From a virus: a DNA stretch of 64,000 bases. Shown piece by piece: positions 1 through 64,000 of the stretch. The DNA is taken from positions 2,842 to 66,841 of IMG/VR virus record IMGVR_UViG_3300020577_003088; one strand, written 5' to 3'. How positions within the stretch are numbered: position 1 is the stretch's first letter; each line of letters begins with the position of its first letter. A model generated the notes under the pieces. The model did no database searches and was not told the origin of the DNA. It worked only from the letters and a program-made list of their open reading frames with translations. The translations under genes and the position numbers were made by a program.

Positions 1-1
1 C

Positions 2-1105
2 ACGGAGAGCCAATACACCTACATCATCGGCTGGCGCCGGACGGCGACCGAAGGGCAGCGGACCCGGATCGTATGCACCGGCAACCCGCCATCGACGCCT
101 GAAGGCTATTGGGTCAAGCAGCGCTGGGGCGCGTGGCTCGATCCGACGCATCCGAACCCGGCGGCCTATGGCGAACTGCGCTGGTACACGACCATCAACG
201 GCGTGGATACCGAGGTCTCTCAGGACTGGCGCGGCGTGGATGAGCACGGCAAGGAGATCAAGCCGACCTCGCGCACGTTCATCTTGGCCCTGCTCTCTGA
301 CAACCCTTACGTCACCCCGGAGTACCGGGCCGCCGTGCAGGCCATGCCGGAACCGCTGCGGTCGCAGCTTCTCTATGGCGACTTCAATGTCGCCGAGCGC
401 GACGGCTTTAACCAAGTCATCCCGACCGCATGGATACGGGCGGCGCAAGCCCGCTGGAAACCGGAGGGCCGCACGGCCCACAAGATGACGTGCATCGGCG
501 TGGACGTGGCCCAAGGCGGCGCGGATGAGACCGTTCTCGCCCGTCGTCACGGCGACTGGATCGACGAACTCATCGTGAAGGACGGCGCCGAGACGCCGGA
601 CGGCAACACGGCGGCGGGGATCGTCGTCACCTATCTGCGCGACCAGGCCATCGTCGCGCCGGACATGGGCGGCGGCTACGGCGGCGCGCTCGCCATGCGC
701 CTTGGGGATGTCAACGTCAGGGTCAACCCCATGATCCCGGCGGGCAAGGCGACGGCGGTTACGCAAGATGGACGGCTGAAGTTCAAGAACCTCCGGGCGC
801 AATGGTGGTGGCGGGTCCGTGAGCTATTAGACCCGGCCAGCAAGCGCGAGATCGCCCTTCCCCGCGACGAGCGGCTTGTCTCGGACCTCGCCGCCCCCAC
901 ATGGACGCTGACCTCTTCGGGCATTCAGATCGAAGAGAAGGACAACCTCCGCAAGCGGCTGGGCCGTTCGCCAGACCGAGGCGACGCCGTGGTGCTCGCC
1001 CTCAACTGCGACGCCGGGCCTATTTCTATCGCCGAGGCGGTCTACCAGGACATGCTTCACCGCAGCCAGAACACGGACTACAACCCCTTTACGGCCACCG
1101 AGTAG
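2..1105 (+). CDS. terL: Phage terminase large subunit, C-terminal part (5' end cut by window edge)
   Basis: Frame 2 is open from the first base of the window. VCTGNPP motif and C-terminal nuclease-like residues (DVAQGGADETV, RSPDRGDAVVLA) are typical of terminase large subunits. Portal and capsid genes lie downstream. Confidence 0.75.
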   Translation, partial: TESQYTYIIGWRRTATEGQRTRIVCTGNPPSTPEGYWVKQRWGAWLDPTHPNPAAYGELRWYTTINGVDTEVSQDWRGVDEHGKEIKPTSRTFILALLSDNPYVTPEYRAAVQAMPEPLRSQLLYGDFNVAERDGFNQVIPTAWIRAAQARWKPEGRTAHKMTCIGVDVAQGGADETVLARRHGDWIDELIVKDGAETPDGNTAAGIVVTYLRDQAIVAPDMGGGYGGALAMRLGDVNVRVNPMIPAGKATAVTQDGRLKFKNLRAQWWWRVRELLDPASKREIALPRDERLVSDLAAPTWTLTSSGIQIEEKDNLRKRLGRSPDRGDAVVLALNCDAGPISIAEAVYQDMLHRSQNTDYNPFTATE

Positions 1106-1121
1106 GCCGAGGAGCCGCGCC

Positions 1122-1199
1122 ATGCTGATCCCCGCCATCGTTCTGGGCATCGTCCTGATCGTCAGCCTCGCCATCGGCGGCGTGTTCTCGCAGGACTAG
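1122..1199 (+). CDS. Small hydrophobic peptide (25 aa, MLIPAIVLGIVLIVSLAIGGVFSQD)
   Basis: ATG with GAGGAG 9 nt upstream. Single predicted TM helix. Too short for the ORF track. Confidence 0.25.
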   Translation: MLIPAIVLGIVLIVSLAIGGVFSQD

Positions 1200-1242
1200 C
1201 GCCGGGCTTGTATAGCGTGACGCATGACCTTATCATCAAGGC

Positions 1243-1419
1243 ATGATCCGTCTCGTCCGCTACTGCGTCGCTTACATCCTATGGGCGCTCGGCGTCGCCG
1301 CTAACTGGATTGGCTGGTATGGCGCCTATCGCAAGTGCATGCTGCTGTCGGCTGACGTTCAAGGCGAAGGCGACTTCGGCCCATGGGAGGCGGCGATCCG
1401 AGAGCCGCGCGATCCATGA
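1243..1419 (+). CDS. Small hydrophobic protein (58 aa)
   Basis: ATG at 1243 with TGA at 1417-1419. Hydrophobic core YILWALGVAANWIGWYG. A TGTATAGC motif lies just upstream (1208-1215). Confidence 0.25.
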   Translation: MIRLVRYCVAYILWALGVAANWIGWYGAYRKCMLLSADVQGEGDFGPWEAAIREPRDP

Positions 1420-1531
1420 TCCGCTGCACACGCATCGCGGGCTATTTCCCCTCCCGGCATGATGCCCCGCCCTTCCGGCTCGGCGTAAACTCGCTGCGTA
1501 TCCGCGTCGGCGCCGATGCCGTTGTTTTCTG

Positions 1532-1828
1532 GTGGGAGCGGTGGGTGTGACGGAGCCTCGCGTCGTCAATCGTTATCGCGGCCCTGTCCCGCAAGACGCT
1601 ATCAACATCATGAGAGGGACACCCTTCGGCAACCCGTTCAAGATGGGACGCGACGGCACGCGCGATGAGGTCTGCGACAAATACGAGGCATGGATCATGG
1701 CCGACGAGCAAGCCGATTTGCTCGCCTACGCGCGGCGCAAGTTGAAGGGGCGCGTGCTCATGTGTTGCTGTGCGCCTGCTCGCTGTCATGGGGACACGCT
1801 TCTTCGCCTTGCGAACGAGGATTTGTGA
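1532..1828 (+). CDS. DUF4326-like domain protein
   Basis: RGTPFGNPF ... LMCCCAPARCHGD signature resembles DUF4326, a family common in phages. The start is uncertain (GTG at 1532 or 1547; GGGAG lies upstream of 1547). Confidence 0.5.
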   Translation: MGAVGVTEPRVVNRYRGPVPQDAINIMRGTPFGNPFKMGRDGTRDEVCDKYEAWIMADEQADLLAYARRKLKGRVLMCCCAPARCHGDTLLRLANEDL

Positions 1829-1900
1829 ATATCCCGCATCCGATATGGACGGCGCCGCCGTCGCGTGCCACGCTCAACGCGGGTCTGATGGAGTAAGGGA

Positions 1901-2152
1901 ATGGCGGTGAAACCCCCATGGCTAGACGAGGCATGCGTTATGGCGTCGGACGGCAAGCACATGCCGCAGCCATGGCGCTACGAAGAAGGCGACACTCCCG
2001 GCTTCGCCTGCCGCCACTGCCACCGCACATGGTCAATGACAGCGCCAGGCGTCTACCGCTCCACATGGGACATCCATGGCTGGACCGGGCGCACGTCAGT
2101 CCTTACATCCGAGCAGGGCGGATCGCTCAACAATCTCGGAGGACAGCCATGA
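1901..2152 (+). CDS. Hypothetical protein (Cys/His-containing, 83 aa)
   Basis: ATG with TAAGGGA RBS. CRHCH motif. ATGA overlap with the next gene. Confidence 0.4.
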   Translation: MAVKPPWLDEACVMASDGKHMPQPWRYEEGDTPGFACRHCHRTWSMTAPGVYRSTWDIHGWTGRTSVLTSEQGGSLNNLGGQP

Positions 2153-2322
2153 TTGGACGCTTCATCGCCCGCAACAAGTGGGCTTTCTCTCTCGGTGTGG
2201 TGGCCTTCGGCTTCACCTTCACGGCGGCGATCTTCACCGGGATCGACGCCTTTCCCCTCTTGACGGCCATCCCGGTGCTGATCGGCGCCGCGATTGACCA
2301 TCTGGCGGCGGCAAAGCAATAA
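2149..2322 (+). CDS. Small membrane protein (57 aa, two hydrophobic segments)
   Basis: ATG preceded by GGAGGA. Internal start within the track ORF 1918-2322. Hydrophobic FSLGVVAFGFTFTAAIF and LLTAIPVLIGAAI. Confidence 0.4.
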   Translation: MIGRFIARNKWAFSLGVVAFGFTFTAAIFTGIDAFPLLTAIPVLIGAAIDHLAAAKQ

Positions 2323-2335
2323 GGAGACGGAGAAA

Positions 2336-2545
2336 ATGGTAGAGCTAACGGAAGAAGTTCTTGAGGCGATGTCGAGGGCTTACTGCGCGGTAGACTATGA
2401 GGATGCAAAGTCATCTCCATGGGACGATGACGAATTTGCGCAAGAACCAGAGTTCAGAGAAGCGCACTTCGGCCCTATGCGCGCCGCCGTCGCCGCGCTC
2501 TGCGCGGCGGGCTTCGATGTCGTGCCACGGGTAGCGAAGACATGA
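2336..2545 (+). CDS. Hypothetical acidic protein (69 aa)
   Basis: ATG with AAGGAGA RBS 8 nt upstream. Confidence 0.45.
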   Translation: MVELTEEVLEAMSRAYCAVDYEDAKSSPWDDDEFAQEPEFREAHFGPMRAAVAALCAAGFDVVPRVAKT

Positions 2546-2648
2546 CCCCCGCCCCCTCCTGAAGCATACCCCCTCGCCTCCCTAAACCCCACACCCCGAA
2601 GCGCGGTACCTAACACCCCCTTTCCCGTGAGGCGCTTATCATGCGCCC

Positions 2649-2861
2649 ATGTGCCTCGGTGGAAAACCCAAAGTAACGGCGCCCGCGCCTGCGGTCATTC
2701 GACAGCCCTACCGGCAACCGAATGGCCGAGAGACCTTCGAGGTCGATGACGAGCGCAAGCGTCGTCGCGCCCTTGCGGCGGCGGCGATCTTCAATACAGG
2801 CGGCGCCTCTGGCGTCACCGCCCCGGCCAGTATCGGCACCGCCAAGCTCGGGGGAGGCTGA
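2649..2861 (+). CDS. Hypothetical protein upstream of portal
   Basis: ORF ending in an ATGA-type overlap with the portal start. The start is uncertain. Confidence 0.3.
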   Translation: MCLGGKPKVTAPAPAVIRQPYRQPNGRETFEVDDERKRRRALAAAAIFNTGGASGVTAPASIGTAKLGGG

Positions 2862-4642
2862 TGGCCTTCACGAATGTCGGCGGCCTGCCGCAAGGCTCCA
2901 CGCCCCTTAGCCTGCGAGACCGTCTCGACCGCCGCTGGGGCGCGATGGAGCGCGAGCGCGCCTCGTGGATCGAGCACTATCGCCTTCTCGCCGACTACAT
3001 ACTGCCGCGCCGTGGCCGCTTCATGCAGACGAAGGCCAACCAAGGCGCCCAGATCAACCAGTCGATCATCGACTCTACCGGCACCCGCGCTCACCGCACG
3101 CTGTCAGCGGGTCTCATGGCGGGCCTGACATCCCCTGCCCGCCCGTGGTTTCGGCTCATCACCCCCGACTATGACCTCAACGAGGTCGCCCCGGTGAAGA
3201 TTTGGCTCGGCGAGACCGAGCGGCGCATGCGCCAGGTCTTCCAGTCATCGAACTTCTACAACGCCCTGCATACGGTCTACGAGGAGCTAGGGCTCTTCGG
3301 CACCGGCGCCATGGTCATCCTCGAAGACTATGACACGGTGATCCGCTGCGAGACCATGACGGCGGGCGAGTATGCCTTGGCGGTCAACAATCGCCGCATC
3401 GTGGACACGCTCTATCGTCAAATCCGCATGTCGGTGCTTCAGGTGGTGCAGACGTTCGGCATCGAGAACGTCTCGTCCACCGTTGCGGATGCTTACCGGC
3501 GCGGCGCCTATGACGATTGGGTCGATGTCATGCACGCCATCGAGCCGAACCTCGACCGCAAAAACGGGAAGCTCGACAACCGCAATATGCCCTATGCCTC
3601 GACCTATTGGGAGGCGTTTAGCCGCGAGCCTGACAAGGAGAAGTTTCTCCGCCGCGAAGGCTTCCGCGAAAACGCGCTGGTTGCGCCGCGCTGGGATGTC
3701 GTCGGCAATGATGTCTACGGGCGCTCGCCCGGCATGGACGCCCTGCCCGACGTGCGCCAACTGCAAGTGCAGCAGAAGCGCAAGGGCCAGGCCGTCGATA
3801 AGTTGGTGAACCCGCCGATGCAGGCGTCCGGCGGCATGCGGGATCGCATGGTCAGCCTCTTGCCGGGGTCTGTGACCTTCGTAGAGGACTTCGCAGCGGG
3901 CGGCGGCGTCAAGCCCCTCTATGAGGTCGCGCCAGACATCGGCGCGTTGCGTGAAGACATCATGGCGACCCAGACGCGGGTCGAGCAAACCTTCTTCGCC
4001 GATCTGTTTCTGATGATCGCGACCTCGGATCGCCGCGAGATCACGGCTCGCGAGATCGACGAACGGCATGAAGAGAAGTTGCTTGCCCTTGGCCCGGTGC
4101 TGGAGCGCCTGCAATCGGAGTTGCTTGGCCCGGCCATCGACCGGACCTTCGCCATCATGATGCGCAACGGCGTGCTGACCGAGCCGCCGCAAGAACTGCA
4201 AGGCATGGACTTGCAGGTGGACTATATCTCGATCCTGGCGCAAGCCCAGAAAGGCGTGGCCACCGCTGGCCTTGAGCGGCTGTCCGCCTTCGTCGGCAAC
4301 CTTGCCGCCGTCAATCCTGCCGTGCTCGACAAGCTCGATTTCGACCAAGCGGTGGACGAAATGGGCGACATGCTCGGCGTTCCGGCCAAGGTCGTCCGCC
4401 CCGACGATATGGTGGACGCGATCCGGCAAGAGCGCCAGCAACAAGAGCAAGCCGCCCAGATGGCGCAAATGGCCAAGCCTGTGTCAGACGCGGCGACGGC
4501 GGCGAAGACCCTATCCGAGACAGAAATCGGCGGCGGCGCCAACGCTCTTCAGGTCATGCTGGGCGGACAGCCCGCCGACTCCAGCGTCGTCCTCCCGCCG
4601 GAAGACGAAGAGACCGGCCCCGTTCCGGCGCGGGCAAGATAA
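2861..4642 (+). CDS. Portal (head-to-tail connector) protein, T7 gp8-type
   Basis: 593 aa. N-terminal region (YRLLADYILPRRGRF...QSIIDSTGTRAHRTLSAGLMAGLTSPARPWFRLI) parallels the T7 gp8 N-terminus. Position fits the terminase - portal - scaffold - capsid order. Confidence 0.8.
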   Translation: MAFTNVGGLPQGSTPLSLRDRLDRRWGAMERERASWIEHYRLLADYILPRRGRFMQTKANQGAQINQSIIDSTGTRAHRTLSAGLMAGLTSPARPWFRLITPDYDLNEVAPVKIWLGETERRMRQVFQSSNFYNALHTVYEELGLFGTGAMVILEDYDTVIRCETMTAGEYALAVNNRRIVDTLYRQIRMSVLQVVQTFGIENVSSTVADAYRRGAYDDWVDVMHAIEPNLDRKNGKLDNRNMPYASTYWEAFSREPDKEKFLRREGFRENALVAPRWDVVGNDVYGRSPGMDALPDVRQLQVQQKRKGQAVDKLVNPPMQASGGMRDRMVSLLPGSVTFVEDFAAGGGVKPLYEVAPDIGALREDIMATQTRVEQTFFADLFLMIATSDRREITAREIDERHEEKLLALGPVLERLQSELLGPAIDRTFAIMMRNGVLTEPPQELQGMDLQVDYISILAQAQKGVATAGLERLSAFVGNLAAVNPAVLDKLDFDQAVDEMGDMLGVPAKVVRPDDMVDAIRQERQQQEQAAQMAQMAKPVSDAATAAKTLSETEIGGGANALQVMLGGQPADSSVVLPPEDEETGPVPARAR

Positions 4643-4716
4643 CGCCTGCTTAACCCTTTCACTCTACCCCAAATCACTTCACGGGTGACGACAACCGTCG
4701 CCGTTTGGGGAACCAC

Positions 4717-5286
4717 ATGAAGAAGCTCCTTCTCGTCACGACCGCCGCTATGGCGGGTCTCGCCGTTGTCGCCGCCCCTGCCGAGGCGAAGACGCTTTAC
4801 GGAGCCGCCCGCTACGGCGTGAGTGATGCCGACATCGACACTGGTTTCGGCTCGCTCTCGACCGATCAGGGCTCGACCTTCGGCGCCGAGATCGGCGTCG
4901 CGTCGTCCAACGGGCTGCGGGTCGGCGTGAGCGTGGATCGCGCCACGGCGGACATTGCGCTGTCGCCTGGCTTCTCCTTCGAGGGGCAGACGACGACGTT
5001 CGCGGTCGGCGCTCAATATGACGTGCTGTCTTTCGGCGACGCCAAGGCGTTCGTCGGCATCGGCTACGACTATACGAAAGCCGAGGTCAATGCAGGCTTC
5101 GCCTCGCTGGAAGGCGATGGCGACGGCTGGCATTACGATGTCGGCGTCTCGCATCAAGTCACCCCGACCCTCTCGGTCGAAGTCATGCGCCGCGCTCACA
5201 AGGGCGACCTCGCGTTCGATTTCTTCCCGAGCGATGTCAGCCTTGACCAGTCCGCATGGACGTTCGGATTGCGCGCGACGTTCTAG
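4717..5286 (+). CDS. Outer-membrane beta-barrel protein (Lom/Ail/OmpX/OmpW-like), probable moron
   Basis: Signal peptide MKKLLLVTTAAMAGLAVVAAPAEA. Alternating-hydrophobic beta strands. C-terminal ...WTFGLRATF with a terminal aromatic typical of OM barrels. Own terminator downstream. Confidence 0.6.
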   Translation: MKKLLLVTTAAMAGLAVVAAPAEAKTLYGAARYGVSDADIDTGFGSLSTDQGSTFGAEIGVASSNGLRVGVSVDRATADIALSPGFSFEGQTTTFAVGAQYDVLSFGDAKAFVGIGYDYTKAEVNAGFASLEGDGDGWHYDVGVSHQVTPTLSVEVMRRAHKGDLAFDFFPSDVSLDQSAWTFGLRATF

Positions 5287-5305
5287 TCCTTCCTTCGTGC
5301 GCATT

Positions 5306-5349
5306 GCGGCGCCGGTCGATTTGCTCCCGACCGGCGCCGCTTCATGTTC
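5306..5349. terminator. Bidirectional intrinsic terminator between convergent genes
   Basis: Perfect 13-bp stem GCGGCGCCGGTCG / CGACCGGCGCCGC with a 9-nt loop, followed by a T-rich run. It sits between the stop of the OMP gene (5286) and the stop of the minus-strand gene (5348). Confidence 0.6.
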
Positions 5350-5641
5350 ACCAGTAATAGATATGCGGACGCTTCGCCGGGGCGAAGGTCACGTCATCGA
5401 GATCGGCGTCACCCTTCGCGATGCGACGGAGTACGGCCTTTTCCTTGGCCCGGTACGGGCGGCGATGGAACGTGATGTCCCACCAGCGAGGCCACGAGCA
5501 CAGCCAGTTATAGTAGGGCTGGCGTTCGTGACGGCGGCGATCATGCCCTCCCCGGTTCGCACCAGTACGGGGGCGTTTGCGCTTGTAGTGCGCCATGTCG
5601 AAGCCTTTCGATTGAGCCTTACAACATGGCGATCTCCTCAT
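5348..5641 (-). CDS. Arg-rich basic small protein (hypothetical)
   Basis: Only minus-strand ORF in the structural block, convergent with the OMP gene. KRKRPRTGANRGGHDRRRHERQ... An alternative start at 5596 (MAHYKRK) has a GAAAGG RBS. Confidence 0.35.
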   Translation of the reverse strand: MRRSPCCKAQSKGFDMAHYKRKRPRTGANRGGHDRRRHERQPYYNWLCSWPRWWDITFHRRPYRAKEKAVLRRIAKGDADLDDVTFAPAKRPHIYYW

Positions 5642-5726
5642 GGCTGGCGCTGGCGCAACGCCAGCAATCCGCTCAACATAGCGGCCCCTTCACCCTTTGT
5701 AAACGGACGCAGCGGAGCATGACGGC

Positions 5727-5921
5727 GTGAGTGATCCCCTGCCTGTCCCGCTGCCGTCGAAGTTCGACCGCTACGCCGATATTCTGATCGAGCTATGCCT
5801 TGAGACACGCGCCAAGATTGCGAGAGTCCCGGCTGTAGAGCGCCCTGCTCTTGTCGAGATCGCCGAAGCACTCGATGCTGGCGCCGTGTTCCTGCGGGCA
5901 AGGGAGATCATGCTGAAATGA
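5727..5921 (+). CDS. Hypothetical protein
   Basis: GTG-start ORF ending in an ATGA overlap with the glycosyltransferase start. Weak support. Confidence 0.25.
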   Translation: MSDPLPVPLPSKFDRYADILIELCLETRAKIARVPAVERPALVEIAEALDAGAVFLRAREIMLK

Positions 5922-6553
5922 AAGTCGTCGCGGGCATCCCCTCTAACGGCTTCTGGCACGCCCGCTTCGGGCTCGCATGGTCCGGCCTTCTGGCGACAGC
6001 CTTGCAGGACTTCTCTCTCATGCCTATCGAGGGGCAGTCTTCCATCGTCGCCGAGGCGCGCAACGCCATTGTCCGCGCCGCTGACGAACTCGGCGCCGAC
6101 GCTATCCTGTTCCTCGATACCGACATGGAGTTCCCGCCGTGGACGCTCCATCGTCTCGCCAGCATCGACAAGCCCATTGCGGGGGCGACCTATCGGCAAC
6201 GCTTCCCCGGCGGCGTTGTGCTCGGCCACGAACTCGATGGCGAGCGCATCGTGATTGATCCGACCCAGCGCGACTTCCGCGAAGTCGCCGATCTGCCGAC
6301 CGGCTGCATGCTTGTGCGCCGTCGCGCATGGGAAGGCATGCGACGGCCTGTGTTCCGGTTTGGCGTGGACGAGCAAACGGGCTCGACCATTGGCGAAGAC
6401 GTGCTCTTCTGCCGTCGCGCACTGGAGCGCGGCATGAGCGTCTGGCTTGACCCCTTCCTCTCACAGCACGTCAGCCATTACGGCGCCGTCGCCTTCCCGA
6501 CCTACATCCCGCCCATGGAGATACACTATGACAGCCCGCAAGCTGCTGAGTGA
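5918..6553 (+). CDS. GT-A fold glycosyltransferase (family 2-like)
   Basis: VVAGIPSNG first strand, DTD (DxD) in ILFLDTDMEF, TGCMLVRRR and GEDVLFCRRALERG motifs typical of GT2. AGGGAGA RBS. Confidence 0.6.
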   Translation: MKVVAGIPSNGFWHARFGLAWSGLLATALQDFSLMPIEGQSSIVAEARNAIVRAADELGADAILFLDTDMEFPPWTLHRLASIDKPIAGATYRQRFPGGVVLGHELDGERIVIDPTQRDFREVADLPTGCMLVRRRAWEGMRRPVFRFGVDEQTGSTIGEDVLFCRRALERGMSVWLDPFLSQHVSHYGAVAFPTYIPPMEIHYDSPQAAE

Positions 6554-6917
6554 CCTTGCCGCCCAGGCTGGCTGGGTCATGCGTGACATCGACGAAAAGG
6601 CGCGCACGGCGCCGAAGAAGTCGGGCTCTGTGTTCTTGATCGACGAAAAGCGAGCAACCAAGCCGCTCGCCGCCGCCGCCAAGAACCGCATCATGGAAAG
6701 CATGACGCGCGTCGAGACGACCAATTATGTCGTCCGCGTCTGGCGCAATGAGCCTGACCTATTGCCCAAGGCGAACGACGACATCGTGCGTGCGCTCGCC
6801 GGTCTGGAAGAGCGCCGCGACATCATCGAAGCCCTCGAAGCCTTGCCGGAGGTCGTGGCCATCGAAGTGCTCGACCGCCAAGGCAATGGCGTGCTCCTCT
6901 ATCCCGACTGGAACTGA
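6528..6917 (+). CDS. Hypothetical protein (130 aa)
   Basis: Internal ATG of the track ORF with a GGAGAT RBS. Overlaps the glycosyltransferase end. Confidence 0.4.
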   Translation: MTARKLLSDLAAQAGWVMRDIDEKARTAPKKSGSVFLIDEKRATKPLAAAAKNRIMESMTRVETTNYVVRVWRNEPDLLPKANDDIVRALAGLEERRDIIEALEALPEVVAIEVLDRQGNGVLLYPDWN

Positions 6918-7156
6918 TGCCCTCCCCCGGCTTTGCGCTTCAGCTTAACCCGCCATGGCATATTGTGACGCCGCTCGGGGAAGGCTTCGCATTCGCACTG
7001 CTGGACTACGGCCCGGCGCATGTGAACTCATGCGTCGTCTTCGCGCCCTTCGACGGCGGCTTCATGGCCCATGTCGATCTGTGCGAGTGCAAGCCTGCGG
7101 GCAATGCGATGTATGACATCCCGCATCCCGAACCGATCAAGGATCGCAACATATGA
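6917..7156 (+). CDS. Hypothetical protein (79 aa)
   Basis: ATG overlapping the previous stop (TGATG). ATGA overlap with the next gene suggests coupling. Confidence 0.4.
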   Translation: MPSPGFALQLNPPWHIVTPLGEGFAFALLDYGPAHVNSCVVFAPFDGGFMAHVDLCECKPAGNAMYDIPHPEPIKDRNI

Positions 7157-7491
7157 GCCGTGAGCGTATCGAGCAGGCAATACGGCGGCGTCAGTTAGCG
7201 GTCGAGAACGGCCTGCGAATCATGCTCGACGATCCCGATGGTCGGGCTTTTCTCTGGTGGCTGCTTGAACTGGCCGGGGTCAACCGCATTTCCGCCGCCC
7301 GCGCCACCGACCAGTCTGACTTCATGCCGCACGCAACGATGTTCGCGGAAGGCCAGCGCAACATCGGCAACATCATCTTGTCCCGCCTACTTGACCTCGA
7401 TCCCGTCAGCTATGCGCGCATGATCCAAGAGAACCGCCCCCAGCGGGTCGAAGGCGGTCTCGGCGCGAACATCATCAGCGACGACGACTAG
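7153..7491 (+). CDS. Hypothetical phage protein (112 aa)
   Basis: Translationally coupled ORF in the head module. Confidence 0.45.
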   Translation: MSRERIEQAIRRRQLAVENGLRIMLDDPDGRAFLWWLLELAGVNRISAARATDQSDFMPHATMFAEGQRNIGNIILSRLLDLDPVSYARMIQENRPQRVEGGLGANIISDDD

Positions 7492-7572
7492 CCCAACACA
7501 GCACGCCCGAAACCTCGCCGATAATCGAACCCGAACGACCGTGCATGCCCGCTCGGTCGATAGGATTCGATC

Positions 7573-8295
7573 ATGGCGGAACCCGCCGCGCCTGCGCCTG
7601 AAGCCACCCCCTCCGCCCCTGCCGCCCCGGCAGCGGACGCGCCGCCTGCTGCGGCCTCGCTTCTTTCAGACGCGCCGCCCGCCGATAGTACCCCTGCGGA
7701 GTCCAAGCCCGCAGACGGTGCGCCTTCCGAGCCTCCGGCGAAGAAGTCGCTTCTCTCTGAGACCGATGACGGCAAGACGCCTCAGAAAGCGGACGCTCCT
7801 AGCGACGCCAACAAAGGTGACACTCCGGCAGAGTATCAGGCGTTCACGCTCCCTGACGGAATGACGCTCGATGAAGAGACGCTGGCCAACGCCTCGCCGA
7901 TCTTCAAGGAGCTAAACCTCGACCAGGCGGGCGCGCAAAAACTGGTTTCGTTCTACGCGGAGACTGTCCAGAAGGCAGAGCAATCTCTGCTTCAGGAGCA
8001 GATGGCCAATCAGGTGCGCGTCATTGAAGAATGGCGCGCGGCGACAGCAGCCGACCAAGAAATCGGCGGCGACAAACTCCAAGAAAATCTTGGCATCGCA
8101 AAGCGTGCGTGGACAGCGCTCGCCTCCCCTGAGTTGCGCCAAATGTTCGACGATTGGGGGATTTCAAATCACCCGGAAGTCGTTCGCCTCCTCTATCGCG
8201 TCGGCACGAAGCTCTCCGAAGACACTTTCGTTCCCAACAACGCAGCATCGCAGCCAAAGCCGCAAACTTTGGCCGGTGCGCTCTATGAAAACTAG
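7573..8295 (+). CDS. Capsid scaffolding protein (putative)
   Basis: Pro/Ala-rich acidic N-terminus and helical C-terminus. Located immediately upstream of the major capsid gene, as T7 gp9 is. Confidence 0.5.
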   Translation: MAEPAAPAPEATPSAPAAPAADAPPAAASLLSDAPPADSTPAESKPADGAPSEPPAKKSLLSETDDGKTPQKADAPSDANKGDTPAEYQAFTLPDGMTLDEETLANASPIFKELNLDQAGAQKLVSFYAETVQKAEQSLLQEQMANQVRVIEEWRAATAADQEIGGDKLQENLGIAKRAWTALASPELRQMFDDWGISNHPEVVRLLYRVGTKLSEDTFVPNNAASQPKPQTLAGALYEN

Positions 8296-8305
8296 GAGCT
8301 AAGTC

Positions 8306-9313
8306 ATGCCCGTTCTCGGCGGAGACGCACTCACTCTCTCGGACATTCGCGGTCGTCTCGACCCGAATGGCAAGTTCGCCAAGATCATCGAGGCGCTTGA
8401 ACCCACCAACGAAGTCCTGACGGACATGGGCTGGATGGAAGGCAATCTGCCGACCGGCCACCGCACCACGATCCGCACGGGCCTGCCCACGCCGACGTGG
8501 CGCCGCTTCAACGAAGGCGTGTCGCCGACGAAGAGCACAAGCTCGCAAGTCGATTTCGTCTGCGGCATGCTCGAAGCCCGCATCGAAACCGACAAGAAGC
8601 TCGCCGACCTCGGCGGCAACACGGCGGCGGTGCGCGCGTCTGAAGTCAAGGCTCACATGCAAGGCATGTCGAACCAACTGGCGACGACGCTCTTCTACGG
8701 CGATCCCGTCGCCAACCCGACGACCGACATCAAGAAGTTTACGGGTCTCTCGTACTTCTACAAGTCGCTGACCGGCTCGACCTCGCAGAACATGATCTCT
8801 GCTGGCGGCTCCGGTTCCGACAACACGTCGATCTGGCTGGTGTGCTGGGCGGACACGACGATCTACGGCATCTATCCGAAAGGCTTTGTCGCCGGTCTCG
8901 ACCACCGTGACCTTGGCGAAGCGGATGCCTTCGACTCGTCCAACAACCGCTTCCGCGCCTACATGGATTTGCTGGAGTGGAACTGCGGTCTCGCGGTGCA
9001 AGACTGGCGCTTCGCTGTGCGTATCTGCAACATCGACGTGTCCGATCTCATCGCGAACACGGCGAACCAGCAGGCGCTCATCAACTACATGCTGCGGGCT
9101 CTCAACAAGCTCCCGTCGCTGTCGATGGGCCGTCTCGCCTTCTACGTCAATCCGACCGTCAAGACGGCTCTCGATCTCGGCATGCGCGCCGATGTCAAGG
9201 CTGGCGGCGGCCTGACGTATGAGAACGTCGCCGGTCGCCCGACCATGATGTTCCAGGGCGTGCCCGTCCGTCGCTGCGAAGCGATCACCGAAACCGAAGC
9301 CACGATTTCGTAA
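8306..9313 (+). CDS. Major capsid protein (HK97-fold type)
   Basis: 335 aa, follows the scaffold. Sequence character typical of podovirus major capsid proteins. AGGAG RBS. Confidence 0.75.
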   Translation: MPVLGGDALTLSDIRGRLDPNGKFAKIIEALEPTNEVLTDMGWMEGNLPTGHRTTIRTGLPTPTWRRFNEGVSPTKSTSSQVDFVCGMLEARIETDKKLADLGGNTAAVRASEVKAHMQGMSNQLATTLFYGDPVANPTTDIKKFTGLSYFYKSLTGSTSQNMISAGGSGSDNTSIWLVCWADTTIYGIYPKGFVAGLDHRDLGEADAFDSSNNRFRAYMDLLEWNCGLAVQDWRFAVRICNIDVSDLIANTANQQALINYMLRALNKLPSLSMGRLAFYVNPTVKTALDLGMRADVKAGGGLTYENVAGRPTMMFQGVPVRRCEAITETEATIS

Positions 9314-9340
9314 TCGCGCCAGCTAGAAGGAAACGCAACC

Positions 9341-9793
9341 ATGACTATCGCAGACCGCAAGAACTGCTTCGGCGAAGCGGTCGCCATCACGGCGAGCGCT
9401 GCGCTTACCGACTCCATCGACCTCGGCCCGATCTCGCCCAACACGGTGCGCAATATCGGCGTCGGCGACGATCTCTACCTCTACATCATCTGCACGACGA
9501 CCGCGCAATCGGCGGGCGCCTCGACGGTGACGTTCACGCTTGAGACGGACGACAACTCGTCCTTCTCTTCGGTGACGACGCCCTACACGACGGCGGCCAT
9601 CCCGAAGGCGTCTCTGACGGCAGGGACGGAGGTCGTGAAGGTGAAGCTCCCGATCACGACGTATGAGCGCTATCTGCGCGTCAACGTCGCGGTGGCCACC
9701 GCCAACCTCACGGCTGGCGCTTTCTCGGCCTATCTGGTGCGCGACGTTCCGGCGTGGACCGGCTACGCCCGCGTCGGCGCTCCGTCCTTCTGA
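9341..9793 (+). CDS. Putative capsid decoration/cement protein
   Basis: 150 aa, Thr/Ser-rich, beta-rich character, directly after the MCP. GGAAACG RBS. Confidence 0.35.
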   Translation: MTIADRKNCFGEAVAITASAALTDSIDLGPISPNTVRNIGVGDDLYLYIICTTTAQSAGASTVTFTLETDDNSSFSSVTTPYTTAAIPKASLTAGTEVVKVKLPITTYERYLRVNVAVATANLTAGAFSAYLVRDVPAWTGYARVGAPSF

Positions 9794-9814
9794 TCGTAGC
9801 AAGGACATCACGAA

Positions 9815-10063
9815 ATGGCCCGGTATCGCGCGCTGGTTGAAGGCTACCTCCCCTCTCCGTATGGGATGGTCAGGGTGCTCGCCAACGAGGAGTTCGACTT
9901 CGACGGCCCGAAGGGTCGTTGGATGGAGCCCGTTGGCGCCCCCGTTGCTCAAGTAGCCAGCCTCGCGGCGCCGCCGCCAATCGTGACGGAAGTTGAGGGG
10001 GCGGGTGGAAACGACCCTGCATCCGCTCCCTCTTCTTCTCGGCGCAAACCCAAGCCGGAATGA
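9815..10063 (+). CDS. Hypothetical protein (82 aa)
   Basis: ORF in the structural block. C-terminal Pro/Gly-rich tail. Confidence 0.35.
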   Translation: MARYRALVEGYLPSPYGMVRVLANEEFDFDGPKGRWMEPVGAPVAQVASLAAPPPIVTEVEGAGGNDPASAPSSSRRKPKPE

Positions 10064-10069
10064 TAGAAC

Positions 10070-10450
10070 ATGGCGACACGCACTCTCACGAAGACGGCGA
10101 TCAACGAGCCCCTGCTCCGTGGAGCCGCGCGCCTGTTCTCGTGGACGGGCCTGACCAACGCCACCACCGATGACGGCGAGCCAATCGGCACTGACTATGC
10201 GGGATATAGCGACCGCTCCGTGCAAGTGATCGGCACCTTCGGCGTCGGCGGCACCGTCCGTATCGAAGGCTCGCTTGACGGCACAAACTACGCGGTGCTG
10301 ACCGATCCTCAAGGCAACGCGCTCGACATCACGTCGGCGAAGATCGAGGCGATCTCGGAGGCCGTTCTCTATATGCGTCCGCGCGTTACCGGAGGCGACG
10401 GCACCACGTCTCTCTCCGTCTATATCTTTGGAAGGCAAGAGCGGCTATGA
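10070..10450 (+). CDS. Hypothetical structural protein (126 aa)
   Basis: ATG. Overlaps the next gene (ATGA). Confidence 0.4.
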   Translation: MATRTLTKTAINEPLLRGAARLFSWTGLTNATTDDGEPIGTDYAGYSDRSVQVIGTFGVGGTVRIEGSLDGTNYAVLTDPQGNALDITSAKIEAISEAVLYMRPRVTGGDGTTSLSVYIFGRQERL

Positions 10451-10989
10451 GCGATGATCTCGACTACCTTGCCGCCGCAGAGGCGTTGTCGCGCGAACTG
10501 AAGCGCACGGAAAAGCTGCGCGAACTGGTCGCCGTCTTCGAGCGCGCCTCCTCGCTACAGAACACGATCCGAGAATACGAAGCGCGGATCGGCGCGCTGG
10601 CGGAAGACGAGCGCCAGGCTACCGTGGCGCGCGATGTCGCCGCCGCTGCGCATAAGACTGCGCTCGCGGAGGAAGAGCAAGAGCGCGCTGCGGTCAAGGC
10701 CAAAGCCAAGGCCGAGGCGGACAAGATCGTCTCTCTCGCTGAAGGCAAGGCCGCCACGATCATCGCCGACGCGCAGGCCAATGCAGCAGCGGGAAATGCC
10801 GCTGTCGCTGCGCTGAAGGACGAAGCGGAAAGCATTCGCGCGGCGGCGCAAATCGAGGCGGCGGCGGCGAAAGCTGCAAGCGAAGACGCCGCGCGACGCA
10901 TTGCCCAGGCCGAGGAAGCGGAACGCAATTTCGAGAAAAAGGCTGCGGAAGCGCGCGCGAAGATCGCGGCGGCTGCAAGCGCTGTGTGA
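10447..10989 (+). CDS. Ala-rich coiled-coil protein
   Basis: 180 aa of A/E/K heptad-like low complexity. Structural-module position. Confidence 0.45.
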   Translation: MSDDLDYLAAAEALSRELKRTEKLRELVAVFERASSLQNTIREYEARIGALAEDERQATVARDVAAAAHKTALAEEEQERAAVKAKAKAEADKIVSLAEGKAATIIADAQANAAAGNAAVAALKDEAESIRAAAQIEAAAAKAASEDAARRIAQAEEAERNFEKKAAEARAKIAAAASAV

Positions 10990-10993
10990 CGCC

Positions 10994-11278
10994 ATGGGCG
11001 CCAAAGGCACGACGACTGTTGACTTTGGCGCGCATCCCGGCGCTACGGAAGCGTCTGCGACAGTGAGCGGCCAGACCTCCATCGTTGCGGACTCGCTCGC
11101 CGAGGCGTGGCTTTTTCCTGTCGCGACAGCGGACCACTCGATTGACGAGCATGTCGTCGATGGTCCCCTTCTCTTCGCCGCCAATGTCGTGGCTGGCGTC
11201 GGCTTCACCATTCGCGCGCTCACCCGCAACGGGCAGAACCTCACCGGGTCTTACTCGGTGGCTTGGGTATGGGATTGA
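10994..11278 (+). CDS. Hypothetical protein (94 aa)
   Basis: Internal ATG (MGAKGTTTVDF...) of the track ORF 10901-11278. Upstream part overlaps the previous gene. Confidence 0.3.
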   Translation: MGAKGTTTVDFGAHPGATEASATVSGQTSIVADSLAEAWLFPVATADHSIDEHVVDGPLLFAANVVAGVGFTIRALTRNGQNLTGSYSVAWVWD

Positions 11279-11281
11279 CAC

Positions 11282-12715
11282 ATGGCCATTGAACTCAAGA
11301 GCGGCGCCTCTGCCGACATCGCGACGGTCGATGCGACCGCCAAAGCCTTGCGCGCGACTCAGTATGACGCCGCTGGAAACACGGTGCCAAAGGTCAAGAA
11401 CACGGCTTACGCCGCGACGCATGGCTTTATTCCGATTGCTGGCGTGAACGACAGCACCTATCGCCCCGTTCGCGTGGATCGCTTTGGCGGGCAAGCCATC
11501 GCGAAGATGACGCCGATCATCTCGTACCAGCTTTTCACGGCTGCGCTGATGCCGGGATGGCTCGGCCCAGCCGCGACATTCACGATCACGCACGCGACGG
11601 CCTCCGGCACGCTGCTGAACGCCGCCGGTACGGGCGCGGTCTCGTCGCACGCCTCGCTCATTTCGCTCAAGCCTGCGGCCAAGTTCCAGAAATCCCCCCT
11701 GCTCTCGCGTCACCGGGTTCGTCTCGTCAAGGGTTCAACCAACGGCCAGGCCGACATCGGCCTTTCGTCGTCGCAAGCGCCTGCCGCTGCGGTGCTTACG
11801 AACGGCTTCGTCTTCCTCTACGGCTCGGACGGTACGCTGAAGCCGACCGTCTACATGAACAGCGCTGTAGTGGCGCAAGGAACGGATTTTGCGGCGTCCA
11901 TCGAATCGACGAAATATTATGTTTGGGACGTTCTGCTGGACGACGACAGTGTAACATTCATCTGCCAAGACCCCACGACAGGCACGCTCGTATCCGAGCA
12001 ATCCCTAAACATCAACGCGCTCGATCCTCGCTTCGGCATGTCGCCGTACTGGTTCCAGCACGCGCGCAGCTTCGTGACTTCGGCGGCGGCGAACGTCGGA
12101 ACCGCAACCCAGCTTTATGTGCCCGACTCTACGGTCGCCTATCTCGACAACGATCTTGGCATGCCGCTGGGTCATCTGTGCGCGGCGATGGATCACGGAA
12201 CAGTCGTCAACCCGACCATTGTCAGGACGCAACTCGCCAACTACGCCAACTCGGCGGCGCCTGCGTCAGCTACTCTTTCCAACACGGCGGCTGGCTATAC
12301 GACACTCGGCGGCCAGTTCCAGTTCGCAGCCGTGGCAGGCGCGGAAACGGATTATGCGCTGTTCGGGTTCACGGTGCCGACCGGCGTCTCGCTCTTTGTC
12401 GATAGCGTCTTCATCGACACGACGAACACTGGCGCGGCGGTCGCGACGACGGAAACGATTCTGCAATGGTTCATCGGCGAAGCGTCTGCCGTGACGCTGG
12501 CCTCCAACTCATTCCGCCGCTTTCTCGGCCAGCAAGTCTTTCCAATCGCCGCCGCCATCGGCGCCCAGGCCACGCCGATCAACCGCACGCTTTCGACGCC
12601 GTTTGTTGTTCACTCTGGACGATTCCTGCATATCGCCCTGAAGATGCCGCGAGGCACCGCGACGGCCTCGCAGATCATTCGCGGCGGCATCGACATCGGC
12701 GGCTATTTCTTCTGA
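11282..12715 (+). CDS. Virion structural protein of unknown role (477 aa)
   Basis: Large Ser/Thr/Ala-rich ORF ending GGIDIGGYFF. Located between the head and tail-tube genes. Confidence 0.5.
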   Translation: MAIELKSGASADIATVDATAKALRATQYDAAGNTVPKVKNTAYAATHGFIPIAGVNDSTYRPVRVDRFGGQAIAKMTPIISYQLFTAALMPGWLGPAATFTITHATASGTLLNAAGTGAVSSHASLISLKPAAKFQKSPLLSRHRVRLVKGSTNGQADIGLSSSQAPAAAVLTNGFVFLYGSDGTLKPTVYMNSAVVAQGTDFAASIESTKYYVWDVLLDDDSVTFICQDPTTGTLVSEQSLNINALDPRFGMSPYWFQHARSFVTSAAANVGTATQLYVPDSTVAYLDNDLGMPLGHLCAAMDHGTVVNPTIVRTQLANYANSAAPASATLSNTAAGYTTLGGQFQFAAVAGAETDYALFGFTVPTGVSLFVDSVFIDTTNTGAAVATTETILQWFIGEASAVTLASNSFRRFLGQQVFPIAAAIGAQATPINRTLSTPFVVHSGRFLHIALKMPRGTATASQIIRGGIDIGGYFF

Positions 12716-12724
12716 GGAGACAAT

Positions 12725-12874
12725 ATGGTTGACCCCGTGATCCTTTCGGGCGGTCCCGCTGGCGGCGAAACTGTCGAAGGCGATGGATGGGCGGAAGGCG
12801 AAGAGCGCGCCTTCGATGGCTTCCTCTATCGCCGGATCGGCCATCAAGCCGTCTTTGTCGGAGCGGCAAGCTGA
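12725..12874 (+). CDS. Small hypothetical protein (49 aa)
   Basis: ATG with GAGGAGA RBS. A further 30-codon ORF (12874-12966) overlaps its stop (TGATG). Confidence 0.2.
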   Translation: MVDPVILSGGPAGGETVEGDGWAEGEERAFDGFLYRRIGHQAVFVGAAS

Positions 12875-13004
12875 TGTCTCTCCTGCTCGCCCGCATGTCG
12901 CTCGTCGAGACCATCGTCAACACGCTACAGATCATCATTCCGATCTGGCGGCGCCGCCGCCGCTGACAACCCCGCCCCTATCGGGCCAATGATAGAGTCG
13001 GCCC

Positions 13005-13595
13005 ATGACCTCGGTTGTTTCGATATGGAACCTCGCGCTTGTGTCCAAGCTGGGCCAGAAGCGCGTCTCCGCCACGACGGAGGATAGCGCCGAGGCGCGC
13101 GCCTGCCTCGATGTCTATTCACATGCGCTGGCGATGGTGACGGCGGATCACAACTGGCGTCACGCCAAGCGCATCCTCACCCTCTCGGAAACAACCAACG
13201 ACCGGGAGGACGAATGGGGGTACGCCTATACCCGTCCAAGCGATTGCTTGCGCGTGATCCGCCTGCTTGAACTCAATGGCGTCGCTGATCCGCGCGCGCC
13301 GATCCCTGCGGAGTATGTCGGCTCCACGATCTACACCGACCAGTATCAAGCCCGGCTCGAATATCTCCGGCTCATCACCGACCCCGATCTCTTCCCGCCC
13401 GCCTTCATCAATGCGCTCTCCAGCTATCTCGCGGCCATGCTGGTGCAGCCGCTTCAACTCGACCCCAATCTGCATTTGACGTGGATGCAGAAGTACGTCG
13501 CAGATCGTAACCACGCGGTCGCCATGGATGGCAATGAGGCCGTTTTCCAGTTGAGCGCCGATGACGGATTGCCCGACTGGATGCTGGTGCGATAG
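13005..13595 (+). CDS. Tail tubular protein A-like (T7 gp11 position)
   Basis: 196 aa (same length as T7 gp11 from memory). It sits directly before a ~770-aa gene, as gp11 sits before gp12. Confidence 0.5.
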   Translation: MTSVVSIWNLALVSKLGQKRVSATTEDSAEARACLDVYSHALAMVTADHNWRHAKRILTLSETTNDREDEWGYAYTRPSDCLRVIRLLELNGVADPRAPIPAEYVGSTIYTDQYQARLEYLRLITDPDLFPPAFINALSSYLAAMLVQPLQLDPNLHLTWMQKYVADRNHAVAMDGNEAVFQLSADDGLPDWMLVR

Positions 13596-13597
13596 CC

Positions 13598-15907
13598 ATG
13601 GTCGCGCGCCTCTCACAGGCGGCGTTCGTGGGCGGCGAACTGGCGCCCTCGCTCTACGCCAGAACCGATCTCGATAAGTACCGCTACGCGCTGAAGACGG
13701 CGTATAACGTCATCATCAATCGCTGGGGCGGCGCGGCTAATCGCGCGGGCACGAAGTTTATCGGCGAGACGCGCGACTCCTCGAAGGAAGCGCGGCTCAT
13801 CCCCTTCCAATTTTCAACGACGCAAACCTATGTGCTGGAGTTTGGCGACGAGATCATGCGTCCGATCAAGGACGGCGGGCAAGTTCTCGAAAGCGCCAAG
13901 ACGATCACCGCAATCACGCAGGCGAGCCATGGCGTCGTGACTTCTGCCGGGCATGGCTTCTCGAATGGGGATCGTCTCTACATAGAGGCTGTCGGCGGCA
14001 TGACCTCGCTCAATGGCCGCTTCTTCATTGCGGCGGGCGTCACCGCCAACACCTTCACCCTGACTGATATGTTCGGGACGGCGATCAATACATCGGCGTT
14101 GCCAGCCTATACGTCAGGCGGCACGGCGTCGCGCCTTTACCAACTGACCACGCCCTACCAAGACACAGAGGTCTTCGACTTCGACTACGCCCAGACGGCA
14201 GACGTGGCTTATGTCACGCATCTTGGCTACACCGTCCGCAAACTGACGCGCTCTGGGCACGCATCATGGACGCTGACAGCGGTGACGTGGGGGCCGTCAC
14301 TCGCGGCGCCGACCTCTCCCGGCGCTGTCGCGACTGTCGGCTCTGGAAGCACTGTCTACAGCTATGTCATCACCGCTTATGACGATGACACTGGAGAAGA
14401 AAGCCTCCCCTCTTCCGTCGCCGCTGTCTCTAACGATCTGACTGTTGCGCCGAACAAAAACACGATCACTTGGACGGGCGTTTCCGGCGCCGAGCGCTAC
14501 ATCGTCTATAAGTCAGACAACGGCGTCTACGGCTTCATTGGCGGGACGACCGGGCTGTCGTTTGTAGACGACAACATCGCCGCTGATCTAGGCGATACGC
14601 CGCCCGCCCAGCGTGATCCCTTTGCGTCGGCAGGAAATTATCCGGCGACGTGTGAGTTCCATGAGGGCCGTCTTGTTCTCTCCTACACGACGAACTCCCC
14701 TTCTGGCGTATGGATGTCGCAATCGACGCGGTACGAAAATCTGAACGTCTCTACGCCCGCCAAAGCGGATGACGCAGTGTCGTTTCAGTTGCGTCCTGGC
14801 GTCAACGCCGTGCAAGGCATGGCGTCATTGAACGATCTGATCTGCTTTACGTCGGAGGCCGAATACAAGGTCAATGGCGGCGGCGTTACGGAAGCCATCA
14901 CCCCGGCTTCGCTTGTCGTGCGCCGTCAGACAAAGCGCGGCGCCATGAGGTTAAAACCGCTCGTCGTGGGCGACATCGTTCTCTATGTGCAACGTCAAGG
15001 CGCCGTTATCCGCGCCTTTGGTTACTCCTTCGAGAAGGATGGCTACAAGGGCAACGATCTGACCTTGCTCGCCCCTCACCTTTTCCGTGGCCATACGATT
15101 GTGGACTGGTGCTACCAGCAAGACCCGCATTCCATTATCTGGTGCGTACGCGACGACGGCATGCTGCTGTCGCTGACATTCGTCGATGACCAAAATGTCT
15201 TTGCGTGGGCAAAGCATGAGATAGCCGGGTCGTTCGGCGATGGCGCGGCGGTGGTGGAAAGCATCGCCTGCATCGAAGGCGATGGCGAAGATGAGGTCTA
15301 TCTGGTCGTCAAGCGGACCATCAACAGCGTCACGAAGCGATACATAGAACGGCTTGAGCCGCGTTGGGATGGCGAGTCGCAAGACATCGAAAGCGCCTAC
15401 TTCGTCGATAGCGGCCTCACTTACAGCGGCGCCGCTGCAACCACCATCACCGGGCTGCATCACCTTGAGGGGGAAACGGTCTCAGCGCTTGCAGATGGGA
15501 ACGTGATTGAAGGGCTTACCGTGACGAACGGCGCGATTACACTGGCGACGGCGGCGTCGCTGGTTCATGTCGGGCTCCCTTATAGGAGCGACATCGAGAC
15601 CTTGCCGATCAATGAGAGCGCGAAGGAAGGCGCGGTGCAAGGGCGGCGCAAGCGCGTCACGGGCGCCGCGCTTAAGTTGAACCAGACGCGCGGCGTCAAG
15701 TATGGGCCAAATAGCTCGCTGCTTCGCGAGCTTCAGCAACGCGACGCTGAAGCGTGGAGCGATCCTATGCTTCCCTACACAGGCGACACGCGCATCTTGA
15801 AGTTCGATCCGCAGTGGGACTCGGACGGGTCGTTTTTGATCCGTCAGCAATTTCCGCTGCCGATGGAAGTGTTGGCAGTCTATCCAGACCTTGCGGTGGG
15901 CGGATGA
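13598..15907 (+). CDS. Tail tubular protein B-like (T7 gp12 position)
   Basis: 769 aa, comparable to the 794 aa of T7 gp12 (from memory). Follows the gp11-like gene. Confidence 0.55.
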   Translation: MVARLSQAAFVGGELAPSLYARTDLDKYRYALKTAYNVIINRWGGAANRAGTKFIGETRDSSKEARLIPFQFSTTQTYVLEFGDEIMRPIKDGGQVLESAKTITAITQASHGVVTSAGHGFSNGDRLYIEAVGGMTSLNGRFFIAAGVTANTFTLTDMFGTAINTSALPAYTSGGTASRLYQLTTPYQDTEVFDFDYAQTADVAYVTHLGYTVRKLTRSGHASWTLTAVTWGPSLAAPTSPGAVATVGSGSTVYSYVITAYDDDTGEESLPSSVAAVSNDLTVAPNKNTITWTGVSGAERYIVYKSDNGVYGFIGGTTGLSFVDDNIAADLGDTPPAQRDPFASAGNYPATCEFHEGRLVLSYTTNSPSGVWMSQSTRYENLNVSTPAKADDAVSFQLRPGVNAVQGMASLNDLICFTSEAEYKVNGGGVTEAITPASLVVRRQTKRGAMRLKPLVVGDIVLYVQRQGAVIRAFGYSFEKDGYKGNDLTLLAPHLFRGHTIVDWCYQQDPHSIIWCVRDDGMLLSLTFVDDQNVFAWAKHEIAGSFGDGAAVVESIACIEGDGEDEVYLVVKRTINSVTKRYIERLEPRWDGESQDIESAYFVDSGLTYSGAAATTITGLHHLEGETVSALADGNVIEGLTVTNGAITLATAASLVHVGLPYRSDIETLPINESAKEGAVQGRRKRVTGAALKLNQTRGVKYGPNSSLLRELQQRDAEAWSDPMLPYTGDTRILKFDPQWDSDGSFLIRQQFPLPMEVLAVYPDLAVGG

Positions 15908-16368
15908 AACATCGCGTGAAATTCCTTCAACCGACGCTCGGCCATGTGCGCGCCGTGGCGCTCTCCATGCGTGAGATCGACCGCATCGAGTGCGAGACCA
16001 TCGGCGGGCATGACCCGGAAACGGCGCTGAGAAACTCCATCAAGCGCTCCGAATGGGCCGTTACAGCGGAGGTCGATGACGAGCCGATCTGCATTTTCGG
16101 CGTTGCGCCCGTGACCTATCTTGGCGATGCGGCGCTGCCATGGATGCTCGGCACAGACGGCATCGAGCGTCACAACCGTCTCGTCCTGCGCCACTCTCGC
16201 AGATGGGTAGACAAGATGATCGACAGCTATCCCCGTCTCTGCAACATCGTCCACGCCGATAACGAAGTCTCAATCCGTTGGCTGCAATGGTGCGGCTTTC
16301 GGATTGATCCGCCGACCGTCATCCAAGGCGAACCCTTCCGCCCCTTCTCTAAAGTCCGTCTGCACTAG
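15904..16368 (+). CDS. Internal virion protein (gp13-position), hypothetical
   Basis: ATGA overlap with the tube B gene. 154 aa. Confidence 0.4.
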   Translation: MKHRVKFLQPTLGHVRAVALSMREIDRIECETIGGHDPETALRNSIKRSEWAVTAEVDDEPICIFGVAPVTYLGDAALPWMLGTDGIERHNRLVLRHSRRWVDKMIDSYPRLCNIVHADNEVSIRWLQWCGFRIDPPTVIQGEPFRPFSKVRLH

Positions 16369-16376
16369 AGGCCGCC

Positions 16377-16991
16377 ATGTGTGAACCAGCCACCATCGCC
16401 ATGGTCGTCACTGCCGCATCGGCGGTGGTGGGCGGCTACAGCGCCATTCGCAGCGGCCAGGCGCAGCAGGCGAGCGCCGAGTTTCAGGCGGCGCAGTCTC
16501 GCGAGAACGCCAAACAAGTCGATAACGACATCAAGGTGGCGCAAGAACAGGCCGCCATCGAGCGCCGCCGCCTCGGCGCCCAAGCCCGCGCCGACAAGGG
16601 CGATCTGGTGGCGAAGTATTCGGCCATGGGGCTTGACCCTGGCTTTGGCTCCCCCGCCGATCTCATCGGCGATGTGAAGTCCGCCTATGACATTGACCGC
16701 TCGATCCTCAACGCCAACGAGATCAGTCAGCTTCAGCGCTTCGACATGGAGAAGTCGAATCTCTTGAGCCAAGCGTCCCTTTACGAGGCCGAAGGCAAGG
16801 AGGCGATGAGGGCCGGGTATCTCGGCGCGACCAAGAGCCTGCTTGATGCGGCGGGCTCTGTCGCTGGGAAGTGGCGTCCGTCCGCAGCGACGACGGGCAA
16901 ATCGCTCTCTGCGTCCACTGTGAAGAAGTCCTATGTCCCGAAATATACGCCGCCGCCCTATAAGAGCGGCTTGCGTGTCTGGAGCGGCTGA
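16377..16991 (+). CDS. Internal core protein, gp14-like (putative)
   Basis: 204 aa (T7 gp14 is 196 aa from memory). N-terminal hydrophobic segment IAMVVTAASAVVGGYSAI followed by helical/Gln-rich sequence. Confidence 0.4.
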   Translation: MCEPATIAMVVTAASAVVGGYSAIRSGQAQQASAEFQAAQSRENAKQVDNDIKVAQEQAAIERRRLGAQARADKGDLVAKYSAMGLDPGFGSPADLIGDVKSAYDIDRSILNANEISQLQRFDMEKSNLLSQASLYEAEGKEAMRAGYLGATKSLLDAAGSVAGKWRPSAATTGKSLSASTVKKSYVPKYTPPPYKSGLRVWSG

Positions 16992-17245
16992 TGTCTCGCC
17001 GCGCCAGCGGGCGCGTTCGGCGTATTGCGTATGACGCAAGGCTCGATCTCGCCATTCAGGCCGGGCCTGTCTATTTGCGCCGATCTGCGCAAAGGCCAGC
17101 GACCTTGACGGAGCGCGGCTCGCAAGATCGCACCACGCAGCGCCGTCTTCTCGAAGCCTATAACTCGGCGTCGTTCTCCAGTCAGACGCAGGACGGCGCC
17201 TATCCGACCGCCCCAGAACTGGAACTGACAGTCCCGCGCGACTGA
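16991..17245 (+). CDS. Hypothetical protein (84 aa)
   Basis: Coupled start (TGATG). Confidence 0.3.
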   Translation: MSRRASGRVRRIAYDARLDLAIQAGPVYLRRSAQRPATLTERGSQDRTTQRRLLEAYNSASFSSQTQDGAYPTAPELELTVPRD

Positions 17246-17303
17246 TCCATCAAGCCCGCGATCAACCCCGCACGCTCAAAACAGGGCGTAAAGTGGCGCG
17301 ATC

Positions 17304-19190
17304 ATGCCTCAAGTTCCCGTCATTCAGGACCGTCTCGACCTCGAAGTTCCGGGTGTTCGGTCGCGTGTGCAATCAAGCCCGAACGCTTTCGGCGCCCAGA
17401 GCGCGGAAGCGCTTGGCGCCTTGGCCGCCAAGGCGGGCGGGATGGTTTCTGCATGGGACGCCAAGCAGGATGAGAACGACGCCAAGGAACTCGACAACCA
17501 GCTTTCGGCGTTGATCCGCGAACAACTCTACAACCCGGAGCAAGGCTACCTCACCACGCAACGCGGCAAGAACGCTGTGGATGGCCGCCAAGGCGCCGTG
17601 GAAGGCTTGCGCACGCGGGCTGAAGAGATCGCCTCCCGCGCGCGTTCGCGCTCGTCAGCGACGCTCTTTCGGGATGTAGCGTCCCGTCGCCTCAATGACG
17701 CGGTGACGACGATCTACCGCCACGCCGACGAGCAGAACGATGTCTATGAAGACGAGCTTTCGGACTCTCGTCTGAAGGAGTTCACGAACAACGCGGTCGC
17801 CTCCTATCAAGACCCCTCCGCCGTGCAAGCCCAGATCGCGGGCGGCATGGGCGAGATCGCCACGATTGCCCGCCGTCGCGGCTGGTCGCCAGAGCAGACG
17901 ACGGAACGCACGCGGACCTTCCAGTCCGGCGTGCTGTCGGCCACGATCCGCCGTCTTGGTCACGATGACCCGAACCAAGCCCAGCAAATCTTCGACAGCG
18001 TGCGCGGCGCCATGACGGCTGTCGATGTCTCCGAGACCGAGAACGCGCTGCGCGAGGGAACGCTGCTGGCCCGGTCGCAGGCTGAGACGGATCGCATCTT
18101 CGGGGAGTTTACCGACTATGCGGATCGTCTCGACGCAGCCCGCGAGATCGAAGACCCGTTCCTCCGCGACAAGGTGGAGGACGCCGTGGTGCAGCGCCAG
18201 GCGCGCAACGAGGCGCGCTACGCTTCGCTGAAAGGTCGCGTGTTTCAAGCCTACGCCAATGGCCGCCCCCTCTCCTCTTTGTCGGCGGAAGACCGTCTTG
18301 CGCTGACGACGGAGCCCGAGCTTGGGCAGTTCCACGCGCAAATCCAAGACGCTTACCGTTCGCGGGCGGCGTCTTACGCAAGCGGCGAGCGCGTCAGAAG
18401 CGACGGGCCGATCTATCACATGATGTTGCGCATGGCTGGGTCGGACAGAAACGCCTTTCGCGCGGCCATGGAAGACCCCAATGTTCTCGCGGGCATGTCT
18501 CAAGGCGACATCACAGAGCTTTTGAAGATGCTCAATAGTCAAGAAGAGGGCGGCGGCGTCACGGCGAGCAACCAAATCTTTCGAGCCGTCGCCGACGTGG
18601 CCGAGCCCATGCTTCGGCCCTACGGCGTCGATCTTCACGCCAAGCCGGACGATCCTGTGCGGCGTGCTTTCGAGTATTCGCTCTCGCGCGAAATTGAAGC
18701 GCATGTAAGAGATAGCGGCGGGCGCATGCCGAATCAGCAACAGCTAAACGGCATCATCGGACGGGCCATCGTGAACATGGACATAGACTCCGTGCGCGGT
18801 TTGCCGAGCAGCATCACCGCCCCTAGAGAAGCGCGCAACGCTGATGGGCGAAGACTTGCGACGGTCGGTGGCATTCGTCAAGGCGACAACACAATCGGGG
18901 TGCCTTACGACATCATCCCCGTTGAAGAGCGTGACGCCATTCAACGGCGCCTTCGCGCTATCCGCGGACGCCAACCGAACCGCGAAGAGGTCGTGCGTGA
19001 ATACGCCGGGAACTTGCGCGGACAAGGCACCTTTGTCGCGTTCGATGACATTCCGGCGGATGCACGCAACTTCATCATCCGAACCATTGGGCTCGGTGAT
19101 AGGCCGACAGAAAAGAACGCGCGCGCTGAATACGATGCGCGTGTGGAAGGCGTTTATAGGGCGCACATGGAACGGACTGGCACGCGATGA
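17304..19190 (+). CDS. Internal core protein, gp15-like (putative)
   Basis: 628 aa, mostly helical. Its stop overlaps the start of the giant ORF (ATGA). Its position parallels T7 gp15. Confidence 0.45.
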   Translation: MPQVPVIQDRLDLEVPGVRSRVQSSPNAFGAQSAEALGALAAKAGGMVSAWDAKQDENDAKELDNQLSALIREQLYNPEQGYLTTQRGKNAVDGRQGAVEGLRTRAEEIASRARSRSSATLFRDVASRRLNDAVTTIYRHADEQNDVYEDELSDSRLKEFTNNAVASYQDPSAVQAQIAGGMGEIATIARRRGWSPEQTTERTRTFQSGVLSATIRRLGHDDPNQAQQIFDSVRGAMTAVDVSETENALREGTLLARSQAETDRIFGEFTDYADRLDAAREIEDPFLRDKVEDAVVQRQARNEARYASLKGRVFQAYANGRPLSSLSAEDRLALTTEPELGQFHAQIQDAYRSRAASYASGERVRSDGPIYHMMLRMAGSDRNAFRAAMEDPNVLAGMSQGDITELLKMLNSQEEGGGVTASNQIFRAVADVAEPMLRPYGVDLHAKPDDPVRRAFEYSLSREIEAHVRDSGGRMPNQQQLNGIIGRAIVNMDIDSVRGLPSSITAPREARNADGRRLATVGGIRQGDNTIGVPYDIIPVEERDAIQRRLRAIRGRQPNREEVVREYAGNLRGQGTFVAFDDIPADARNFIIRTIGLGDRPTEKNARAEYDARVEGVYRAHMERTGTR

Positions 19191-22100
19191 CCCCGCAAGA
19201 AGAGGAAGAACTGCGCCGGTCCATAGAGGCGTCGCAGAAAAGACCGGGGCTTTCTGCGCTTGAGCAGCGCGCCTTTGGCGAGCAGCGAGCGCCTGAAGAA
19301 GTTGCGCAAGATCACGAAATCGCCAGCCAGGTCGGCGTGCCCGCCCCTGCCGTTCCTTCGCAACGTGAGACCTATCAACGTCTGGCGCGCACGCTCGACG
19401 CTTCCCGCCGCACGCGCGAAACGCCGCGCCTGCAAGCATGGCTTGCCGAGGGCGACAACTACGCCCTTGCGCAAAACGACCTCGATCTTCTGGGCCGGAT
19501 TGAGACCTATGCGCAGTCCATGCGCGATGCGTTCGATCCGAAGAGCGGACTGTCGGCGGGCGAGCGCGTCTCGCGCGTCCTCTTCCCGGTCAACCGCCAG
19601 ACCACCGTTCCCGAAGACGTGCAGCGCGGCATCGACCAGACAATCTCCAGCTATCGCGCTGGCGAAGCGCAGATGCGGATTGCGCGTCGTCTCGAAGACG
19701 AACTCACCGGCCTGAACGACCGGGGAGAAATGAGCGTTGACGTTGGTCTTTATCGAACCATGCAAGAGCGCGACCGTTTGCGTCGCGAGGGATTGCAGGG
19801 CGACGCTGGCGAAGTCGTCGAGACCATTCCGAATTTCCTCGGCGTATTCCCCGCAATGGCGCAGGGCGTAATCAACACGGAAACTGATCTCTTCAAAGAC
19901 TATGAACGTCAGTTCCGAGAAGAGTATGCGAAAGACCCGGCAGGCACCGTCGTCGGCGCCGCAGCGACAGCGCCGTTGCAAATGCTGATCGGCGTCGGCG
20001 GCATTCCCGCAGGCTTCATTGAGGGCAAGAACCGTTACACCTACCGTCTCGAAGCGGGCTCCGCCTATGAGACCATGGTCGGTATGAAGACCGTGGACGG
20101 ACAACCGATCCGCCCGGAGATCGCCGCCCGCGCCGCGCGCGACTACGGCATGATCGCGGCGGGCATCGAAAATATGGACTTTGTGCTGATCGGGTCGCTG
20201 GTGAAGCATACGCTTGAATCGGCTGGCCTGAAACTCTCAAGCCCGATGGCCAAGCGCATGGTCATGGCTATGGCGCTGCGTCGCTATGGCGTGGAAGTGC
20301 TGAAGCAAGGGGCCTCTGAAGGCGTTGAAGAAGGTAGCCAAGCCCTCGCGGAAATCCTAATGCGCGAGCGCGCCAAGGCTGACGACGGTCGTCGTTTCGA
20401 GGCGCTTGACCTTGGCCAGGCCGCAGCGGAAATCGGCCAATCCGTCAAGATCGGCGCCATCTTCGGCGGTGCTGTCGGCGGCGTTGCTTCCATCCCTTCC
20501 CTTGCGCTTGATCTCGACGCTGTGGCCGCGACAGAGCGCAATCAAGAAGCCTTCCGCCAATTCGTCGAACGCGCGCAATCGGCGCAACTCGCAAGGCTTT
20601 CGCCGGAGGCGATGGAGTCGGCGCTTAACGCGGTCACGGCGAACACGCCTATTGAGGATGTCTCCATCAATGTAGACGCTTTCACGGAATACTTCCAATC
20701 CAAGGGGCTCGACCCCATGCGCGCGGCGGCGGAACTTGGCGTGACGCCCGAGCAATATGACGCCGCCTATAAGGCGCATGGAGAACTGCGCTTCAAAACC
20801 GGCACGGTGCAGCAACGCATGATCCCCACGCCGCACTATGCGGCGCTGGCGGATCATATCCGTGTCGGCGACAGTCTGACGCCCGCCGAAATGAAGATGC
20901 AAACGGCGATCTTCCAGAACACTTTGGAAACGGCGCTGAAGAAGACGGCCTCGACGGCGGAAACGATTGAGGCCGCACGCAAGGTCGGCGACATCATGCG
21001 CGAGAAGTTCGCGCGTGCTGCGGAAGAAGGCGGCCCGAGGCCGGAATATGCTGATCGCGTAGCGTCTCTGTGGCAGGCGCTCTTTCAGACATTGGCCACG
21101 CACATCCAGCAAAGTCCCGAGCTTTCCGCTCGCCTCGGCACAAACGCAGAGGAAATCTTCAGCAAGTTCGGCTTCGACGTGCGCGGCGTGGGGCGTGCGA
21201 ACGATCCGGTAGATTTCCGTACTGTGCGCGGCGACACGACCGAAAACCCTTTCCGCTGGAACGATGAAGCGCCGCAGCCGCGTGAAGACGCCTACGATGA
21301 TCTTGGCGATGGCCTTGTCGAGCAACCGAACTATCTCGACCGTGCGCGCCAGGCGATGGACGAAATGGGCGATGCGGCGGAGCCGACGCCTGGTCGCGAA
21401 GTTCTTGAAGGCATTCCTGACGACCGCTTGATCGAACCGCTGGCGCTCGCCATGGCGGCCAAGCTGCGTGGCGAGTTCGATGCACAACTGGTGATGGATG
21501 AAATCCTCGGCCAAGCCGAGGACATGCTCTATGTCGAGCAGGCCGCCGAGGAGCGCGCCAGCGAGATCATCGACGAAGATGAAATGGCCGACGACGCAGA
21601 AGCATCGCTGGCCGACGACGAAGAGCTTCGCGCCGAGGTCATGGATCGGCTGGAAAATCTGCCGCCGGATGTGCCCTTCAACGCCATCCCTGACGGCGTG
21701 ATCGTCGGCGTCGCCTTCCCCAAAGGCGAGGCGTTGCTGACCCTGCGAAAGCCGACAGAGGACGGCGAGATCGCCACAAGCTGGGGACAGACGCTCTACT
21801 ATACGGCGGGCGAGCACGTCATTCTTGGCGAGGCTGAAGGCGATCCCCGGCCTGTTCGTCGCGACATTTTTGAAGCGACATATGAGCAGGCCGAAGACGG
21901 ACGCTGGCGCAAACGCCATGACGTTCCTGTCGGTTTCTGGACGGCGGAAGAAGATGGCGTCATCAACGCCATCGAAGGACCGGAGCCCTACAAGGCGGGC
22001 GATGTCATCCTGATCGGCGTTCTCGGCGAAATGTGGCCGACGAAGGCGGCTTCTTTCGAGGCGAACAATACGATTGTTGTGGAGGAAGACTACGAGGACC

Positions 22101-25100
22101 GCGCGAGCGAAGTCTTCCATGCGATCACGACGAGCGGAAAAGTGTCATCGGCGCCGCGTCGCGTCTACGACACGGAGACCATTGGCCGTGTCAACCCCGA
22201 ACATACGATCATCATTCAATCGCCGCGTCATAGCGATCTGATGAAGATGACCCGCTTCACGCGGCAAGTGTGGGGAGAGAGCGCGCCAGGCATCGTTCGG
22301 TTCATGGAGGACGACGAGGGCAACCTTTACGCCTCCCCTGCTGCGGGCATGTTGCATGACCGCATGGTGGACGTGCTGAAACAGCACGGCGTCAATGTTT
22401 CTTATAACTCTGTCCACGGCTTCATCATCCGGTCTGGCGATACGCTTTATTGGGCGAACGTCGAATACGGCCCGATGAAGGGGACGCTTCTCGAAGATCG
22501 CGTCGAGGTCGAGTTCGCGAAACGCAATAAGCTGAGTGAACTCTTCCAGTCTCCCGCTGATGCTAGCGCGGCGACGAAAGAGGCGGATGTCCCGATGGCG
22601 ACGGCGCGGGCGCTGCGCTATATGGCGCTCGCTCAAGGCGGCGCAAACAATGCGGCGGTCTATCGCCAAATGGCCGCCGAGTTCAACATGACGATTGGCT
22701 CTGTCAAGGCGACGCTTTCCACCTTGAGGGGGCGTATCCGCAAGGCGGAAGAGGATGGGACGCTAGACGATCTTGGCCAGGAACTGTCCATGTCCGCAGA
22801 GGACATGAAGCGGTTTGCCGCGCCGCAGCAACGGGGACGCTCTCCCGAGGGAGAGGCGCGTCGCCTGAAGGCGGTGCGCGCGCGCGTTGAACGCCGCCGC
22901 GCGTCCGGCTCGCCGTCTGGTTACGCACTCCGAAAGAATATCGAGATCAGCACGCGCGACACGCGCGAAATTGTCCTTCGGTTTACGGACTACAGCGCCC
23001 AAGGCATGTCGCGAGCGGAAGCATTCGCGCAACTGGAGCTTGACGGCGGATGGGCGGAAGGCGTCGCCAACAAAGTCGTGTCTCAACAACGCTCTGCGCT
23101 TCAGAAGCGGATCGACCGCGAAGGGCTGGAGGCTGTCGCGGCGTCGCTGACCCTGACGCCTGACATTCTCGACGCCTATATGGAGCGCCGGACGGCTGGC
23201 GCGAAACGCAACGAAGAGGAAGGCCGGATCATCGAGCTTTCCATGCAGGGCGTCAAACCCGCAGTGATCGCCGAGCGCCTGCGTCAGCCGGTCGAATCCG
23301 TTCGCAACACAGTGTCTCTGATCCGCCGGGTGCAGAAACTCAAGATGATGGGGCGCTCCATCGAAGAGATTGTCGCCTTGACCAAGCTGTCGCGCGGTCG
23401 GGTGGAAGAATACTACGCCATCCCCTATATTGGTCTTGGCTCGCGGTCGCGGTTCGGCTGGGGCGACACCGTGGCCGAACAGAGGCAGACCGGCGAGAAC
23501 ATTCGCGCTCGGCTCTATGAGCTATTTGACGCCGATCCGCTGGCGCTGATGAAGGAGCACCAAGCGCGCCTTCGCGCGGAGGGCTTCCCGCCCGTCGATC
23601 TGGGCACCTTGCGTCGGTATGTGCGTAATCGCTATCTTGGAGGCGACAATGGAAATGGACGATTTCCCGGCGGCGCCGGAACTGACGCCAGCGGAGCGAG
23701 CGGAAGCGGAGCGGTGGGCGGCCCAGGTGCGGTCGGTGGCGCAAGCCCCGCTGCCGAAGCCCCGGTTCCCGGCCAAGTCGCAAGCCGAACGGACCCGGCT
23801 GAAGACATTGCTGTCGCGGGCGGGTTTCGCCGCCGAGGGCTCGGCGCTTTACAGCTTGATCCCGCCAGTCCGTGGCGCACGCCGGTCGCGCAAGGCGACG
23901 CTCTAGCCGACAATAGCGCCACTCTTCCCCTCTCGGAAGAGGAGCGCGCGGCGCGTCATAGCCTCTTTGCGTCGATCCTTGCCGACACGTCGCTGGAAAC
24001 GCAAACCGACGCCCGCGCCTATACGCCGGGCCAAGCCTTCGCGCATCCCGTCAAGGGCTGGGTGCAAGTCCCCGCCGGGCGAACGGTTCCGGCGGAGACG
24101 CGGCGCTATTCTCTGGCGGTTCCGCTGCGCGCGCATCGCTCTTGGGATGTCGCCTTCAGTTCGGAGGCGACCTATCTTGAAGTCGAGATCATCGGCAAGA
24201 TGGCGGTGATCCACGGCGCAGCCACGCACCCGGCGCTACGAGGCGGCGGCGTCGGCACGCAGCTTTACCGCGACGTGATCGACGCGCTGCTGGCCGAAGG
24301 CAAGCAAGTCTTCTCGGATCAATCGGTCTCCGATGACGCAATGCGCGTGTATGAGCGCTTGCGTCAAGACGGTTACAGTGTGAAGCGGGTCGGCAATGGC
24401 GCGCTGTCAAAGCTGACAGTCATTCGCGGCTATAGCCCCCAGAACACAACGCAAGACGGCGCCTCTATCTACGAGGTCGCGGGCAAGCGTGACGCTGATG
24501 AAGTCTTCCAGACCAATTCCCTGCGGACGGCGAACGCCAAAGTCGCCGAAGACTTGATCGCGCAAGGCGTGCTCCTGACCGATTTCAAGACGCCAGAACT
24601 CGACGACCAGTTCCGTTATCGCCGCGCTGCTTCGCTGCGTGACGCGCCCGTGGCGGTCTATACCCTTCCCTCCACCCGCCAGACGGCGAAGATGGAAGTG
24701 ACGGTCACGGAGGCGCCCGCTTCGATCTCCGCCGCCAATCGCGGCTACCAGGGCCTTGCGACCATCAATATGGAGTATGCGGGCTCTACGGAGTCTGGTC
24801 GTCGCGGTCATGCCAAGGGATCAGCCGCCGACGCGCTGCGGGTCTTCTCCCTGCTTTATTCGATCTTCATGTACGACATGCGCGAACGTAATGCGCGCGG
24901 CTATGTGTTCACGGGCGCCACGCCGGAACTCTCGCGGTTCTATGCGTATACCATGAGCAAGATCGACTTCCCCGGCTACACGCTCTATTACGCGCCGCAA
25001 GCCGACACGTTCTTCTTCATGCGCAATGGCGAAGCCTTGCCTGATGCCTATGCGGGCGTGAAGCCGCTTCGCCCTGATGCGCTTGGCGAGGTCTATCAGG

Positions 25101-28100
25101 ACATTTTCTATTCGGCGCTGGAGCGTGCGCTTGAAGCCTTGAAGGTGAAAGAGGCGACGGCGGCGGAATGGCGCAAGCTAATTGTCTCCCCTGCGGAAGT
25201 GAAGCGCAGCGTGCAGCGCGGTCCCGACAACAAGCCGATGATGGACGCCGAAGGCAAGCCGGTGATGACCGAGCGCGTCATCCCTGAAAGCGTGCGTTTG
25301 CCCGGCGTCAAGAGAGATGAGATCGACTGGACGGGTCTGCTTGATCTTCTCGACTTCATGTCTGAGTCGCCGCAGATGGCGCCCGTGAAATTGAGCAAGG
25401 ATCAGCTTGTCGATTTCGTGCGCCAGCGCGGCGTCAACGTCGAGGTTCATGGCGAGGACGAAACGACTGGCGACGCTGTAGATTTCGATACATGGCGCGA
25501 TGAAAACGAAGACGCCATCTACGAACGCGAGCGCGAAATTATCGACCAGCAATTCGATGAAGACTATAGCGCGCCTGATCTGGAGGTCGTGCAAGGGTCG
25601 AGCGATGTTCGCGACGTGCGAGACAGTATCGCTTACTATCAGCGACAAATTGAGAGTACGGAATACACCATTCGCAACATGCTCGCAGGGCGCGGCATGT
25701 GGGATCGCGAAGATATAGAGCGCCTGCGCGCGAAGATCGCGGGATACAAGGAAGACATTATTCGCGAACAACGTCGCCTTGGCGAGGCGCCAGCGACGGA
25801 CCCTTACTCGTTGGATATGTTCACGGGCGCATGGGTGATTAGCCTGATTACGTCAGCCGGTCGTGAGCAACCCGTTGCGACTTACTGGGACGAAGACGTA
25901 GCGAGGCGTGCTCTGGCGGCATACCAGAGCAATACGGCATACTCTGACATCGGGACGACGTTCTCGCTGACCCGAGAGTTCTTGACGCAAGAAGTCGAGC
26001 CGGAGTTTTCCGAGGAAGAAATCAACAGCTACTACGTCATAGATCATGACGCAGATGACGATGTTGTGGGAGGCCCCTACTCGTCAGAGGACGAGGCCGA
26101 AAGAGACATGGAGGATTACCTCCGCAGTCACCGCGAAAAAGCCTATGATAACTTCGTTGACGGAGACATGATCTGGGCGCTGGAGCAAGCCGAGCAAGAC
26201 CTCTGGGACGATTACCTACACGGGAACGGCAATCACCGTGTCGCCTATAGCGAGTGGACGACCAAAGGCGGTAAAGACTACCAAGCCGTTCGCCTGTCGC
26301 TGCCGCCGCGTAACCGCGTGACGGCGACGCCGGAAGTTGAGCATGTACCTAACCACGCCATCGGCTCGCAATACGTTCTCGTGGACGCCATCACAGGGCA
26401 GCGCGCGAAAAGCGTCAGCAGCAACCTCTATTTCGCGACGCGAGAAGAAGCCGAAGCGGCGGCGGAAAAAGGCGACGCATGGTTCCAGCTAGACGAATAC
26501 GGCTTCAGAGATAATCACTTTCCTGAGAACAACATTCTCGGCTGGATACGCACGAAGACCTACACCGACGCCGATGGCCGCAAGGTGCTCTTTATCGAAG
26601 AGGTCCAACCCCAATGGCAGCAGAAGGGGCTTGATCGCGGCTTTCAGAAGCGTGTGAATCAGCGTGTCTGGCGCAAGATCGTTCAAGAAACAAAAGACGC
26701 GCACGATAGATATGACGCCCTTGTCGCCGCCGCTGACGAACGACTTGCTTCGTGGAGCGCCGATACGGGCGTGCCCATTGACGACAATCTTCGCAGGATG
26801 CGGTCTGACGAATGGGTGATTGCTTACAGAGACGATACGGCCAACTACATCCGCGCCATTGCGCGCGACAGTGAAGTTCTCAAGGACGTTGATCTGGCCG
26901 ACGAAATCGCGGCGCGAATTGCGGCGGCGAAAATACAAGAGGAGACAAGACTTGACGCGACCCGCTATCGCGTGACGCAAAAGGTGGGTGATTACGTCGT
27001 GGTGCGTGGCGATTACCGCACCATGGACATGGCGAATGATGAGAAAGGCTACCTTGATCGTCAGGGGTACGAAGTCAGCATCACCGAAATCAATTCCGGC
27101 ATCCAAGTCGAAGTCTATCCGCCGACAGGGGTCGATCTCGGCGCCGCGCTCGATGCAGCGGACGCGGATGTTCAGCGCGCGCAACAGGCCATGGAGGACG
27201 CTCGCTCGCCTGCGGGTGCTGTCGCCGACATGCCGTTCAAGCAAACCCCGGCGGCGGCGGGCCTGTTCATGAAATGGGCGATCCGCTACGCTGTCGAGAA
27301 TGACTTCGACGCCGTGGCATGGACGACCGGCGCCCAGCAGGCGAAGCGCTATAATCAGTTGGTCGATCATATCGACGAACTGCGCTGGCAACCTGATCCC
27401 AATGACCCGGAGGCCGGACGCCTTGCCGCCATTCAACGCGGCAACATCAGAAGATGGATCACGGTCGGCAAAGGTCTTCCTGGCGCGGCGCACGCGAGCG
27501 CAACGAGCGACGGCACGCTGGATGAACTTGTCGGTAAGGAGCTTGCCGATAGACTGCGGGCGGCGCCGACGAAGGACGAAGAGTTCTACGGCGTAGATGG
27601 CTACCAGAGCGTGTCCGGCGTCAATCTTGAGTTCGGCGGCGAAGGCATGAAAGGCTTCTATGACAAAATCCTCGTGAACATCACGAACGATCTCATCAAG
27701 AAGTCCGGCCAGCGCGTGAAGTCTCTCGGCCTCGGTATTGAGAAATCAGGCGCCTTCTCCGGCATTCGTCCGGCGCGGACGATGTGGGAAGTGGTCGCTC
27801 CCGATGGGGTCGTCACCTATCGCTCCATAGAGCGCGACACTGCGCAGTGGAATGCCGATCAAAGCAACGCGGAGAACGGCAACGACTACGGCGCCGCCTA
27901 TACCGTGCGCGAGGCGCACGATGACATGGATGCGGGAGAGGCGCAGCCGTCCTTCGACATCAACGATGAATTGCGCTCCATCGCCATGGGCGGCTTCCCC
28001 TATTTGCAGGCGGACGGCTCCACGAAGATGGGCTCGACGGTGTTCGACCGTTGGGGCTCTTCTAATAGCGGCGAACTCCGCGCCGCTGTGATCCGCCTCT

Positions 28101-31100
28101 TCGAGGCGCAAAACCTCTCCACCTTGCTCCATGAGAGCGGCCACGTCTTCCTTGAAATCTTCCAGACCATCGCCAACGACAAGGATGTGCCGCCTGAACT
28201 GCGCGCCATGTGGGCGTCCACCATGGCGTGGATGGGCAAAGAGCCTGGCGAAGCGCTGACCCGAGAAGATCACGAACTCTGGGCGCGCACGTTTGAGGCG
28301 TATCTGAAGGAAGGCAAGGCGCCGTCGCTTGCGCTACGGGATGTCTTCCGCATCTTCCAAAGCTGGTTGCTGAACGTCTACCGCCAAGTCAAGGGCATGC
28401 TCGTCGGTCGCGACGGGCGCGTCTATGGCGACGTGAAACTCTCGCCCGAAATCACGGAGGTCTTCGACCGCCTGCTGGCGAGCGAAGAAGAGCTTGCCGT
28501 GGCGCGTGACTTCATGGAGGCGGATCGTCCGTTCTTCCAGACGCGCGAAGAGAGCGGCATGTCCGAAGCCGCGTGGGCTGACTATGTGAAATCCATCGAC
28601 GACGCGCGCATCGAGACGGAGACCGCGCTGCGTGTCAAGGCGATGGACAAGTATACGCGCAAGGAGCGCCGCGAGTGGCGCGTCATGCGCGAGAGCTTCC
28701 GCGCGACGGCGACGCGCGATGTCGATACGGACATGGCGCGACGCGCCTATGAGTGGCTGGCGGACGGCACATGGCGCCCCCTGCCCCCGGAGAAGGATGA
28801 AGACGGCAACGACATTCCGCCTGACCCGGCTTACGACAAGCCTGCCGATCTGCCGGATATGCGCCTCGACACGAAAGAGGTCGCAACCGTCTATGGCGAC
28901 GAAGCGCTCGCCAATCTGCCGCGCGCGCTGAAGCCTGCGACAGAAGAGGATGTGGATGCGCTGCTTGCCGACGCGCAAGCCGTGAAGCGTTCTGGCAAGG
29001 TCCGCAAGGCGCTGCGCCTTAGCGCATGGGTTCGCAAGCGCGGCGGCGTCAAGGATGTGGGCGGCGACATCGCGGCGGCTATCGGCGGGGCGAAGACCCG
29101 TCCTGGCGTCATAAATAACGCGACCGGCAAAGACCTCGACGATCTCGCGGTGGCGGCTTGGGAAGACGGTTTCTTTGGTCCGAAGCCCGGCAAGGCGTCG
29201 GCTGATCCCGATGAGACGGGCGGCTCGACGCCGGGCGAACTTTTCCAGATGGCGGGTCCGAAGTCCAAACTCGTCGACAAGAAAGTTCTGAAGCACGCCA
29301 AGCGCATGCACCGCAAGAAGAAGGCGAACTCCGAAATCTGGGCGGAGACGGCGGCCATGAACCAGCCGTGGTATCGCAACGAGAATGGCGAGTGGGTCAC
29401 GGAGTTTGAAGACGGCGCGATCCGCGTTGTCGTGGACGGCAGCGGCAAGCTGGAAGAATACATCGACTATGAGAGCGCCACGAGCCACTATCCGCAACTG
29501 AAGCGGTATGGCGTCAAGGTGCAGACGCCGAAGAAAATCAAGGATCGTGCGCTCGGGCGGTTCATTCCGTTTCTGAAGAAGATCGAGGTCAACGCGCCGA
29601 AGCCGATCCGCGAAAGCACGGTGGCGCACGAAACGCTGCACGCCATCGATGACATCGAGGGTCGCAAGTACGGCCTCGGCATGCGCTACGGCCTACGCCC
29701 TGGCGAACGTCGCGCGTTCAATGTGGAGTTCCGTCGTCGCTGGACGATGGCGCAACGCATCGCCATGCCGCCATGGGTCACGGAAGAAGACGCTGTGAAT
29801 TGGGCGCTCGGCGGGCGGACAGATGACAAGCAAGCCGTCGCGGCGGTCGAAGAAAAGTATAAGGGCCTTCCCCTGCCCCGCGAGGAAGTGAAGCCGCCGC
29901 AGCGACGTGCGGAGCCGTATCAGCCGCGCCGCGAAGAAGAGCTACCGAAGATTTTTAATGAGGATCACGAAGAGGAAACCCGCCTCTCTGTTCCTGGCCG
30001 CGTGTTCTTGAGCCGGGCGGAAATCGCCAATGCGCGCAAGAAGGATGACACGCTGCCGGTCGTCACGGATGAGACCGAGATCGACTTCGACAAGAAGCTG
30101 TCGGAACAAAATCCGGTTGTCGCTGACAAGTTGCGCAAACTGCTGAAAGAGCACAATGCCTTCGGCATCTACAACAAGCGTGGGCGCTCGATCTATATTC
30201 GAGGCGAACAGCGCCGCTATGTCGGCGGGTATACGCCGCCTTATGAACCTAAACTTGTCAGCCACAACTCTTCCGAACGCTCGCGCCAGGCGATAGCGTT
30301 GGAAGGCGCCATCATGCGCGCGGTGCAGAATTGGGAGGATGACGCCTATGACATAGGCTACCGCGTCGCCTATGCAAAAGCGGAGGGACTCACGAAAGAG
30401 GCATTCGCCGAGCAAGAGATTGAGGAGATCACGAGCCGCGCATGGGGGCACGAAGAGTTAGAGGACGGAACATCAGTCTCTTTGATGCCTGAAGAGAATA
30501 AGGAGAGCATTCGCAAGATCGTTGATCTGGCGTGGGATCGCGTCTCTATCGACCACGAAACGGCCTACGGATCGTCGGTCTTCGACTCTCTGGCCAATGA
30601 ACTCGGCACGCTCGGCGCCATTCAAGCGCTTGCGGATGAAGGTATTGTTGCGGGACGTTTCCGGTCTCAAGGGACGGATGTCGGCCAATCCGTCGTCGTC
30701 TTCGGCCAAGAGTTCACCGGCCATGACGCTGCGCGGACTCGCTGGGGCTGGTTCATGTCGCTCGCGGGCGCTGAAGATGGCGCCACTGTCAGCGGCGGCG
30801 CGGCGCGTTTTGGCACGGATGAAGAGATTGCTTCGCTTGTCGATCTGGTGATGGCGGGCGCGAGCGCCAAGCAAGTCTTCGATCACCCTGTCTATCAGCG
30901 GATCGTCGCGCACGATGAGGCGGCGGTGTCCACCCTGCCCGCCGATTTCACGGAAGAGCAGCTTGCGGCGCGCGTCTATGTAGAAGGTCGCAACGCCGCG
31001 CAAGTCATCGACACGGCCAAGCGCGCCTTCGAGCAAGCCGCTGGCGGCATGACCGCCTATGATCGCAAGGCGACGCTGGTGTTCGGCATTCCCGGCGCGG

Positions 31101-34100
31101 GCAAGTCCACCTTCTCGAAGTCCATCGCGGCGACCCGTCAGGCGGCGCTCGTCGATAGCGATGTCATTCTGGAGCAAATCCCCGAATACGAGAACGGCTA
31201 TAACTCCAGCGCCGTGCGTCGCGAAGCGTCGTTCCTGCGCGATGTCGCTCTGGCGGAAATGATCGCCAGCGGCCAGAACCTTGTGATCGAGCGGATCGGC
31301 GACACTGACGAGCAGGCGCTTGGCCATATCCAAGAGCTTCGCGCGGCGGGCTACCAGATCGAAGTCGTGCATGTGGCTATCGGTCAAGACGAAGCCGTGC
31401 GTCGCGGCGCGCTCCGCTTCGTCGAGACAGGCCGCTATGTGTTGCCGCGCGTCTATGACAAGGCGGGCGACAATACGGGCAAGGTTTTCTCCCGCACCAT
31501 TGAAAACATTCCTCTCGATGGGTATATAGAGATCAATGCCGAAACTCCCCGGAACCAAGCGCAAGTCATCCGGTCGCAAGGAAGCCAAGACCTCCTTGCC
31601 GGATTGGCACCCCGACTGGCGTCCCCCGCCGGAAGCCCTGGCGCGCGCACGCGCGGTCGTGGACCGGCAGCGCCAGACGAACTCTTCCAGTCCGCCGACG
31701 ACGGCCTCCGTCCCGCAGGCGCCCTCTTCCGACAAATCGTGGGAGGAGATAATCGCGGAGGAACTGCGGAGTCAGGAAGCGCTCGACAGCCAGCGCCCAA
31801 ACTAGAGCCGATCTCCCGCCCGCCGACGCAGGCGGACGGCACGGTCGTTCTGACACACTACAGCGTCCGGCCCGATCTGACCCAGACTGACCCGGCCTAT
31901 CATGGCGCCGGTTTGTCCCGTCGTAGCGCCGACAATCAGCGGGGCGCTATCCCGCGCACTTATTTCGGCATCGGCGTCGGCATGCCCGGCGGCTATGTGA
32001 AAGAGTATGGTCTCGGCGAGCACGTCTACCAGACACAAGTGCCGCTCTCGCGTCTCTATGATGCGAAGGCCGATCCTGACGGCATCGTTCGCGCCGTGAA
32101 TGAAGAGTTTGCCGGTCAGCCTGGCCCTGTCCGCTTCACCGAATGGGAGAAGCGGATCAAGGCGGCAGGCTATATGGGCTATTGGGTCAACATGCAGGCG
32201 ATCCAGCCGTCGATGGGGATTGTCGCGGCGGTGTTCCGGGCGATCCCCGTGGCGCGGATCGGAGACGTGCAGGAGCTTTATCAGTCGAGTTCGCTGCCGC
32301 TCATGAGCGACGAGCAGCGTAAGCAGCTTGAGGCCGAAGGCTTCGATACCAGCCGTATCTTTTGGCGCGTTAGCAACGTCAGCGACGGACCGATTCGAGT
32401 AAGCACGCGCGGATTGATGGGAAATGGCGTCTATGTTTGGACGAAACGAACTGCCGTCAATAAAATTAAGAACAATACACGACTAAACGCCGTCGTTGTT
32501 CGTGGCGAACTGCCTATCATCGCAACGCAGCAAGAAGCCAAGCAAGCAATCGCCAATGGCGCGGCAGGCTATATTCTCGACGACACCTACAAAATGCCAA
32601 TGGCGGTGATTGTTGATCCTGAAAACATCCGTGTTGTGGCGAGTGTGGGGAGCGATGGGGTAGATGAACTCTATCAAGATCAGCGTCGCCCCTCTCTTGA
32701 GGAGTTCCGTGACGCGCTGATCGCCGATCTGCGCAACGAGCGCGCTGTCTATTCCTCTGACGACGATGCGGCGATTGAGGAACAAGAGCGGCTGCAAGCA
32801 CTTCGCCGCTGGTTTGAGGCGCGCGGCGTCAACCTCCAAGCCGACAAAGACGATCTGCGCCGTCAGATCGAGGCGGTTGTCCAGCGTGAGAAGAATAACC
32901 CGCTGGCGACGCCGCCGGACATCGCCGCGCAATGGTTCGGCTTCGAGGATGGCGAGGCGCTGCTGAAGGCGGTGAGCGGCCTGCCCTCTCGTGAGCGCGC
33001 CATTGAAGAGCGCATGACGGCGATGGTCGAGGCCGAGATCGGCGATCCGTTCTCGGATGGACGCATCGTCGAAGAGGCGCGTCTCGCCGCTCACCTTGAA
33101 GTGCAAGCGCGCCGCCTTGAGATCGAACTTGCCGCCCTGCAACAGGCGACGGGCGGTCGCGCCAAGCCGGTGGCGCAAGCGGCGAAAGCCTTCGCCGAAC
33201 GCCAGATCGGCATGATGACCGTCAAGCAGGTGCGGGGCTATGATGCTTTCCTCGCCGCCGAGCGACGCTCTGCGAAGGCCGCGCAAGAGCGGTTCCGTGC
33301 GGGCGATCTCGACGGCGCCGCGCTGATGAAGCAGCGCCAGCTTGTGAACTTCCATATGTACCGCCTCGCCCGTCAGGCGGCGGAGGAAATGGATCGCACG
33401 CAGGACTACTTCAAGAAGTTCGACCGTCCGACCATCCGCGCCAAGATCGCGACGCCGCATCTGGATCAGATCGACCAGGCGCTCGAAAGCATCGACATCC
33501 GCAAATCGCCGCCGTTCTCGGAGCGCCGCCGTCAAGGCTTCCTTGCATGGGTGCAGTCCATGAAGGATGCAGGCCGCGAGCATGAGATCGACGTTGATCC
33601 GCAATTTATGGAGCAAATCTCGCGCCGTCCGTTCAACACGTTGACCCTGTTGGAAGCGCGCGGTCTGCGGGACGCGATCAAGAACTTCGAGCACATCGGC
33701 AAACGCTTCAACGAAGTCATGGTGGCGCGACGCAAGCGCGAATACAACGAGCTTGTTCGTGAGCTTGTCACGGCCATCGACAAGAACGATCCGATCATCA
33801 AGGATCAGATCAAGGGCGAGAGCGAGAGCTTCTTCGAGAAGATGAACGATCTGCGCCTGAAGGCGCACGCCGAGCATACGAAGATGGAGTTTCTGTTCCG
33901 GCTGCTCGACGGCCTCAAGGATAATGGCATTGTCTGGCGCACGCTCTTCTTCCCCCTCGCGCGGGCGGAAGATGAAGAGCAAGTCATGCGCAATGCGTCG
34001 GCGGAGCGCATCGGCGCTATCTTCGGCGTCTATACCAACAGCGAGCGCGCCGCGATGTTCGGCAAGCGGGTGCTGGTGAACGAAGTCGCCACACGCATGA

Positions 34101-35866
34101 CAAAGGCCGAAATGCTGGCCGTGGCGCTGAATTGGGGCAACGAAGGCAATCGTCTGGCGCTACTGGAGGGCCATGGCTGGAACCCCTCGCAAGTCGAAGC
34201 GGTGCTCTCGCGTCTCGACAAGCGCGATTGGGATACGGTGCAAGCGATCTGGGACTGGATCGGCGAATACAAGCCCGCGTCATTCGCGTTGCAAGAGCGA
34301 CTGACGGGCGTCCGCCCCGCCGAGGTCGAACCCCTCCCCGTCTCGACGAAGTTCGGCGTCTATCGCGGCGGCTACTATCCGCTGCGCTATGATCCGCGCC
34401 GCAGCGAGAAGACCTTCAAGCGCGAAGAGAAGGTGAAGACGCTGGAGGAGTTCGGCTCCAACTGGATCAAGCCGCAGACCAAGAAGGGCCACTTGATCGA
34501 GCGCACGAAATCTGGCGGCCAGCGCGTGCGTCTCGATATGGGGGTGCTCACCGAGCATGTCGAGAATGTCATTCACGACATCACGCACCGGGAAGCGATC
34601 ATCACGACGCTGCGTCTTATCGAAGACCCGCGCTTGGCGGAAGCGATCAAGGGCGTGGTCGGCGTGCAAATGTATCGCGTGATCCGTCCGTGGCTCTCGC
34701 ACATCGCCGCCGATCAGCGCCAACCCGCTGGCGCCATCGAGCGTATCTTCTTGCGCGCACGCATGGGCGCCCAGGTCGTCAATATGGGCTGGAAGATCAC
34801 GACCGCGATTGTGCAGCCGCTCGGCCTACTGAACTCGGTGCCGCGTGTCGGCGCCGCCGAGATCGCAACCGAGGCGACCAAGTTCCTTGGCAATCCCTTC
34901 GCCATGAAAAACGCCATCGACTTCATCTTCGCCCGCTCGACGATGATGAAGAACCGGATGGATACGTTTGACCGCGATGTGCGTGAAGCGCTCGCGCGGC
35001 TTCGTGGTCGCGCCGAAGGCGATGTGGTCCCGGTCGGCATTCGTCAGTCGATGTTCTGGCTGACCGGCGTTCTCGACATGAGCGTTGCAGCGCCGACATG
35101 GCTGGCGGCCTACAAGAAGGCGATGAAGGGCAAGGTCGACAACATCAAGGCCGACGACGAGCAGGCCGCTATCGCCCACGCGGACAGCATTGTGCGGATG
35201 ACGCAAGGCGCGGGCGGTGTGAAAGACCTCGCCGAGATCACGGGCCGCTCATCGCAACTGATGAAGCTGTTCACGATGTTCTATTCCTACATGAGCAACC
35301 TCTACAATCAGCTTTATGTGGAGCAGGCGCCGGGCGTGCGGGGCAAGCAGATCAGCAAGGCGGCCTTTATCGGCAACCTCTTCTTCCTGTGGCTGGCGCC
35401 CGCCTATGTCGCCATGTTGCTGCAAGGCCGTGGCGACAAGGACGACGACGAGACGGTGGAGGAAATGCTCTGGCGTCAGGGTAAGGAGGTCGGCGCATAC
35501 CCGCTCCAGACCATCGTCGGCGTGCGTGATGTCGTGGCGGCGACCTCCAGCGGCTATGGCTACGAAATCAGCCCGGTCACGGATGTCGGCGTGACGACGG
35601 TCGGCGCGCTCTCCAAGGCGGGAGAAGCGGCCTTTGAGGGCGTGACCGGCGAAGATGGCGGCGTGGATGAGCATGAGCTTCGCGCGCTGATGAAGGATAC
35701 GACCATGGCGACCAGCTATTGGCTGGGCGCTCCTGGCCGTCAGTTGTGGACAAGCGGCTCTTATACGTCGGACGTTCTCACAGGCCGCGAGGAGACCCCA
35801 TGGGAAGACCCGGAGGCTTTCTGGAATGAGGGCCTGTTGAGGGACGCCAACGACCCGACCCGGTAA
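19187..35866 (+). CDS. Giant (5,559 aa) multidomain virion ejection / polyvalent effector protein in the gp16 slot
   Basis: Single uninterrupted 16,680-nt ORF. Motifs seen: GNAT (RGGGVGTQLYRDVIDALL), HESGH and HETLH (HExxH), P-loop GIPGAGKST with a zeta-toxin-like downstream region, sigma-r4/LuxR-like HTHs, and a C-terminal hydrophobic segment AAFIGNLFFLWLAPAYVAMLL. Confidence 0.8.
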   Translation: MTPQEEEELRRSIEASQKRPGLSALEQRAFGEQRAPEEVAQDHEIASQVGVPAPAVPSQRETYQRLARTLDASRRTRETPRLQAWLAEGDNYALAQNDLDLLGRIETYAQSMRDAFDPKSGLSAGERVSRVLFPVNRQTTVPEDVQRGIDQTISSYRAGEAQMRIARRLEDELTGLNDRGEMSVDVGLYRTMQERDRLRREGLQGDAGEVVETIPNFLGVFPAMAQGVINTETDLFKDYERQFREEYAKDPAGTVVGAAATAPLQMLIGVGGIPAGFIEGKNRYTYRLEAGSAYETMVGMKTVDGQPIRPEIAARAARDYGMIAAGIENMDFVLIGSLVKHTLESAGLKLSSPMAKRMVMAMALRRYGVEVLKQGASEGVEEGSQALAEILMRERAKADDGRRFEALDLGQAAAEIGQSVKIGAIFGGAVGGVASIPSLALDLDAVAATERNQEAFRQFVERAQSAQLARLSPEAMESALNAVTANTPIEDVSINVDAFTEYFQSKGLDPMRAAAELGVTPEQYDAAYKAHGELRFKTGTVQQRMIPTPHYAALADHIRVGDSLTPAEMKMQTAIFQNTLETALKKTASTAETIEAARKVGDIMREKFARAAEEGGPRPEYADRVASLWQALFQTLATHIQQSPELSARLGTNAEEIFSKFGFDVRGVGRANDPVDFRTVRGDTTENPFRWNDEAPQPREDAYDDLGDGLVEQPNYLDRARQAMDEMGDAAEPTPGREVLEGIPDDRLIEPLALAMAAKLRGEFDAQLVMDEILGQAEDMLYVEQAAEERASEIIDEDEMADDAEASLADDEELRAEVMDRLENLPPDVPFNAIPDGVIVGVAFPKGEALLTLRKPTEDGEIATSWGQTLYYTAGEHVILGEAEGDPRPVRRDIFEATYEQAEDGRWRKRHDVPVGFWTAEEDGVINAIEGPEPYKAGDVILIGVLGEMWPTKAASFEANNTIVVEEDYEDRASEVFHAITTSGKVSSAPRRVYDTETIGRVNPEHTIIIQSPRHSDLMKMTRFTRQVWGESAPGIVRFMEDDEGNLYASPAAGMLHDRMVDVLKQHGVNVSYNSVHGFIIRSGDTLYWANVEYGPMKGTLLEDRVEVEFAKRNKLSELFQSPADASAATKEADVPMATARALRYMALAQGGANNAAVYRQMAAEFNMTIGSVKATLSTLRGRIRKAEEDGTLDDLGQELSMSAEDMKRFAAPQQRGRSPEGEARRLKAVRARVERRRASGSPSGYALRKNIEISTRDTREIVLRFTDYSAQGMSRAEAFAQLELDGGWAEGVANKVVSQQRSALQKRIDREGLEAVAASLTLTPDILDAYMERRTAGAKRNEEEGRIIELSMQGVKPAVIAERLRQPVESVRNTVSLIRRVQKLKMMGRSIEEIVALTKLSRGRVEEYYAIPYIGLGSRSRFGWGDTVAEQRQTGENIRARLYELFDADPLALMKEHQARLRAEGFPPVDLGTLRRYVRNRYLGGDNGNGRFPGGAGTDASGASGSGAVGGPGAVGGASPAAEAPVPGQVASRTDPAEDIAVAGGFRRRGLGALQLDPASPWRTPVAQGDALADNSATLPLSEEERAARHSLFASILADTSLETQTDARAYTPGQAFAHPVKGWVQVPAGRTVPAETRRYSLAVPLRAHRSWDVAFSSEATYLEVEIIGKMAVIHGAATHPALRGGGVGTQLYRDVIDALLAEGKQVFSDQSVSDDAMRVYERLRQDGYSVKRVGNGALSKLTVIRGYSPQNTTQDGASIYEVAGKRDADEVFQTNSLRTANAKVAEDLIAQGVLLTDFKTPELDDQFRYRRAASLRDAPVAVYTLPSTRQTAKMEVTVTEAPASISAANRGYQGLATINMEYAGSTESGRRGHAKGSAADALRVFSLLYSIFMYDMRERNARGYVFTGATPELSRFYAYTMSKIDFPGYTLYYAPQADTFFFMRNGEALPDAYAGVKPLRPDALGEVYQDIFYSALERALEALKVKEATAAEWRKLIVSPAEVKRSVQRGPDNKPMMDAEGKPVMTERVIPESVRLPGVKRDEIDWTGLLDLLDFMSESPQMAPVKLSKDQLVDFVRQRGVNVEVHGEDETTGDAVDFDTWRDENEDAIYEREREIIDQQFDEDYSAPDLEVVQGSSDVRDVRDSIAYYQRQIESTEYTIRNMLAGRGMWDREDIERLRAKIAGYKEDIIREQRRLGEAPATDPYSLDMFTGAWVISLITSAGREQPVATYWDEDVARRALAAYQSNTAYSDIGTTFSLTREFLTQEVEPEFSEEEINSYYVIDHDADDDVVGGPYSSEDEAERDMEDYLRSHREKAYDNFVDGDMIWALEQAEQDLWDDYLHGNGNHRVAYSEWTTKGGKDYQAVRLSLPPRNRVTATPEVEHVPNHAIGSQYVLVDAITGQRAKSVSSNLYFATREEAEAAAEKGDAWFQLDEYGFRDNHFPENNILGWIRTKTYTDADGRKVLFIEEVQPQWQQKGLDRGFQKRVNQRVWRKIVQETKDAHDRYDALVAAADERLASWSADTGVPIDDNLRRMRSDEWVIAYRDDTANYIRAIARDSEVLKDVDLADEIAARIAAAKIQEETRLDATRYRVTQKVGDYVVVRGDYRTMDMANDEKGYLDRQGYEVSITEINSGIQVEVYPPTGVDLGAALDAADADVQRAQQAMEDARSPAGAVADMPFKQTPAAAGLFMKWAIRYAVENDFDAVAWTTGAQQAKRYNQLVDHIDELRWQPDPNDPEAGRLAAIQRGNIRRWITVGKGLPGAAHASATSDGTLDELVGKELADRLRAAPTKDEEFYGVDGYQSVSGVNLEFGGEGMKGFYDKILVNITNDLIKKSGQRVKSLGLGIEKSGAFSGIRPARTMWEVVAPDGVVTYRSIERDTAQWNADQSNAENGNDYGAAYTVREAHDDMDAGEAQPSFDINDELRSIAMGGFPYLQADGSTKMGSTVFDRWGSSNSGELRAAVIRLFEAQNLSTLLHESGHVFLEIFQTIANDKDVPPELRAMWASTMAWMGKEPGEALTREDHELWARTFEAYLKEGKAPSLALRDVFRIFQSWLLNVYRQVKGMLVGRDGRVYGDVKLSPEITEVFDRLLASEEELAVARDFMEADRPFFQTREESGMSEAAWADYVKSIDDARIETETALRVKAMDKYTRKERREWRVMRESFRATATRDVDTDMARRAYEWLADGTWRPLPPEKDEDGNDIPPDPAYDKPADLPDMRLDTKEVATVYGDEALANLPRALKPATEEDVDALLADAQAVKRSGKVRKALRLSAWVRKRGGVKDVGGDIAAAIGGAKTRPGVINNATGKDLDDLAVAAWEDGFFGPKPGKASADPDETGGSTPGELFQMAGPKSKLVDKKVLKHAKRMHRKKKANSEIWAETAAMNQPWYRNENGEWVTEFEDGAIRVVVDGSGKLEEYIDYESATSHYPQLKRYGVKVQTPKKIKDRALGRFIPFLKKIEVNAPKPIRESTVAHETLHAIDDIEGRKYGLGMRYGLRPGERRAFNVEFRRRWTMAQRIAMPPWVTEEDAVNWALGGRTDDKQAVAAVEEKYKGLPLPREEVKPPQRRAEPYQPRREEELPKIFNEDHEEETRLSVPGRVFLSRAEIANARKKDDTLPVVTDETEIDFDKKLSEQNPVVADKLRKLLKEHNAFGIYNKRGRSIYIRGEQRRYVGGYTPPYEPKLVSHNSSERSRQAIALEGAIMRAVQNWEDDAYDIGYRVAYAKAEGLTKEAFAEQEIEEITSRAWGHEELEDGTSVSLMPEENKESIRKIVDLAWDRVSIDHETAYGSSVFDSLANELGTLGAIQALADEGIVAGRFRSQGTDVGQSVVVFGQEFTGHDAARTRWGWFMSLAGAEDGATVSGGAARFGTDEEIASLVDLVMAGASAKQVFDHPVYQRIVAHDEAAVSTLPADFTEEQLAARVYVEGRNAAQVIDTAKRAFEQAAGGMTAYDRKATLVFGIPGAGKSTFSKSIAATRQAALVDSDVILEQIPEYENGYNSSAVRREASFLRDVALAEMIASGQNLVIERIGDTDEQALGHIQELRAAGYQIEVVHVAIGQDEAVRRGALRFVETGRYVLPRVYDKAGDNTGKVFSRTIENIPLDGYIEINAETPRNQAQVIRSQGSQDLLAGLAPRLASPAGSPGARTRGRGPAAPDELFQSADDGLRPAGALFRQIVGGDNRGGTAESGSARQPAPKLEPISRPPTQADGTVVLTHYSVRPDLTQTDPAYHGAGLSRRSADNQRGAIPRTYFGIGVGMPGGYVKEYGLGEHVYQTQVPLSRLYDAKADPDGIVRAVNEEFAGQPGPVRFTEWEKRIKAAGYMGYWVNMQAIQPSMGIVAAVFRAIPVARIGDVQELYQSSSLPLMSDEQRKQLEAEGFDTSRIFWRVSNVSDGPIRVSTRGLMGNGVYVWTKRTAVNKIKNNTRLNAVVVRGELPIIATQQEAKQAIANGAAGYILDDTYKMPMAVIVDPENIRVVASVGSDGVDELYQDQRRPSLEEFRDALIADLRNERAVYSSDDDAAIEEQERLQALRRWFEARGVNLQADKDDLRRQIEAVVQREKNNPLATPPDIAAQWFGFEDGEALLKAVSGLPSRERAIEERMTAMVEAEIGDPFSDGRIVEEARLAAHLEVQARRLEIELAALQQATGGRAKPVAQAAKAFAERQIGMMTVKQVRGYDAFLAAERRSAKAAQERFRAGDLDGAALMKQRQLVNFHMYRLARQAAEEMDRTQDYFKKFDRPTIRAKIATPHLDQIDQALESIDIRKSPPFSERRRQGFLAWVQSMKDAGREHEIDVDPQFMEQISRRPFNTLTLLEARGLRDAIKNFEHIGKRFNEVMVARRKREYNELVRELVTAIDKNDPIIKDQIKGESESFFEKMNDLRLKAHAEHTKMEFLFRLLDGLKDNGIVWRTLFFPLARAEDEEQVMRNASAERIGAIFGVYTNSERAAMFGKRVLVNEVATRMTKAEMLAVALNWGNEGNRLALLEGHGWNPSQVEAVLSRLDKRDWDTVQAIWDWIGEYKPASFALQERLTGVRPAEVEPLPVSTKFGVYRGGYYPLRYDPRRSEKTFKREEKVKTLEEFGSNWIKPQTKKGHLIERTKSGGQRVRLDMGVLTEHVENVIHDITHREAIITTLRLIEDPRLAEAIKGVVGVQMYRVIRPWLSHIAADQRQPAGAIERIFLRARMGAQVVNMGWKITTAIVQPLGLLNSVPRVGAAEIATEATKFLGNPFAMKNAIDFIFARSTMMKNRMDTFDRDVREALARLRGRAEGDVVPVGIRQSMFWLTGVLDMSVAAPTWLAAYKKAMKGKVDNIKADDEQAAIAHADSIVRMTQGAGGVKDLAEITGRSSQLMKLFTMFYSYMSNLYNQLYVEQAPGVRGKQISKAAFIGNLFFLWLAPAYVAMLLQGRGDKDDDETVEEMLWRQGKEVGAYPLQTIVGVRDVVAATSSGYGYEISPVTDVGVTTVGALSKAGEAAFEGVTGEDGGVDEHELRALMKDTTMATSYWLGAPGRQLWTSGSYTSDVLTGREETPWEDPEAFWNEGLLRDANDPTR

Positions 35867-35901
35867 ACGCCCCGTGTCAGAAAGTCAGCCGATAATACGG
35901 C

Positions 35902-38685
35902 ATGACTATTTCCTCCACGAGCATCACCGCCGGGCCGTATTCGACCAATGGCGCGACGACGACTTTCAGCTTCGCGTTCAAGGTGGAGACCTACGGAGAG
36001 GTCGCCGCCGAAGACCAGCTAGAAGTTGTTCTCATCACCACTTCAACCGGCGCGCAAACGGTGTTGGCGCGTGGCGTCGCGGCTGGCCAGTATGGCGTGA
36101 CGTTAAACCCGGATCAGGACGCCAGCCCCGGCGGCGAGATCACAACTGTCACGACCTACGCGGCAGGCTACACGATCTATATTCGTCTCGCGCCGGTCTT
36201 CAAGCAGGCGACCGATCTTGAGAACCAAGCGGCCTATTACGCCGAGGTCGTCGAAGATCAGTTCGACAACACGACGCGCCAAGTCCTAGAGCTTTATGAC
36301 CGCATGCGGCGCGCGCCGTACCTCGGCGTGCAAGCCGGGCCGTCCTTCACCGGCAAGATGACCGGCCCGATTTCGCCCGGCTATGTGCCGATGATTAACT
36401 CTGATGAGAGCGGCTGGGAGCTTGGCGTCCCCTCTTCCGGCGCCGCGATCTCGGAGGCGATGGCGCCGGTCGTCACGTCCTCGACTGTTCTGGCGGGATT
36501 GGCGGAGCTTGGCTTCTACGAGACGCGCACGGCGGCGGCAGCGGATACGATTCCTTCGACGCTGACCTTTATTCGCGTGGCGAGCTACGCTGCGATAGGA
36601 GACGGCGGCGGCGCGAAATATCGACGATCCGCTTCCGCGCCGTCACATGGCGCTTATTTCCAGAGCGCGGACGGCGCTTACTGGATTCTTGACGAGGCCA
36701 TCGTCAATATCCGCATGCTCGGCGCCAAGGGCGACCTCACGCAAAACGATACGCCAGCCATTCAGGCGGCCATCGACTATGCAGCGGGCGGCGTTGTCTT
36801 CGCCCCGGTTGGCCAATATCGCATGGACTCCGGCGTCTCCAGCACGCTGCCGATGCACGTTCGCGGCGTCGGCAACGGCGCCGGTCCCGGCGGCGCCGCG
36901 CAAGCCAACTCGAATGTTACGCAGTTCATCGCGTACTTCTCTTCAGGCGACGTGTTCGCCTGCACGTCGAACTACCCGTGTATCTTCGAGAACTTTCAGA
37001 TCAATACGGCGGTCGCCAATCGCCCGCGCTCATCGGGCGCTGGCATCCATGTTTCCGGTCCCTCCTCCCCGGCCTCAACAAATGCGAACACAAAGATTCG
37101 CACGGTCGGCATGACCAACCAGTATGATTGCGTTCGTTTCACCCGCACAAGCATGCCGGAGGTCAGCAGTTGCTATTTTGACGGTTGGGTTCGCGCGGGA
37201 GTTTACGCCGAAACTACCGCTGGCATCGAGGGTGGTCTCGGAAACATCAAGGCCAACTATTTCTTCGGCACGTCCGGCTCAACGTCTCAACAGGCGTGCG
37301 TGCTTACGTTGGTTGGGTACGGATATATCAACAACAATTTGCTGCTTGGCGCTTCGTATGGCGTGCAACTGGCCGTCACCGCGCATGCCGCCGGATCGCT
37401 GCATATCTTCGATAACTTCATCGAGAACCAGGGCACGACCGGCGTGCTGCTCGGATCGGTGGATGGCAACACGGCGGCAATGGTGAAAATCCATCGCAAC
37501 GCCTTCTCGAATGTCGATTTCCTAACCTCTTATACCGCGTCTATTGTCGCCAGTGATTACAGTTCCGGCACCGACTGGCTCGACGATCTGGACATTTCGC
37601 ATAACGTCCACCGCCACAACATGAGCGTGAACCATCGTTATGTGTGGGTGCTCTCTGGCCGGACGGTTCTGATCTCGAATGAGCAATTCGAGAACCTTGG
37701 CGCTGGCGCATCAACCATCGGCGTCGATCTTTCGACTTTTGCGAGCGCAGCCCTAAAGGCGCCCGCCATCGTTTCCGACTGTCAGTTCCGTGGCACGTTT
37801 GCGACGAAGTATGCATTGACGAGCGTCACCGAATTGCACGAGTCGCAGGGCCTCACCTATGCGCAAGTGTCAGCCCTTGCTCCAGCAAACGGCTCACGCG
37901 TCTATGTGACGGACGGCAATCTGAGTGCGGCGGCGTTTGCCGGTAGTTCGACGGGGTGTTTCGCCGAACGTATCAATGACGCGTGGATCGCAGCGGGGTT
38001 CGGCCAAGTCCTTCCGGTCGCGCGCGGCGGCACGGGTAGCTCTGTCGGCCAGCAGTTCAAGAAGCAAGTCTTTACGGCGGGCGGCACGTTCACCACGAGC
38101 GCCGGGATCAACACGTCCACCGTGTTCAAAGTGACCGTCACGGGCGCTGGCGGCGGCGGCGAAGGCGGCGCGACGGGCAACGTGACCGGATCAGGCGGCG
38201 GCGCAGGCGGCACTGCTATCAAGTGGTATACCGGCCTCTCCGCTTCGACAGGCTACACCGTGACGGTAGGAACCGCAGGCACGGCAGGCACGGCGGGTGG
38301 CGGCAATGGCGGCAATGGCGGCGCCAGCAGCTTTGCCGGGCCTGGCACGACAATCACCGGCAACGGCGGAACGGGCGGCGGCGGCAACGGCGACGTGCTC
38401 GGCCCGGCGGGCGGCTCGGGGTCCAATGGCGACATCAACATCAGCGGCGGGAACGGCGCCAGCGGGATGGATGGGGCGTCCACATGGCGCAAGGGCGGCG
38501 AAGGCGGCACCTCCATGTGGGGCGGCGGAGGTCGTGGCGGTGTTAGCTCCAACGGCGCCAGCGCTGACGGCACGGCTGGCGTCCCCTATGGCAGCGGCGG
38601 CGGCGGCGGCGGCGCGGGCGCGGCGAACCAGTCTGCGGGCGCTGCGGGTGCGGGCGGCGTCGTCATCGTCGAGTGGATCGAATAG
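35902..38685 (+). CDS. Tail fiber / tailspike with pectate-lyase-like beta-helix and Gly-rich C-terminus
   Basis: N-terminus ITAGPYSTNGATTTFSFAFKV resembles phage tail-fiber N-terminal adaptor domains. IVNIRMLGAKGDLTQNDTPAIQAAIDYAAGG is the classic pectate-lyase-superfamily (tailspike depolymerase) signature. The last ~170 aa are Gly-rich. Confidence 0.7.
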   Translation: MTISSTSITAGPYSTNGATTTFSFAFKVETYGEVAAEDQLEVVLITTSTGAQTVLARGVAAGQYGVTLNPDQDASPGGEITTVTTYAAGYTIYIRLAPVFKQATDLENQAAYYAEVVEDQFDNTTRQVLELYDRMRRAPYLGVQAGPSFTGKMTGPISPGYVPMINSDESGWELGVPSSGAAISEAMAPVVTSSTVLAGLAELGFYETRTAAAADTIPSTLTFIRVASYAAIGDGGGAKYRRSASAPSHGAYFQSADGAYWILDEAIVNIRMLGAKGDLTQNDTPAIQAAIDYAAGGVVFAPVGQYRMDSGVSSTLPMHVRGVGNGAGPGGAAQANSNVTQFIAYFSSGDVFACTSNYPCIFENFQINTAVANRPRSSGAGIHVSGPSSPASTNANTKIRTVGMTNQYDCVRFTRTSMPEVSSCYFDGWVRAGVYAETTAGIEGGLGNIKANYFFGTSGSTSQQACVLTLVGYGYINNNLLLGASYGVQLAVTAHAAGSLHIFDNFIENQGTTGVLLGSVDGNTAAMVKIHRNAFSNVDFLTSYTASIVASDYSSGTDWLDDLDISHNVHRHNMSVNHRYVWVLSGRTVLISNEQFENLGAGASTIGVDLSTFASAALKAPAIVSDCQFRGTFATKYALTSVTELHESQGLTYAQVSALAPANGSRVYVTDGNLSAAAFAGSSTGCFAERINDAWIAAGFGQVLPVARGGTGSSVGQQFKKQVFTAGGTFTTSAGINTSTVFKVTVTGAGGGGEGGATGNVTGSGGGAGGTAIKWYTGLSASTGYTVTVGTAGTAGTAGGGNGGNGGASSFAGPGTTITGNGGTGGGGNGDVLGPAGGSGSNGDINISGGNGASGMDGASTWRKGGEGGTSMWGGGGRGGVSSNGASADGTAGVPYGSGGGGGGAGAANQSAGAAGAGGVVIVEWIE

Positions 38686-38719
38686 CCCAACCCCGCCTGC
38701 TCTGGGCTGGGTGTAGGCT

Positions 38720-39064
38720 TTGGCCATGGTCAAGCACGCCGCCCCTAAAGGTTCAGCCGTGAAGCGCGAACACCATCCCGCCTATATCGTGTATCAGCAT
38801 GTGCGGGAATTGATCGGCGCTTTCGTCACCAAGGGCTGGCGGCATGCTTTCCCATGGGGGATGATCTTCGTGATCCTCCTCGCCTACCTCAAGGAAGTCA
38901 TGGTCGGGGGCGTCGATCTGAAGCCCTTCTATGATCTTGCATGGCTGGTCGTGTTGGCCTTCGCGTGGCGCGGCGGCATCGACAAAGGCGGGCTCGCCGC
39001 TCTTGCCGATACGGTCATTCAACGGCGCATGGGCGGCGCGTCGGCGTCGGGGGTCGTCGGGTGA
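38720..39064 (+). CDS. Holin-like membrane protein (two TM segments)
   Basis: TM segments GMIFVILLAYL and LAWLVVLAFAW. First gene of the lysis cassette after the tail fiber. The start could be 38726. Confidence 0.4.
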   Translation: MAMVKHAAPKGSAVKREHHPAYIVYQHVRELIGAFVTKGWRHAFPWGMIFVILLAYLKEVMVGGVDLKPFYDLAWLVVLAFAWRGGIDKGGLAALADTVIQRRMGGASASGVVG

Positions 39065-39156
39065 TCGTCATTACGCCCAGCGCATGGGTGATGATCGTCT
39101 GTATGGCCGCCATCCTCGCGGCGTGGTGGTTCCTGACCGAGCTTGAACACAGGTGA
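39061..39156 (+). CDS. Small single-TM peptide (31 aa)
   Basis: GTG overlapping the holin stop (GTGA). VIVITPSAWVMIVCMAAILAAWWFLTELEHR. Confidence 0.25.
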   Translation: MIVITPSAWVMIVCMAAILAAWWFLTELEHR

Positions 39157-39162
39157 AGCGCC

Positions 39163-39522
39163 GTGCGGTTAGAGATCATCGCCATCGTCGCGGTCGTCGC
39201 CTGCGGGGGCTTCCTCGAATACAGGCGAGTGTGCGCCTCGCTCAAAGACGCACGCGCCGAACTCGTCACGACGAAAGGTCTGCTTGACCAGGCGATCAAG
39301 GACAAGCACGCCACGGAAATAGGTCTGGCGCGCGCTGAGAGCCGCAAGGAGAGCGTTCGTGAAGTCGTCCGCACCGTCACCCTTCCGCCTGTATCTGTCG
39401 ATTGCAGGAACGATCCTGCCGTCCTTGCTGCTTACGACCTCATTGGTCGCATGCGCGACGCCGCGCGCCACGGCGCCGATCCCGCCCCGGATACCGCAAA
39501 GCCTGCTCGACCCCTGCCCTGA
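39163..39522 (+). CDS. i-spanin (Rz-like)
   Basis: N-terminal TM anchor IIAIVAVVACGGFL followed by a periplasmic helical region. Contains an embedded out-of-frame lipoprotein gene. Confidence 0.55.
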   Translation: MRLEIIAIVAVVACGGFLEYRRVCASLKDARAELVTTKGLLDQAIKDKHATEIGLARAESRKESVREVVRTVTLPPVSVDCRNDPAVLAAYDLIGRMRDAARHGADPAPDTAKPARPLP

Positions 39523-39682
39523 CCCGATCCTGACCGGCGACGTGGCGACCGATCTGGTTCACACGGAAGAGCAGCGGCTTTGCGAGCGCGCGGACAAGGA
39601 AGGCATCAGGGTATGGCAGGACGAGCTACGTCCGACCCAGACCGAGGAGCCGCACGGTCTACGCGGCTTCCTCGGCCTGTAG
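39359..39682 (+). CDS. o-spanin (Rz1-like lipoprotein), overlapped architecture
   Basis: Lipobox LLLTTSLVAC, Pro-rich mature part with Cys residues. Starts inside the i-spanin in another frame and extends beyond it. The exact start is uncertain. Confidence 0.55.
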   Translation: MKSSAPSPFRLYLSIAGTILPSLLLTTSLVACATPRATAPIPPRIPQSLLDPCPDPILTGDVATDLVHTEEQRLCERADKEGIRVWQDELRPTQTEEPHGLRGFLGL

Positions 39683-39972
39683 CCGCCGCCCGGCCACCTT
39701 GGGGGCGCATCGGGGGGAAACCCTACGCCCTTGCGGCGGGGCCGGACGGTAGCGTCTCGGCGATCCCATGGATCAAGCCAAGAAGGACGACGGCGAGGCC
39801 CGGCCTTGTGTGTGGACGCTCGGGAGAGTGAGGCCGGTTCGCCGTGAGGGACAGCAGCGACCTCGCCGTCTAACTGGTGGTTGTGTCAAGGGCCGATGCG
39901 AGGTCTGGCAAGACCGGCAGTTGAGCCAACCGCCACCGCGCACCGATTAGTGGCTCGCGCCCCTGTTGCTGG

Positions 39973-40269
39973 CTAGATGGGCGATTGCTCGCCGGTTGTC
40001 AACCGCCACGTCATCGGCGGGGTCGTCTTTCCGCTCTTTGGCGCCCTGCCCACGCGCGCCACCACGCCATCCTTGACCAACTGATAGAGCAGCGACGAGA
40101 CATGCCACGGGAAACGGCCAGTCCGTTCGGCCAGTTGCAAGGTGTTCAACGGCCCTTCGTGCAGCGCCTCCAGCAATTCAGGCGCCCCCCGGCGGTCGGC
40201 GCCGCGTCGGTACTGAAACTTCGCCCGGCGGACATAGGGCGCTTTCTGGCGAATGGCTGGCTGGCTCAT
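39973..40269 (-). CDS. Winged-helix DNA-binding protein (99 aa)
   Basis: Internal ATG (MSQPAIRQK...) of the track ORF. wHTH-like LQLAERTGRFPWHVSSLLYQLVKDGVVARV. ATGA overlap with the upstream gene. Confidence 0.45.
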   Translation of the reverse strand: MSQPAIRQKAPYVRRAKFQYRRGADRRGAPELLEALHEGPLNTLQLAERTGRFPWHVSSLLYQLVKDGVVARVGRAPKSGKTTPPMTWRLTTGEQSPI

Positions 40270-40973
40270 GCGACCTCTTGTGCTTTCAGGGCTTCCTTGA
40301 TCTGTGTGACCGCGTAGCGCGTCAAGCCTGTTCGGGCGGCGGTCATACGGATGCTGACCCCGGAACGGAGCATGCGGCCAGCCAGCGCCTCCGGCCCGTC
40401 GCCGGTTCGGGCGGGCTGCTCGAAGATGGCCGTGGGCGGCTGGAGTTCGCGGGCGCCGGGGTCGGCTCCGGCTGACAGCCCGGCCACGCCAGCCATCGCC
40501 GCCGCCAGGGTGGCCGAGCCGCGCCCGCCATAGCCCTGAAAATCGACCACGCCTTCGGGCAGGGTCGCCGGGACCGGCGGCTTGGCGGCCACATGCTCTT
40601 CGGTATCGACCACGGCCCACATCAGGAACGGGTCGATAAGGGTGGACATGGTGAAGAAGGCCAGCAGGAAGTAGCTTTCAAGTCCGGCCAGATCGGTGCG
40701 GGAGACGCTGACGGCGTGGTGGGCGGAGTAGCCCGACCATGCGCCGAAGAGGAGGAGGGCGCCGCCCCAGACGAATGTCGAGAAGCGGCGACCGCGCGCC
40801 ATTCGCAACTGGTGGCTGGCGTTCAACATCATGCCGCAAGCGAAGAGCGAGACGAAAGCGCTCGGCGCGGACGTGGCGCTCCAGCCCCATGCGCCGAAGG
40901 CGCCGAGGAACAGCGCCCAGCCGACGATGACGCGGCGGACCCAATGGTTCGGGCGGGCGGGAAGGGTGGCCAT
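40266..40973 (-). CDS. Membrane protein (4 TM) with C-terminal HTH
   Basis: Four N-terminal hydrophobic segments. C-terminal GVSIRMTAARTGLTRYAVTQIKEA is an HTH. Confidence 0.5.
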   Translation of the reverse strand: MATLPARPNHWVRRVIVGWALFLGAFGAWGWSATSAPSAFVSLFACGMMLNASHQLRMARGRRFSTFVWGGALLLFGAWSGYSAHHAVSVSRTDLAGLESYFLLAFFTMSTLIDPFLMWAVVDTEEHVAAKPPVPATLPEGVVDFQGYGGRGSATLAAAMAGVAGLSAGADPGARELQPPTAIFEQPARTGDGPEALAGRMLRSGVSIRMTAARTGLTRYAVTQIKEALKAQEVA

Positions 40974-41130
40974 GAAAGACGGATGCCCGGCTCGCGTTAA
41001 GAAGTCGTTATCATTTGCGTCGCATAGTGAGTGTGCGCCGGAGCGGGTCGGCCTCTCAACCCCCTCTCGTTCTTGCCTTGGGGCTTCACCGTTTCCGGCG
41101 CGACCTCACCCTTCAATAGCGAACCTTGAC

Positions 41131-41162
41131 CGCCCGGCCTCCCGCCGGGCGGTTCTTTTTTC
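41131..41162 (+). terminator. Intrinsic terminator (plus-strand orientation)
   Basis: CGCCCGGC / GCCGGGCG stem with loop CTCCC, followed by TTCTTTTTT. Lies downstream of the plus-strand late block and immediately after the stop of the minus gene 41191-41568. Confidence 0.55.
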
Positions 41163-41190
41163 GCCACCTTGTCTTGCGTAGCGGAGTGGA

Positions 41191-41568
41191 TCAGGCGTCG
41201 ATCCAGTCCGGCTTTGTCATCGCGGCGCCGTTCTCGCCCCAATAGCCGCCATAGGCTTGAACCGACCAGTCATGGCAGTTGATGACGAGCACGCCGCCGT
41301 CGCCGTGCGAATAGGCTTCCAGCGTCGCCGCCTCGAAGTCATCCGGCAGCGGATAGGCGCCGAGCGAAAGATTGCCGGGGATGCGCTCGTGCATGACGCC
41401 AAAGAGGCGGGCGGTCGCATACGAAACATCGTCCGTCCTGTCGCCCATGCGCTCGCGCAACGCGGCGATGATCTGGTGGGCCTTGTCGCCAGACCAGTGG
41501 CCATAGACGGCGCAAGGTCCGTATTCTCCTTGCTTGTTCTTCACGATGAACAGAACACGTTCTCCCAT
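41191..41568 (-). CDS. Hypothetical protein (125 aa)
   Basis: ORF with a GGAGA RBS. No motif recognised. Confidence 0.45.
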   Translation of the reverse strand: MGERVLFIVKNKQGEYGPCAVYGHWSGDKAHQIIAALRERMGDRTDDVSYATARLFGVMHERIPGNLSLGAYPLPDDFEAATLEAYSHGDGGVLVINCHDWSVQAYGGYWGENGAAMTKPDWIDA

Positions 41569-41589
41569 GTCGGGTCTCCTTTGGTTGAG

Positions 41590-41814
41590 TTAAGCCGCGA
41601 CGCGAAAGCCGTCGCGCTCCAAGCCGTCGATGATGTCGGCGACGTAGCGGGTCTCGCACGGAATGCCGCCAGCCCACATGAGGCCGGGGTCATATCGAAG
41701 GTGGCGATCCGCCCAATCCTGGGCGTCGTCCGTGCAGAAGAAGAGCACGCAGAGCGAGGGATCGCGCTGGACGACGACCTCCGGTGCGGGCGGGAAAGGG
41801 CGGGGGCGGGTCAT
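41590..41814 (-). CDS. Hypothetical protein (74 aa)
   Basis: Internal ATG (MTRPRPFPP...) with a GGAGA RBS. The longer track ORF upstream is Arg-rich and overlaps the neighbouring gene. Confidence 0.35.
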   Translation of the reverse strand: MTRPRPFPPAPEVVVQRDPSLCVLFFCTDDAQDWADRHLRYDPGLMWAGGIPCETRYVADIIDGLERDGFRVAA

Positions 41815-42320
41815 GATTGGTCTCCATTCTCGGCGAGATCGAGCGCCGCCAGCGTCTCGGCGAGAAAACTGACATAACCGGGCGCGGCGGGGTCGGTGGC
41901 GTAGCCGTTGTCGCTGGCGAATTGGCGCCATTGCGCGAGCGCGGCATACAGGGCGGGCGAAGCGTCACGCATCCAGCGTGCTTGCCGCGCCTCGATGGCC
42001 TCACGATGTCGTTCGATGGCTTCGAGGATTACGCTCAACACATAGTCGATCTGCGCGTTTCGCAGATGCGGGCGCATCACGGCCAAGATCGCGTCGATGC
42101 GCGCCGCCGAATAGTTATTGTCTTTGATCTCTGTCGCCTTTCCGTACCAGTTAGTTTTGCCGCTCGGGCGCCAGATCGTCAGAGCGAGCGCGGCGCCATG
42201 ATCGTTATTGTCGAGCGGTTCGGCACGGACGCGACAGACCTTGCCGTCGCTGAAGCGAATATTGGTGTAGTAGCCATAGCGGTTAAAATAGACTGGCTTG
42301 GTGATTTCGGCTGTAAGCAT
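41811..42320 (-). CDS. Hypothetical protein (169 aa)
   Basis: ATG at 42320 with a GGAGG RBS 6 nt upstream. A promoter-like element lies upstream. Confidence 0.45.
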   Translation of the reverse strand: MLTAEITKPVYFNRYGYYTNIRFSDGKVCRVRAEPLDNNDHGAALALTIWRPSGKTNWYGKATEIKDNNYSAARIDAILAVMRPHLRNAQIDYVLSVILEAIERHREAIEARQARWMRDASPALYAALAQWRQFASDNGYATDPAAPGYVSFLAETLAALDLAENGDQS

Positions 42321-42340
42321 GTATGCCTCCTGCGTCATAG

Positions 42341-42372
42341 TGTATAGCACACTGCTCAACATTCCACAACAA
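42341..42372 (-). promoter_or_regulatory. Promoter-like TTGTGG-N17-TATACA (minus strand) containing the GCTATACA motif
   Basis: Minus-strand reading TTGTGGaatgttgagcagtgtgcTATACA lies 20-30 nt upstream of an RBS and ATG. Confidence 0.35.
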
Positions 42373-42400
42373 CAAAAAGCCCGGCGGTGAGGCCGGGCTT
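42364..42400 (-). terminator. Intrinsic terminator (minus strand) after the DUF932 gene
   Basis: AAGCCCGGC-ggtgag-GCCGGGCTT stem. On the minus strand it is followed by TTTTTGTTGTT. Confidence 0.55.
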
Positions 42401-42422
42401 CTCGTCAGTCGGTGGAGATCGC

Positions 42423-43289
42423 TTACGCCGCCTTCAGCTTCGCCATTTCGTCGGCGAGAACCCAGAGCGCCTGATTGATGCGACGGTCTTGGTCGATGGA
42501 CTGGACCGGGCGGGTCGAGCGGTAGGACACGCGGTTATTGATGTCGCGCGTTTCGTAGGGAATGCCGCCGCGCACGATGTTCTCCTGCACGCGATTGAAC
42601 GTCGTCCAGAGATCGGCGGAGCGGTCGCCAATACGGCGCGTGCGGAGCAGGCGATCCGGGTCCGGGGCGCCTTGGTTTTCGTCGAAGCGCAGCGCAGACG
42701 CAGCGCGGGCAAAGGCCGTTTCTTCCGGCGCGGAGAGCATGATCGACTGCATCGTCATCGCGCGGTCGATGGCCATGGGCGCGTCATTGAGCACGCGATA
42801 GGCGCCTTCGATGACTTGGCCCATGACATCGCCCTTGTGCGGGACGCGGACGCCCTCGACGGTTTGCTCCGGCACCGTGAGACCGTTGAGGCACACGAGG
42901 CGGAAGATGCCCGCCGCCATCGCGTAGGCGGACGTGCCGTCATGCGAGTTAAGCAGCGTGACTTCGGGGATCAGATCGCCGACCTGGCGGGCGGCGACTT
43001 CGTGCGTGATCGGACGCAGGCGGATCAAGTGCTTGGTGAAGCCGCGCTTGTCGGCAGACTTCGAGCCGCCCTGACGGACCTCCATGGGCACAAGACCGGC
43101 GTTGCGCAGGCCGCCGAGAAGATCGCGGGTCGGGATATAGGTGTAGCGCTCGGAGCGGCTTTCGTGGCGGCTCTCGGCGAAGACGCTCGGCGCACGCGCC
43201 GCGATCTCGTCGTCGGAGAGACCTTGCGAAGTCACGGCGCGCAGGATGACGCCGCCGCGACCGAACCGGGTTTCGCGAGATTGGAACAT
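42423..43289 (-). CDS. DUF932-family protein (phage/ICE-associated)
   Basis: 288 aa. YTYIPTRDLL and LLNSHDGTSAY resemble the DUF932 family as remembered. GAAGGAGG RBS. Confidence 0.6.
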   Translation of the reverse strand: MFQSRETRFGRGGVILRAVTSQGLSDDEIAARAPSVFAESRHESRSERYTYIPTRDLLGGLRNAGLVPMEVRQGGSKSADKRGFTKHLIRLRPITHEVAARQVGDLIPEVTLLNSHDGTSAYAMAAGIFRLVCLNGLTVPEQTVEGVRVPHKGDVMGQVIEGAYRVLNDAPMAIDRAMTMQSIMLSAPEETAFARAASALRFDENQGAPDPDRLLRTRRIGDRSADLWTTFNRVQENIVRGGIPYETRDINNRVSYRSTRPVQSIDQDRRINQALWVLADEMAKLKAA

Positions 43290-43317
43290 TCAAGCCTCCT
43301 TCGTTGCTGGCGTAGGT

Positions 43318-43348
43318 TGTATAGCATGACGCTAAACACATTGCAACA
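43318..43348 (-). promoter_or_regulatory. Promoter-like TTGCAA-N17-TATACA (minus strand) containing the GCTATACA motif
   Basis: Minus-strand reading TTGCAAtgtgtttagcgtcatgcTATACA lies upstream of the DUF932 RBS. A palindrome TAGC-atgac-GCTA is also present. Confidence 0.35.
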
Positions 43349-43349
43349 G

Positions 43350-43384
43350 GCAAAGAAAAAGCCCCGCCGGGTGAGGGCGGGGCT
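43350..43384 (-). terminator. Intrinsic terminator (minus strand) after the membrane-protein gene
   Basis: AGCCCCGCC-gggtgag-GGCGGGGCT stem with an A-run on the plus strand (T-run on minus). Same architecture as the 42364-42400 module. Confidence 0.5.
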
Positions 43385-43398
43385 GGAGTGGAGGGGTC

Positions 43399-44184
43399 TC
43401 ACGAAGCGGCTTTTGTTCGACGGTCTTGACCGAAGAGCTTGCCGATCTTGCCGGTGCTTTCGCCGTTTGCGATGGCCTTGTTACGGGCTCGCGTCTCGGC
43501 GCCTTTCTGCGCGGCGAGCTTTCGCTTCTCGCGCAACGCATCAGCTTCCGCCGCCAACCGCATCGCTTCACGCTCTGCGGGGGTGATCGGCGTCGCCATC
43601 CTGAAGCGCGGGGTCTGCATCACAAGGATGTTGATGACGACCGCCGCGACCGCCGCCCAGAAATCGAAGCGCGCTTTCGTCGGCGGCTCGATGTCGGCTT
43701 GCGCATAGATGCGCTCCTGTTCGCCGTAGTCGTAGCTGTCCGCTTTCTTGAGCGCGAGTTGATAGGCTGGGGAGCCTTCGGGGTTCTCGGCGGAAGGGGC
43801 GTAGACCTCCCATCGCTTCAGTTGTTCCCCGTACTCGATGGCGCATGCCAGGTTCCAGATCGGGCCGTGAGGCACGAAGAGGAGGGCGAGAGCCACGACC
43901 TTCATGGCGAACACTTGCTTGCGAACTTGCGGGCGTTCGTCGTCTTGCTTGGTCGCCGCCGCCCACATGCCTACGAAGGAGAGGACGGCGCACGCCAGCG
44001 AGATCGCTACGTCTTGAACGGCGGCGAGGGGAAGGCCAAGGAGCTTGTCAGCTTGCGTCGCCGTGGCGAACACATACCAACCGCCTCGGCTTTCGATGGC
44101 CGCGATCATCAGGATCGTAAGAAGGGCGACGCCAACACGTTGAACGGTGACGCCGACCGGCGTTTGAGATTTCGTTTCTGTCAT
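43399..44184 (-). CDS. Membrane protein (4 TM) with charged C-terminal tail
   Basis: Hydrophobic segments throughout the N-terminal 190 aa. C-terminal Lys/Arg/Ala-rich helical tail. Confidence 0.5.
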   Translation of the reverse strand: MTETKSQTPVGVTVQRVGVALLTILMIAAIESRGGWYVFATATQADKLLGLPLAAVQDVAISLACAVLSFVGMWAAATKQDDERPQVRKQVFAMKVVALALLFVPHGPIWNLACAIEYGEQLKRWEVYAPSAENPEGSPAYQLALKKADSYDYGEQERIYAQADIEPPTKARFDFWAAVAAVVINILVMQTPRFRMATPITPAEREAMRLAAEADALREKRKLAAQKGAETRARNKAIANGESTGKIGKLFGQDRRTKAAS

Positions 44185-44305
44185 TCGGGTTCCTTCCGAA
44201 TGCGGCCCGGCGACTGCGAGGCGGACCTAGAATGTCAAAGAGCGTCCCGGCGCAGCCACCGGGACGGTCTTGTTAGCACAGCGCTCAACAAAACGCAAGC
44301 GGTTT

Positions 44306-45169
44306 TTAGCCGAGCCCTTTCGGGATCGGCTGCGACGCCTTGCGCACCGGCATCTGGTCAACCCCAGAGCCCCGCTTCGGCGCCCCGATGATGTCGGGCA
44401 CGCCGACGCCCGATTCCATGAGCGCGTAGCGGAGGTTCTTGATCGGGGTCTCGGTGATGTACGAGTTCCATGCGAAGGCAATCGCCGTCATGGCGAAGTC
44501 TTTCTGGATGCCGCCCTTGCGGCGCTGGGCGAAGGCCAGCAGTTCGTTACGCAAGACAAGCCGCGCGTCGCCCGCCGTCAGCCCCTCGCCGAGCGTCACG
44601 CCGTCCACGAACGCAAACATTTGCGGCGCGTAGTTTTGCGTCGCGGTGGCGAGGAAGATCACCGACCCAATGGCGCCGGGGGAGACGACGCCGCGCGCGC
44701 GCAAGGCTTGGCGCGTGACATCCTGCAACCGCTCGTGTTTGGCGACGAACGCCTCCAATTCGGGATTGCTCACAGCGCGCCGCAGCCCGCCAGGCCCGCC
44801 CCGCAGATAGATCACGGCGGCGCGCGCAATGGACGCAAGGTTGCTGGCGTTGGGATAGCCCTTGATATGGAAGACATCGCCCGCCGTGCGGGCCGCGCCC
44901 GTGTCGATGGTGACAAAGACATCCTCGTCCATGCCTTCGATGAGTTCGACTTCGATGGGAAGATCGGCCTCGACGACGGCGTTCAGGCGATGTTGGCCGT
45001 CGAGCAGGCGACCGCTCTTGCCGACGATAATGGTCGAGCCGTTATAGACCCAGCGCCCCTCGCGGATGTCGGCGGCGTAGCGCGCGACGAGGTTCTTGCG
45101 GACGTTCCGGTTGACGGGATTGTTGGCGAGCAGATCGCGCGCCAATTCGGGGGTGATCGTGGTACGCAT
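44306..45169 (-). CDS. ParB/Srx-fold nuclease-domain protein with DGQHR motif
   Basis: IIVGKSGRLLDGQHRLNAV matches the DGQHR/ParB-like N-terminal domain signature. Confidence 0.5.
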   Translation of the reverse strand: MRTTITPELARDLLANNPVNRNVRKNLVARYAADIREGRWVYNGSTIIVGKSGRLLDGQHRLNAVVEADLPIEVELIEGMDEDVFVTIDTGAARTAGDVFHIKGYPNASNLASIARAAVIYLRGGPGGLRRAVSNPELEAFVAKHERLQDVTRQALRARGVVSPGAIGSVIFLATATQNYAPQMFAFVDGVTLGEGLTAGDARLVLRNELLAFAQRRKGGIQKDFAMTAIAFAWNSYITETPIKNLRYALMESGVGVPDIIGAPKRGSGVDQMPVRKASQPIPKGLG

Positions 45170-45465
45170 CAGTCCCTTTTCCTTTCCTTGCGCGGGCGTA
45201 GGGTTCCATCGAAACCGCGCGTCATGTCTTTGCTGAAACCGCGTGACTTGATCTTCTTGACCTTGCCTGACGCGGCTCTCTTCAATTTTCCTGTCTCACC
45301 GCGAAGACGTTTCACCTTGGCGATCTTGCCTTGGTCGATCTTGGTCTTCTTGGCGTGACACGCCTCGCACATGAGTTGATCGGGCAGGGCGCCGGTCCAG
45401 ACGAAGGGGGTGGAATGCTCTTCGTGGAACGGCCCCGTCGAGCCGCACCCCTTGACGCAACACAC
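45169..45465 (-). CDS. Zinc-ribbon small basic protein
   Basis: CVKGC ... CEAC (two CxxC pairs) and a Lys-rich C-terminus. Confidence 0.4.
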   Translation of the reverse strand: MCCVKGCGSTGPFHEEHSTPFVWTGALPDQLMCEACHAKKTKIDQGKIAKVKRLRGETGKLKRAASGKVKKIKSRGFSKDMTRGFDGTLRPRKERKRD

Positions 45466-45521
45466 GCCTTGCTGCTCTGCGAGCAGGGCGGCGCGCGCGC
45501 GCTTCGAGAGGCGGCGGCGTT

Positions 45522-46262
45522 TCAGCTATTCTCCACGGCCCAATCGGGCATGCGCGTCGGATCGGCGGCAGGCGATGGCGCATCCGCCGCCATCTTGCGC
45601 AGGCTGTCTTCTTCCTCCATTTCCCGGCGGATGTTGTAGATCGTCTGCTGCGAGCAGTTGAATTGCTGCGCGAGTTTCGTCGTGCTGTGCCCTGGCTGAC
45701 GCAGCGCCGCCTTGATTTGCTCACGCACATGCGGCGGCAACCCGCGCCCCTGATAGGGAAGGGGCTTTTCCGCGTCGGGGCTTTCGCCGCTTTCCGCCGC
45801 CATGCGCTCCTTCGCGAGGCGCACGAGGATTTGCTTCTGCGTCGAGTAGGTGATGCCGAAGCGCTGGAAAATCTTTCCCGAACCGTACCCCGCCTCGTCC
45901 ATACGGAACACTTCCTCTTGGACCCAGCGCGGCGCCTGCTGGCCGCGCGTGCTCGTCCATTTGCGTTCGGCGGGCGGGATGTCGGGATCGCCGTTCCAGC
46001 CATCGGCCTGCACGGGAGCCGACGCGGGCTTCGGCAGGAATGGTTGCACCGCCGCCTGCTGTCGCTCTTCTTCCTCCTTGGCCAGGCGCTCGACCTCGGA
46101 GACCGCGCGATCCTCGATATTGAGCCGCAGGCTACGCATGGCTTCCTCCCAGAGGGGAAGGGCCTCGATAGGCGTGGCGTCCATCGCTGCGACCAGCGCG
46201 TCTTCGCTGACGCCCAAATTGCGCATCACGAGGAACCTCGCGACGACTTCTTTCGTATTCAT
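45522..46262 (-). CDS. DNA-binding protein with two HTH motifs
   Basis: Internal ATG (MNTKEVVARF...) with a perfect AAGGAGG RBS. The longer upstream frame overlaps the next gene. HTH-like GKIFQRFGITYSTQKQILVRL and STTKLAQQFNCSQQTIYNIRR. Confidence 0.5.
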   Translation of the reverse strand: MNTKEVVARFLVMRNLGVSEDALVAAMDATPIEALPLWEEAMRSLRLNIEDRAVSEVERLAKEEEERQQAAVQPFLPKPASAPVQADGWNGDPDIPPAERKWTSTRGQQAPRWVQEEVFRMDEAGYGSGKIFQRFGITYSTQKQILVRLAKERMAAESGESPDAEKPLPYQGRGLPPHVREQIKAALRQPGHSTTKLAQQFNCSQQTIYNIRREMEEEDSLRKMAADAPSPAADPTRMPDWAVENS

Positions 46263-46284
46263 AGTCCTTGCCTCCTTCACGCGC

Positions 46285-47160
46285 CTATTTGCCCAGCGCG
46301 TCGTCCATGAGTTCCTTGGCGCGGTTAACGATGTCGGGGTGCCAGCCCGCCAGCAGGAGCCGCGCCGCTTCGTCAAGGCGCTCCTGATTGGCTTTCTTGC
46401 CCGCCCAATTAGAGAGCGCGCGAAGGGTGTTGCGACGTTGCAGTTCTCGCAGTGGATCGAGGGGAGACGGCGCGGCGGTCGCCCGGTCTGCCTTGTGGCG
46501 TTCAACCTCGCGCGGCAGCGGACGCGCCACCGCCTGCGGTCGAGGCGGGCTTTGCGGTCGCGGCGCGTTTGCGGCAGCGTTGACGGCGGGTCGATATTTC
46601 GGGTCTTCTTGGCGCCTTGTCGCGCCGAGTTCTCGCAATGTACGGCGCACGTCCGACAAAGTGTTGGCGTTCGCACGCCAATCCGAAGGAGTGCATGCGT
46701 AGAAGTAACGCCGATCTTGGCCGCGAAAGGATAGCTTGACTGACAAATGCCCGCCGTTGCGGTGGCCCTCAAAGGCGAGCGTAACGCCAGGCCAGTCTTC
46801 GATTTCTCGTTCCAGCGTCTCTTCTAGCTCTCGCCGACGTTTTGCGCTGGACACGTCATCCGCCTCCCGATCCGTCTTTTGTTGTCCGCCGCTGTGCTTG
46901 TCGCCATTGCGTTCGGCGGTTTCAGCAATGGTCGCGCCGAGTTCTCGCAGCGCCTTCCTCGCGTCGCGTGCAACGTAGTGGAAAGCGTTGCGATCTCCCA
47001 CTGTGTCAGAGTAGAAAACCTTTCGGCTCTGATCGCCGAAAGTCAGCAGCGCAAAAGGTCGCTGACCATTCCGGTCGAAAGCGATAGAGACCGCCTCATA
47101 CTTGGCGACCTCGCGCTCAATAGCCTCTTTCATTTCCCGTTGTCGCGTCGCAGAACTCAT
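46285..47160 (-). CDS. Protein with tandem-duplicated ~95-aa domain (function unknown)
   Basis: Two repeats share EREvxxxxxVxxAF...FY..T..D..A....D.R..LRELGAT. Start taken at MSSATRQ (47160). Confidence 0.5.
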   Translation of the reverse strand: MSSATRQREMKEAIEREVAKYEAVSIAFDRNGQRPFALLTFGDQSRKVFYSDTVGDRNAFHYVARDARKALRELGATIAETAERNGDKHSGGQQKTDREADDVSSAKRRRELEETLEREIEDWPGVTLAFEGHRNGGHLSVKLSFRGQDRRYFYACTPSDWRANANTLSDVRRTLRELGATRRQEDPKYRPAVNAAANAPRPQSPPRPQAVARPLPREVERHKADRATAAPSPLDPLRELQRRNTLRALSNWAGKKANQERLDEAARLLLAGWHPDIVNRAKELMDDALGK

Positions 47161-47183
47161 GGCCTCTCCGCCTCTCCGTCGCC

Positions 47184-47387
47184 CTAGATAAGCGTTTGCA
47201 TATCGCGGCGCAAGCCCAGCCGCGCCCACGCCGCCTCATCTTCGATTTCCCCAAGCGTGATCGCCCGGTCTACCTCGTGCATCGACACCCGGAAAAGCCG
47301 CGCCGCCGTGTGCCGGTCGAGCCCTTGCTTGACCATGCGGACGGCCAGCGCCACGGCCTCGGCGCGGCGCATGGGAGACGAAGCCAT
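47184..47387 (-). CDS. Small HTH DNA-binding protein (67 aa)
   Basis: C-terminal 67 codons of a long spurious track ORF. GGAGG RBS 7 nt upstream of the ATG. HTH LDRHTAARLFRVSMHEVDRAI. Confidence 0.4.
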   Translation of the reverse strand: MASSPMRRAEAVALAVRMVKQGLDRHTAARLFRVSMHEVDRAITLGEIEDEAAWARLGLRRDMQTLI

Positions 47388-47497
47388 AATGACGCCTCCA
47401 TCCTGTGGTGGGTGAGGGCGCGGATCGAGAACGCAGGCGCCATCTGTCAGCCCCAAACGTCCCGCGTTCTGCGGAATGACCCGCGCCCTCGGCTGGT

Positions 47498-47938
47498 TCA
47501 TGGCGGTGAGTTCCCCGCCATGATGTCGTTGACCTCTTTCGTCAGATCGTCCTTGTTGATGCTCGGCAGTATGCGGGTCAGGATCACCTGTTCCGCTCGC
47601 TGGTAGAACTGGTCGAAGGCTGCTTGATCCATCTTGGCGAAGGCGATGGAGCCAGGAACGATCATGGTCCGTCCATCCGGCAGCTTCACCGTCTCGCCAA
47701 GGCCGCACGCACACTTCATCGCCGCCGCGAACGTCTCCATGGTGGGGTAGAGGTCTTGATGCGGGAAGACCGCGTTGAGCAGGGCGAAGTATTTCCGATG
47801 GTGGTTGATGTTGCGAGGCTGCGAGATCACCGCCTTCACAACCACGCCATGCGGGATCGTGGCGAGGGCTTCCTCGCTCTCGCGATCTGCGGCGCGCAGC
47901 GCGCCAAGATGGCGCTTGAGGAAGACGGTCGTCGCCAT
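47498..47938 (-). CDS. NinB/Orf-like recombination mediator (putative)
   Basis: 146 aa. RNINHHRKYFALLNAV resembles the lambda NinB RSLDQNRKLWACLGDV segment. Adjacent to recT. Confidence 0.4.
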   Translation of the reverse strand: MATTVFLKRHLGALRAADRESEEALATIPHGVVVKAVISQPRNINHHRKYFALLNAVFPHQDLYPTMETFAAAMKCACGLGETVKLPDGRTMIVPGSIAFAKMDQAAFDQFYQRAEQVILTRILPSINKDDLTKEVNDIMAGNSPP

Positions 47939-48879
47939 CAGGCCGGGTTCGCCTCCAGCAGCGTGGCCATGCGCAATTCGATCTTGGCCTTGAGTGCGAG
48001 CGCGTCGGATTTGCTCTCGGCCCAGAATTGTTGCAGCGCCGCCGCGTTCGTGCGCGTGAAGAAATCGAGTTCGTCGGGCGTGCCCAGCTTTGCAATGTGA
48101 TCCATGACGCGATCCGCGAACCGCCCCCACGGCACCAGTTCGTTCGGCTCGCCGACATTCCACGACACCAGCGCGCCAGGCCCGCCGACACGCGCGGATC
48201 GCTCTTCGGCGCGGTACTTCTCCACAACCTCGAAGGCGCCGTCGATGACAATGGCGCGATCCATTTCCTCTTCGCCATACAGCCCCGAGAAGTGCGCGGG
48301 CCAGCCGCGCCGCAGCGCTTGCGCCTCGGCGCACTTGGCGATCATCACCCGCGCCATGCGCTGCCAGTTCGGCGCCAATTTCTTCTTGCCGGTGGGCCGT
48401 CGTCTGCCGGTCTCGTCTTCGGCCCACACGTCTTCGATGGCGCAATACTCATCCCAATAGGCTTCACCCGCCACGGGAAACCATGTTCCAGACACCGCAT
48501 CCCGCCGCCACACGATGACCTCCGCGCGAACAATGCCAAGCGGGTTTGTCACGGGGTCTTTCAGGGCCTCGTCATATTCGATCTTCGGAGAGGTCTCGGA
48601 AGGGCGATAGTCGCCCATGCGATCCGCAATCGCCCGCAGTCCATCTATCGTGTAGATGATGGACATTTTCCGCTTGGTGTTGTCGTTCTTGTTGAAGACG
48701 ACGGCGGTGATCTGGCGGCGGATCGGGTCAAGCCCGGCGCTCAACGCCGCCGCCATGAACAGATCGAACTCTTCGCCGTTCGTGTCCTTGGCCACCGTCC
48801 GCTTGATGAGATCAAGCTGGTTGGCGGTGAAGGAGACGGGCGGACGGGGCGGCGCGGGCGGGAGCGTTACTTCAGACAT
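47938..48879 (-). CDS. recT: RecT-family single-strand annealing recombinase
   Basis: TANQLDLIKRTVAKDTNGEEFDLFMAAALSAGLDPIRRQITAVVF is the canonical RecT/Bet N-terminal signature. 313 aa. Confidence 0.75.
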   Translation of the reverse strand: MSEVTLPPAPPRPPVSFTANQLDLIKRTVAKDTNGEEFDLFMAAALSAGLDPIRRQITAVVFNKNDNTKRKMSIIYTIDGLRAIADRMGDYRPSETSPKIEYDEALKDPVTNPLGIVRAEVIVWRRDAVSGTWFPVAGEAYWDEYCAIEDVWAEDETGRRRPTGKKKLAPNWQRMARVMIAKCAEAQALRRGWPAHFSGLYGEEEMDRAIVIDGAFEVVEKYRAEERSARVGGPGALVSWNVGEPNELVPWGRFADRVMDHIAKLGTPDELDFFTRTNAAALQQFWAESKSDALALKAKIELRMATLLEANPA

Positions 48880-49403
48880 CAGCGTCTCCGAATGGTCAGC
48901 GTCTCGCCGCCATTGTCGAGCATGGCGCCTTCGATCTCGACACGCTCTTCCGGCGGCTTCCGTTCTTCCGCCAGCAGGGCGTCTTTCAACGCCTTCTTGT
49001 CAAGAACAGGATCGGGCTGTTTCCAGAAACGGGCGGGGATCGCCGCCTCGTTCGTCGTCTGGAGTTGTCGCGCCTTCTTGCCGAGCGAGATCGTCGCAGA
49101 AGGGCGCTCGATCTTCGTCGTCTCCAGCAACCGCAGCGCTTGTCCGATCACCGTGCGACGGGTTTCCTGCCGCTTCTGGACGCGCGCCTGGCGCGCTTCC
49201 AGCGTGTCGATCATGTGTTGGAGGCCGGTGATGAGGCCAGCGTCTTCAAGATCGCCCGCCAGCAAACCATCCACCATGTCCATGATCCCGGTCTCGCCCT
49301 CGGCCATGTCGAGAAGGAGGTCTCCATCCTCGCCATGGCCGAGATCGGCCAGTGTCTTCTTCAAGGCGGCGACCGCCTCAAACTCACGGGCCAGCGTGGA
49401 CAT
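48879..49403 (-). CDS. Gp157-like protein (putative)
   Basis: ~170-aa helical protein directly upstream of recT, the usual context of the siphovirus Gp157 family. Internal ATG (MSTLAREF...) taken as the start. Confidence 0.35.
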   Translation of the reverse strand: MSTLAREFEAVAALKKTLADLGHGEDGDLLLDMAEGETGIMDMVDGLLAGDLEDAGLITGLQHMIDTLEARQARVQKRQETRRTVIGQALRLLETTKIERPSATISLGKKARQLQTTNEAAIPARFWKQPDPVLDKKALKDALLAEERKPPEERVEIEGAMLDNGGETLTIRRR

Positions 49404-49996
49404 CAGGCGCGACCCGACGACGGCGTTTCGGACAGCTTGCGGAGCAGTTCCACAACTTGCTCCCCGGCCTTCGCCTCCTTCACGTCGTCCTTGGTCTTGG
49501 ACGCGATGGCTTCCTCGGCGACATATGCCTTCATGCGCCGCGAGTCCGCCAGAAACTCGACCAATGGCGCCGAGAAGATCGGGCGGCCCGTACGCTCGCT
49601 GAATTGCGCCGCCGCCGCCCGCGAACCGCTGGTCGAAGTCCACCCGACAACGCAGTCGATCATGTCGCAGGCGTGCGTGTTGGTCACGTCTTCAAGCGAC
49701 AGGGGCGCCAGAGCGGGCGTCACATAGCGGCGGAAGACCATCACGCCGCCGGGCGGCCAGCGCCCAAGCCAGAGCGACGGCTTCGGCATGACCAGATCGC
49801 CAGGCTCGAAAGTTTCCTTGGCGTCGAGCGCTGCGCATCCTTCACGCAGGAGCGCGATGGCCTCATCCGCCGTCGTGTTGTCTTCAGCCGGATCGGGGAG
49901 GCCGTCTGTCGGATCGCCGCCAGTCATCGCCGCGAGCGCTTTCTTCAGCGGCTCCGGCATATCGTCGTCGCCGCCGAACACTACATTGATGCCCAT
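49403..49996 (-). CDS. Hypothetical protein (197 aa)
   Basis: ORF in the leftward early operon. No motif recognised. Confidence 0.45.
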   Translation of the reverse strand: MGINVVFGGDDDMPEPLKKALAAMTGGDPTDGLPDPAEDNTTADEAIALLREGCAALDAKETFEPGDLVMPKPSLWLGRWPPGGVMVFRRYVTPALAPLSLEDVTNTHACDMIDCVVGWTSTSGSRAAAAQFSERTGRPIFSAPLVEFLADSRRMKAYVAEEAIASKTKDDVKEAKAGEQVVELLRKLSETPSSGRA

Positions 49997-50017
49997 GAGA
50001 GTTCCTTTCTGTATGGG

Positions 50018-50326
50018 TCAGGGAAACTTGAACGGTTGCCAGACGTAGTTCATCCACGGCTGGGGTTTAGGTTGTGGCGGCGGCCTGTTGGATGGCTCCG
50101 GGGCTGGCGCCGTCAGGGAGAGCAGGGGGTCGGCGTCACGCTTGGCCTGATCGAGCGCGATCTCCATGACCTCTGGCGGCACCCCGCGCGTGCGGAAGTA
50201 CGCGAGCGTGTTCGCCCAGATCATCTTCGCCGCGTGCTCGGACGTATAGGTCAACCGATCCGCCAGCTTCACGCTGTCGGCGAAGTCCTTTTGGAACTCC
50301 GCATCGCTGGGCCGTTCGCGCTGCAT
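50018..50326 (-). CDS. Hypothetical protein (102 aa, Pro-rich C-terminus)
   Basis: ORF in the leftward early operon. Confidence 0.45.
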   Translation of the reverse strand: MQRERPSDAEFQKDFADSVKLADRLTYTSEHAAKMIWANTLAYFRTRGVPPEVMEIALDQAKRDADPLLSLTAPAPEPSNRPPPQPKPQPWMNYVWQPFKFP

Positions 50327-50670
50327 CAGCCGCGTCCCCCGGATTTGCGTTCTATCTCGTCTTCTTCAACGGCGGCGGCGTAGGCTTCCGCGTAAACCTT
50401 GGACGCATTCAGAAACTCTTCCGCCGCCTGAAGGGCGCCGACCAGCGCGCGTCCTTTGGCGATCAGCTTTGGCGTCAGCTTGGCGTCGGCCACGGCGCTC
50501 GGCGCATTGAGCGCGTCATTGTAGCATTTCGCCATGAGCGCGTAGGTGTCCGGCTTTCCGACTTCGAGGAGCGCCATCGCCGCATTTATCATCGCCTTGT
50601 CGCACTCACGAGAAACGAGAGTCACGGCCAGTTTGCCGATGACCTCGCGAAATGGCTTCATCCCTGACAT
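50326..50670 (-). CDS. First gene of the leftward early operon (helical, 114 aa)
   Basis: Start taken at MSGMKPF. Divergent from the Cro-like gene at 50782. Confidence 0.45.
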   Translation of the reverse strand: MSGMKPFREVIGKLAVTLVSRECDKAMINAAMALLEVGKPDTYALMAKCYNDALNAPSAVADAKLTPKLIAKGRALVGALQAAEEFLNASKVYAEAYAAAVEEDEIERKSGGRG

Positions 50671-50719
50671 CGCGTCGCTCCGAGTTCCACATCGCCAAGA
50701 TGGGCGTTTGCGCATCGAC

Positions 50720-50772
50720 CGTCAAGGCTCGCCTGACGCGCGATTGCTCATTTTCTCGACAATCGGTAGAGT
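50720..50772 (+). promoter_or_regulatory. Switch region: palindrome CGTCA-N9-TGACG plus promoter TTGCTC-N17-TAGAGT for the Cro-like gene
   Basis: Palindrome at 50720-50738. The -35/-10 pair (50744-50772) ends 9 nt before ATG 50782, implying a near-leaderless mRNA. Confidence 0.35.
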
Positions 50773-50781
50773 GATTCGCGC

Positions 50782-50997
50782 ATGACAGCCGCGACGAAAG
50801 ACCTGACGCCGAGAGACGCCATCCGCCGCTTACAGCGGATCGACGTGACGGCGAAGGAGTGGTGCGAGCGCGCCGAGGTCAGCGTCTCCACATGGCAGCG
50901 CTGGCAACGCGGGGCGCATGAACCGCGAGCCTCGACGCGGCGTGTCCTGGCGATGGCGCTGTGCGCCATGGAAAGGGAAAGGGGCAGGGATGATTGA
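50782..50997 (+). CDS. Cro/XRE-family HTH regulator
   Basis: 71 aa. HTH AKEWCERAEVSVSTWQRWQRG. First gene of the rightward unit, divergent from the leftward operon. Confidence 0.55.
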   Translation: MTAATKDLTPRDAIRRLQRIDVTAKEWCERAEVSVSTWQRWQRGAHEPRASTRRVLAMALCAMERERGRDD

Positions 50998-51169
50998 GGG
51001 ATGGCTCACTGACATAGAGGCGTGGATGGAGGGCGGCGGGGTGGCGATCCTCGCGTTCGGGGGGTGGCTGCTGATGATCGCGATGATGGTCGCGCGCCTC
51101 CTTTACCAGACGTTCGTTCACCCGCTCGACCCGCCGGAGGATCACTATGGCCGCCGTCGCGACTGGTAA
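50990..51169 (+). CDS. Small membrane protein (59 aa)
   Basis: ATGA overlap with the cro-like gene. TM segment VAILAFGGWLLMIAMMVARLL. Confidence 0.35.
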   Translation: MIEGWLTDIEAWMEGGGVAILAFGGWLLMIAMMVARLLYQTFVHPLDPPEDHYGRRRDW

Positions 51170-51398
51170 GCGGCTCACCCTGTCGGGGTGGGAGCGGTGC
51201 TGTCTGATCGGCGTCTACTTCAACGACAAGGCCAGCAGCCGTGAGACCTTGATCGCGGAGGCCGCGCTCCGACGTAAGGGGCTGCTCACGCCAGAGCGGG
51301 CGCTGACGCCGCGTGGCAAGCAGATCGCCGAGAAACTGATCGACAAGATGGATAGGAGGCTTTTTCAGCCGTGGAATGGGTCGGGCACTACATCCTGA
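51147..51398 (+). CDS. Hypothetical protein (83 aa)
   Basis: ORF in the rightward unit. Confidence 0.4.
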   Translation: MAAVATGKRLTLSGWERCCLIGVYFNDKASSRETLIAEAALRRKGLLTPERALTPRGKQIAEKLIDKMDRRLFQPWNGSGTTS

Positions 51399-51724
51399 AG
51401 GGGCGTGAGCCCGTGGCCGTGTCCCTAGAAGAGTGGATGCGGTGGTGGCCCGACGCCGACCGCGTGGTGGCGCGAACTCGACTGGCGAGCGGCGTGACTG
51501 TTTCGACGGTGTTTCTCGCCCTTGACCCTAACTTCCATGGCGATGGACCGCCCCTCTTGTTTGAGACGATGGTCTTCGATGCGCCTAGCGATCCCTCGCG
51601 CCCGTTCGGCGAAGATAGGCTCTGCCGTCGCTATCCGACATGGGCGGACGCCGAGATCGGCCATATGGAAGTGTGTGAAATGCTGGAGCCTGACTTTCTA
51701 TTCACAGGCCGCGCACAACATTGA
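51371..51724 (+). CDS. Hypothetical protein
   Basis: ORF. The start is uncertain (GTG at 51371 or ATG at 51440). Confidence 0.35.
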   Translation: MEWVGHYILKGREPVAVSLEEWMRWWPDADRVVARTRLASGVTVSTVFLALDPNFHGDGPPLLFETMVFDAPSDPSRPFGEDRLCRRYPTWADAEIGHMEVCEMLEPDFLFTGRAQH

Positions 51725-52044
51725 GGGCGCCGCCGCCGCCTTTCATTTGACGCGAATCGAGAAGCCGGAAAACTGAAGCGGCCCCGGAGAAGGAACCTCC
51801 GAGGCCGCTTCCGCGACGAGCGGGGACGCATCAAATCGCAACGCCAGTCTGGTGAGGAGCCCGGCGTGAACCAAGTATATAGGGCGCTTCGCCCTTCCGA
51901 TACAAGTCCTTGTGTGCGCCGCCGCGCCGCACCGCCCGCAGCCCGCCGGGAACCCGGCGCCGCCGGGATCGCCGCCTATTCTGCCGTGATGTTCTCGGCG
52001 TCAGCGGCATCGCTTTACATAATAAACATTACGCGAGTCGACGC

Positions 52045-53433
52045 ATGCTGACGCCGCCGCACGACCTCGCCGCCGAGCAAGCCGTGCTCGGCGCCCTGCT
52101 CTTCGACAACCAGTTGCTCGACGCCATGCCGTTGCTCGTCGGCGACTGCTTCTATGAGCCGGTTCACCAACGCATCTTCAGCGCGACGGTGCGTCTCATT
52201 CGCGCCGGTCGCATTGCGGACGCCGTGACATTGCGGGCGATGGCGGCGCGAGATGGCGCGCTCGAAGAGATCGGCGGCGCGCAATATCTGTTGAGGCTGC
52301 TCGAAGGCGCGGCGCGCTTGCGCACGCAAGCCATCGACTATGCACACTTGTTGATCGACTTGCGCGCGCGCCGCGAGATCGCCGTCGCTCTCAATGAAGC
52401 GGTTGGCATGCTCTCGCAAACGTCCGCGATTTCGGCGAGCGATCTATTGTCTGGGCTCGAAGCGAGCCTGCGCAAGATCGCGGTGAGCGGCGAGTCGAGC
52501 GGCGTGACGCTCGAAGAGGCGGCGCAAAACCTCATCGCCAACATGAGCGATCCGGCGCGACGCGGCATGCGAACCAGCTTCGACGTGCTCAATCGTCGCC
52601 TTGGCGGCTTCTTCCCTGGCGAACTGATCCTGATTGCCGGACGCCCGTCCATGGGGAAGACGGCCCTCGCCACAAACATCGCCCGCAACCTCGCCGCTGA
52701 AGGCAAGCGCGGTCACTTCGCCAGTTACGAAATGAGCGCCGAGAGCATCGCCGCACGGTCGCTCTCGGCGGCGTCATTCGCCGATGAACAAAGGCGTTTC
52801 GACTATGCCTCGCTCCGGCGCTCCTTCGAGGGTCCGAGCGTTGACGTGTCCATGCTGCGGGCGATGGCGCGCGATCTGCCCACGTCCCTTCTCATCGACT
52901 CCACGGCGGCGCAGACGGTGGCGCAACTCGACGCCTCGATCCGCAACACGCGTCGCCGCCTCGGCGGCATCGACTATGTGGTGGTGGACTATCTGCAACT
53001 CATGCGTTCGCCTGTGCGCGGCGGACGTGTCGAACAGATGACCGAAGTCAGCCAGGGCCTCAAGGCGCTCGGCATGACCTACAATGTGCCGGTCTTCGCG
53101 TTGTCGCAATTATCACGGTCGAACGAGTCGCGTGAGGACAAACGCCCCCAACTCCACGACCTCCGCGAGAGCGGATCGCTGGAACAGGACGCCGACGTGG
53201 TGCTCGGCGTTTATCGCGAGGCGTACTATCTGAAGCGCGCCCAGCCCATGCGCGCCAACTTCAAGAGCGAGTCAGAGTTCAATCTCGCCGACATCGAATG
53301 GAGCGACAAGCTGCGCGCCGTCGAGCGGATTCTTGAAGTCTCGACCCTCAAGCAACGCAACGGCGACGTGGGCACGGATACACTCGACTTTTGGGCGAAA
53401 TACGATGTCGCCGCTGACGCGGTGCGGAGGTAG
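52045..53433 (+). CDS. dnaB: Replicative DNA helicase, DnaB family
   Basis: N-terminus PHDLAAEQAVLGALLFDNQ...HQRIF...IGGAQYLLRL is the DnaB N-terminal signature. Walker A GRPSMGKTALA. Internal ATG of the track ORF taken as the start. Confidence 0.8.
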   Translation: MLTPPHDLAAEQAVLGALLFDNQLLDAMPLLVGDCFYEPVHQRIFSATVRLIRAGRIADAVTLRAMAARDGALEEIGGAQYLLRLLEGAARLRTQAIDYAHLLIDLRARREIAVALNEAVGMLSQTSAISASDLLSGLEASLRKIAVSGESSGVTLEEAAQNLIANMSDPARRGMRTSFDVLNRRLGGFFPGELILIAGRPSMGKTALATNIARNLAAEGKRGHFASYEMSAESIAARSLSAASFADEQRRFDYASLRRSFEGPSVDVSMLRAMARDLPTSLLIDSTAAQTVAQLDASIRNTRRRLGGIDYVVVDYLQLMRSPVRGGRVEQMTEVSQGLKALGMTYNVPVFALSQLSRSNESREDKRPQLHDLRESGSLEQDADVVLGVYREAYYLKRAQPMRANFKSESEFNLADIEWSDKLRAVERILEVSTLKQRNGDVGTDTLDFWAKYDVAADAVRR

Positions 53434-53435
53434 CA

Positions 53436-54425
53436 ATGGACGGCGCACGGTACTCGATCTTTGCGGCGCGCGCGGTCTTCGACGCACGGCTCACGAATAC
53501 CGCCAAGATCGTGCTCGCCGCCCTTGGCACCTACACGGACAAAGAAGGCTGGTGCCATCCGAGCCAGGCCACGCTCGCCGCGCGTCTGGGCATTGGGCGC
53601 CCTGCTGTCTCGGCCTCGATCAATATGCTGGTGGACTGCGGCTACGTCATGGTTCGCGCGCGCACGGCGTCAGGGCGCGGCAAGATCGGCAATGAGTACC
53701 GGGTCGTTACCGACCTCCCGAACGCCAGCGAACGTCCAATGTCGTCCTCGGACGACAACGGCAAAACACCCGATGTCGCTCCAGAAAGACAACGGAAGGG
53801 CCGCAAGGGAAATAGGGCCGTCGCCAAGCCGATGTCGTCCCAGAACGACAATGGGCCGATGTCGTCCCAGAACGACATGCCGATGTCGTCCCAGAACGAC
53901 ATCGTATATACGGATGAACGACCCCAGACTCTTGGGGGAAAGCCGAAGGGCGATTTGTTCGGGGAGCCCGCCCCTTCACCGGCCCCTCGCAAGCCGCGAG
54001 CGCCAGCATACCCGGAAGACTTCGAGGCGTTCTGGCGCACCTGGCCGAAGAACCGACGCGAGCGATCCGACAAGCGCACGGCGATGCGGCGATGGGCGGA
54101 CGCACGCATGCGCTGGGATGCGAGCCTGCTGATGCGCGCCGCCGAGAACTACCTCTCGAAGCCGGACACGCGGAAGGAGGACTGGCGCTACTGCTGCCTT
54201 GCCGAAGTGTTCCTCAACGGCAAGCTGGAGGCGGCGGTCGAGGCTGTCGAAGATCAGGCGCCGGAGCGCGAAGAGCCCGACGACGGCAATGGCCGCTACC
54301 GGGCGGCGTGCATGCTGCGGCTGAAGCATGGGCGTTGGCTCGCGAGCGGGCCGCAGGCAGATGAAATCCCGCATGTCGTGCAGCGGGAGTATCCTCAACT
54401 CTTCTCGCAAGGAGGTCTGCAATGA
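53436..54425 (+). CDS. Replication initiator-like protein (N-terminal wHTH) containing iterons
   Basis: wHTH LTNTAKIVLAALGTYTDKEGWCHPSQATLAARLGIGRPAVSASINMLVDCGYV is typical of phage replication-initiation proteins. Central PMSSQND repeats encode the DNA iterons. Confidence 0.55.
   Translation: MDGARYSIFAARAVFDARLTNTAKIVLAALGTYTDKEGWCHPSQATLAARLGIGRPAVSASINMLVDCGYVMVRARTASGRGKIGNEYRVVTDLPNASERPMSSSDDNGKTPDVAPERQRKGRKGNRAVAKPMSSQNDNGPMSSQNDMPMSSQNDIVYTDERPQTLGGKPKGDLFGEPAPSPAPRKPRAPAYPEDFEAFWRTWPKNRRERSDKRTAMRRWADARMRWDASLLMRAAENYLSKPDTRKEDWRYCCLAEVFLNGKLEAAVEAVEDQAPEREEPDDGNGRYRAACMLRLKHGRWLASGPQADEIPHVVQREYPQLFSQGGLQ
53736..53915 (+). repeat. Iteron array: 3 perfect and 2 degenerate copies of ccgATGTCGTcccagaACGACAt, plus AT-rich GTATATAC
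   Basis: Perfect copies at 53829-53850, 53856-53877 and 53880-53901. Degenerate copies near 53736 and 53769. Each unit is itself an inverted repeat (ATGTCGT / ACGACAT). The palindrome GTATATAC follows. Confidence 0.55.
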
Positions 54426-54616
54426 GCTACGCCGCGCGCAACACCGCGAAGGTATCCCCGAAGCACCGCGAGATTGATCCTGACGACGCGCGCTTCTGGC
54501 GTGAGCAGAGCGAACGCGAACCGCTGGACGAACGCATCGAATTGCTGAAAGAGGAATGCGGCAATGGCGCGCTCGCGTTCGCGCTGCGGGCCGCACTGGA
54601 GAAGCACGCGGGATGA
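54422..54616 (+). CDS. Hypothetical protein (64 aa)
   Basis: ATGA-coupled ORF. Confidence 0.4.
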   Translation: MSYAARNTAKVSPKHREIDPDDARFWREQSEREPLDERIELLKEECGNGALAFALRAALEKHAG

Positions 54617-54798
54617 TCTGCGACGACGCGCTCAATGACCCGGAGCGCCGCATGGCGACGGCCTATTGCGGTCAGTGTCGGGTTTTCTTTTACGTCGAAT
54701 GCCCGGTATGCGCGCATCACGCCGCAGGGCCGCCGCCGAAGATGGACGAGCGCGCCGATGATCTTCCGTTGCTGAACTGGATCAACCAAAACCCATGA
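54613..54798 (+). CDS. Cys-rich zinc-ribbon-like small protein (61 aa)
   Basis: Internal ATG overlapping the previous stop. CGQC ... CPVC motifs. Confidence 0.35.
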   Translation: MICDDALNDPERRMATAYCGQCRVFFYVECPVCAHHAAGPPPKMDERADDLPLLNWINQNP

Positions 54799-54998
54799 CG
54801 ACCGCCCCTTCCCGACGCTCGATTTTCAAGGGCCTCATGGCCGCGCCTGTTGCGGCGGCTGTGGGCTCTGATGTCGCCGCCCAGCCATGGGCTTACGGGA
54901 TTGATCCGTATTATGGATCGCCATTATGGATCGCCGCTGCCGATGGCGCCGAACGTGGCGGGAGAGGCCATGAGCGCATGGCGCATGGACGCGGCTAG
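54795..54998 (+). CDS. Small ORF with twin-arginine-like N-terminus (weak)
   Basis: ATGA coupling with the previous gene. SRRSIFKGLMAAPVAAAVGS resembles a Tat signal, but the protein is only 67 aa. Confidence 0.25.
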   Translation: MTTAPSRRSIFKGLMAAPVAAAVGSDVAAQPWAYGIDPYYGSPLWIAAADGAERGGRGHERMAHGRG

Positions 54999-55233
54999 CG
55001 CCAACGCAGAGAAGATTGCAGAGCGTGTCGTGACTTCTGGCTACGCCGAAGTCATCGGCGAACGCGCCAAGCCTCCCGGCTCCACCGGCTCATGGGAGGC
55101 TGTATGGGATCGCATGGAGGTCGTGCAACCGTCTCTCGCGGCGAGGTGCCGTCGTCTCTCTCGATTGCGCTCTATGAGCCAGGCGGCGAAATGGGCGTAC
55201 GGTTCCCCGACAGCCACGCCGACATCGCCTTGA
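54970..55233 (+). CDS. Hypothetical protein (87 aa)
   Basis: ATG with GGGAGAGG RBS. This is the internal Met of the track ORF 54850-55233. Confidence 0.25.
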   Translation: MSAWRMDAASANAEKIAERVVTSGYAEVIGERAKPPGSTGSWEAVWDRMEVVQPSLAARCRRLSRLRSMSQAAKWAYGSPTATPTSP

Positions 55234-55525
55234 GCGCGTGCTCATCCCAGCCGTCGATCTGATCCGCCAGAGCGGCGTCTAGTTGTGCGGCGCTGAACAG
55301 GAGATCGACGGCGTTGCCAGCGAACGCGCCTCGGTGAAAGACCCCCTCCCCGGTCCAGAAGTCACAGAACACCGAGCCGTCCGCCTGCGACATATAGGGT
55401 TTGCCGGAGAAGAACGGCTTCGTCCGGCGCATGTCTGGCGGCACGTCGAGAACCGCATCCCAGATCGCCTTCATCTTGGGGTGGATGTCATCGACGGCGT
55501 AGAGGATGCCGCGTGGCTCAATCAT
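55172..55525 (-). CDS. Hypothetical protein (117 aa)
   Basis: Last gene of the second leftward operon. Confidence 0.4.
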   Translation of the reverse strand: MIEPRGILYAVDDIHPKMKAIWDAVLDVPPDMRRTKPFFSGKPYMSQADGSVFCDFWTGEGVFHRGAFAGNAVDLLFSAAQLDAALADQIDGWDEHALKAMSAWLSGNRTPISPPGS

Positions 55526-55895
55526 GGCCGCCTACCTTTACACGCTCGTTGATCTCAACAACGCCGTCCCTCTCGATGGCGTCTGGCGGCAGGCCGTTCC
55601 TCTCCCAATTCTCGATCTTCAATAGGGTCAGTTCCTTGACGGCGTACTTCATCCCTTCATAGGCGATAAGGGCTTGGCGACAGAAGTAGGCGCCGACACC
55701 GGCCACCAACGCCGCGATGGCTGCGTCTCCAGCGCGCGCCGTCGCATTGTGCGCCACAAGATAGATGCCCATGAGCAGAGCGCCAGCGGCGTAACCTGTC
55801 AGCAGCATTCCAGTGACGCTCGCGAGGCGCTGACGGAAGGCGATGGAGTGGCCGTTGACCCTAATCATCATAAAGGCGTCAGGCGCGATTTTCAT
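55518..55895 (-). CDS. Small membrane protein (2 TM)
   Basis: Internal ATG (MKIAPDAF...). Hydrophobic segments LLTGYAAGALLMGIYLV and AIAALVAGVGAYF. Confidence 0.4.
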   Translation of the reverse strand: MKIAPDAFMMIRVNGHSIAFRQRLASVTGMLLTGYAAGALLMGIYLVAHNATARAGDAAIAALVAGVGAYFCRQALIAYEGMKYAVKELTLLKIENWERNGLPPDAIERDGVVEINERVKVGGHD

Positions 55896-55908
55896 GGTGC
55901 TTCCCTTC

Positions 55909-56196
55909 CTAGAAGTAGTCGATGCGGCGCGCACTGCCGCCTTCCTTGACGCGCCACCACCTATGCCAGGCGATGGTCATGGCGGCATCTAAGATCATCC
56001 GAACGACGATGTAGATGGCGCAAAGCGTGAAGGCGAGCGCCGATGATCCGTCAAGGGAAGCAAGCTGGCCGTTGGAGAATTGCTTGTCCGCCGCGCGCCA
56101 GAGGCCGGGGATGAAGTCGATGGCGAATGCGCAGCCCAACATGACGCCCCAGATCAGGCGATACCATGCGGCGTCTTCCGTGATCTTCGGGATCAT
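55909..56196 (-). CDS. Small membrane protein (95 aa)
   Basis: Hydrophobic segments IWGVMLGCAFAIDFI and LAFTLCAIYIVVRMIL. Confidence 0.4.
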   Translation of the reverse strand: MIPKITEDAAWYRLIWGVMLGCAFAIDFIPGLWRAADKQFSNGQLASLDGSSALAFTLCAIYIVVRMILDAAMTIAWHRWWRVKEGGSARRIDYF

Positions 56197-56513
56197 GAGA
56201 TCACCGCCTTCTCCGTCACGATCTCTCCCTCGATAGGTGCGCGCATTGGCACGCCGTTCGGGCTAAGGCGCGGCGTGAGCCCGCCGCCCTCGGTGCCGAC
56301 GTACTGGATGCCTGTGTGGTGATCGGTGTAGAGGCGCAGGCCAGAGCGGGCGCCTTTCGGGTCATCCGTGGTGTCGCGAGGCGCGAGCGAACGAACCGCC
56401 GCAACGGCGACCGCCGATAAGGTCCACACGCCCCAGAAAAGAAGCGTGAGGAGAACGACGATCTTAAGGAACAAGAACATACCCTCTCCCATGTCACCGC
56501 TCCTCATGTGCAA
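56193..56513 (-). CDS. Small membrane protein (N-terminal TM)
   Basis: FLFLKIVVLLTLLFWGVWTLSAVAVAAV. The start is uncertain. Confidence 0.35.
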   Translation of the reverse strand: MHMRSGDMGEGMFLFLKIVVLLTLLFWGVWTLSAVAVAAVRSLAPRDTTDDPKGARSGLRLYTDHHTGIQYVGTEGGGLTPRLSPNGVPMRAPIEGEIVTEKAVIS

Positions 56514-56832
56514 ATGGCGTGATGAGCACGACGATGGCGTTGAAGAGCGCGGCGGCGCCGACGATGGCGAACCACGACACGACCATATCGGCGGGCCAGA
56601 TCAGCGCGATGGGGCGCGGTTGATAGACGCCGACCGCCGTCAGCGCGACCCAATGGCTCATGCAGTACGGACATGACGCCATCTTGCCGATGACGGGATG
56701 CGCGCGCCAGGCAAGGTCGCGCAGCCATTTGAACATGCTCGACTTGGTGAGCGTGAGCGTGACGGCGCAGACCGCCAGCATCAGAATGAAGAGCGCGGCG
56801 ACGCCATCGCCGGAGACCAATAGTGTTTGCAT
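56494..56832 (-). CDS. DUF1360-like membrane protein
   Basis: CPYCMSHW motif between hydrophobic helices, as remembered for the DUF1360 family. Internal ATG (MQTLLVSG...). Confidence 0.45.
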   Translation of the reverse strand: MQTLLVSGDGVAALFILMLAVCAVTLTLTKSSMFKWLRDLAWRAHPVIGKMASCPYCMSHWVALTAVGVYQPRPIALIWPADMVVSWFAIVGAAALFNAIVVLITPFAHEER

Positions 56833-56864
56833 GGTGTGTCTCGTGTGTCCTCTACAAGTGACGG

Positions 56865-57179
56865 TTACTGGTCGGCGGCGCGGGCGGCGTACCAGTCGGA
56901 ACTGCTCGCTCGACGAGAGGTTTTTTGGCCATTTACAAAAAAATAGAACCCTCCGTAGTTGCATGATTTTACGCCGCACTTGCAGCGCACATCAGGCGGT
57001 TCCGGTTTTTCCTCAACCGAACGCAGCGCTTCAACGGCGCGCGCGGCTTCGGTCGCCGCCGAGGTCGCCGCCTCGGCGGCTTGGGCGGTGTCCGGTTTCT
57101 TGAGGTCGCCGCCGAGCGTAACCTTCGGGTCGGTCTCGACGGTCGGCGCCTTTTTGATCTTCTTGCGGTCCTGGCTCAT
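56865..57179 (-). CDS. Hypothetical protein with disordered N-terminus and CKCGVKSC motif
   Basis: ATG at 57179. Low-complexity Ala/Glu/Lys N-terminal half and Cys-rich C-terminal half. Confidence 0.35.
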   Translation of the reverse strand: MSQDRKKIKKAPTVETDPKVTLGGDLKKPDTAQAAEAATSAATEAARAVEALRSVEEKPEPPDVRCKCGVKSCNYGGFYFFVNGQKTSRRASSSDWYAARAADQ

Positions 57180-57222
57180 GGCCCCTCTCTATTGGCTCTA
57201 TTGGCCCTGTCGGACAGGCGGC

Positions 57223-58665
57223 TTACGCCGCCTGCCTTTGACGGTCGGTGCGGTAGACGGCGCGTACGCGGCGGTCGCCGACGAGTTCAAGGATCGCGTC
57301 GCGGTGGTCGAGATCGCGGTTCTGATCTTCGACCGCCTTCAGCGCCCGCAGAATGTCGTCGCGTTGAAGGCCGCCCATGGTATTGGCCTTGAGATCGCGT
57401 TGCAGCGCAAACGAGGTCGCCTGCTGCACCACGCCCGCCACCAGCGCGCCATTGACCAAGTGACGCAGCGCAAGGGTTTCGTCGCCGTCTTCCGTCTCCA
57501 CGCGGTAGAGCGCGCGCTTGGCGTGGAAGAGTTCGACGGCGGAGAACGCCGCGACATCCTCGATGTCTTCCCCGTCCGCCAGCGGCACGCCACGAAGGTT
57601 CATGGCGAAGATCGAATGGCTGGACGTGAGGTCAGGCCGCTCAATCTTGATCTTGCGGTCGATCCGTCCGTCGCGCACGATGGCCGGGTCGAGCGTGTCG
57701 GGCCGGTTGGTGGCGAGGATCGTCAGCGCGCCGGTCTCTTCGAGGCCGTCCATTTCCGTCAGAAACGCCGGAACGATGGTGCGCTCCATGTCCGAGGAAA
57801 TCGACGATCCGCGACGGCCCAGCAACGAGTCGGCTTCGTCGATGAAGATGACCGCAGGCGCCCCCGTCTCTTTCTTGAAGCGTCGGGCGCGCGCAAAGAG
57901 ATCGCGGATCGACGCCTCCGCCACGCCGACGAAGCGGTCAAGGAGTTCCGGCCCCTTCACATAGAGGAAGCCATCGCTCGTCCCCTTGTCAGCGTGCAGG
58001 CTCGCCAACGCCGTCGCCGCCGCCTTGCCGAGCATGGTCTTGCCGCAGCCGGGAGGGCCATAGAGCAGGATGCCCTTGGCGGGCTTCTTGCCGTAGTGTG
58101 AGAAGATCGCCGGGTTCCGATGCGGCAGTTCGACGGCCTCGATCATCGCGGCCTTGGCGTCTTGCAGCCCGCCGATGTCGTTCCACGAGACATTGGTCTC
58201 TTCGCGCACGACGTAGGCTTGCTGCTGTTTGGGCAGCTTGCGGGCGGCAATGATGTTGCCTTCGACGATCACGCGGTCGCCCGCTTCCAGCTTGAGGCCG
58301 CCGGAGAAAATGACTACCGGAGCGCCATCGCTGCGGATTTCGACGAAGCGCTTGTCGATGACGCTGGAGATCGTCTGGATGGTCCCGCCGAGATCGAAGT
58401 CGATCAGATCGACGATCTGCATGTTGAGCACAAGCACCCGCGAGCCGATCTTCAGCTTGAGGCCGTTGGCAGGCTCGACCTGGGCCATGGCCCCGCCGAC
58501 GCAGACGATAGGCTTGGGTTTCAACTCGACGACGACGCCGAATGATTTCGGCGATTCAGACACGCGGTCGATGAAGTCTTGCTGTTGCGCGAGCGCTTCT
58601 TGCGCCTGCTCAAGCGCCGACTTGAGCGCTTCGACTTGCCGGAGGATTTCTGCGTCCTTGCCCAT
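57223..58665 (-). CDS. AAA+ ATPase of the classical (FtsH/proteasomal ARC/PAN) clade with N-terminal coiled coil and OB-like domains
   Basis: Walker A GILLYGPPGCGKT, Walker B VIFIDEADS, second region of homology ILATNRPDTLDPAIVRDGRIDRKIKIERPD. N-terminal coiled coil and two beta-rich segments give an ARC/Mpa/PAN-like architecture. Confidence 0.75.
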   Translation of the reverse strand: MGKDAEILRQVEALKSALEQAQEALAQQQDFIDRVSESPKSFGVVVELKPKPIVCVGGAMAQVEPANGLKLKIGSRVLVLNMQIVDLIDFDLGGTIQTISSVIDKRFVEIRSDGAPVVIFSGGLKLEAGDRVIVEGNIIAARKLPKQQQAYVVREETNVSWNDIGGLQDAKAAMIEAVELPHRNPAIFSHYGKKPAKGILLYGPPGCGKTMLGKAAATALASLHADKGTSDGFLYVKGPELLDRFVGVAEASIRDLFARARRFKKETGAPAVIFIDEADSLLGRRGSSISSDMERTIVPAFLTEMDGLEETGALTILATNRPDTLDPAIVRDGRIDRKIKIERPDLTSSHSIFAMNLRGVPLADGEDIEDVAAFSAVELFHAKRALYRVETEDGDETLALRHLVNGALVAGVVQQATSFALQRDLKANTMGGLQRDDILRALKAVEDQNRDLDHRDAILELVGDRRVRAVYRTDRQRQAA

Positions 58666-58707
58666 GGTGTGATCTTGTCCCTGCACACGGTCAATCCGCC
58701 GGGATCA

Positions 58708-58740
58708 TGTATAGCGTATTGCTATCACCGCAACCCCTGT
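58708..58740 (-). promoter_or_regulatory. GCTATACA motif plus palindrome ATAGC-N5-GCTAT upstream of the AAA+ ATPase gene
   Basis: Plus strand reads catGTATAGCgtattGCTATcacc. The -10-like TATACA on the minus strand lies ~45 nt upstream of the ATPase ATG. Confidence 0.3.
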
Positions 58741-58748
58741 TGGGCGAA

Positions 58749-58973
58749 TTATTTCCAGTAGCGCGGATTCCAGTATTGAGCGACGATCTCCCGCCGGGCG
58801 TCGGTTACGGCCTCGACCTCGGCATAAGCGACATGGGACAGTCCCATATACGCGCGCCAGACTTCATCTGCCGCCGGGCGGTTGGCGAAGACCCGTTCGC
58901 GTTCTTCACCCTCCGGGCTGGCGGTTCGGACGACATAGGTTGTCTCCGTCCGGCTGCGCTCCATATTGCTCAT
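58749..58973 (-). CDS. Hypothetical protein, first gene of the second leftward operon
   Basis: Track ORF 58749-59045. Start chosen at MSNMERS (58973) because GCTATACATG lies immediately upstream. The alternative start is 59045. Confidence 0.3.
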   Translation of the reverse strand: MSNMERSRTETTYVVRTASPEGEERERVFANRPAADEVWRAYMGLSHVAYAEVEAVTDARREIVAQYWNPRYWK

Positions 58974-58979
58974 CGGCGG

Positions 58980-59068
58980 CATGTATAGCAGAAGGCGAAC
59001 AAAGGCAATGGCCGTGGCGTCGCCGTGCGGCGGGATGTTGCGCAAATCATTGAACCGACCTATCTAAT
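58980..59068. promoter_or_regulatory. Second divergent switch region: GCTATACATG (minus) and TTGCGC-N17-TATCTA (plus)
   Basis: Minus-strand TATACA is followed within 8 nt by ATG codons, suggesting a leaderless transcript. The plus-strand promoter-like pair ends 8 nt before ATG 59074. Confidence 0.3.
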
Positions 59069-59073
59069 TTTGC

Positions 59074-59307
59074 ATGACTCGCCCGAAACGCCTGACCGGC
59101 GCCCAACTGCGCAAGGAACGCGAACGTCTCGACATGACGGGCGAGGCGTTTGGCGAGTACCTTGCCGAACTGACCGGAAACCCCCGCGCCTATACGCGGG
59201 CGGAGGTCTCGAATTGGGAGACCGAGGCCCGCCCCTTCCCGGCGCATCTGGAACTGGCGCTCGTCCGCAGGCAACTCGAAGAGTGCCGGAAGAAGGCAAG
59301 GCGCTAA
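59074..59307 (+). CDS. Cro/XRE-family HTH regulator
   Basis: 77 aa. LTGAQLRKERERLDMTGEAFGEYLA ... YTRAEVSNWE fits an XRE HTH. Confidence 0.55.
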   Translation: MTRPKRLTGAQLRKERERLDMTGEAFGEYLAELTGNPRAYTRAEVSNWETEARPFPAHLELALVRRQLEECRKKARR

Positions 59308-59345
59308 CGTCTCCTCAATACTTTTGCGGCTAGAGTGCGCGCTCA

Positions 59346-59558
59346 ATGGAGCGGCGCATGTTCACGATCTGGAGTAGGGAGAAGGGCTTCGGGGAGAGGT
59401 TCGTCCACCTATTCGAGGCGATGGAGAGAGCGCGAGCGTTGGCCGCCGACTGGCCCGACATCCGGTTCCACGTCATGCAGGCCCACGGTTGGGCGATGAG
59501 CACCCCCTCTGGCGCCGTTATGGTAGTAGAAGGTCGGGCTGCTTCGTTTGCCGCCTGA
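59346..59558 (+). CDS. Hypothetical protein (70 aa)
   Basis: ORF in the rightward unit. Confidence 0.35.
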   Translation: MERRMFTIWSREKGFGERFVHLFEAMERARALAADWPDIRFHVMQAHGWAMSTPSGAVMVVEGRAASFAA

Positions 59559-59577
59559 CGGCTCCGAGGCGCGCGTG

Positions 59578-59952
59578 ATGGTCGATCTCCCTCCGATGGA
59601 TATAGGATCGCTGGTGGAGTTTTTCGTGCTCCTCGCCGGGGTGCTTGGCGTCTGGTTCACCGTCCGCAACGACATCGCCAACATGAAGGCGCGGCAGGCG
59701 GCGCAAGATTTGCTGCTGAAGCAGCACGCGGAGAAGCTGGAAATTCACGGCGCCTTTGAGCCGCGCTTGCGGCAAGTAGAAAGCCACGGCGAGAAGGTTG
59801 AGCAGATCGCCCCCCTCGCCGAGCGGATGTCGTCTTTCGAGCGACATACCCTTGAAACCCTTTCAGGCATGCGCGATCAGATGCGGGAATTGGCGCAGTC
59901 CGTGCGCGACCTGACATCGGCCTTCGTCGGCAAAGCCCGGCAGATCGGCTAG
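59578..59952 (+). CDS. Membrane-anchored coiled-coil protein
   Basis: Internal ATG (MVDLPP...). TM segment LVEFFVLLAGVLGVWFTV followed by a helical/coiled region. Confidence 0.4.
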   Translation: MVDLPPMDIGSLVEFFVLLAGVLGVWFTVRNDIANMKARQAAQDLLLKQHAEKLEIHGAFEPRLRQVESHGEKVEQIAPLAERMSSFERHTLETLSGMRDQMRELAQSVRDLTSAFVGKARQIG

Positions 59953-59958
59953 CTGGGC

Positions 59959-60561
59959 ATGGCCAAAGACCCCCGCCTTTCCATCGGCGCGAACGGCGGG
60001 CCGCCGCTGGATGAGGCGCCCGCAAAGCCTCCGACACGGGTCATGGACCCGGCGCTTGTCCGTCTGGCGCATCTGGGCTGCAAGATGGTCGCCCTCCTCA
60101 TGGAAGAACAAGACCCGGCCAAGGTGCTCATCAAGCGCCAGGGAGGCCGTGCGCTCATCACCCGCAAGGTCTGGCTCTACGCGATGCAGCGATTTGTGCC
60201 GCAATGGATGCTGGCCCAGATGACCGGCCTTGATCGCGGGACGGTCGCCCAAGATCAGCGCGATGTCGCCGTGTGGATGGAGAACAAGGGCCTGATCCGC
60301 TCGCTTGTGGAGGCGGTGATCGACGCCACCGAAGTTCTCCCGGCTTTTGTCGAAGACGGCGCCGAGTTCGTCGAGGAGTGCCTGCTTGAGCTATCGGTCA
60401 AGCGAGTGCGGGCGGCGGCGGCGCTGCTGGAGGAGAGCGCCCCGCCCCCTCCCGCCGTGGTCACGCTCATTCGTGAGGGACGGCTTACGCCGCAACGGGC
60501 GTGCGCCCTCTACGGCGTGAAGCCCGCGCAAGTCGAAAGATGGGTTAGGATGTCGGTCTGA
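59959..60561 (+). CDS. Hypothetical protein with C-terminal HTH-like segment
   Basis: 200 aa. C-terminal REGRLTPQRACALYGVKPAQVERWV. Confidence 0.45.
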   Translation: MAKDPRLSIGANGGPPLDEAPAKPPTRVMDPALVRLAHLGCKMVALLMEEQDPAKVLIKRQGGRALITRKVWLYAMQRFVPQWMLAQMTGLDRGTVAQDQRDVAVWMENKGLIRSLVEAVIDATEVLPAFVEDGAEFVEECLLELSVKRVRAAAALLEESAPPPPAVVTLIREGRLTPQRACALYGVKPAQVERWVRMSV

Positions 60562-61397
60562 TGGCTGAAGATGCACCCTCTCCAATGGCTGCGGCCATGT
60601 TCTGGCGCCAGCAGCAGGAGCGCGCCAAGCGCCGCGACAGTCGTCCGAAGCCTGCGGCGGCTGCAAGCCAACCCTCTGGCGGTCCGGGCGGGGCGAGCGC
60701 TGCGATGGTGCGCCAAATCCGTCGCGTCAATGGTGTTGACGAGAGAAAGCCGCAGCCGCTCTCGACGGAAAATCGTTCGCGCCTGCTGGGCGCCATATGG
60801 GATTTCGAGGCCACGTCAAACGAGCCAGAGAACTCCCCCGCCCGGCGTAACGCCGTGGCGCGTTTGCGTCAGTTCGCCGAAGCGCATCCCGACAACGAAC
60901 TGGCCCGTAATGCGCTGGAGTATGACCGCATCCGCCGGACGCACATGCTGCGGGACAGCAGCGGCCAAACAAAAGCGGAGCGTGATGCGACGGTGGGCGA
61001 GAACGCTCGCCTGAACTGGCTGGAAAACCGCTCCGCCGATACGCTAGAAGGCTACGCTCAACGCAATCCTGACGGCCTCCTCGCCAGCGTTGCGGGAGAT
61101 CGCGGTTGGTTCGGCGACGCTAAGGAGCGTGACCGAGTGGCGCGTGGACGGCCTACGTCTGGCCTGTCGGCTACCGAGCAAGCGGCGCTTGAGCAACCCG
61201 CGCCCGACTGGCTGATGCGTGCAGCGCGCGGCAATCCCTATGGCGTTGACGCCTCGCCGCCGCCGTCGCGCGCGCCGACTGTGGACCCCAACACGCTGGA
61301 GGTCCGCCCCTCTCTGACGCGGTATGAAGACGGAAGGCCAGTCGTTGACCGGGACCGCGCTTACATGGCTCGTCGATTGTTTCGACCGAAGCCTTGA
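60561..61397 (+). CDS. Hypothetical protein (278 aa)
   Basis: Coupled start (TGATG). Confidence 0.45.
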   Translation: MAEDAPSPMAAAMFWRQQQERAKRRDSRPKPAAAASQPSGGPGGASAAMVRQIRRVNGVDERKPQPLSTENRSRLLGAIWDFEATSNEPENSPARRNAVARLRQFAEAHPDNELARNALEYDRIRRTHMLRDSSGQTKAERDATVGENARLNWLENRSADTLEGYAQRNPDGLLASVAGDRGWFGDAKERDRVARGRPTSGLSATEQAALEQPAPDWLMRAARGNPYGVDASPPPSRAPTVDPNTLEVRPSLTRYEDGRPVVDRDRAYMARRLFRPKP

Positions 61398-61422
61398 TGG
61401 ATATAGCGACGCGCTATACATG
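61391..61422 (+). promoter_or_regulatory. Promoter-like element with palindrome TATAGCG-acg-CGCTATA and GCTATACA motif
   Basis: Palindrome with 7-bp arms at 61403-61419. TTGATG lies upstream. The downstream gene has a GAGGAAG RBS and an ATG at 61443. Confidence 0.35.
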
Positions 61423-61442
61423 GGGGCTTCAGAGGAAGCCCT

Positions 61443-61715
61443 ATGCCGAAAGACAACGACATCACCCCTCCCCTGTCTCTGATCGCTAAGACGGTCGGGA
61501 CGATCATCGCCGGGGCGGTGTCTGTTCTCGCGGGACAGCAACTCCTGAACATGCGTGAAGACGCGGCGGTCATCGGCGGCTTCATGCTGCTCGGCTGCGG
61601 CTTTCTGCTCGCGCCTTACACAGCGATCAACCTCTGGCGTGAGTGGCGCTCGGAGATCGACAGCTACTCACAAGCCAATGACACTGAAGGGAACGACGAC
61701 AATGAAGAAGTATAG
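61443..61715 (+). CDS. Small membrane protein (2 TM)
   Basis: TM segments TVGTIIAGAVSVLAG and VIGGFMLLGCGFLLAPY. Acidic C-terminus. Confidence 0.4.
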   Translation: MPKDNDITPPLSLIAKTVGTIIAGAVSVLAGQQLLNMREDAAVIGGFMLLGCGFLLAPYTAINLWREWRSEIDSYSQANDTEGNDDNEEV

Positions 61716-62529
61716 CCTCGCCACCATGCTTGTGTCGGCTCTCGCCTTGACGGCGTGCGGAGAGTCAATCCGCTCCGGCCAGGTGGGCGTGCGCGTCAAC
61801 GAAATGGGCTCGAAGGCTGGCGTGCAAGATCAGGAACTCGGCGTCGGCTTCTACTGGAGCCAGATGAACAGCTACATCGTCAAGTTCCCGACGACTGTGC
61901 GAACGGAGGTCTGGGGCAATACGGACGGCGCGGGCGGCGCTCCGCTGACCTTCACGAACAAGGATCAGATGATTACGGGCGCCGCGATCAGCCTGCAAAT
62001 TCGCGTCGATCCGTCGAAAGTCAGCGAGATCGTGCAGCGCTATCGTCTCGGCTTCGAGGAAATGATTGACGGCCCGGTGCGCCGTCGCGTGCAAGACGCC
62101 CTTATTCAGGAGGGCAGCAAGTATACCTCCGAAGAACTGATGTCCGGCAGCGGCGCAAAACTTCTCGGCGAAGTGCTGGAGCGCATCCGCGCGCCGCTCG
62201 CCGAAGAGGGTATTGTGATCGAGAACATCGCCCTTGTCGGCCCGTTTGGCTTGCCGGAAAGTGTCGTTGAACAGATCAACCAGCGCGTGAAGCGTCAGCA
62301 GGAAGCCGAGTCCGAGCGCGCGCAAGTCGAGGTCATCAAGGCGCAAGCCGAGCAGGCTATCGAAGAGGCCCGTGGCCGGGCCATGGCCATGGAGATCGAA
62401 GGACGCGCGCTGGCGGCCAACCCTGGCGTCTTGAGGATGCGGGAGATAGAGGCTTCCACCGGGCAATGCCCGCTCGGCGCGCAAATCTGCGTCATCGGCG
62501 CCAACTTGCCGGTTATGGAACGACAGTAA
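61702..62529 (+). CDS. SPFH (band-7/prohibitin/HflK-like) domain lipoprotein
   Basis: Internal ATG (MKKYSLATMLVSALALTACGE...) with an LTAC lipobox. SPFH-like core (QVGVRVNEMGS...ELGVGFYW...FPT) and a C-terminal coiled region. Confidence 0.6.
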   Translation: MKKYSLATMLVSALALTACGESIRSGQVGVRVNEMGSKAGVQDQELGVGFYWSQMNSYIVKFPTTVRTEVWGNTDGAGGAPLTFTNKDQMITGAAISLQIRVDPSKVSEIVQRYRLGFEEMIDGPVRRRVQDALIQEGSKYTSEELMSGSGAKLLGEVLERIRAPLAEEGIVIENIALVGPFGLPESVVEQINQRVKRQQEAESERAQVEVIKAQAEQAIEEARGRAMAMEIEGRALAANPGVLRMREIEASTGQCPLGAQICVIGANLPVMERQ

Positions 62530-62551
62530 TAAGGCAGGAAGGAACGAGAGC

Positions 62552-62857
62552 GTGAGCGATATGCCTGAGAGCCGGGAAGCTGGCGAGGCCATCATCAAGA
62601 TGGTCGTCGGGCACGGATTTTTCCCTGATGACCGCGGGCTTCTCGCCCTCGCCCGCCTCGGCCTCGCGGTCGCTTTTCCGAGCGAGGAAGACGTGCAGCG
62701 AATGGTGCGGGCCGCCTTCAAGGTGGCGACCGATCCAGACACGCCGGGGCCGCAGCTTCCCGTGGACACGAAGGCCGACTTCGAGGCGGTCGTCGAATGC
62801 ACCATGCTCATGGTCCGCGCCGCCCTCGCCGCTCTTCAGGAAGGAACGAAGCCATGA
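62552..62857 (+). CDS. Hypothetical protein (101 aa)
   Basis: ORF. The start could be GTG at 62552 or ATG at 62561. Confidence 0.4.
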   Translation: MSDMPESREAGEAIIKMVVGHGFFPDDRGLLALARLGLAVAFPSEEDVQRMVRAAFKVATDPDTPGPQLPVDTKADFEAVVECTMLMVRAALAALQEGTKP

Positions 62858-63198
62858 GCGTTGATGCGTCGAAGCTGCGGGAGGGGGATGTCGTGCTGCT
62901 GCGGGCGACAGTCCGCGAGGACGGCATTGATGGCGATGGCGAGGTGACCGTTGCGATAGACGGCATTGACCGCCCCTTGAAGGTCATCGGCGTTGCGCCG
63001 TGGACAATCGTCTCCATCGAGCCCCGCCCTATCGCTGTGGGGGATCGGGTAGATTGCGCGCAAGTTGCGTGGCCTGCCCAGGTGTGGGCGCTTTCGCCTG
63101 ATGGCTTGAACGCATGGATCGGCGAAGTTGGCGGCCCTCGTCACGTTGCCGTACCCCTCTCCACCCTCACCCGCGAGGAGCCCTCCGATGGCGAGTGA
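62854..63198 (+). CDS. Hypothetical protein (114 aa)
   Basis: ATGA overlap with the previous gene. Confidence 0.4.
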   Translation: MSVDASKLREGDVVLLRATVREDGIDGDGEVTVAIDGIDRPLKVIGVAPWTIVSIEPRPIAVGDRVDCAQVAWPAQVWALSPDGLNAWIGEVGGPRHVAVPLSTLTREEPSDGE

Positions 63199-63604
63199 GC
63201 GCACAGACCTCTCAGCGCTGGTGGAAGAAGCGCGGGCGACGGCGCGCGATTATCGAAACCTCCCGCCCGGAAGGCCGCTTACAGCCGACCTCCTCGACCG
63301 CCTCGCCGACGCTCTTTCTCTATCTGCCCCCGCGGGCGGGCGGGATGCGATCATTGAGGAATGCGCGAAGCTCTGCGAGGGCGAAGTCCCGTATGAATTG
63401 CTGCGTCCGGTTTATGTTGAGGCGCGCGAAAGCCATCGCGTAATGACGAGCCGTGCGACGCAGGATTGTCACCCCGGCGATGATTTCGAGTGGCATCTGA
63501 TCCGCGCGCTCGGCAAATATTTCGCCTCCTCCATCCGCGCTCTCAAGTCTGGCGATCCCACATGGAGCCCCTCCATGACAAACTTAGAGATGTCCGCGCA
63601 ATGA
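63188..63604 (+). CDS. Hypothetical protein (138 aa)
   Basis: Internal ATG overlapping the previous stop. Confidence 0.4.
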   Translation: MASERTDLSALVEEARATARDYRNLPPGRPLTADLLDRLADALSLSAPAGGRDAIIEECAKLCEGEVPYELLRPVYVEARESHRVMTSRATQDCHPGDDFEWHLIRALGKYFASSIRALKSGDPTWSPSMTNLEMSAQ

Positions 63605-63661
63605 TGCGCGAGATAGAGGCCCGCCTTTCCGCGCGCCTGCAAGCAGAAGGAAACGCATAAC

Positions 63662-63901
63662 ATGACCAACGAAATCCATCCCGCGCCGACCGAGTTCACG
63701 CCGGACGAAATCGCGCAAGACGCGATCCTGCGCTACTTCCATTACGCTCACCTGCCCCCGGCGCTTCAATCGCGCTCGAAGCCGTTTTGCGATCTGGCGC
63801 GGCTGATCATCGACACCACGCCGCGCAACGCTGAGCGCACGGTCGCCCTTCGCAAGCTTCTGGAGGCGAAGGATGCGGGGGTAAGGGCTCACGTCGGATG
63901 A
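63662..63901 (+). CDS. Hypothetical protein (79 aa)
   Basis: ATG with GAAGGAAACG RBS. Confidence 0.4.
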   Translation: MTNEIHPAPTEFTPDEIAQDAILRYFHYAHLPPALQSRSKPFCDLARLIIDTTPRNAERTVALRKLLEAKDAGVRAHVG

Positions 63902-63935
63902 GCCCCGCCGCACGCGCTATTATGGAGCAACGTCC

Positions 63936-64000
63936 ATGAGCCCCAGCAGTGGAAAGCAGATTTTCGCCTACACGCCAGCGACGCCACCAAGCGGCTATGT
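63936..64000 (+). CDS. Start of a further ORF running out of the window
   Basis: ATG at 63936. The frame is open to the window end. Confidence 0.2.
   Translation, partial: MSPSSGKQIFAYTPATPPSGY

Follow-up and report, generated by a model that had tools for sequence, protein, structure and literature searches.

An invariant octamer in the promoters of an uncultured podovirus that may also be half of an operator

Why does one 8-mer, GCTATACA, recur without change between the genes of a phage? The window, as we call the whole stretch of DNA that was analysed, is 64,000 nt of the circular 66,764-bp contig of a novel, uncultured 66.8-kb podovirus. Relatives of its portal and DUF932 proteins are found in MAGs of Xanthobacteraceae, Reyranella/Enhydrobacter and Hyphomicrobiales, which suggests that the host is an alphaproteobacterium. 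At six host-type promoters the 8-mer appears well supported as the -10 region, and it is probably also half of a putative repressor-binding site.

An exact search of the window returned the six copies that a previous sequence-only reading had listed, with the first lying at 1209-1216 rather than 1208-1215; the remaining 2.8 kb of the contig holds none. The genome-wide search with background statistics that this reading had proposed puts the count above chance, with 0.26 copies expected from dinucleotide shuffles (0/100 shuffles reach six) and 0.87 from an order-3 Markov model. Given the latter expectation, GCTATACA belongs by count alone to a group of about a dozen 8-mers that are enriched in the window. 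Location outweighs count as evidence and is decisive: all six copies are intergenic, as had been claimed, in a window of which 8.1% is intergenic (0.081^6, or ~3e-7), and the independent JGI and Logan gene calls likewise put every copy outside genes. It is the only such 8-mer that is not GC-rich. Variants with one mismatch occur at the chance level (16 matches, including the six exact ones, against 13.5 expected).

The surroundings of the copies are those of promoters, as had been proposed. A TTG lies 12-17 nt upstream of the 8-mer at all six sites (chance ~4e-7), five copies are oriented with a downstream gene and face its start codon 8-42 nt away, mostly with a ribosome-binding site, sites 2 and 3 lie directly behind intrinsic terminators, and the elements match the alphaproteobacterial RpoD consensus. 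Apart from the TTG, the sites have weak -35 hexamers. Instead of the uniform 17 bp given in the sequence-only reading, the gap between TTGnnn and the 8-mer measures 17, 15, 15, 12, 13 and 13 nt at sites 1-6. Sites 2 and 3, together with a degenerate seventh site, form class A (15 nt in all three cases) and sites 4-6 form class B (12, 13 and 13 nt). At sites 2 and 3 the hexamer 17 nt from TTGnnn is TATACA; at sites 4-6 the hexamer at the canonical 16-17 nt is TACAtg and not the CTATAC named in that reading. As the classes differ by 2-3 nt, one RNA polymerase register alone does not hold the 8-mer fixed, and the two spacings suggest that it is conserved beyond its -10 function.

Site 1 is directed leftward and runs antisense to two features, a hydrophobic ORF of 25 aa (1122-1199) and the large terminase gene at its 3' end; downstream of it there is neither a gene in its own orientation nor a minus-strand terminator, and the gap from its TTG to TATACA is 19 nt. 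On the plus strand the same DNA reads TTGTAT (1208-1213)-N17-TATCAT (1231-1236)-N6-ATG (1243), a possible leaderless promoter directed rightward; site 1 may belong to its -35, leaving the direction of use ambiguous. At site 5 the ATG chosen previously is in the wrong frame; GCTATACAtg is followed by ccgccg and then by the ATG at 58973, which fits a leaderless or near-leaderless start for the 71-74-aa gene behind this site.

Table 1. Motif sites, adjoining terminators and candidate regulator genes in the window, with the homologous sites of the sister phage L125.
Feature	Position	Strand	Elements	Dyad	Adjoining genes
Site 1	1209-1239	-	TTGATG (1234-1239), 17 nt, GCTATACA (1209-1216)		
Site 2, class A	42341-42369	-	TTGTGG (42364-42369), aatgtt, GAGC, agtgt, GCTATACA (42341-42348)		41811-42320, ATG at 20 nt, GGAGG ribosome-binding site
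Intrinsic terminator	42372-42405	-	GC hairpin and T-run; adjoins site 2 upstream		ends DUF932 gene
Site 3, class A	43318-43346	-	TTGCAA (43341-43346), tgtgtt, TAGC, gtcat, GCTATACA (43318-43325)	TAGC-N5-GCTA, 43322-43334	DUF932 gene 42423-43289, ATG at 28 nt
Intrinsic terminator	43360-43384	-	adjoins site 3 upstream		ends gene 43399-44184
Site 7, degenerate, class A geometry	44270-44298	-	TTGCGT (44293-44298), tttgtt, GAGC, gctgt, GCTAACAA (44270-44277)		upstream of 43399-44184
Site 4, class B	58708-58733	-	TTGCGG (58728-58733), tga, TAGC, aatac, GCTATACAtg (8-mer 58708-58715)	ATAGC-N5-GCTAT, 58711-58725	AAA+ ATPase gene 57223-58665, ATG at 42 nt
Site 5, class B	58982-59008	-	TTGCCT (59003-59008), ttgt, TCGC, cttct, GCTATACAtg (8-mer 58982-58989)		58749-58973
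Site 6, class B	61394-61422	+	TTGATG (61394-61399), ga, TATAGC, gacgc, GCTATACAtg (8-mer 61413-61420)	perfect 17-bp palindrome, 61402-61418	TTGATG overlaps stop codon of 60585-61397; 61443-61715, ATG at 22 nt; then SPFH/Band-7 gene 61678-62529
Candidate regulator 1	59074-59307	+	77-aa XRE/Cro-like HTH protein		divergent from sites 4 and 5
Candidate regulator 2	50782-50997	+	71-aa HTH protein		in second divergent control region (50671-50781)
L125 homologue of site 4			TTGCGC-agtt-GAGC-aagac-GCTCTACATC		
L125 homologue of site 5			TTGCAT-aggt-TAGC-gccac-GCTCTACATG		
L125 homologue of site 6			TTGCGG-cgtt-GAGC-caagc-GCTCTACATG		

Conservation extends upstream of the 8-mer. A GC 5 nt upstream is invariant in all six copies (p ~3e-6), and TAGC stands at the dyad position in three of the six (p ~9e-8). 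The exact dyad TAGC-N5-GCTA occurs three times in the window against 0.21 expected, each time on a motif site (3, 4 and 6). The inverted repeats picked out previously are all real: ATAGC-gtatt-GCTAT lies exactly where it had been placed, and TATAGCG-acg-CGCTATA and TAGC-atgac-GCTA each lie one position away. The left half-site in this genome is TAGC three times, GAGC twice, and TCGC and ATGC once each, and is poor in three of the six sites. In single-strand folding the dyads are not unusually stable compared with shuffles, site 6 excepted, which favours recognition by a protein over a structural role.

The only relative in all of the collections searched is a sister phage, L125 (a contig of Logan SRR15706662), which is syntenic and has proteins 43-91% identical (about 73%) to those of our phage. 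GCTATACA is absent from L125, which at the three positions homologous to sites 4, 5 and 6 has GCTCTACAT; GCTCTACA occurs in it exactly three times (0.13 expected), at these same positions. Islands of conservation in the otherwise diverged spacers are TTG, the left half-site's AGC and GCTnTACAT; the cargo behind the site-6 promoter differs but the promoter has been retained. Two of the three L125 sites have GAGC as their left half, restoring the palindrome GAGC-N5-GCTC. This 'compensation' from TAGC to GAGC is suggestive rather than proof, because the left half-site already varies within our genome, and with L125 as the only relative in the collections searched the concerted change amounts to one evolutionary comparison. 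The proposal in the sequence-only reading that a dimeric regulator binds these promoters gains support from the concerted variant and from the restriction of TAGC-N5-GCTA to motif sites.

The explanation that we favour, and consider fairly probable, is that the GCTATACA sites are sigma-70 promoters over which lies a 17-bp dyad operator, recognised by a dimeric regulator specific to the phage. The RpoD holoenzyme of the alphaproteobacterial host would read the six promoters and the degenerate seventh, driving accessory or non-structural units: three promoter-gene(-terminator) cassettes with the DUF932 gene among them, an AAA+ ATPase operon, the small leaderless gene of site 5, and an SPFH unit that includes a small membrane protein. 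The ideal operator would be TATAGC-N5-GCTATA with the 8-mer as its promoter-proximal half, and the 8-mer would be invariant because it carries two signals, the -10 hexamer and the operator half. A phage-encoded dimeric DNA-binding protein on the dyad would block the -10 and the spacer and thus silence all the promoters in concert; repression would be graded, since the dyad is complete at three promoters (DUF932, ATPase and SPFH) and weaker elsewhere. The motif statistics, the promoter anatomy, the dyad, the concerted variant and the lack of a recognisable phage RNA polymerase or sigma factor in the proteins scanned are results, whereas the part played by RpoD, the direction of control (repression, not activation), the choice of regulator and the timing are inferred, the 'early' of the sequence-only reading being a putative label. 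Dyad-overlapped phage promoters are an ordinary kind of phage gene control.

The earlier link between the motif and two Cro-like proteins was only a guess, both being weak HTH matches. The 77-aa XRE-like protein would be the first candidate for the regulator. The promoter of its own gene (TTGCGC 59038-59043, N17, TATCTA 59061-59066) is without the motif, and the orthologue in L125 shares 73% identity with it, differing both within the HTH and around it. Around the gene for the 71-aa protein, the promoter-like and palindromic sequences of the control region differ from the motif sites.

It is unlikely, in our judgement, that these are plain strong host-type promoters without a dedicated regulator, with the 8-mer and the similar flanks either selected as an optimal extended -10 or arising from promoter duplication, and the dyads as by-products. 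A GCTA-type -10 is the norm for alphaproteobacterial RpoD, and other promoter-like GCTA/GCT starts are present in the window (GCTATGTT at ~5675, GCTAACAA at 44270 and GCTTTACAT at 52012), but the identity of all six sites over 8 bp takes in positions at which the host-type motif is degenerate or has another consensus. Sigma-70 -10 elements do not normally vary in such a way that one-mismatch variants stay at chance, nor is the 8-mer in one register relative to the TTG. Sites 2, 3 and 7 share an extra upstream TGTT-kAGC, as duplicated cassettes would. A good left half-site is missing at three sites, but TAGC-N5-GCTA is exclusive to motif sites and the same base is changed at all three homologous L125 sites, with conserved tracts of 8-10 bp that are too short for gene conversion.

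Invariance within a genome and a concerted single-base switch between sisters are also the pattern of promoters for a phage RNA polymerase or phage sigma factor. The motif might then confer specificity on a phage-directed transcription apparatus. A sigma appropriator, an activator or an unrecognised sigma-like phage factor would steer RNA polymerase to GCT(A/C)TACAT, and the motif would mark a phage-specific temporal class; we regard this as improbable. The weak -35 hexamers would suit such a factor, as would several conserved proteins of unknown function with a C-terminal HTH encoded nearby (200 aa, 59959-60561, AlphaFold2 model too poor to use at a pLDDT of 54; 246 aa, 45522-46262). However, the proteins scanned, which took in the 5559-aa virion protein but only part of the smaller structural ones, gave no match to an RNA polymerase, to sigma-70 region 2/4 or to a known appropriator domain; the TTG at canonical spacing, TA-containing hexamer and ribosome-binding-site distance are already explained by host RpoD, and a single-subunit RNA polymerase would need a promoter far better conserved outside the 8-10-mer. 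That the repeats act as nucleic-acid hairpins, either N4-type single-stranded-DNA hairpin promoters or RNA processing or termination signals, is very improbable. Site 6 can fold into a stem of 7 bp closed by a 3-nt loop, with a stability far above that of shuffles (z = -3.6), but the other nine sites (five exact, the degenerate site 7 and three in L125) are no more stable than shuffled sequence when folded, with stems of 4-5 bp and loops of 5 nt. The giant virion protein recalls the injected RNA polymerase of N4, but its domains are LPD22, GNAT and Zeta-toxin, with no polymerase domain. Rfam finds nothing, and transcription is predicted to start downstream of the dyad.

The comparison with RpoD promoters of Caulobacter and Sinorhizobium is by analogy. 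The consensus is TTGaCgS/GCtANAWC in Caulobacter (PMC8144410, PMC13004042) and CTTGAC-N17-CTATAT in S. meliloti (PMC2873474). The phage sites resemble both in having TTG at -35, a -10 starting GCTA/CTATA, G+C-rich surroundings and no need for T at -7. In six of the seven sites GCTA follows TTGnnn at 12-15 nt, within the published RpoD range, and the class A sites fit xTTGxx-N17-CTATAc exactly. Alphaproteobacterial host promoters are degenerate, whereas six phage sites share all 8 bases, the non-consensus final C and A included; unlike in host RpoD promoters, the phage -35 is poor past TTG.

The same design is found in a Xanthobacteraceae prophage (L100/L101/L004), in which TTGACG-ccc-TAGGGC-N5-GCCCTATAA precedes the DUF932 gene. 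The order is that of our phage, namely terminator, TTGACG, a dyad (TAGGGC-N5-GCCCTA) with its right half over the -10 (CCTATAA) and DUF932, and the promoter-operator occurs twice in that element. However, its dyad differs in sequence, a second dyad lies over its -35, its virion module is unrelated (HK97-type) and DUF932 is the only protein shared.

The Cro/CI operators of lambdoid phages are 17-bp dyads that differ between heteroimmune phages. Read from sequence alone, our phage is similar in its 17-bp dyad with 6-bp half-sites over the -10 and spacer of early-type promoters, in the small XRE/Cro-like HTH gene divergent beside two sites, and in a putative operator that keeps its architecture between sister phages but not its sequence. 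Unlike the lambdoid phages, it is without tandem OR1-3 or OL1-3 arrays, its sites are dispersed over six loci, moron-like cassettes included, and half of them have only one good half-site; neither a CI-type (S24 peptidase) repressor nor an integrase was found among the proteins scanned. A prophage moron consists of a gene between a sigma-70 promoter of its own and an intrinsic terminator, and is usually regulated independently. Sites 2, 3 and the degenerate site 7 are likewise promoter-gene(-terminator) cassettes in series, but unlike morons they have an invariant motif and a dyad in common, implying joint control.

The 8-mer GCTATACA occurs six times in the window, five times on the - strand and once on the + strand, compared with an expectation of 0.26 copies from dinucleotide shuffles and 0.87 from a stricter order-3 Markov model, under which it is by count alone one among about a dozen enriched 8-mers. 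All six copies (sites 1-6) lie in non-coding DNA, which makes up 8.1% of the window; the independent JGI and Logan gene calls agree on this placement, and no other A+T-containing 8-mer in the window has all of its copies in non-coding DNA. The 8-mer is absent from the 2.8 kb of the circular contig that lie outside the window. Its one-mismatch variants are no commoner than chance, so the element is unusually exact. The recurrence is real and well above chance. An earlier sequence-only reading had described six copies, all intergenic, and called for a genome-wide search with background statistics; that search, in both models, bears the description out. The three inverted repeats that it placed at motif copies are also real, although three of its coordinates were off by one.

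The window (64,000 nt) is taken from a metagenomic contig of 66,764 bp (JGI 3300033065, Ga0364479_10174; record position = window position + 2841), which is circular through a 77-bp terminal overlap. The G+C content is 63%. Its source is a phage. The + strand from 203 to 39064 carries a large terminase, a T7-type head-tail connector, a capsid and tail module and a 5559-aa virion protein, and the region from 39 to 64 kb consists of four alternating-strand blocks with RecT, DnaB, a replication-initiator-like HTH protein and many small ORFs. Megablast of the window found no close relative in the phage database, in which the best match to the portal shares 49% identity. Scans of viral contigs guided by proteins, and a single scan of metagenome contigs with the AAA+ ATPase (too broad a family), returned only distant AAA+ or DUF932 homologues; the DUF932 homologues (<=61% identity) sit in unrelated elements without the 8-mer motif. 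Further contigs that encode identical proteins match the window at 99.99-100% identity and thus offer nothing to compare. As the relatives of the portal and DUF932 proteins are mostly found in alphaproteobacterial MAGs and genomes (Xanthobacteraceae, Reyranella/Enhydrobacter, Hyphomicrobiales and Asaia), the host is likely to be an alphaproteobacterium. The 5559-aa protein is a single ORF (19187-35866, +) located where the T7 internal virion protein would be; its Pfam domains are LPD22 (large polyvalent protein domain), GNAT acetyltransferase and Zeta-toxin/AAA_33 kinase, with no polymerase among them. For a 67-kb podovirus the protein is very large, and it probably serves as an injected 'polyvalent' effector.

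When the sites are aligned on the 8-mer, a TTG lies 12-17 nt upstream in all six (p about 4e-7, with a TTG background of 8.5% per site). Five of the six face a start codon on the same strand 8-42 nt away, and site 1 is antisense or ambiguous. Five copies had indeed been read as oriented to the downstream gene, but the ATG then assigned to site 5, 45 nt away, is off-frame. The individual sites, a degenerate seventh copy, their homologues in a sister phage (contig L125) and the candidate regulators are collected in the table.

Motif sites, sister-phage homologues and candidate regulator genes (window positions)
Feature	Position	Strand	Description
Site 2		-	20 nt to start of gene 41811-42320
Site 3		-	28 nt to start of DUF932 gene 42423-43289
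Site 4		-	42 nt to start of AAA+ ATPase gene 57223-58665
Site 5		-	8 nt to ATG at 58973; frame with coding G+C periodicity
Site 6		+	22 nt to start of gene 61443-61715, then SPFH gene
Site 7	44270-44298	-	TTGCGT-tttgtt-GAGC-gctgt-GCTAACAA; upstream of gene 43399-44184; degenerate
L125 homologue of site 4			TTGCGC-agtt-GAGC-aagac-GCTCTACATC
L125 homologue of site 5			TTGCAT-aggt-TAGC-gccac-GCTCTACATG
L125 homologue of site 6			TTGCGG-cgtt-GAGC-caagc-GCTCTACATG
Candidate regulator	59074-59307		77-aa XRE-like protein adjoining sites 4 and 5; weak HTH_31 / PHROG match
Candidate regulator	50782-50997		71-aa HTH protein; weak HTH_31 / PHROG regulator match

The sites have the sigma-70 core, a TTG hexamer 16-17 nt upstream of a -10 with T(-12) and A(-11), the exception being site 1 with 19 nt. 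They fit the published RpoD promoter consensus of Caulobacter (TTGaCgS and GCtANAWC; PMC8144410, PMC13004042) and of S. meliloti (CTTGAC-N17-CTATAT; PMC2873474), the host being only presumed alphaproteobacterial. An E. coli-style sigma-70 scan matches none of the sites, to which it is blind because it demands T at -7. It is likely that the motif sites are promoters read by the host RNA polymerase. As other identities for the motif, an RpoH-type -10 is a poor match (CYTATNT), and there is no match to a LexA box (GTTC-N7-GTTC) or a CtrA box (TTAA-N7-TTAA); Rfam gave no hits.

GC hairpins with T-runs, which end the preceding genes, directly precede sites 2 and 3; these sites thus come right after terminators, giving promoter-gene-terminator cassettes. 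The cassettes 43399-44184 and 42423-43289 each have a motif promoter upstream and a hairpin with a T-run downstream and so resemble morons, genes bracketed by their own promoter and intrinsic terminator. What looks like another moron-like insert is found at 5348-5705, where a lone minus-strand gene of 82 aa (5348-5596) is embedded in the plus-strand structural module, with a hairpin at 5306-5340 and a class A-like promoter, TTTACA-N15-GCTATGTT, at about 5669-5705. A strong terminator-like hairpin (11 bp, nine of them G-C pairs) with a T-run lies on the + strand at 41128-41154, among minus-strand genes. Between site 6 and the ATG at 61443, the hairpin GGGCTTC-agag-GAAGCCC (61424-61441, +) would sequester the ribosome-binding site (AGAGGAAG); in read-through transcripts, an extra GAAGCC copy (61388-61393) could offer an alternative pairing.

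The distance from the TTGnnn hexamer to the G of the 8-mer is 15 nt at each of sites 2, 3 and 7 (class A), 12, 13 and 13 nt at sites 4, 5 and 6 (class B) and 17 nt at site 1. A uniform 17 bp from TTGnnn to the motif, as first described, is therefore wrong: the measured range is 12-17 nt, in two classes. The earlier interpretation was largely right in substance and erred in details such as this spacing and the site 5 ATG. At a 17-nt spacer the class A -10 is TATACA or TAACAA, in the register of the S. meliloti CTATAT. In class B the hexamer that lies at 16-17 nt is shifted by two bases downstream and reads TACATG, the sequence being GCTATACATG at each of sites 4-6. One 8-mer occupies two registers relative to the -35.

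All six sites have GC at the position 5 nt before the 8-mer (p about 3e-6), and in three of them this left-half position holds the full TAGC (p about 9e-8). The exact dyad TAGC-N5-GCTA occurs three times in the window, with 0.21 expected, each time on a motif site (3, 4 and 6). The symmetry extends at site 6 to a perfect 17-bp palindrome, TATAGC-gacgc-GCTATA (61402-61418; 6+6), and at site 4 to ATAGC-N5-GCTAT (5+5); it is weaker at the remaining sites, where 3-4 of the six left-half bases match. At sites 3, 4 and 6 the dyad overlaps core promoter elements, as in Cro/CI-type operators, which are dyad-symmetric sites of about 14-18 bp. A dimeric regulator at these promoters had been proposed from the repeats; the dyad is exclusive to motif sites, as that proposal would have it, but is complete at only three of the six. 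On balance we favour reading the invariance and the dyad as a putative operator, to which a dimeric regulator encoded by the phage would bind; a repressor is the simplest case, since the site covers the spacer and the -10. Host-type promoters would then be overlapped by a phage-specific operator, which a dimeric phage protein would bind and, most simply, repress.

A comparison was provided by the 77-aa HTH protein (59074), which was searched against 5.8 billion proteins and gave one relative, with 73% identity, on the 14.4-kb contig L125 (Logan SRR15706662). This contig is syntenic with the window from 53.9 to 64 kb and extends as far as the terminase genes, and its proteins show 43-91% identity; the ATPase protein search gave no further close relative. 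GCTATACA is absent from L125, which has exactly three copies of GCTCTACA (0.13 expected), at positions homologous to sites 4, 5 and 6. All three homologous sites carry GCTCTACAT and two have GAGC-N5-GCTC, this being a single relative and GAGC occurring in the window as well. Pairwise alignments with the window show diverged spacers in which three tracts are kept as islands, namely the TTG, the left-half AGC and GCTnTACAT; taken with GCTCTACA at the three homologues, this means that position 4 of the 8-mer has changed from A to C at every one of these sites. The changed base is at -13 in the TACATG register, outside the core hexamer, and the spacer from TTGnnn to the -10 in that register is 17 nt at all three sites. 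The left half is GAGC at two of the three, restoring the palindrome. The pattern is what a phage-specific operator over a conserved host-type promoter would look like; the compensation argument is suggestive, as it comes from a single comparison and GAGC left halves are also present at window sites 2 and 7.

Two variants of the element lie elsewhere in the window. GAGC-agggc-GCTCTACA (5834-5854, -), an L125-type dyad with the 8-mer variant, occurs once in this genome, without a TTG -35 and within a JGI-called ORF of 64 aa (5727-5921). With ten one-mismatch hits, the probability that it arose by chance is roughly 0.05, and it may be a relic or an extra operator. GCTTTACATA (52012-52021, +) precedes the DnaB helicase gene by 24 nt. 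Position 4 of its GCTnTACAT core shows a third variant, and neither a -35 nor a dyad is clear.

Plain promoters with no regulator would account for the -35 and -10 elements, yet all eight bases of the 8-mer are kept in both registers, which is unexpected for a pure -10 and implies that something else constrains them; we regard this account as rather unlikely. GCT(A/C)TACAT could instead be the recognition code of a phage-encoded specificity factor (sigma-like, sigma-appropriating or an activator) that co-evolves with the promoters. The base change shared by the L125 sites could be read in this way too, and this lineage of RNAP-less podoviruses of Alphaproteobacteria, T7-like in structure, would then have a promoter class of its own, transcribed by the host core enzyme. 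Pfam, PHROGs and NCBIfam scans that covered the giant protein and nearly all of the regulatory-region proteins gave no RNAP or sigma domain; no unassigned ORF of RNAP size is left in the genome, and PDB sequence searches for RNAP or sigma similarity were uninformative. We consider such a factor quite improbable. Promoters of a T7-like single-subunit RNAP, which are near-identical over ~20 bp, were rejected, as the scanned proteins have no RNAP domain and the identity extends over only 8-10 bp.

The inverted repeats might alternatively function as hairpins. In single-strand folding only site 6 beats shuffled sequences (z = -3.6) and nine other tested sites do not; with a stable structure at this one site, a hairpin function is very improbable and the symmetry is read as a protein-binding dyad. 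N4-type virion-RNAP hairpin promoters would call for a conserved 5-7-bp stem with a 3-nt loop at every site, but a hairpin of this kind is formed at site 6 alone, and the giant protein has no polymerase domain.

As to which protein would bind the putative operator, the 77-aa XRE-like candidate has diverged from its L125 orthologue both within the HTH and next to it, which may also hold for other proteins; the AlphaFold2 model of the 200-aa HTH protein (59959-60561) has a pLDDT of 54. The 'early' timing suggested for these units is plausible from their gene content, with accessory and anti-defence-type genes and terminators of their own. The region 50671-50781 is a second divergent control region with signals that differ from the motif sites: leftward it has TTGACGG, a perfect Caulobacter-type -35, and rightward TTGCTC-N17-TAGAGT within a CGATTG-N13-CAATCG palindrome, before the 71-aa HTH gene.

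Site 1 points leftward into the 25-aa ORF 1122-1199 and the 3' end of the terminase gene. The ORF (+), directly after the large terminase gene, is strongly hydrophobic (MLIPAIVLGIVLIVSLAIGGVFSQD), has a GAGGAG ribosome-binding site and is also called by JGI. Antisense to it, site 1 recalls type I toxin/antisense RNA pairs; no terminator was found downstream of site 1 on the antisense strand. The same DNA reads TTGTAT-N17-TATCAT-N6-ATG(1243) on the + strand, and site 1 may act as an antisense promoter or, as an operator half-site, may cover the -35 of a promoter that faces right. A -10 followed after 6 or 7 nt by ATG, without a Shine-Dalgarno sequence, recurs at 59038-59076, 58971-58989 and 1208-1245 and at 9418-9432 in L125. 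This geometry suggests that mRNAs are leaderless for an L125 gene and, in the window, for the XRE-like gene (59074) and the genes of 74 aa (58973) and 58 aa (1243).

For an uncultured phage lineage without close relatives, the analysis yields a transcription map that can be put to use, with seven promoters, two terminators and several probable leaderless genes, in which the accessory DUF932, AAA+ ATPase and SPFH genes appear to be under one shared control. It also gives a candidate operator code, in which A or C at position 4 of the 8-mer goes with T or G, respectively, in the left half; this code could help to identify the regulator. On a small scale, the motif shows a single short sequence used as a -10 in two registers and, putatively, as an operator half-site. 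The finding is of modest general interest and is useful for annotating this phage lineage.

Among DUF932-carrying phage contigs, L095 (1566-5626) and L098 (5370-9416) have a strikingly regular array in which a GC-rich hairpin with a T-run separates nearly all genes in runs of 10-14 small genes, each hairpin being followed immediately by GTGGAGG and then ATG. An HK97-type prophage in the Xanthobacteraceae MAG GCA_035295845.1 (contigs L100/L101/L004) has two near-identical promoter-operators at 9350-9420 and 9890-9960, TAGGGC-ttgac-GCCCTAGGGC-N5-GCCCTAT(A/T)A, one of which precedes a DUF932 gene; their dyads overlap both the -35 and the -10. The layout is the same as in the window phage (terminator, TTGACG, the dyad TAGGGC-N5-GCCCTA over a CCTATAA -10, then DUF932), but the prophage is unrelated and, apart from DUF932, has no protein in common with the window phage. 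The promoter-operator architecture, as read from these sequences, thus recurs there around another dyad. The motif dyad has 6-bp half-sites whose centres lie 11 bp apart, a geometry typical of operators bound by HTH dimers, the lambdoid operators among them. Promoter-operator overlap and phage-specific operator variants are textbook phage regulation, and the feature is a new example of a well-known phage regulatory element that leaves the general picture unchanged.

Follow-up and report, generated by a model that had tools for sequence, protein, structure and literature searches.

A 5,559-residue protein of a BPP-1-like podophage, probably an ejection protein with two enlarged cargo bays

How should a 16.7-kb open reading frame that lies among the structural genes of a phage be read, and what would its product do? 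In the window (the whole stretch of DNA that was analysed, 64,000 nucleotides), this giant ORF has an ATG start and one terminal stop, and the 5,559-residue protein takes up about one-quarter of the phage genome. An earlier note on this DNA had described it as a single gene in the slot of the T7 gp16 ejection protein, encoding a polyvalent protein in which several unrelated enzymatic motifs are joined. The features are collected in Table 1.

The start codon is the earliest possible one, since the closest in-frame stop upstream lies at position 19157. It shares the nucleotides ATGA with the TGA of the 628-aa upstream gene, the overlap with the gp15-like stop to which the earlier note had drawn attention. 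The GC contents of the three codon positions (approximately 0.67, 0.44 and 0.72) are even from end to end of the ORF. A 5,559-aa product is called in all three independent assemblies (JGI 3300033065, Logan SRR32380193 and Logan SRR31616005), whose DNA was compared with the window as two overlapping pieces per contig, jointly covering the giant gene. Across this gene-spanning DNA only SNPs and no indels were observed; within the ORF, five SNP positions between assemblies are synonymous and two non-synonymous, both of the latter in the orphan module at aa 1776-1971. The uniform coding signal, the ATGA coupling and the three indel-free assemblies identify the giant ORF as one real gene without internal stops, as claimed from the outset, and the independent assemblies show none of the frameshifts or stops then named as refuting it.

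The rival reading at this level is an artefact of assembly or sequencing, in which several ordinary genes were merged through a chimeric join or an overlooked frameshift. It draws on the metagenomic source of the DNA, on a search for near-identical DNA in a phage collection, which gave no match to a cultured phage, and on the length of the protein, an outlier within its family. It is nevertheless hardly credible and already largely refuted: the samples differ, yet their assemblies yield products of identical length separated by SNPs only; the frame runs for its whole length without a stop, against the usual stop density in the other two frames; it holds no Cys codon, against 188 and 184 in the others; codon-position GC is uniform; and three conserved cores are colinear with those of all relatives. 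Internal repeats and a wrap-around of the window were looked for and neither was found, the 64-kb window holds no tRNA, and NCBIfam and PADLOC searches returned nothing useful.

The surroundings of the giant gene form a structural module comprising portal, capsid, tail tube A and B, a gp14-like protein and a fibre. From this module, of the Rauchvirus or epsilon15 type, and from the family of the giant protein, the phage is classified as a BPP-1-like podophage, not as T7-like in the narrow sense; the podovirus assignment of the earlier note thus stands and its T7-like label does not. Synteny agrees with the proposed gp16 slot between the gp14/gp15-like genes and the tail fibre, and the gene order matches those around Bbp10 of Bordetella phage BPP-1, gp32 of Cobetia phage Carin1 and gp16 of Octadecabacter virus BD1. 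The genome, at least 64 kb, compares with 39-45 kb in relatives.

Table 1. Features of the giant ORF and of neighbouring genes (nucleotide positions are those of the window; assignments are predictions)
Feature	Residues (aa)	Nucleotides	Strand	Basis
gp14-like internal virion protein		16377..16991	+	PF24072 T7_gp14 2.9e-14; phrog_418
gp15-slot protein, 628 aa, lysin-like N-terminus, no cysteine, Bbp11 equivalent		17304..19190	+	phrog_10475 and phrog_1044 (annotated endolysin); Cys count; BPP-1 synteny
Giant ORF, 5,559 aa, 617 kDa, pI 5.2, no cysteine		19187..35866	+	ORF call, composition
N-terminal family core	30-690	19274..21256	+	phrog_9880 profile positions 51-735, E 2.6e-20; family BLAST coverage
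LPD22 in N-core	32-114	19280-19528	+	Pfam 1.4e-13; 51.3 bits vs cutoff 28.6
Small bay-1 module, common to 5-8 other large proteins	814-995	21626..22171	+	weak phrog_1810 and phrog_4502 matches
Boundary motif ELFQ	1118-1121	22538..22549	+	motif scan
Helical, basic, HTH-like region, orphan	1130-1483	22574..23635	+	sub-threshold HTH matches
Gly/Ala/Pro-rich low-complexity linker	1484-1540	23636..23806	+	composition
GNAT acetyltransferase (Pfam match)	1671-1725	24197..24361	+	Acetyltransf_1 1e-6, 29.4 bits vs cutoff 20.7
Boundary motif EVFQ	1772-1775	24500..24511	+	motif scan
Orphan module, EVFQ and EVYQ at its borders	1776-1971	24512..25099	+	motif scan, homology mapping
Boundary motif EVYQ	1968-1971	25088..25099	+	motif scan
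Rest of bay 1, partly common to few relatives	1972-2679	25100..27223	+	homology mapping
Middle core, zincin-like LSTLLHESGH	2680-3250	27224..28936	+	phrog_9880 profile positions 938-1232, E 2.8e-59
Boundary motif ELFQ, directly before LPD23	3351-3354	29237..29248	+	motif scan, homology boundary
Bay-2 module 1: LPD23 and second zincin-like site HETLHAIDDIEG...ERRA	3352-3560	29240..29866	+	LPD23 E 8e-4
Zeta-toxin-type P-loop kinase module	3864-4141	30776..31609	+	Zeta_toxin 2.8e-17, 63.3 bits vs cutoff 22.3
Boundary motif ELFQ, Zeta / ART-like junction	4165-4168	31679..31690	+	motif scan, homology boundary
ADP-ribosyltransferase-superfamily (RES/ART-like) module, no Pfam model	4200-4366	31784..32284	+	ART fold
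Boundary motif ELYQ	4363-4366	32273..32284	+	motif scan, homology boundary
131-aa module, ELYQ at either border	4367-4497	32285..32677	+	motif scan, homology mapping
Boundary motif ELYQ, shortly before C-core	4494-4497	32666..32677	+	motif scan, homology boundary
C-terminal family core, all-alpha	4550-5540	32834..35806	+	phrog_9880 E 9.1e-221
Tail fibre/spike with pectate-lyase-like and Gly-rich domains		35902..38685	+	profile matches

By profile similarity, the giant protein is a member of the Bbp10 family (phrog_9880), which occupies the T7-gp16 (IVP-D) slot of BPP-1-like podophages. The phrog_9880 profile matches it in three colinear cores, a layout also backed by the BLAST coverage map across the family. 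In the N-core, hydropathy points to two hydrophobic segments (aa 255-273 and aa 422-443), and an EYFQS site at aa 501 is kept in at least 15 relatives. The middle core contains the first HExxH site (aa 2982-2986, nt 28130-28144), which is conserved family-wide, including in Bbp10, Carin1 gp32 and BD1 gp16, with H, E and H nearly invariant in the family alignment; the profile of this core gave only a marginal SprT/Spartan match (E 0.76). The C-core has a strongly hydrophobic helix by hydropathy (aa 5392-5413) and an invariant RGGYYPxKYD at aa 5060, and its AF2 model (pLDDT 79) is almost wholly helical. No significant match among PDB sequences was found with a profile of the middle (HExxH) core, of the C-core or of the module that joins LPD23 to the second zincin-like site.

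Relatives are encoded at 533 loci in IMG/VR and 111 in GTDB; an alignment-based scan was needed to find them, a single-sequence scan of viral contigs having found none. Among approximately 160 relatives, the median length is 2,288 aa and the maximum, excluding the giant protein, 4,002 aa, making the latter the largest Bbp10-family member so far found. Bbp10, Carin1 gp32 and BD1 gp16 share with it the three cores, the motifs LSTxLHExGH and RGGYYPxKYD, the slot between a lysin-bearing gp15-slot gene and the tail fibre, and a near absence of cysteine. They differ in length (2,052-2,986 aa against 5,559), with C-core identities of 27-39%.

The excess length lies in two cargo bays framed by the three cores, bay 1 of 2,949 aa and bay 2 of 1,340 aa; the protein carries at least eight cargo modules that look enzyme-like. 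The 127 complete relatives have between 197 and 2,664 aa ahead of the HExxH core, counted from the N-terminus; between that core and the C-core lie 22 aa at the median and at most 1,107 aa. Compared with the approximately 160 relatives, both bays are the largest and most of their content is unique to the giant protein. LPD22 and cargo domains are found throughout the family, where the cargo also includes ART-PolyVal, RadC, C5 methylase, PBECR5 and GGDEF.

The profile searches proposed in the earlier note found matches to enzyme domains beyond the backbone, with LPD22, GNAT and Zeta_toxin above their Pfam cutoffs. In bay 1, the acetyl-CoA motif LRGGGVG of the predicted GNAT acetyltransferase can be read off the sequence, the Pfam match spanning the C-terminal half of the model only, and homologous GNAT modules occur in two relatives (L036 and L057). 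In bay 2, LPD23 stays below its cutoff (19.6 bits against 27), while homologues of the module reach E 5.5e-22; its second HExxH (aa 3481-3485, nt 29627-29641) has H, E, H and E invariant in the module alignment. The Zeta-type kinase module, common to 114 of the 150 best representative hits, has its Walker A motif GIPGAGKST at aa 3967, within the Zeta_toxin match, and the zeta toxin of PDB 1gvn is matched with E 0.022. The ART-like module came out with the ART fold in a fold test, at 8-12% identity to the hits, and its alignment contains invariant H, R, Y and E positions as candidate catalytic residues. The adjacent 131-aa module had been considered as a second ART-like domain; the idea was dropped, as it has no significant similarity to the ART-like profile.

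Of the motifs listed from the sequence at the outset, the acetyltransferase, the P-loop kinase and both HExxH sites (aa 2982 and 3481) are thus present, and the list was incomplete, the ADP-ribosyltransferase-fold module having been missed. Both HExxH sites had been taken for grafted motifs; the second does lie in cargo bay 2, while the first belongs to the family-conserved core. HTH modules, also listed, are weakly supported: matches in the HTH-like region are all below the Pfam gathering score (HTH_23, E 0.018 and 15.3 of 24.6 bits; Sigma70_r4_2, E 0.088 and 12.9 of 25.7 bits; DUF1670, E 1.3e-4 and 21.9 of 25 bits), and no homologues of this region were found in local sequence sets.

The cargo modules occur at other positions in Bbp10 relatives, i.e. 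they are shuffled, and also in hundreds of polyvalent proteins, including some that lack the Bbp10 backbone, such as one in which portal, Zeta, ART-like module and topoisomerase IB are fused, or one of 6,889 aa that has the kinase module in common. With several unrelated predicted catalytic domains and LPD markers, encoded among phage structural genes, the giant protein qualifies as polyvalent, the architecture claimed for it on the strength of LPD22, GNAT, the Zeta-type kinase and two HExxH sites. Polyvalent proteins of the MuF, portal and conjugative-element types follow the same modular logic and share LPD22/23, GNAT, Zeta kinase, ART and perhaps MPTase domains with it, individual modules being 30-50% identical. 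They are usually much smaller and their delivery scaffold is MuF, portal or T4SS-linked, whereas here it would be an ejection-channel protein. The earlier note had regarded it as new that a podovirus ejection protein, and not a MuF protein, should carry such cargo; this had been published before (Hardies 2016, PMC4819975; Iyer 2017, PMC5512222), and the giant protein extends a known class by an extreme new example. Hardies 2016 listed Bbp10 as an IVP-D homologue, through a link of chained HMMs, and described cytoplasm-destined domains in IVP-D homologues (PMC4819975). The survey of Iyer 2017 started from the N4 virion RNA polymerase, and its polyvalent-protein framework includes MPTase, GNAT and Zeta kinase domains (PMC5512222). 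A literature search on internal virion proteins as polyvalent proteins found nothing.

T7 gp16 resembles the giant protein in its slot after the gp14/gp15 equivalents and before the fibre, in being all-alpha (as in the model of the giant C-core) and cysteine-free, and in an expected membrane-channel role. It is much shorter (1,318 aa) and its sole added enzyme is an N-terminal transglycosylase, whereas the BPP-1 group has its lysin in the gp15-slot protein instead. A 58-sequence profile run against PDB sequences found no hit, hhalign gave a probability of 0.8% and aligned only RGGYYPxKYD with T7 KGTYVPHVYD, and a comparison of folds with solved gp16 or ejectosome structures detected no similarity. 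Homology to T7 gp16, listed in the literature (PMC4819975), could not be shown by these sequence and fold tests. Gp50 of coliphage N4 (Schitoviridae) is likewise a giant single chain that is cysteine-free and has an HExxH site, in its case that of an MPTase; an enzyme destined for the cytoplasm is set in its IVP-D-type scaffold, and it is the founding phage polyvalent protein (PMC4819975, PMC5512222, PMC13434306). About four copies are ejected, unfolded (PMC13434306). Its 3,500 residues hold one main cargo, the RNA polymerase, whereas the giant protein has no polymerase and at least five different predicted small-enzyme modules, and no sequence similarity between the two is detectable (hhalign probability 0.3%).

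Composition bears on delivery. The giant protein has no cysteine in 5,559 residues, against 0.65% in the other genes of the phage; cysteine averages 0.029% in the Bbp10 family, in which 124 of 163 members have none, and the proven ejection proteins T7 gp15/gp16 and N4 gp50/51/52 lack it as well. Because the giant protein shares this trait with them, translocation of the whole chain is supported, and we infer that it is packaged in the virion and ejected. The trait is not universal among ejection proteins, as illustrated by the gp26-gp27 disulfide of cyanophage A4 (PMC12002296); a literature search on cysteine depletion in ejection proteins found nothing.

The best explanation, and one that we consider likely, is that this largest Bbp10-family protein, with three cores framing two grown cargo bays, is packaged and threaded into the host, which its cargo then modifies. 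A few copies would be stored in the capsid core beside the gp14-like and gp15-slot proteins and, at infection, threaded unfolded through the tail. The cores would help to form a trans-envelope channel for DNA, and the cargo would refold in the cell and modify host proteins or metabolites, the candidate activities being acetylation, phosphorylation, NAD-dependent modification and proteolysis. The purpose may be takeover or anti-defence ahead of any phage gene expression.

A purely structural role, in which a very large protein serves as internal core, spools DNA or forms the channel and its enzyme-like segments are inactive relics or spacers, would account for the roughly 40% of the chain that has no assigned fold or function (aa 691-813, 996-1653, 1734-1956, 2155-2260, 3561-3860 and 4367-4497). 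The larger genome might also need a larger head and core, and internal core proteins organise DNA in other podophages (PMC12002296). This is quite improbable given that the catalytic signatures are intact (GNAT motif, Walker A, both HExxH sites and the invariant H/R/Y/E positions of the ART-like module), that hundreds of unrelated proteins retain the same modules at 30-50% identity, which is unexpected for spacers, and that the same bays hold quite different enzymes in relatives. More is to be said for an effector polyprotein, cut after the Gln of a recurrent motif, E-[LV]-[FY]-Q, into about eight products, namely an N-terminal channel part, five to six separate effectors and a C-terminal channel part. 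The cut would be made by one of its own zincin-like sites or by a different protease, either within the capsid or once the protein has entered the cell. Processed rather than intact action is all that distinguishes such a polyprotein from the best explanation.

The motif occurs eight times in the giant protein against 0.24 expected from shuffles, and is absent from 4,590 aa of structural proteins encoded nearby. Its sites use differing codons, and therefore the constraint acts on the peptide and not on a DNA repeat. Sharp homology boundaries coincide with four sites (aa 3351, 4165, 4363 and 4494), LPD23 modules of other proteins start with the same element (L[FHN]Q[LMF][AIV]GP), linkers of homologues hold looser [FY]Q[SG] variants, and the giant protein has two zincin-like HExxH sites built in. 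The motif also resembles the P1-Gln sites of TEV and 3C proteases, and these positions may be processing sites. On the other side, of the nine occurrences those at aa 501 and 2990 fall within conserved cores, no chymotrypsin- or 3C-like protease signature was found when looked for in the giant protein, a Cys protease within it is impossible because it has no cysteine, and zincins are not known to prefer Gln at P1. The motif had been expected to be a family-wide feature, which the counts refute: in its strict form it is not enriched across the family (37 observed, 24 expected), it is missing from the 4,002-aa member, and module homologues have only 0.11 per 1,000 aa. Autoproteolysis by MPTase domains was proposed in Iyer 2017, yet N4 gp50, which has an MPTase too, is packaged unprocessed (PMC5512222). 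Taken together, the polyprotein is possible but doubtful. A wider version, in which cleavage after ejection or in the capsid would set about six enzymes free from the two ends that form the channel, and in which the absence of cysteine would be a general signature of tail-threaded phage proteins, is unlikely. If the polyprotein were true, one virion-borne chain would bring a pre-made set of early gene products: acetyltransferase, kinase, NAD-dependent modifier and proteases.

For the best explanation, that of a threaded Bbp10-family chain with enzymatic cargo, the significance lies first in size. The giant protein is 59% longer than the 3,500-residue ejected polymerase of N4, itself already called giant, and, with a channel of approximately 35 Å for that polymerase, would make a natural system in which to ask how long a chain can be packed into a capsid and threaded through a tail, and also to gauge the amount of pre-made function that a small phage can inject. 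The family survey shows the putative ejection proteins of the BPP-1 type to be a widespread platform on which cargo is shuffled, with two bays for its insertion. These bays offer a defined place in which to look for enzymes that act early in takeover or anti-defence, among them a predicted ART-fold family that has no Pfam model, and the absence of cysteine together with the Gln-ending boundary motif could aid the annotation of ejected proteins elsewhere.

The giant gene is a single open reading frame whose ATG, the first possible one because the nearest in-frame stop upstream lies at 19157, overlaps the TGA of the preceding 628-aa gene (ATGA). It makes up 25% of the 66.8-kb contig, and codon-position GC is ~0.67/0.44/0.72 in each of its 1.5-kb slices. 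Three independent assemblies were found via the exact sequence of flanking genes (JGI metagenome 3300033065, whose 66,764-bp contig is apparently where the window comes from, Logan SRR32380193 and Logan SRR31616005), and the 5,559-aa product is called by the gene caller in all three. Assembly DNA, compared as two overlapping pieces per contig that jointly cover the gene, shows only SNPs against the window and no indels; within the ORF, five SNPs are synonymous and two non-synonymous (Q1855H, H1875R). Since the gene is intact and free of indels in three assemblies, an assembly or frameshift artefact is very unlikely. The earlier note's claim of one real ORF starting in the ATGA overlap is confirmed by the frame itself, GC periodicity and assemblies. 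The two non-synonymous sites (24751 and 24810) are 20 residues apart inside an orphan module (aa 1776-1971) and are common to both other assemblies.

Membership of the giant protein in the Bbp10 family (PHROG family phrog_9880, profile length 2,231) is firm on sequence grounds. Three profile matches are colinear along the protein, and in a BLAST coverage map only aa ~30-680, ~2940-3250 and ~4550-5540 are family-wide. The middle core carries LSTLLHESGH, with an HExxH that is nearly invariant in a 21-sequence alignment and kept in the members from annotated phages, namely BPP-1 Bbp10 (2,052 aa), Carin1 gp32 (2,854 aa) and BD1 gp16 (2,986 aa), each with a lysin-bearing protein on one side and a fibre on the other. 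By an alignment-based scan, family loci number 533 in IMG/VR and 111 in GTDB species representatives; most come from Proteobacteria and many are prophages. In a size survey of 160 fetched scan loci and the three annotated phages, the median length of complete ORFs (n = 135) was 2,288 aa and the longest had 4,002 aa; the giant protein exceeds the next largest relative found by ~39% and represents its own 50% identity cluster.

Features of the structural module and of the giant protein (nt, window positions; aa, giant-protein positions)
Feature	nt	aa	Strand	Annotation
Large terminase, C-terminal part	start of window			structural module
Portal				structural module; PF12236, 5.8e-172
Protease-like protein				structural module
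Major capsid protein				structural module; PF20911
Two other head-region genes				Bbp16- and Bbp19-type Pfam families
Tail tube A and tail tube B				structural module
gp14-like internal virion protein	upstream of gp15-slot gene			PF24072, 2.9e-14
gp15-slot protein	17304-19190		+	628 aa; N-terminus matches phage lysins
Giant ORF	19187-35866		+	ATG start, 5,559 aa, one terminal stop
N-terminal core match		30-725		phrog_9880, E 2.6e-20
LPD22		32-114		Pfam 1.4e-13, above curated cutoff
GNAT		1671-1725		Pfam 1e-6, above curated cutoff
HExxH core match		2939-3251		phrog_9880, E 2.8e-59
LPD23		~3354-3412		Pfam 8e-4, below own cutoff
Zeta_toxin		3961-4108		Pfam 2.8e-17, above curated cutoff
ART-like module	31784-32284	4200-4366		predicted ADP-ribosyltransferase/RES-like fold
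C-terminal core match		4576-5538		phrog_9880, E 9.1e-221
Boundary motif E-[LV]-[FY]-Q	22538-22549	1118
Boundary motif E-[LV]-[FY]-Q	24500-24511	1772
Boundary motif E-[LV]-[FY]-Q	25088-25099	1968
Boundary motif E-[LV]-[FY]-Q	29237-29248	3351
Boundary motif E-[LV]-[FY]-Q	31679-31690	4165
Boundary motif E-[LV]-[FY]-Q	32273-32284	4363
Boundary motif E-[LV]-[FY]-Q	32666-32677	4494
Tail fibre	35902-38685		+	pectate-lyase-like and Gly-rich domains; downstream of giant ORF

The neighbours of the giant ORF read as a podovirus structural module, and the remaining genes are also phage-like (RecT, a Gam-like protein, DnaB, an AAA ATPase, DUF932). Every annotatable gene in the 64-kb window is phage-like, with an SPFH/lipoprotein-like gene near the end, and annotation found neither an integrase nor a tRNA or host gene in it. 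The best cultured-phage matches, BPP-1-like podophages whose genomes measure 39-48 kb (Bordetella BPP-1, Cobetia Carin1, Caulobacter SR18/Jess A, Xanthomonas CP2, Pseudomonas AF and Octadecabacter BD1), are all distant (portal identity at most 49%) and without a megablast match of near-identical DNA. Set against these genomes, the present one is unusually large for the group, even minus the giant gene. The proposed 'T7 gp16 slot' is therefore true of gene order, but the phage belongs to the BPP-1 / epsilon15-type group and is not strictly T7-like. In BPP-1, a diversity-generating retroelement adjoins the fibre genes; no reverse transcriptase was seen among the window genes covered by the general annotation scan.

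Cargo occupies two bays, located between the N-terminal and HExxH cores (bay 1) and between the HExxH and C-terminal cores (bay 2). In 127 complete relatives, measured with the HExxH and C-terminal cores as anchors, the stretch from N-terminus to HExxH core is 197-2,664 aa long (median 977), while between HExxH and C-terminal cores the median is 22 aa, with occasional gaps of 505-1,107 aa. At 2,949 and 1,340 aa, the window protein is the largest at both sites. An exhaustive representative search yielded further proteins with this backbone (3,200-3,990 aa; second bays ~900-1,280 aa) and no full-length match to the window protein.

Among the motifs listed by the earlier note, GNAT, the P-loop kinase (Zeta_toxin) and the two HExxH sites stand, but HTH modules, with three Pfam matches that are all sub-threshold, are unproven. 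The LPD23 segment and the second HExxH (HETLHAIDDIEG...ERRA) form one module of ~200 aa, whose H, E, H and downstream E are invariant in nine homologues, several of which score strongly for LPD23. The Zeta-type module spans aa ~3864-4141 (Walker A GIPGAGKST), and 114 of the 150 best representative hits share it. The ART-like module, which in modelling folds as an ADP-ribosyltransferase/RES-like domain, has no Pfam model and is widespread and strongly conserved, occurring in 34 of these 150 hits and in BD1 gp16. Homologues of aa 691-813, 996-1653, 1734-1956 and 2155-2260 were absent from the sequence sets compared.

The Bbp10 family as a whole is polyvalent. LPD22 stands at the N-terminus in 11 of the 14 largest relatives, whose bays contain ART-PolyVal (4), LPD23 (3), RadC-JAB (2) and DUF7178 (2), as well as C5 DNA methylase, PBECR5 nuclease, GGDEF, Zeta toxin, peptidases and transglycosylases. 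Modules move between bays: the ART-like module is in bay 1 in BD1 gp16 and two family loci (L029, L036) and in bay 2 in the window protein. GNAT is also present in L036 and L057, as Zeta is in L004 and L084. Other scaffolds bear these modules too, as the Bbp10 backbone is lacking in 111 of the 150 best representative hits. One protein from the exhaustive search (P0029, 1,290 aa) combines a phage portal domain, a Zeta kinase, the same ART-like module and a type IB topoisomerase, a portal fusion that offers another virion-internal scaffold with the same cargo. Another (P0020) has two Zeta-type kinase modules, 3 cysteines and no Bbp10 backbone; as it measures 6,889 aa, the window protein is not the largest carrier of these modules.

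Direct homology to T7 gp16 was not detected by profile search against PDB, hhalign or Foldseek. A 58-sequence profile of the C-terminal core matched no PDB sequence, and hhalign probabilities were 0.8% against T7 gp16 and 0.3% against N4 gp50. Both alignments land on the invariant RGGYYPxKYD of the family, which corresponds to KGTYVPHVYD in T7 gp16; the top, non-significant hhalign match pairs GGYYPxKYD (window aa 5061-5069) with GTYVPHVYD (T7 gp16 aa 663-671). This alignment may be a remnant of common ancestry. The model of the C-terminal core is all-helical (pLDDT 79) and gave no significant Foldseek match, the T7 core chain reaching only E 2.5 and TM 0.10. The link to T7 gp16 is drawn from gene order, helical character, composition and literature. 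[quoted passage not shown] 2016, PMC4819975). The polyvalent-protein concept, built from the N4 virion RNA polymerase as starting point, included MPTase, GNAT, ART and Zeta-like kinase domains and LPD1-40, and such proteins were predicted to be packaged and injected (Iyer et al. 2017, PMC5512222). N4 gp50, a protein of 3,500 residues that is called giant, has ~4 copies and is thought to unfold on ejection (PMC13434306); the window protein is 59% larger.

The giant protein contains no cysteine, whereas its DNA has 188 and 184 Cys codons in the other two frames and ~36 would be expected from the other 25 window genes examined (0.65%, 59 in 9,018 aa). Cysteine is likewise missing from the gp15-slot protein. 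The 163 Bbp10-family proteins contain 107 Cys in 369,950 aa (0.029%), with 124 lacking it altogether, and module homologues outside the family average 0.056%. The experimentally established ejection proteins of T7 and N4 are equally devoid of cysteine (T7 gp15 0/747 and gp16 0/1,318; N4 gp50 0/3,500, gp51 0/644 and gp52 0/150), while portal, tube and fibre proteins of T7 and N4 have ordinary values. The pattern suggests selection against cysteine in chains that have to pass the tail and the oxidising periplasm unfolded. The absence of cysteine from cargo as well as cores supports translocation of the whole 5,559-aa chain. The rule is not universal, as cyanophage A4 gp26 and gp27 form a disulfide (PMC12002296). 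No mention of cysteine absence in ejection proteins was found in the literature searched; cyanophage A4 excepted, it could serve as a signature of tail-threaded proteins.

The giant protein contains the motif E-[LVI]-[FY]-Q 8 times, against 0.24 expected from shuffling; adjoining structural proteins (4,590 aa) have none. Seven sites come after Gly/Pro/Asp-rich stretches; the eighth (aa 2990) is inside the HExxH helix. Codons vary between sites, which indicates a constraint on the peptide. Sites with homologues coincide with abrupt changes in homology coverage (left/right 79/13 at aa 3351, 118/40 at 4165, 38/5 at 4363 and 4/178 at 4494), and few HSPs cross them. LPD23 modules in other proteins start with L[FHN]Q[LMF][AIV]GP, and other linkers contain looser [FY]Q[SG] variants. 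The N-terminal core has a related EYFQS at aa 501, which is conserved in at least 15 relatives. The strict motif is enriched neither across the Bbp10 family nor among module homologues, and the giant protein has no 3C-like protease signature. The motif resembles protease sites with Gln at P1, and the hypothesis is that these are processing sites. Cleavage after every Gln would yield pieces of 124, 71, 22, 155, 91, 21, 14 and 120 kDa and, if true, would part two channel-type ends from effectors.

The earlier interpretation of a polyvalent protein in the gp16 position is essentially right, but its claim of conceptual novelty is not, given the precedents of Hardies 2016 and Iyer 2017. The giant protein is an extreme polyvalent member of the Bbp10 family in the IVP-D slot and a predicted ejection protein; its packaging, processing and each enzymatic activity are likewise predicted. 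What this work adds is the two-bay anatomy of the family, the unannotated module with a predicted ART fold, the cysteine-free signature and the candidate processing motif.

Follow-up and report, generated by a model that had tools for sequence, protein, structure and literature searches.

The 64,000-nucleotide window analysed here (positions 2,842 to 66,841 of the IMG/VR virus record IMGVR_UViG_3300020577_003088) encodes a giant virion protein in which a kinase domain of the zeta-toxin family is embedded. The domain carries the complete catalytic set of this family and has lost the motif by which zeta toxin binds UDP-GlcNAc (UNAG). With a probability of roughly 55%, we consider it a complete zeta-family phosphotransferase that serves as effector module of an ejected IVP-D protein and whose acceptor is probably not classically bound UNAG. 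Ejected phage proteins act before phage gene expression, and their enzymatic cargo thus reveals which host functions a phage has to neutralise at the outset. Among such cargo, zeta-like kinases recur in thousands of copies, which are nearly all uncharacterised and for which phosphorylation of UDP-GlcNAc has been assumed. Since the UNAG-binding residues are missing in the present copy as well as in most of its subfamily, what these widespread phage-delivered kinases act on becomes a directly testable question.

The carrier protein and its upstream neighbour are encoded by the following genes:
17304..19190, + strand: internal virion protein with an endolysin-like N-terminal part (phrog_10475; phrog_1044 'endolysin'), in the position of BPP-1 Bbp11
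19187..35866, + strand: giant open reading frame (ORF), a single frame of 5,559 aa (ORF list and translation)

The two genes overlap at the stop of the first and the start of the second, and they share their contigs in three samples. Upstream, the giant ORF is preceded by genes for portal, capsid and nozzle as well as for T7_gp14-like and lysozyme-type internal virion proteins, and a tail fibre gene lies downstream; the ORF belongs to the structural gene block of a BPP-1/epsilon15-like (short-tailed) podovirus. A near-identical protein of 5,559 aa is encoded in an independent assembly (two differences, none of them in the kinase domain), and the first ~10 kb of the ORF are confirmed by two more assemblies, which display 5-8 SNPs relative to the window over 12-13 kb. 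An antisense ORF at 30473-31735 matched no family and looks like a shadow ORF.

The last 983 aa of the giant protein are 27% identical to Bbp10 of Bordetella phage BPP-1 over 87% of their length (E 1e-79) and 39% identical to gp32 of Cobetia phage Carin1, and the giant ORF occupies the same gene position and order as both. Additionally, phrog_9880 matches the backbone of the protein at its N-terminus, middle and C-terminus. Bbp10 has been listed as a homologue of T7 IVP-D, i.e. gp16 (Hardies et al. 2016, PMC4819975). Judged by homology to this accepted member and by the shared gene position, the giant protein is an internal virion protein of the Bbp10 / T7 gp16 (IVP-D) type, the link to gp16 running via Bbp10. 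Its domains, as matched in Pfam, comprise LPD22 (E 2e-13), GNAT, Zeta_toxin and, weakly, LPD23, and an HExxH zincin is located in the backbone. With these several unrelated biochemical domains next to LPD domains, it is an IVP-D-type protein expanded into a polyvalent protein, and it exceeds Bbp10 in length by a factor of more than 2.5 (5,559 vs 2,052 aa). IVP-D proteins with cytoplasmic enzymes have been described before, namely the virion RNA polymerase N4 gp50 and the methylase H66 gp60 (PMC4819975). As in these two, an IVP-D homologue in the same position of the structural block hosts a domain able to work only in the cytoplasm; in contrast to them, the cargo is a string of effector modules including a small-molecule kinase. 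As the counterpart of T7 gp16 (IVP-D), the giant protein would reside in the capsid, in about a handful of copies if T7 gp16 is a guide, and on ejection would cross the envelope before the DNA, and its description as an injected protein in the earlier note, which had been made from the letters of the window, is plausible in view of its homology to Bbp10 and its gene position.

Within the giant ORF, the kinase module comprises the following elements:
30842..30928, + strand: possible conserved N-terminal extension of the module, DLVMAGASAKQVFDHPVYQRIV... (tentative, by eye only)
30929..31591, + strand: zeta-toxin-family P-loop kinase fold (about aa 3915-4135)
from 31070, + strand: ATLVFGIPGAGKST (aa 3962)
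31085..31111, + strand: Walker A / P-loop G-I-P-G-A-G-K-S-T (aa 3967-3975, with Lys3973), aligned to zeta GQPGSGKT
31154..31162, + strand: D-S-D (aa 3990-3992), aligned to zeta I-D65-N-D67
31163..31231, + strand: presumed acceptor-site segment VILEQIPEYENGYNSSAVRREAS (aa 3993-4015), with the subfamily signature K..IPEY.GG.G..AVHEES
31277..31303, + strand: N-L-V-I-E-R-I-G-D (aa 4031-4039), with R-I-G-D at the place of zeta G-T-G-R (GTXR)
31400..31447, + strand: lid segment R-R-G-A-L-R-F-V-E-T-G-R-Y-V-L-P (aa 4072-4087)

The domain truly belongs to the zeta-toxin family, with a match far above chance. In Pfam, Zeta_toxin (PF06414) is matched with an E-value of 2.3e-18 and 66.8 bits (gathering cut-off 22.3 bits) over profile positions 17-177 of 199, and AAA_33 is matched as well (E 6e-8). 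This bears out the zeta-toxin / AAA_33-type P-loop kinase proposed in the earlier note, and the peptides quoted there are indeed encoded, with ATLVFGIPGAGKST at aa 3962, NLVIERIGD at aa 4031 (nt 31277) and RRGALRF at aa 4072 (nt 31400). The span of 31060-31480 given for the module covers its core, but its start lies one base out of frame (the frame begins at 31061), and it is narrower than the fold (30929-31591). The closest PDB match by sequence is zeta toxin (1gvn_B), and a subfamily profile searched against the PDB likewise finds zeta toxin best (E 3.3e-11), followed by PezT (5.4e-8). Hence, by fold and profile the domain comes closest to the small-molecule kinases of the zeta / PezT / AvrRxo1 clade and not to a structural ATPase, which had been named as the alternative. 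Ahead of the fold, 'GA....HP.V'-like stretches were noticed in several relatives, by eye only.

None of the catalytic elements is missing: Walker A, Asp3990/3992, Glu4035 and Arg4073/4077/4083 all occupy near-invariant columns. Across 152 domain copies, Gly3967, Gly3972 and Lys3973 are (nearly) invariant. Asp3992 is the counterpart of zeta Asp67, the catalytic base (PMC3062530), and the respective column holds Asp in 151 of the 152 copies; a loss of the catalytic Asp, considered earlier, has not occurred. Glu4035 aligns to zeta Glu116 and Arg4077 to zeta Arg158, whereas Arg4083 is the probable counterpart of zeta Arg171, judging from spacing and the 'T-x-R..P' pattern. All three lid arginines are invariant in alignment A1 and were found in 149-151 of the 152 copies. 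In the host cytoplasm, P-loop Lys3973, Glu4035 and the lid arginines of the module would bind ATP, and Asp3992 would serve as the base in passing its gamma-phosphate on to a hydroxyl group of a small host molecule, which most likely contains a nucleotide.

The acceptor side differs from that of zeta toxin. The GTXR motif (zeta Gly117-Thr121) binds the phosphates of UNAG (definition, PMC6362051; contacts, PMC3062530). In alignments to zeta and PezT, which map residues onto the zeta substrate site at about 16% identity, this motif is not kept, as zeta Thr118 is replaced by Ile and Arg120 by Asp. Moreover, zeta Thr128 has become His, and the exchange of Glu100 for Asp4019 is the sole conservative replacement among the UNAG contacts in the pairwise alignment, so that the domain lacks the motif set of UNAG kinases (GTXR + Thr128 + Glu100) and the UDP-GlcNAc target put forward in the earlier note is weakened. 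The subfamily mostly carries K/R-V-G-x at the place of GTXR, with Val or Ile in the Thr118 column of 142/152 copies and Asp, Gly or Ala as the commonest residues in the Arg120 column. In PezT, a Thr-to-Val change of the residue matching zeta Thr118 abolishes toxicity. Zeta residues ~77-95 are replaced by a shorter Gly-rich loop bearing the subfamily signature H-E-E-S. The segment aa 3993-4015, which the zeta alignment places next to the presumed acceptor site, keeps Gly4004 and Glu4013 and has undergone the exchanges K3995L and H4011R, seen in this copy alone, at columns that are 95% Lys and 95% His, respectively (no other Leu or Arg in 152 copies). These exchanges could reduce or abolish activity.

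A genuine UDP-sugar kinase acting on UNAG or UNAM like zeta, PezT and ng_zeta1 would, on entry, block MurA/MurC and weaken peptidoglycan synthesis, as proposed for zeta-like polyvalent domains (PMC5512222). Among solved structures, zeta and PezT come nearest, and they also give the best matches by sequence and profile; the counterparts of the catalytic Asp, Glu116 and Arg158 are kept, and Asp4019 conserves the character of Glu100. Additionally, ng_zeta1 binds UDP-sugars in an orientation rotated by 180 degrees; hence, other binding modes exist that could accommodate a UDP-sugar target. With the GTXR motif lost, we nonetheless regard such an activity as unlikely.

For the favoured zeta-family phosphotransferase, the acceptor would thus probably not be UDP-GlcNAc bound in the manner of zeta and PezT, its most likely class being a NAD-type molecule or nucleotide signal, as for AvrRxo1, or a UDP-sugar in a different binding mode. 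The Xanthomonas type III effector AvrRxo1 (PDB 4z8q) is a NAD / NAAD 3'-kinase without UNAG motif, which was shown by experiment to phosphorylate NAD and not UNAG (PMC5087710). It shares about 14-17% identity with the present domain, a likeness that carries no claim of a shared substrate, and in contrast to it AvrRxo1 is free-standing, has its own chaperone/antitoxin and uses another delivery system.

Zeta-like kinases are already known among the domains of polyvalent proteins (Iyer, Burroughs, Anand, de Souza and Aravind 2017, PMC5512222), where they occur in proteins of conjugative elements and in MuF fusions in phages and were assumed to phosphorylate UNAG; the present domain is a further member. 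Common to both is a zeta-like kinase among unrelated effector domains of a giant, presumably injected protein, including LPD22, LPD23, GNAT and metallopeptidase modules. Unlike in the published cases, the carrier is a podovirus IVP-D homologue and the UNAG motif is absent in the copy and its subfamily. An exhaustive library search yielded 2,717 relatives (cluster representatives) of the kinase domain, 887 of them with E<=1e-10, and among the best 150 relatives, 94 reside in carriers of more than 1,000 aa. The closest ones are orthologous giants with the module elsewhere (aa ~850-1,100 vs ~3960 here), which add PBECR5, DUF6782 and LPD23. Seven other carriers were compared with PHROG, and every one matched a virion-protein family (internal virion, portal, minor head or virion structural protein). 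Four more carriers display LPD22/LPD23 plus PBECR5 or ART-PolyVal beside the kinase in Pfam; ART-PolyVal is added by the carrier P0015.

A bolder and rather doubtful reading is that the virion-associated zeta-like domains (2,717 library matches) form a distinct kinase clade with an invariant G...H-x-E-S pocket of its own and without UNAG motif. Instead of a cell-wall precursor, they would phosphorylate a molecule of nucleotide type that serves the host in immunity or metabolism (NAD, ADP-ribose-derived signals or cyclic oligonucleotides, for instance), and the present copy with K3995L and H4011R would represent a re-targeted variant. If so, a few ejected enzyme molecules, phosphorylating within seconds of entry, would blunt abortive-infection signalling.

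Viral structure matches of the domain sit in phage proteins of 900-1,500 aa, one of them named Acb1; co-occurrence of the same fold and an Acb1-named region in one phage protein fits this bolder reading and is no proof of it.

Decay of the copy, in which K3995L and H4011R would have abolished activity and left the fold as a nucleotide-binding, structural or spacer element, appears very unlikely. Of the 34 columns conserved to 80% or more in the subfamily, 7 differ in this copy, which is among the most deviant of the 152 (subfamily median 2, 90th percentile 6), the two substitutions recur in no other copy, and the position of the module is unusual. Against this, all residues known to be needed for phosphotransfer by zeta and PezT are intact, three of the seven deviations are Val-to-Ile changes, the domain is identical in the independent assembly, and its codon-position GC matches that of the rest of the gene. 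Loss of a Lys and gain of an Arg within one segment would, moreover, resemble a relocation of charge instead of random decay.

A polynucleotide 5'-kinase repairing RNA or DNA ends, such as tRNA cut by host anticodon nucleases, as in the case of T4 PNK, is highly improbable. Here, scores are clearly higher for the zeta / PezT / AvrRxo1 clade, whose alignments also span more residues (186-202 vs 136-154 for PNK). Pfam gives Zeta_toxin well over its cut-off and no PNK family, nor does it detect a phosphatase or ligase partner domain anywhere in the giant protein. AvrRxo1 provides a precedent, as it was first read as a PNK-like domain and acts on NAD (PMC5087710).

An epsilon/zeta (PezAT) type II toxin-antitoxin module was rejected, since zeta and PezT (PDB 1gvn, 3q8x, 2p5t) are stand-alone toxins with an antitoxin, whereas the present domain is internal to one 5,559-aa ORF, with no stand-alone toxin and adjacent antitoxin gene and no epsilon or PezA family match by Pfam in the giant protein or the scanned neighbours.

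As an effector module of a probably ejected protein, the phosphotransferase may be released by cleavage at flanking E-L-F-Q junctions:
29237..29248, + strand: nearest upstream junction motif E-L-F-Q (aa 3351-3354)
31592..31678, + strand: Pro/Gly/Arg/Ala-rich linker after the fold (aa 4136-4164), read from sequence
31679..31690, + strand: junction motif E-L-F-Q (aa 4165-4168), directly 3' of the zeta module

Linker and adjoining junction (aa 4136-4168) have a GC content of 0.74. The pattern E[LV][FY]Q occurs seven times in comparison to 0.19 occurrences expected from shuffling, and the DNA of the motif copies differs synonymously. Orthologues carry similar [LF][FY]Q[GDS] motifs at the borders of the zeta modules and ahead of the C-terminal backbone. 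The E-L-[FY]-Q motifs offer a concrete handle on whether and how giant proteins get cut into working pieces. If they are cleavage sites, as hypothesized here, the zeta-bearing fragment would comprise aa 3355-4168, a stretch that also holds the weak LPD23 match and the HExxH string HETLH at aa 3481.

A single uninterrupted open reading frame of 5,559 codons, located at 19187-35866 on the plus strand of the window, encodes the giant protein that carries the zeta-like kinase domain (aa 3915-4135, nt 30929-31591). The peptide quoted in the earlier note is indeed found within this frame, with ATLVFGIPGAGKST starting at aa 3962 (nt 31070), NLVIERIGD at aa 4031 (nt 31277) and RRGALRF at aa 4072 (nt 31400). 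The span assigned to it there, 31060-31480, covers the core of the domain, but only the core, and its first coordinate misses the reading frame by one base. The window shows no difference from a JGI metagenome contig of 66.8 kb. An independent public assembly encodes a protein equal in length with only two differences, none of them in the kinase region, and the 5' 10 kb of the frame are confirmed by two further assemblies (5-8 SNPs compared to the window over 12-13 kb). DGR-type diversification was ruled out as the reason why the assemblies differ at two amino acids, since only scattered SNPs are present. An antisense reading frame of 420 codons over the kinase region, for which no family match was obtained, looks like a shadow frame of GC-rich coding DNA.

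The window represents a segment of a podovirus genome, in which the giant gene is placed between a lysozyme-type internal virion protein and the tail fibre.

Genes of the window in their order (nucleotide positions)
Terminase fragment, first in the gene order of the window
2861-4642, portal
7573-8295, plus strand, scaffold-like gene (240 aa; phrog_458 'protease' match, E 4e-52)
8306-9313, major capsid protein
13005-13595 and 13598-15907, tail tubular proteins
16377-16991, T7_gp14-like internal virion protein
17304-19190, lysozyme-type internal virion protein, directly before the giant reading frame
35902-38685, tail fibre, after the giant reading frame
Farther downstream of the tail fibre, DnaB and replication initiation genes

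Over its C-terminal ~980 residues, the giant shares 27-39% identity with Bbp10 of BPP-1 (2,052 aa), gp32 of Cobetia phage Carin1 (2,854 aa) and comparable proteins from podoviruses of Caulobacter, Vibrio, Pseudomonas and Xanthomonas, with the same gene position in all of them. For the epsilon15 subgroup, Hardies et al. (PMC4819975) list Bbp10 as the homologue of T7 IVP-D (gp16), and they point out that internal virion proteins host cytoplasm-bound domains, the virion RNA polymerase of N4 being an example. The backbone family phrog_9880 (2,231 positions) matches the giant in its N-terminal part, its middle and its C-terminal part, and the protein outside this backbone consists of inserted modules. 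Pfam detects LPD22 at the N-terminus, GNAT at aa ~1671-1725 and, weakly, LPD23 at aa ~3354-3412. Additionally, an HESGH string at aa 2982 (28130-28144) falls within the part of the backbone that is equivalent to the CLCA_X zincin-like domain reported for residues 700-1000 of BPP-1 Bbp10 (PMC3650047). Given the backbone together with LPD22, GNAT, LPD23 and the zincin region, the giant therefore agrees in its domain composition with the polyvalent proteins defined in PMC5512222.

Family assignment of the kinase domain is based on sequence as well as on structure comparison. Pfam Zeta_toxin (PF06414) matches aa 3961-4108 with E 2.3e-18 and 66.8 bits (gathering score 22.3), followed by AAA_33 with E 6e-8, and generic P-loop families remain under their cut-offs. 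The top PDB sequence match of the domain is the zeta toxin of S. pyogenes (1gvn_B), and a subfamily profile of 30 members finds zeta (E 3.3e-11) and PezT (E 5.4e-8) in the PDB. Modeling of aa 3915-4135 with AlphaFold2 from an alignment of 30 subfamily members gave a confident structure (pLDDT 93.3, pTM 0.90); in the Foldseek ranking, it is placed closest to zeta toxin (3q8x and 1gvn, TM 0.72), then to PezT (0.69) and AvrRxo1 (0.64-0.66), with all remaining kinases below 0.56. NCBIfam and PADLOC searches gave P-loop-level noise only. Neither of the two outcomes named in the earlier note as refuting was observed, the best matches being small-molecule kinases and the catalytic Asp being retained. 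The zeta-type assignment proposed earlier is right and the finding real, a module of known type in a protein of known type.

The residues responsible for phosphotransfer in zeta and PezT have been defined (PMC3062530, PMC6362051), and the alignment indicates that this set is complete in the domain. A Walker A motif, G-I-P-G-A-G-K-S-T, includes Lys3973, and Asp3990-x-Asp3992 aligns to zeta Asp65-x-Asp67, of which Asp67 is the catalytic base (PMC3062530). Glu4035 and Arg4077 align to zeta Glu116 and Arg158, respectively, while Arg4083 is, judging from its spacing, probably the counterpart of Arg171. Among 152 aligned domain copies, the phosphotransfer columns are conserved to 98-100%.

The GTXR motif of zeta (Gly117-Thr118-Gly119-Arg120) is replaced by Arg-Ile-Gly-Asp, a His occupies the Thr128 position, and among the residues binding UDP-GlcNAc (UNAG) a conservative change is seen only at Glu100 (to Asp). 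Thr118 contacts the beta-phosphate of UNAG, its exchange for Val rendering PezT non-toxic, and Arg120 is involved in phosphate binding (PMC3062530). Across the 152 copies, the Thr118 column contains Val or Ile in 142 and the Arg120 column mostly Asp, Gly or Ala, and loss of the UNAG residues is thus a property of the whole subfamily and not of the window copy alone. Instead, the stretch from the catalytic Asp to the following helix bears a signature of the subfamily's own, D-x-D-x-A-K-x-x-I-P-E-Y-x-G-G-x-G-x-x-A-V-H-E-E-S, in which Gly4004 and Glu4013 are each found in 151 of 152 copies and the His in 143.

We favor, at slightly better than even odds for the statement as a whole (about 0.55), an ejected kinase whose acceptor is of nucleotide type and is not UNAG in its classical binding mode. 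The giant would be housed in the capsid and leave it before the DNA, by which the kinase module would reach the cytoplasm, the sole compartment with ATP, and could phosphorylate a hydroxyl group of a host small molecule. A nucleotide-type acceptor is rated most likely because of AvrRxo1, which is the nearest precedent, being a zeta-fold kinase without UNAG motif that is injected into the target cell; it phosphorylates NAD and NAAD, not UNAG (PMC5087710). A UDP-sugar kinase employing a different binding mode, as ng_zeta1, comes next but is unlikely. The window copy deviates at 7 of the 34 columns conserved to at least 80% (subfamily median 2, 90th percentile 6). K3995L and H4011R (window 31163-31231) are unique to it among the 152 copies and replace a Lys and a His which are each 95% conserved; a basic residue at position 3995 is also present in zeta and PezT. 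Both Leu3995 and Arg4011 recur in the independent assembly. While these two substitutions could speak for a decayed copy, its catalytic set is intact, making decay rather improbable. A polynucleotide kinase is the least probable reading, as PNK-type matches are consistently second tier.

Evidence on how such kinases are carried was obtained from relatives of the domain. As a word-indexed homologue search with the zeta domain found nothing (the same holds for aa 3355-3914), an exhaustive HMMER search was required, yielding 2,717 cluster representatives at E<=1e-3 and 887 at E<=1e-10, and the cluster look-up returned metagenome proteins throughout. A near-identity DNA search in deposited phages gave no match, an IMG/VR scan with the single domain no confirmed relative, and tblastn of the domain only ~25% identity to zeta proteins of halovirus and Bacteroides phage origin. 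Among the best 150 of the 2,717 representatives, 94 exceed 1,000 aa (median 1,154, maximum 6,889), and proteins below 400 aa number only 26. At 37-42% identity, the nearest relatives are giants of 3,200-4,000 aa that are orthologous to the window protein. They share its N- and C-terminal backbone, but their kinase follows right after the N-terminal backbone (aa ~690-1,430, mostly ~850-1,100), compared to aa ~3,960 here. Two kinase copies per polypeptide occur in the relatives P0004 (6,889 aa) and P0009 (4,105 aa). In these orthologues, the kinase is accompanied by LPD22, LPD23, a PBECR5 nuclease, a DUF6782 metallopeptidase or sigma-70 region 4, and in another carrier, P0015, by ART-PolyVal. 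PHROG matches in all seven other carriers checked are virion families, labeled internal virion protein, the same with endolysin domain, portal, minor head or virion structural protein. Hence, the module is a recurrent and mobile cargo of phage proteins that are probably packaged in virions. Top matches from a viral structure library are zeta-like folds within phage proteins of 900-1,500 aa. One of them, the BFVD entry A0A6J5LTH6 (1,134 aa), is named 'Anti-CBASS protein Acb1' and contains a zeta-like fold that is 24% identical to the query; one polypeptide would there hold both a cyclic-nucleotide phosphodiesterase and a kinase.

Zeta-toxin-like kinases have already been listed among polyvalent-protein domains, in conjugative elements and MuF fusions of phages, with wall weakening via phosphorylation of precursor sugars as proposed role (PMC5512222). 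In contrast, the kinase of the window sits in an IVP-D (Bbp10-type) protein, a probable ejection protein, from a podovirus lineage that has the module regularly but at changing positions. Further additions, as read from the alignment, are the loss of the UNAG-binding motif in the window copy and most of the large virion-associated subfamily, the conserved signature that this subfamily has in the presumed pocket, and the two unique substitutions in the presumed acceptor pocket of the window copy. The searchable literature yielded no experiments on zeta-like kinases of this phage-borne kind.

The motif E-[LV]-[FY]-Q occurs seven times in the giant, at what look like borders between modules, with 0.19 copies expected.

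E-[LV]-[FY]-Q copies in the giant (window positions)
22538-22549, aa 1118
24500-24511, aa 1772
25088-25099, aa 1968
29237-29248, aa 3351
31679-31690, aa 4165
32273-32284, aa 4363
32666-32677, aa 4494

Most sites follow Gly/Pro/Asp-rich stretches, and several coincide with the limits of homology to orthologues. Behind the zeta fold, which extends to about aa 4132, come a Pro/Gly/Arg-rich linker and then ELFQ at 4165-4168. Related [LF]-[FY]-Q-[GDS] motifs are found just after the zeta module in the orthologues P0006 and P0017, just before it in P0002 and P0048, and also directly ahead of the conserved C-terminal backbone in orthologues. At DNA level, the copies show synonymous differences and, beyond the 12 motif bases, no similarity in 15 bases on each side. 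These differences and dissimilar flanks rule out a recombination scar, so that selection acts on the motif as a peptide. It resembles the sites of P1-Gln proteases (TEV ENLYFQ/S, 3C LEVLFQ/G), and we hypothesize that the giant is cut at these junctions. Autoproteolytic release of domains from polyvalent proteins has been predicted by Iyer et al. (PMC5512222).

No protease with P1-Gln specificity was identified. The candidate labeled 'protease' by PHROGs is the 7573-8295 product. This protein has no Pfam or PDB match, and its 42 homologues reveal no invariant Ser/His/Cys/Asp set; lacking a conserved catalytic set, it was ruled out for the Gln junctions. As it is encoded directly upstream of the major capsid gene, it is probably a scaffolding protein, and the 'protease' label is doubtful.

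For the modules at aa 4169-4497, 3355-3914 and 1122-1971, no PDB sequence match was obtained, and those scanned separately gave no Pfam match. Residues 4367-4497 (32285-32677, ~130 aa), between two junction motifs, differ in composition (GC 0.52, GC3 0.57) from the rest of the frame (about 0.62 and 0.72) and may constitute a recently acquired module, with no PDB sequence match and no significant Pfam match (sub-threshold YlxR, E 0.015 only). The stretch aa 1122-1771 (22550-24499) comprises helix-turn-helix-like repeats (weak DUF1670, HTH_23) followed by GNAT and is likely another effector. A second HExxH string, HETLH at aa 3481 (29627-29641), follows the weak LPD23 match, an arrangement like that of P0002, where LPD23 precedes the DUF6782 metallopeptidase. 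Outside the structural genes, the window also encodes an AAA-family ATPase (PF00004, E 2e-33; 57223-58686, minus strand) and an SPFH/Band-7 protein (E 2e-19; 61555-62529, plus strand).
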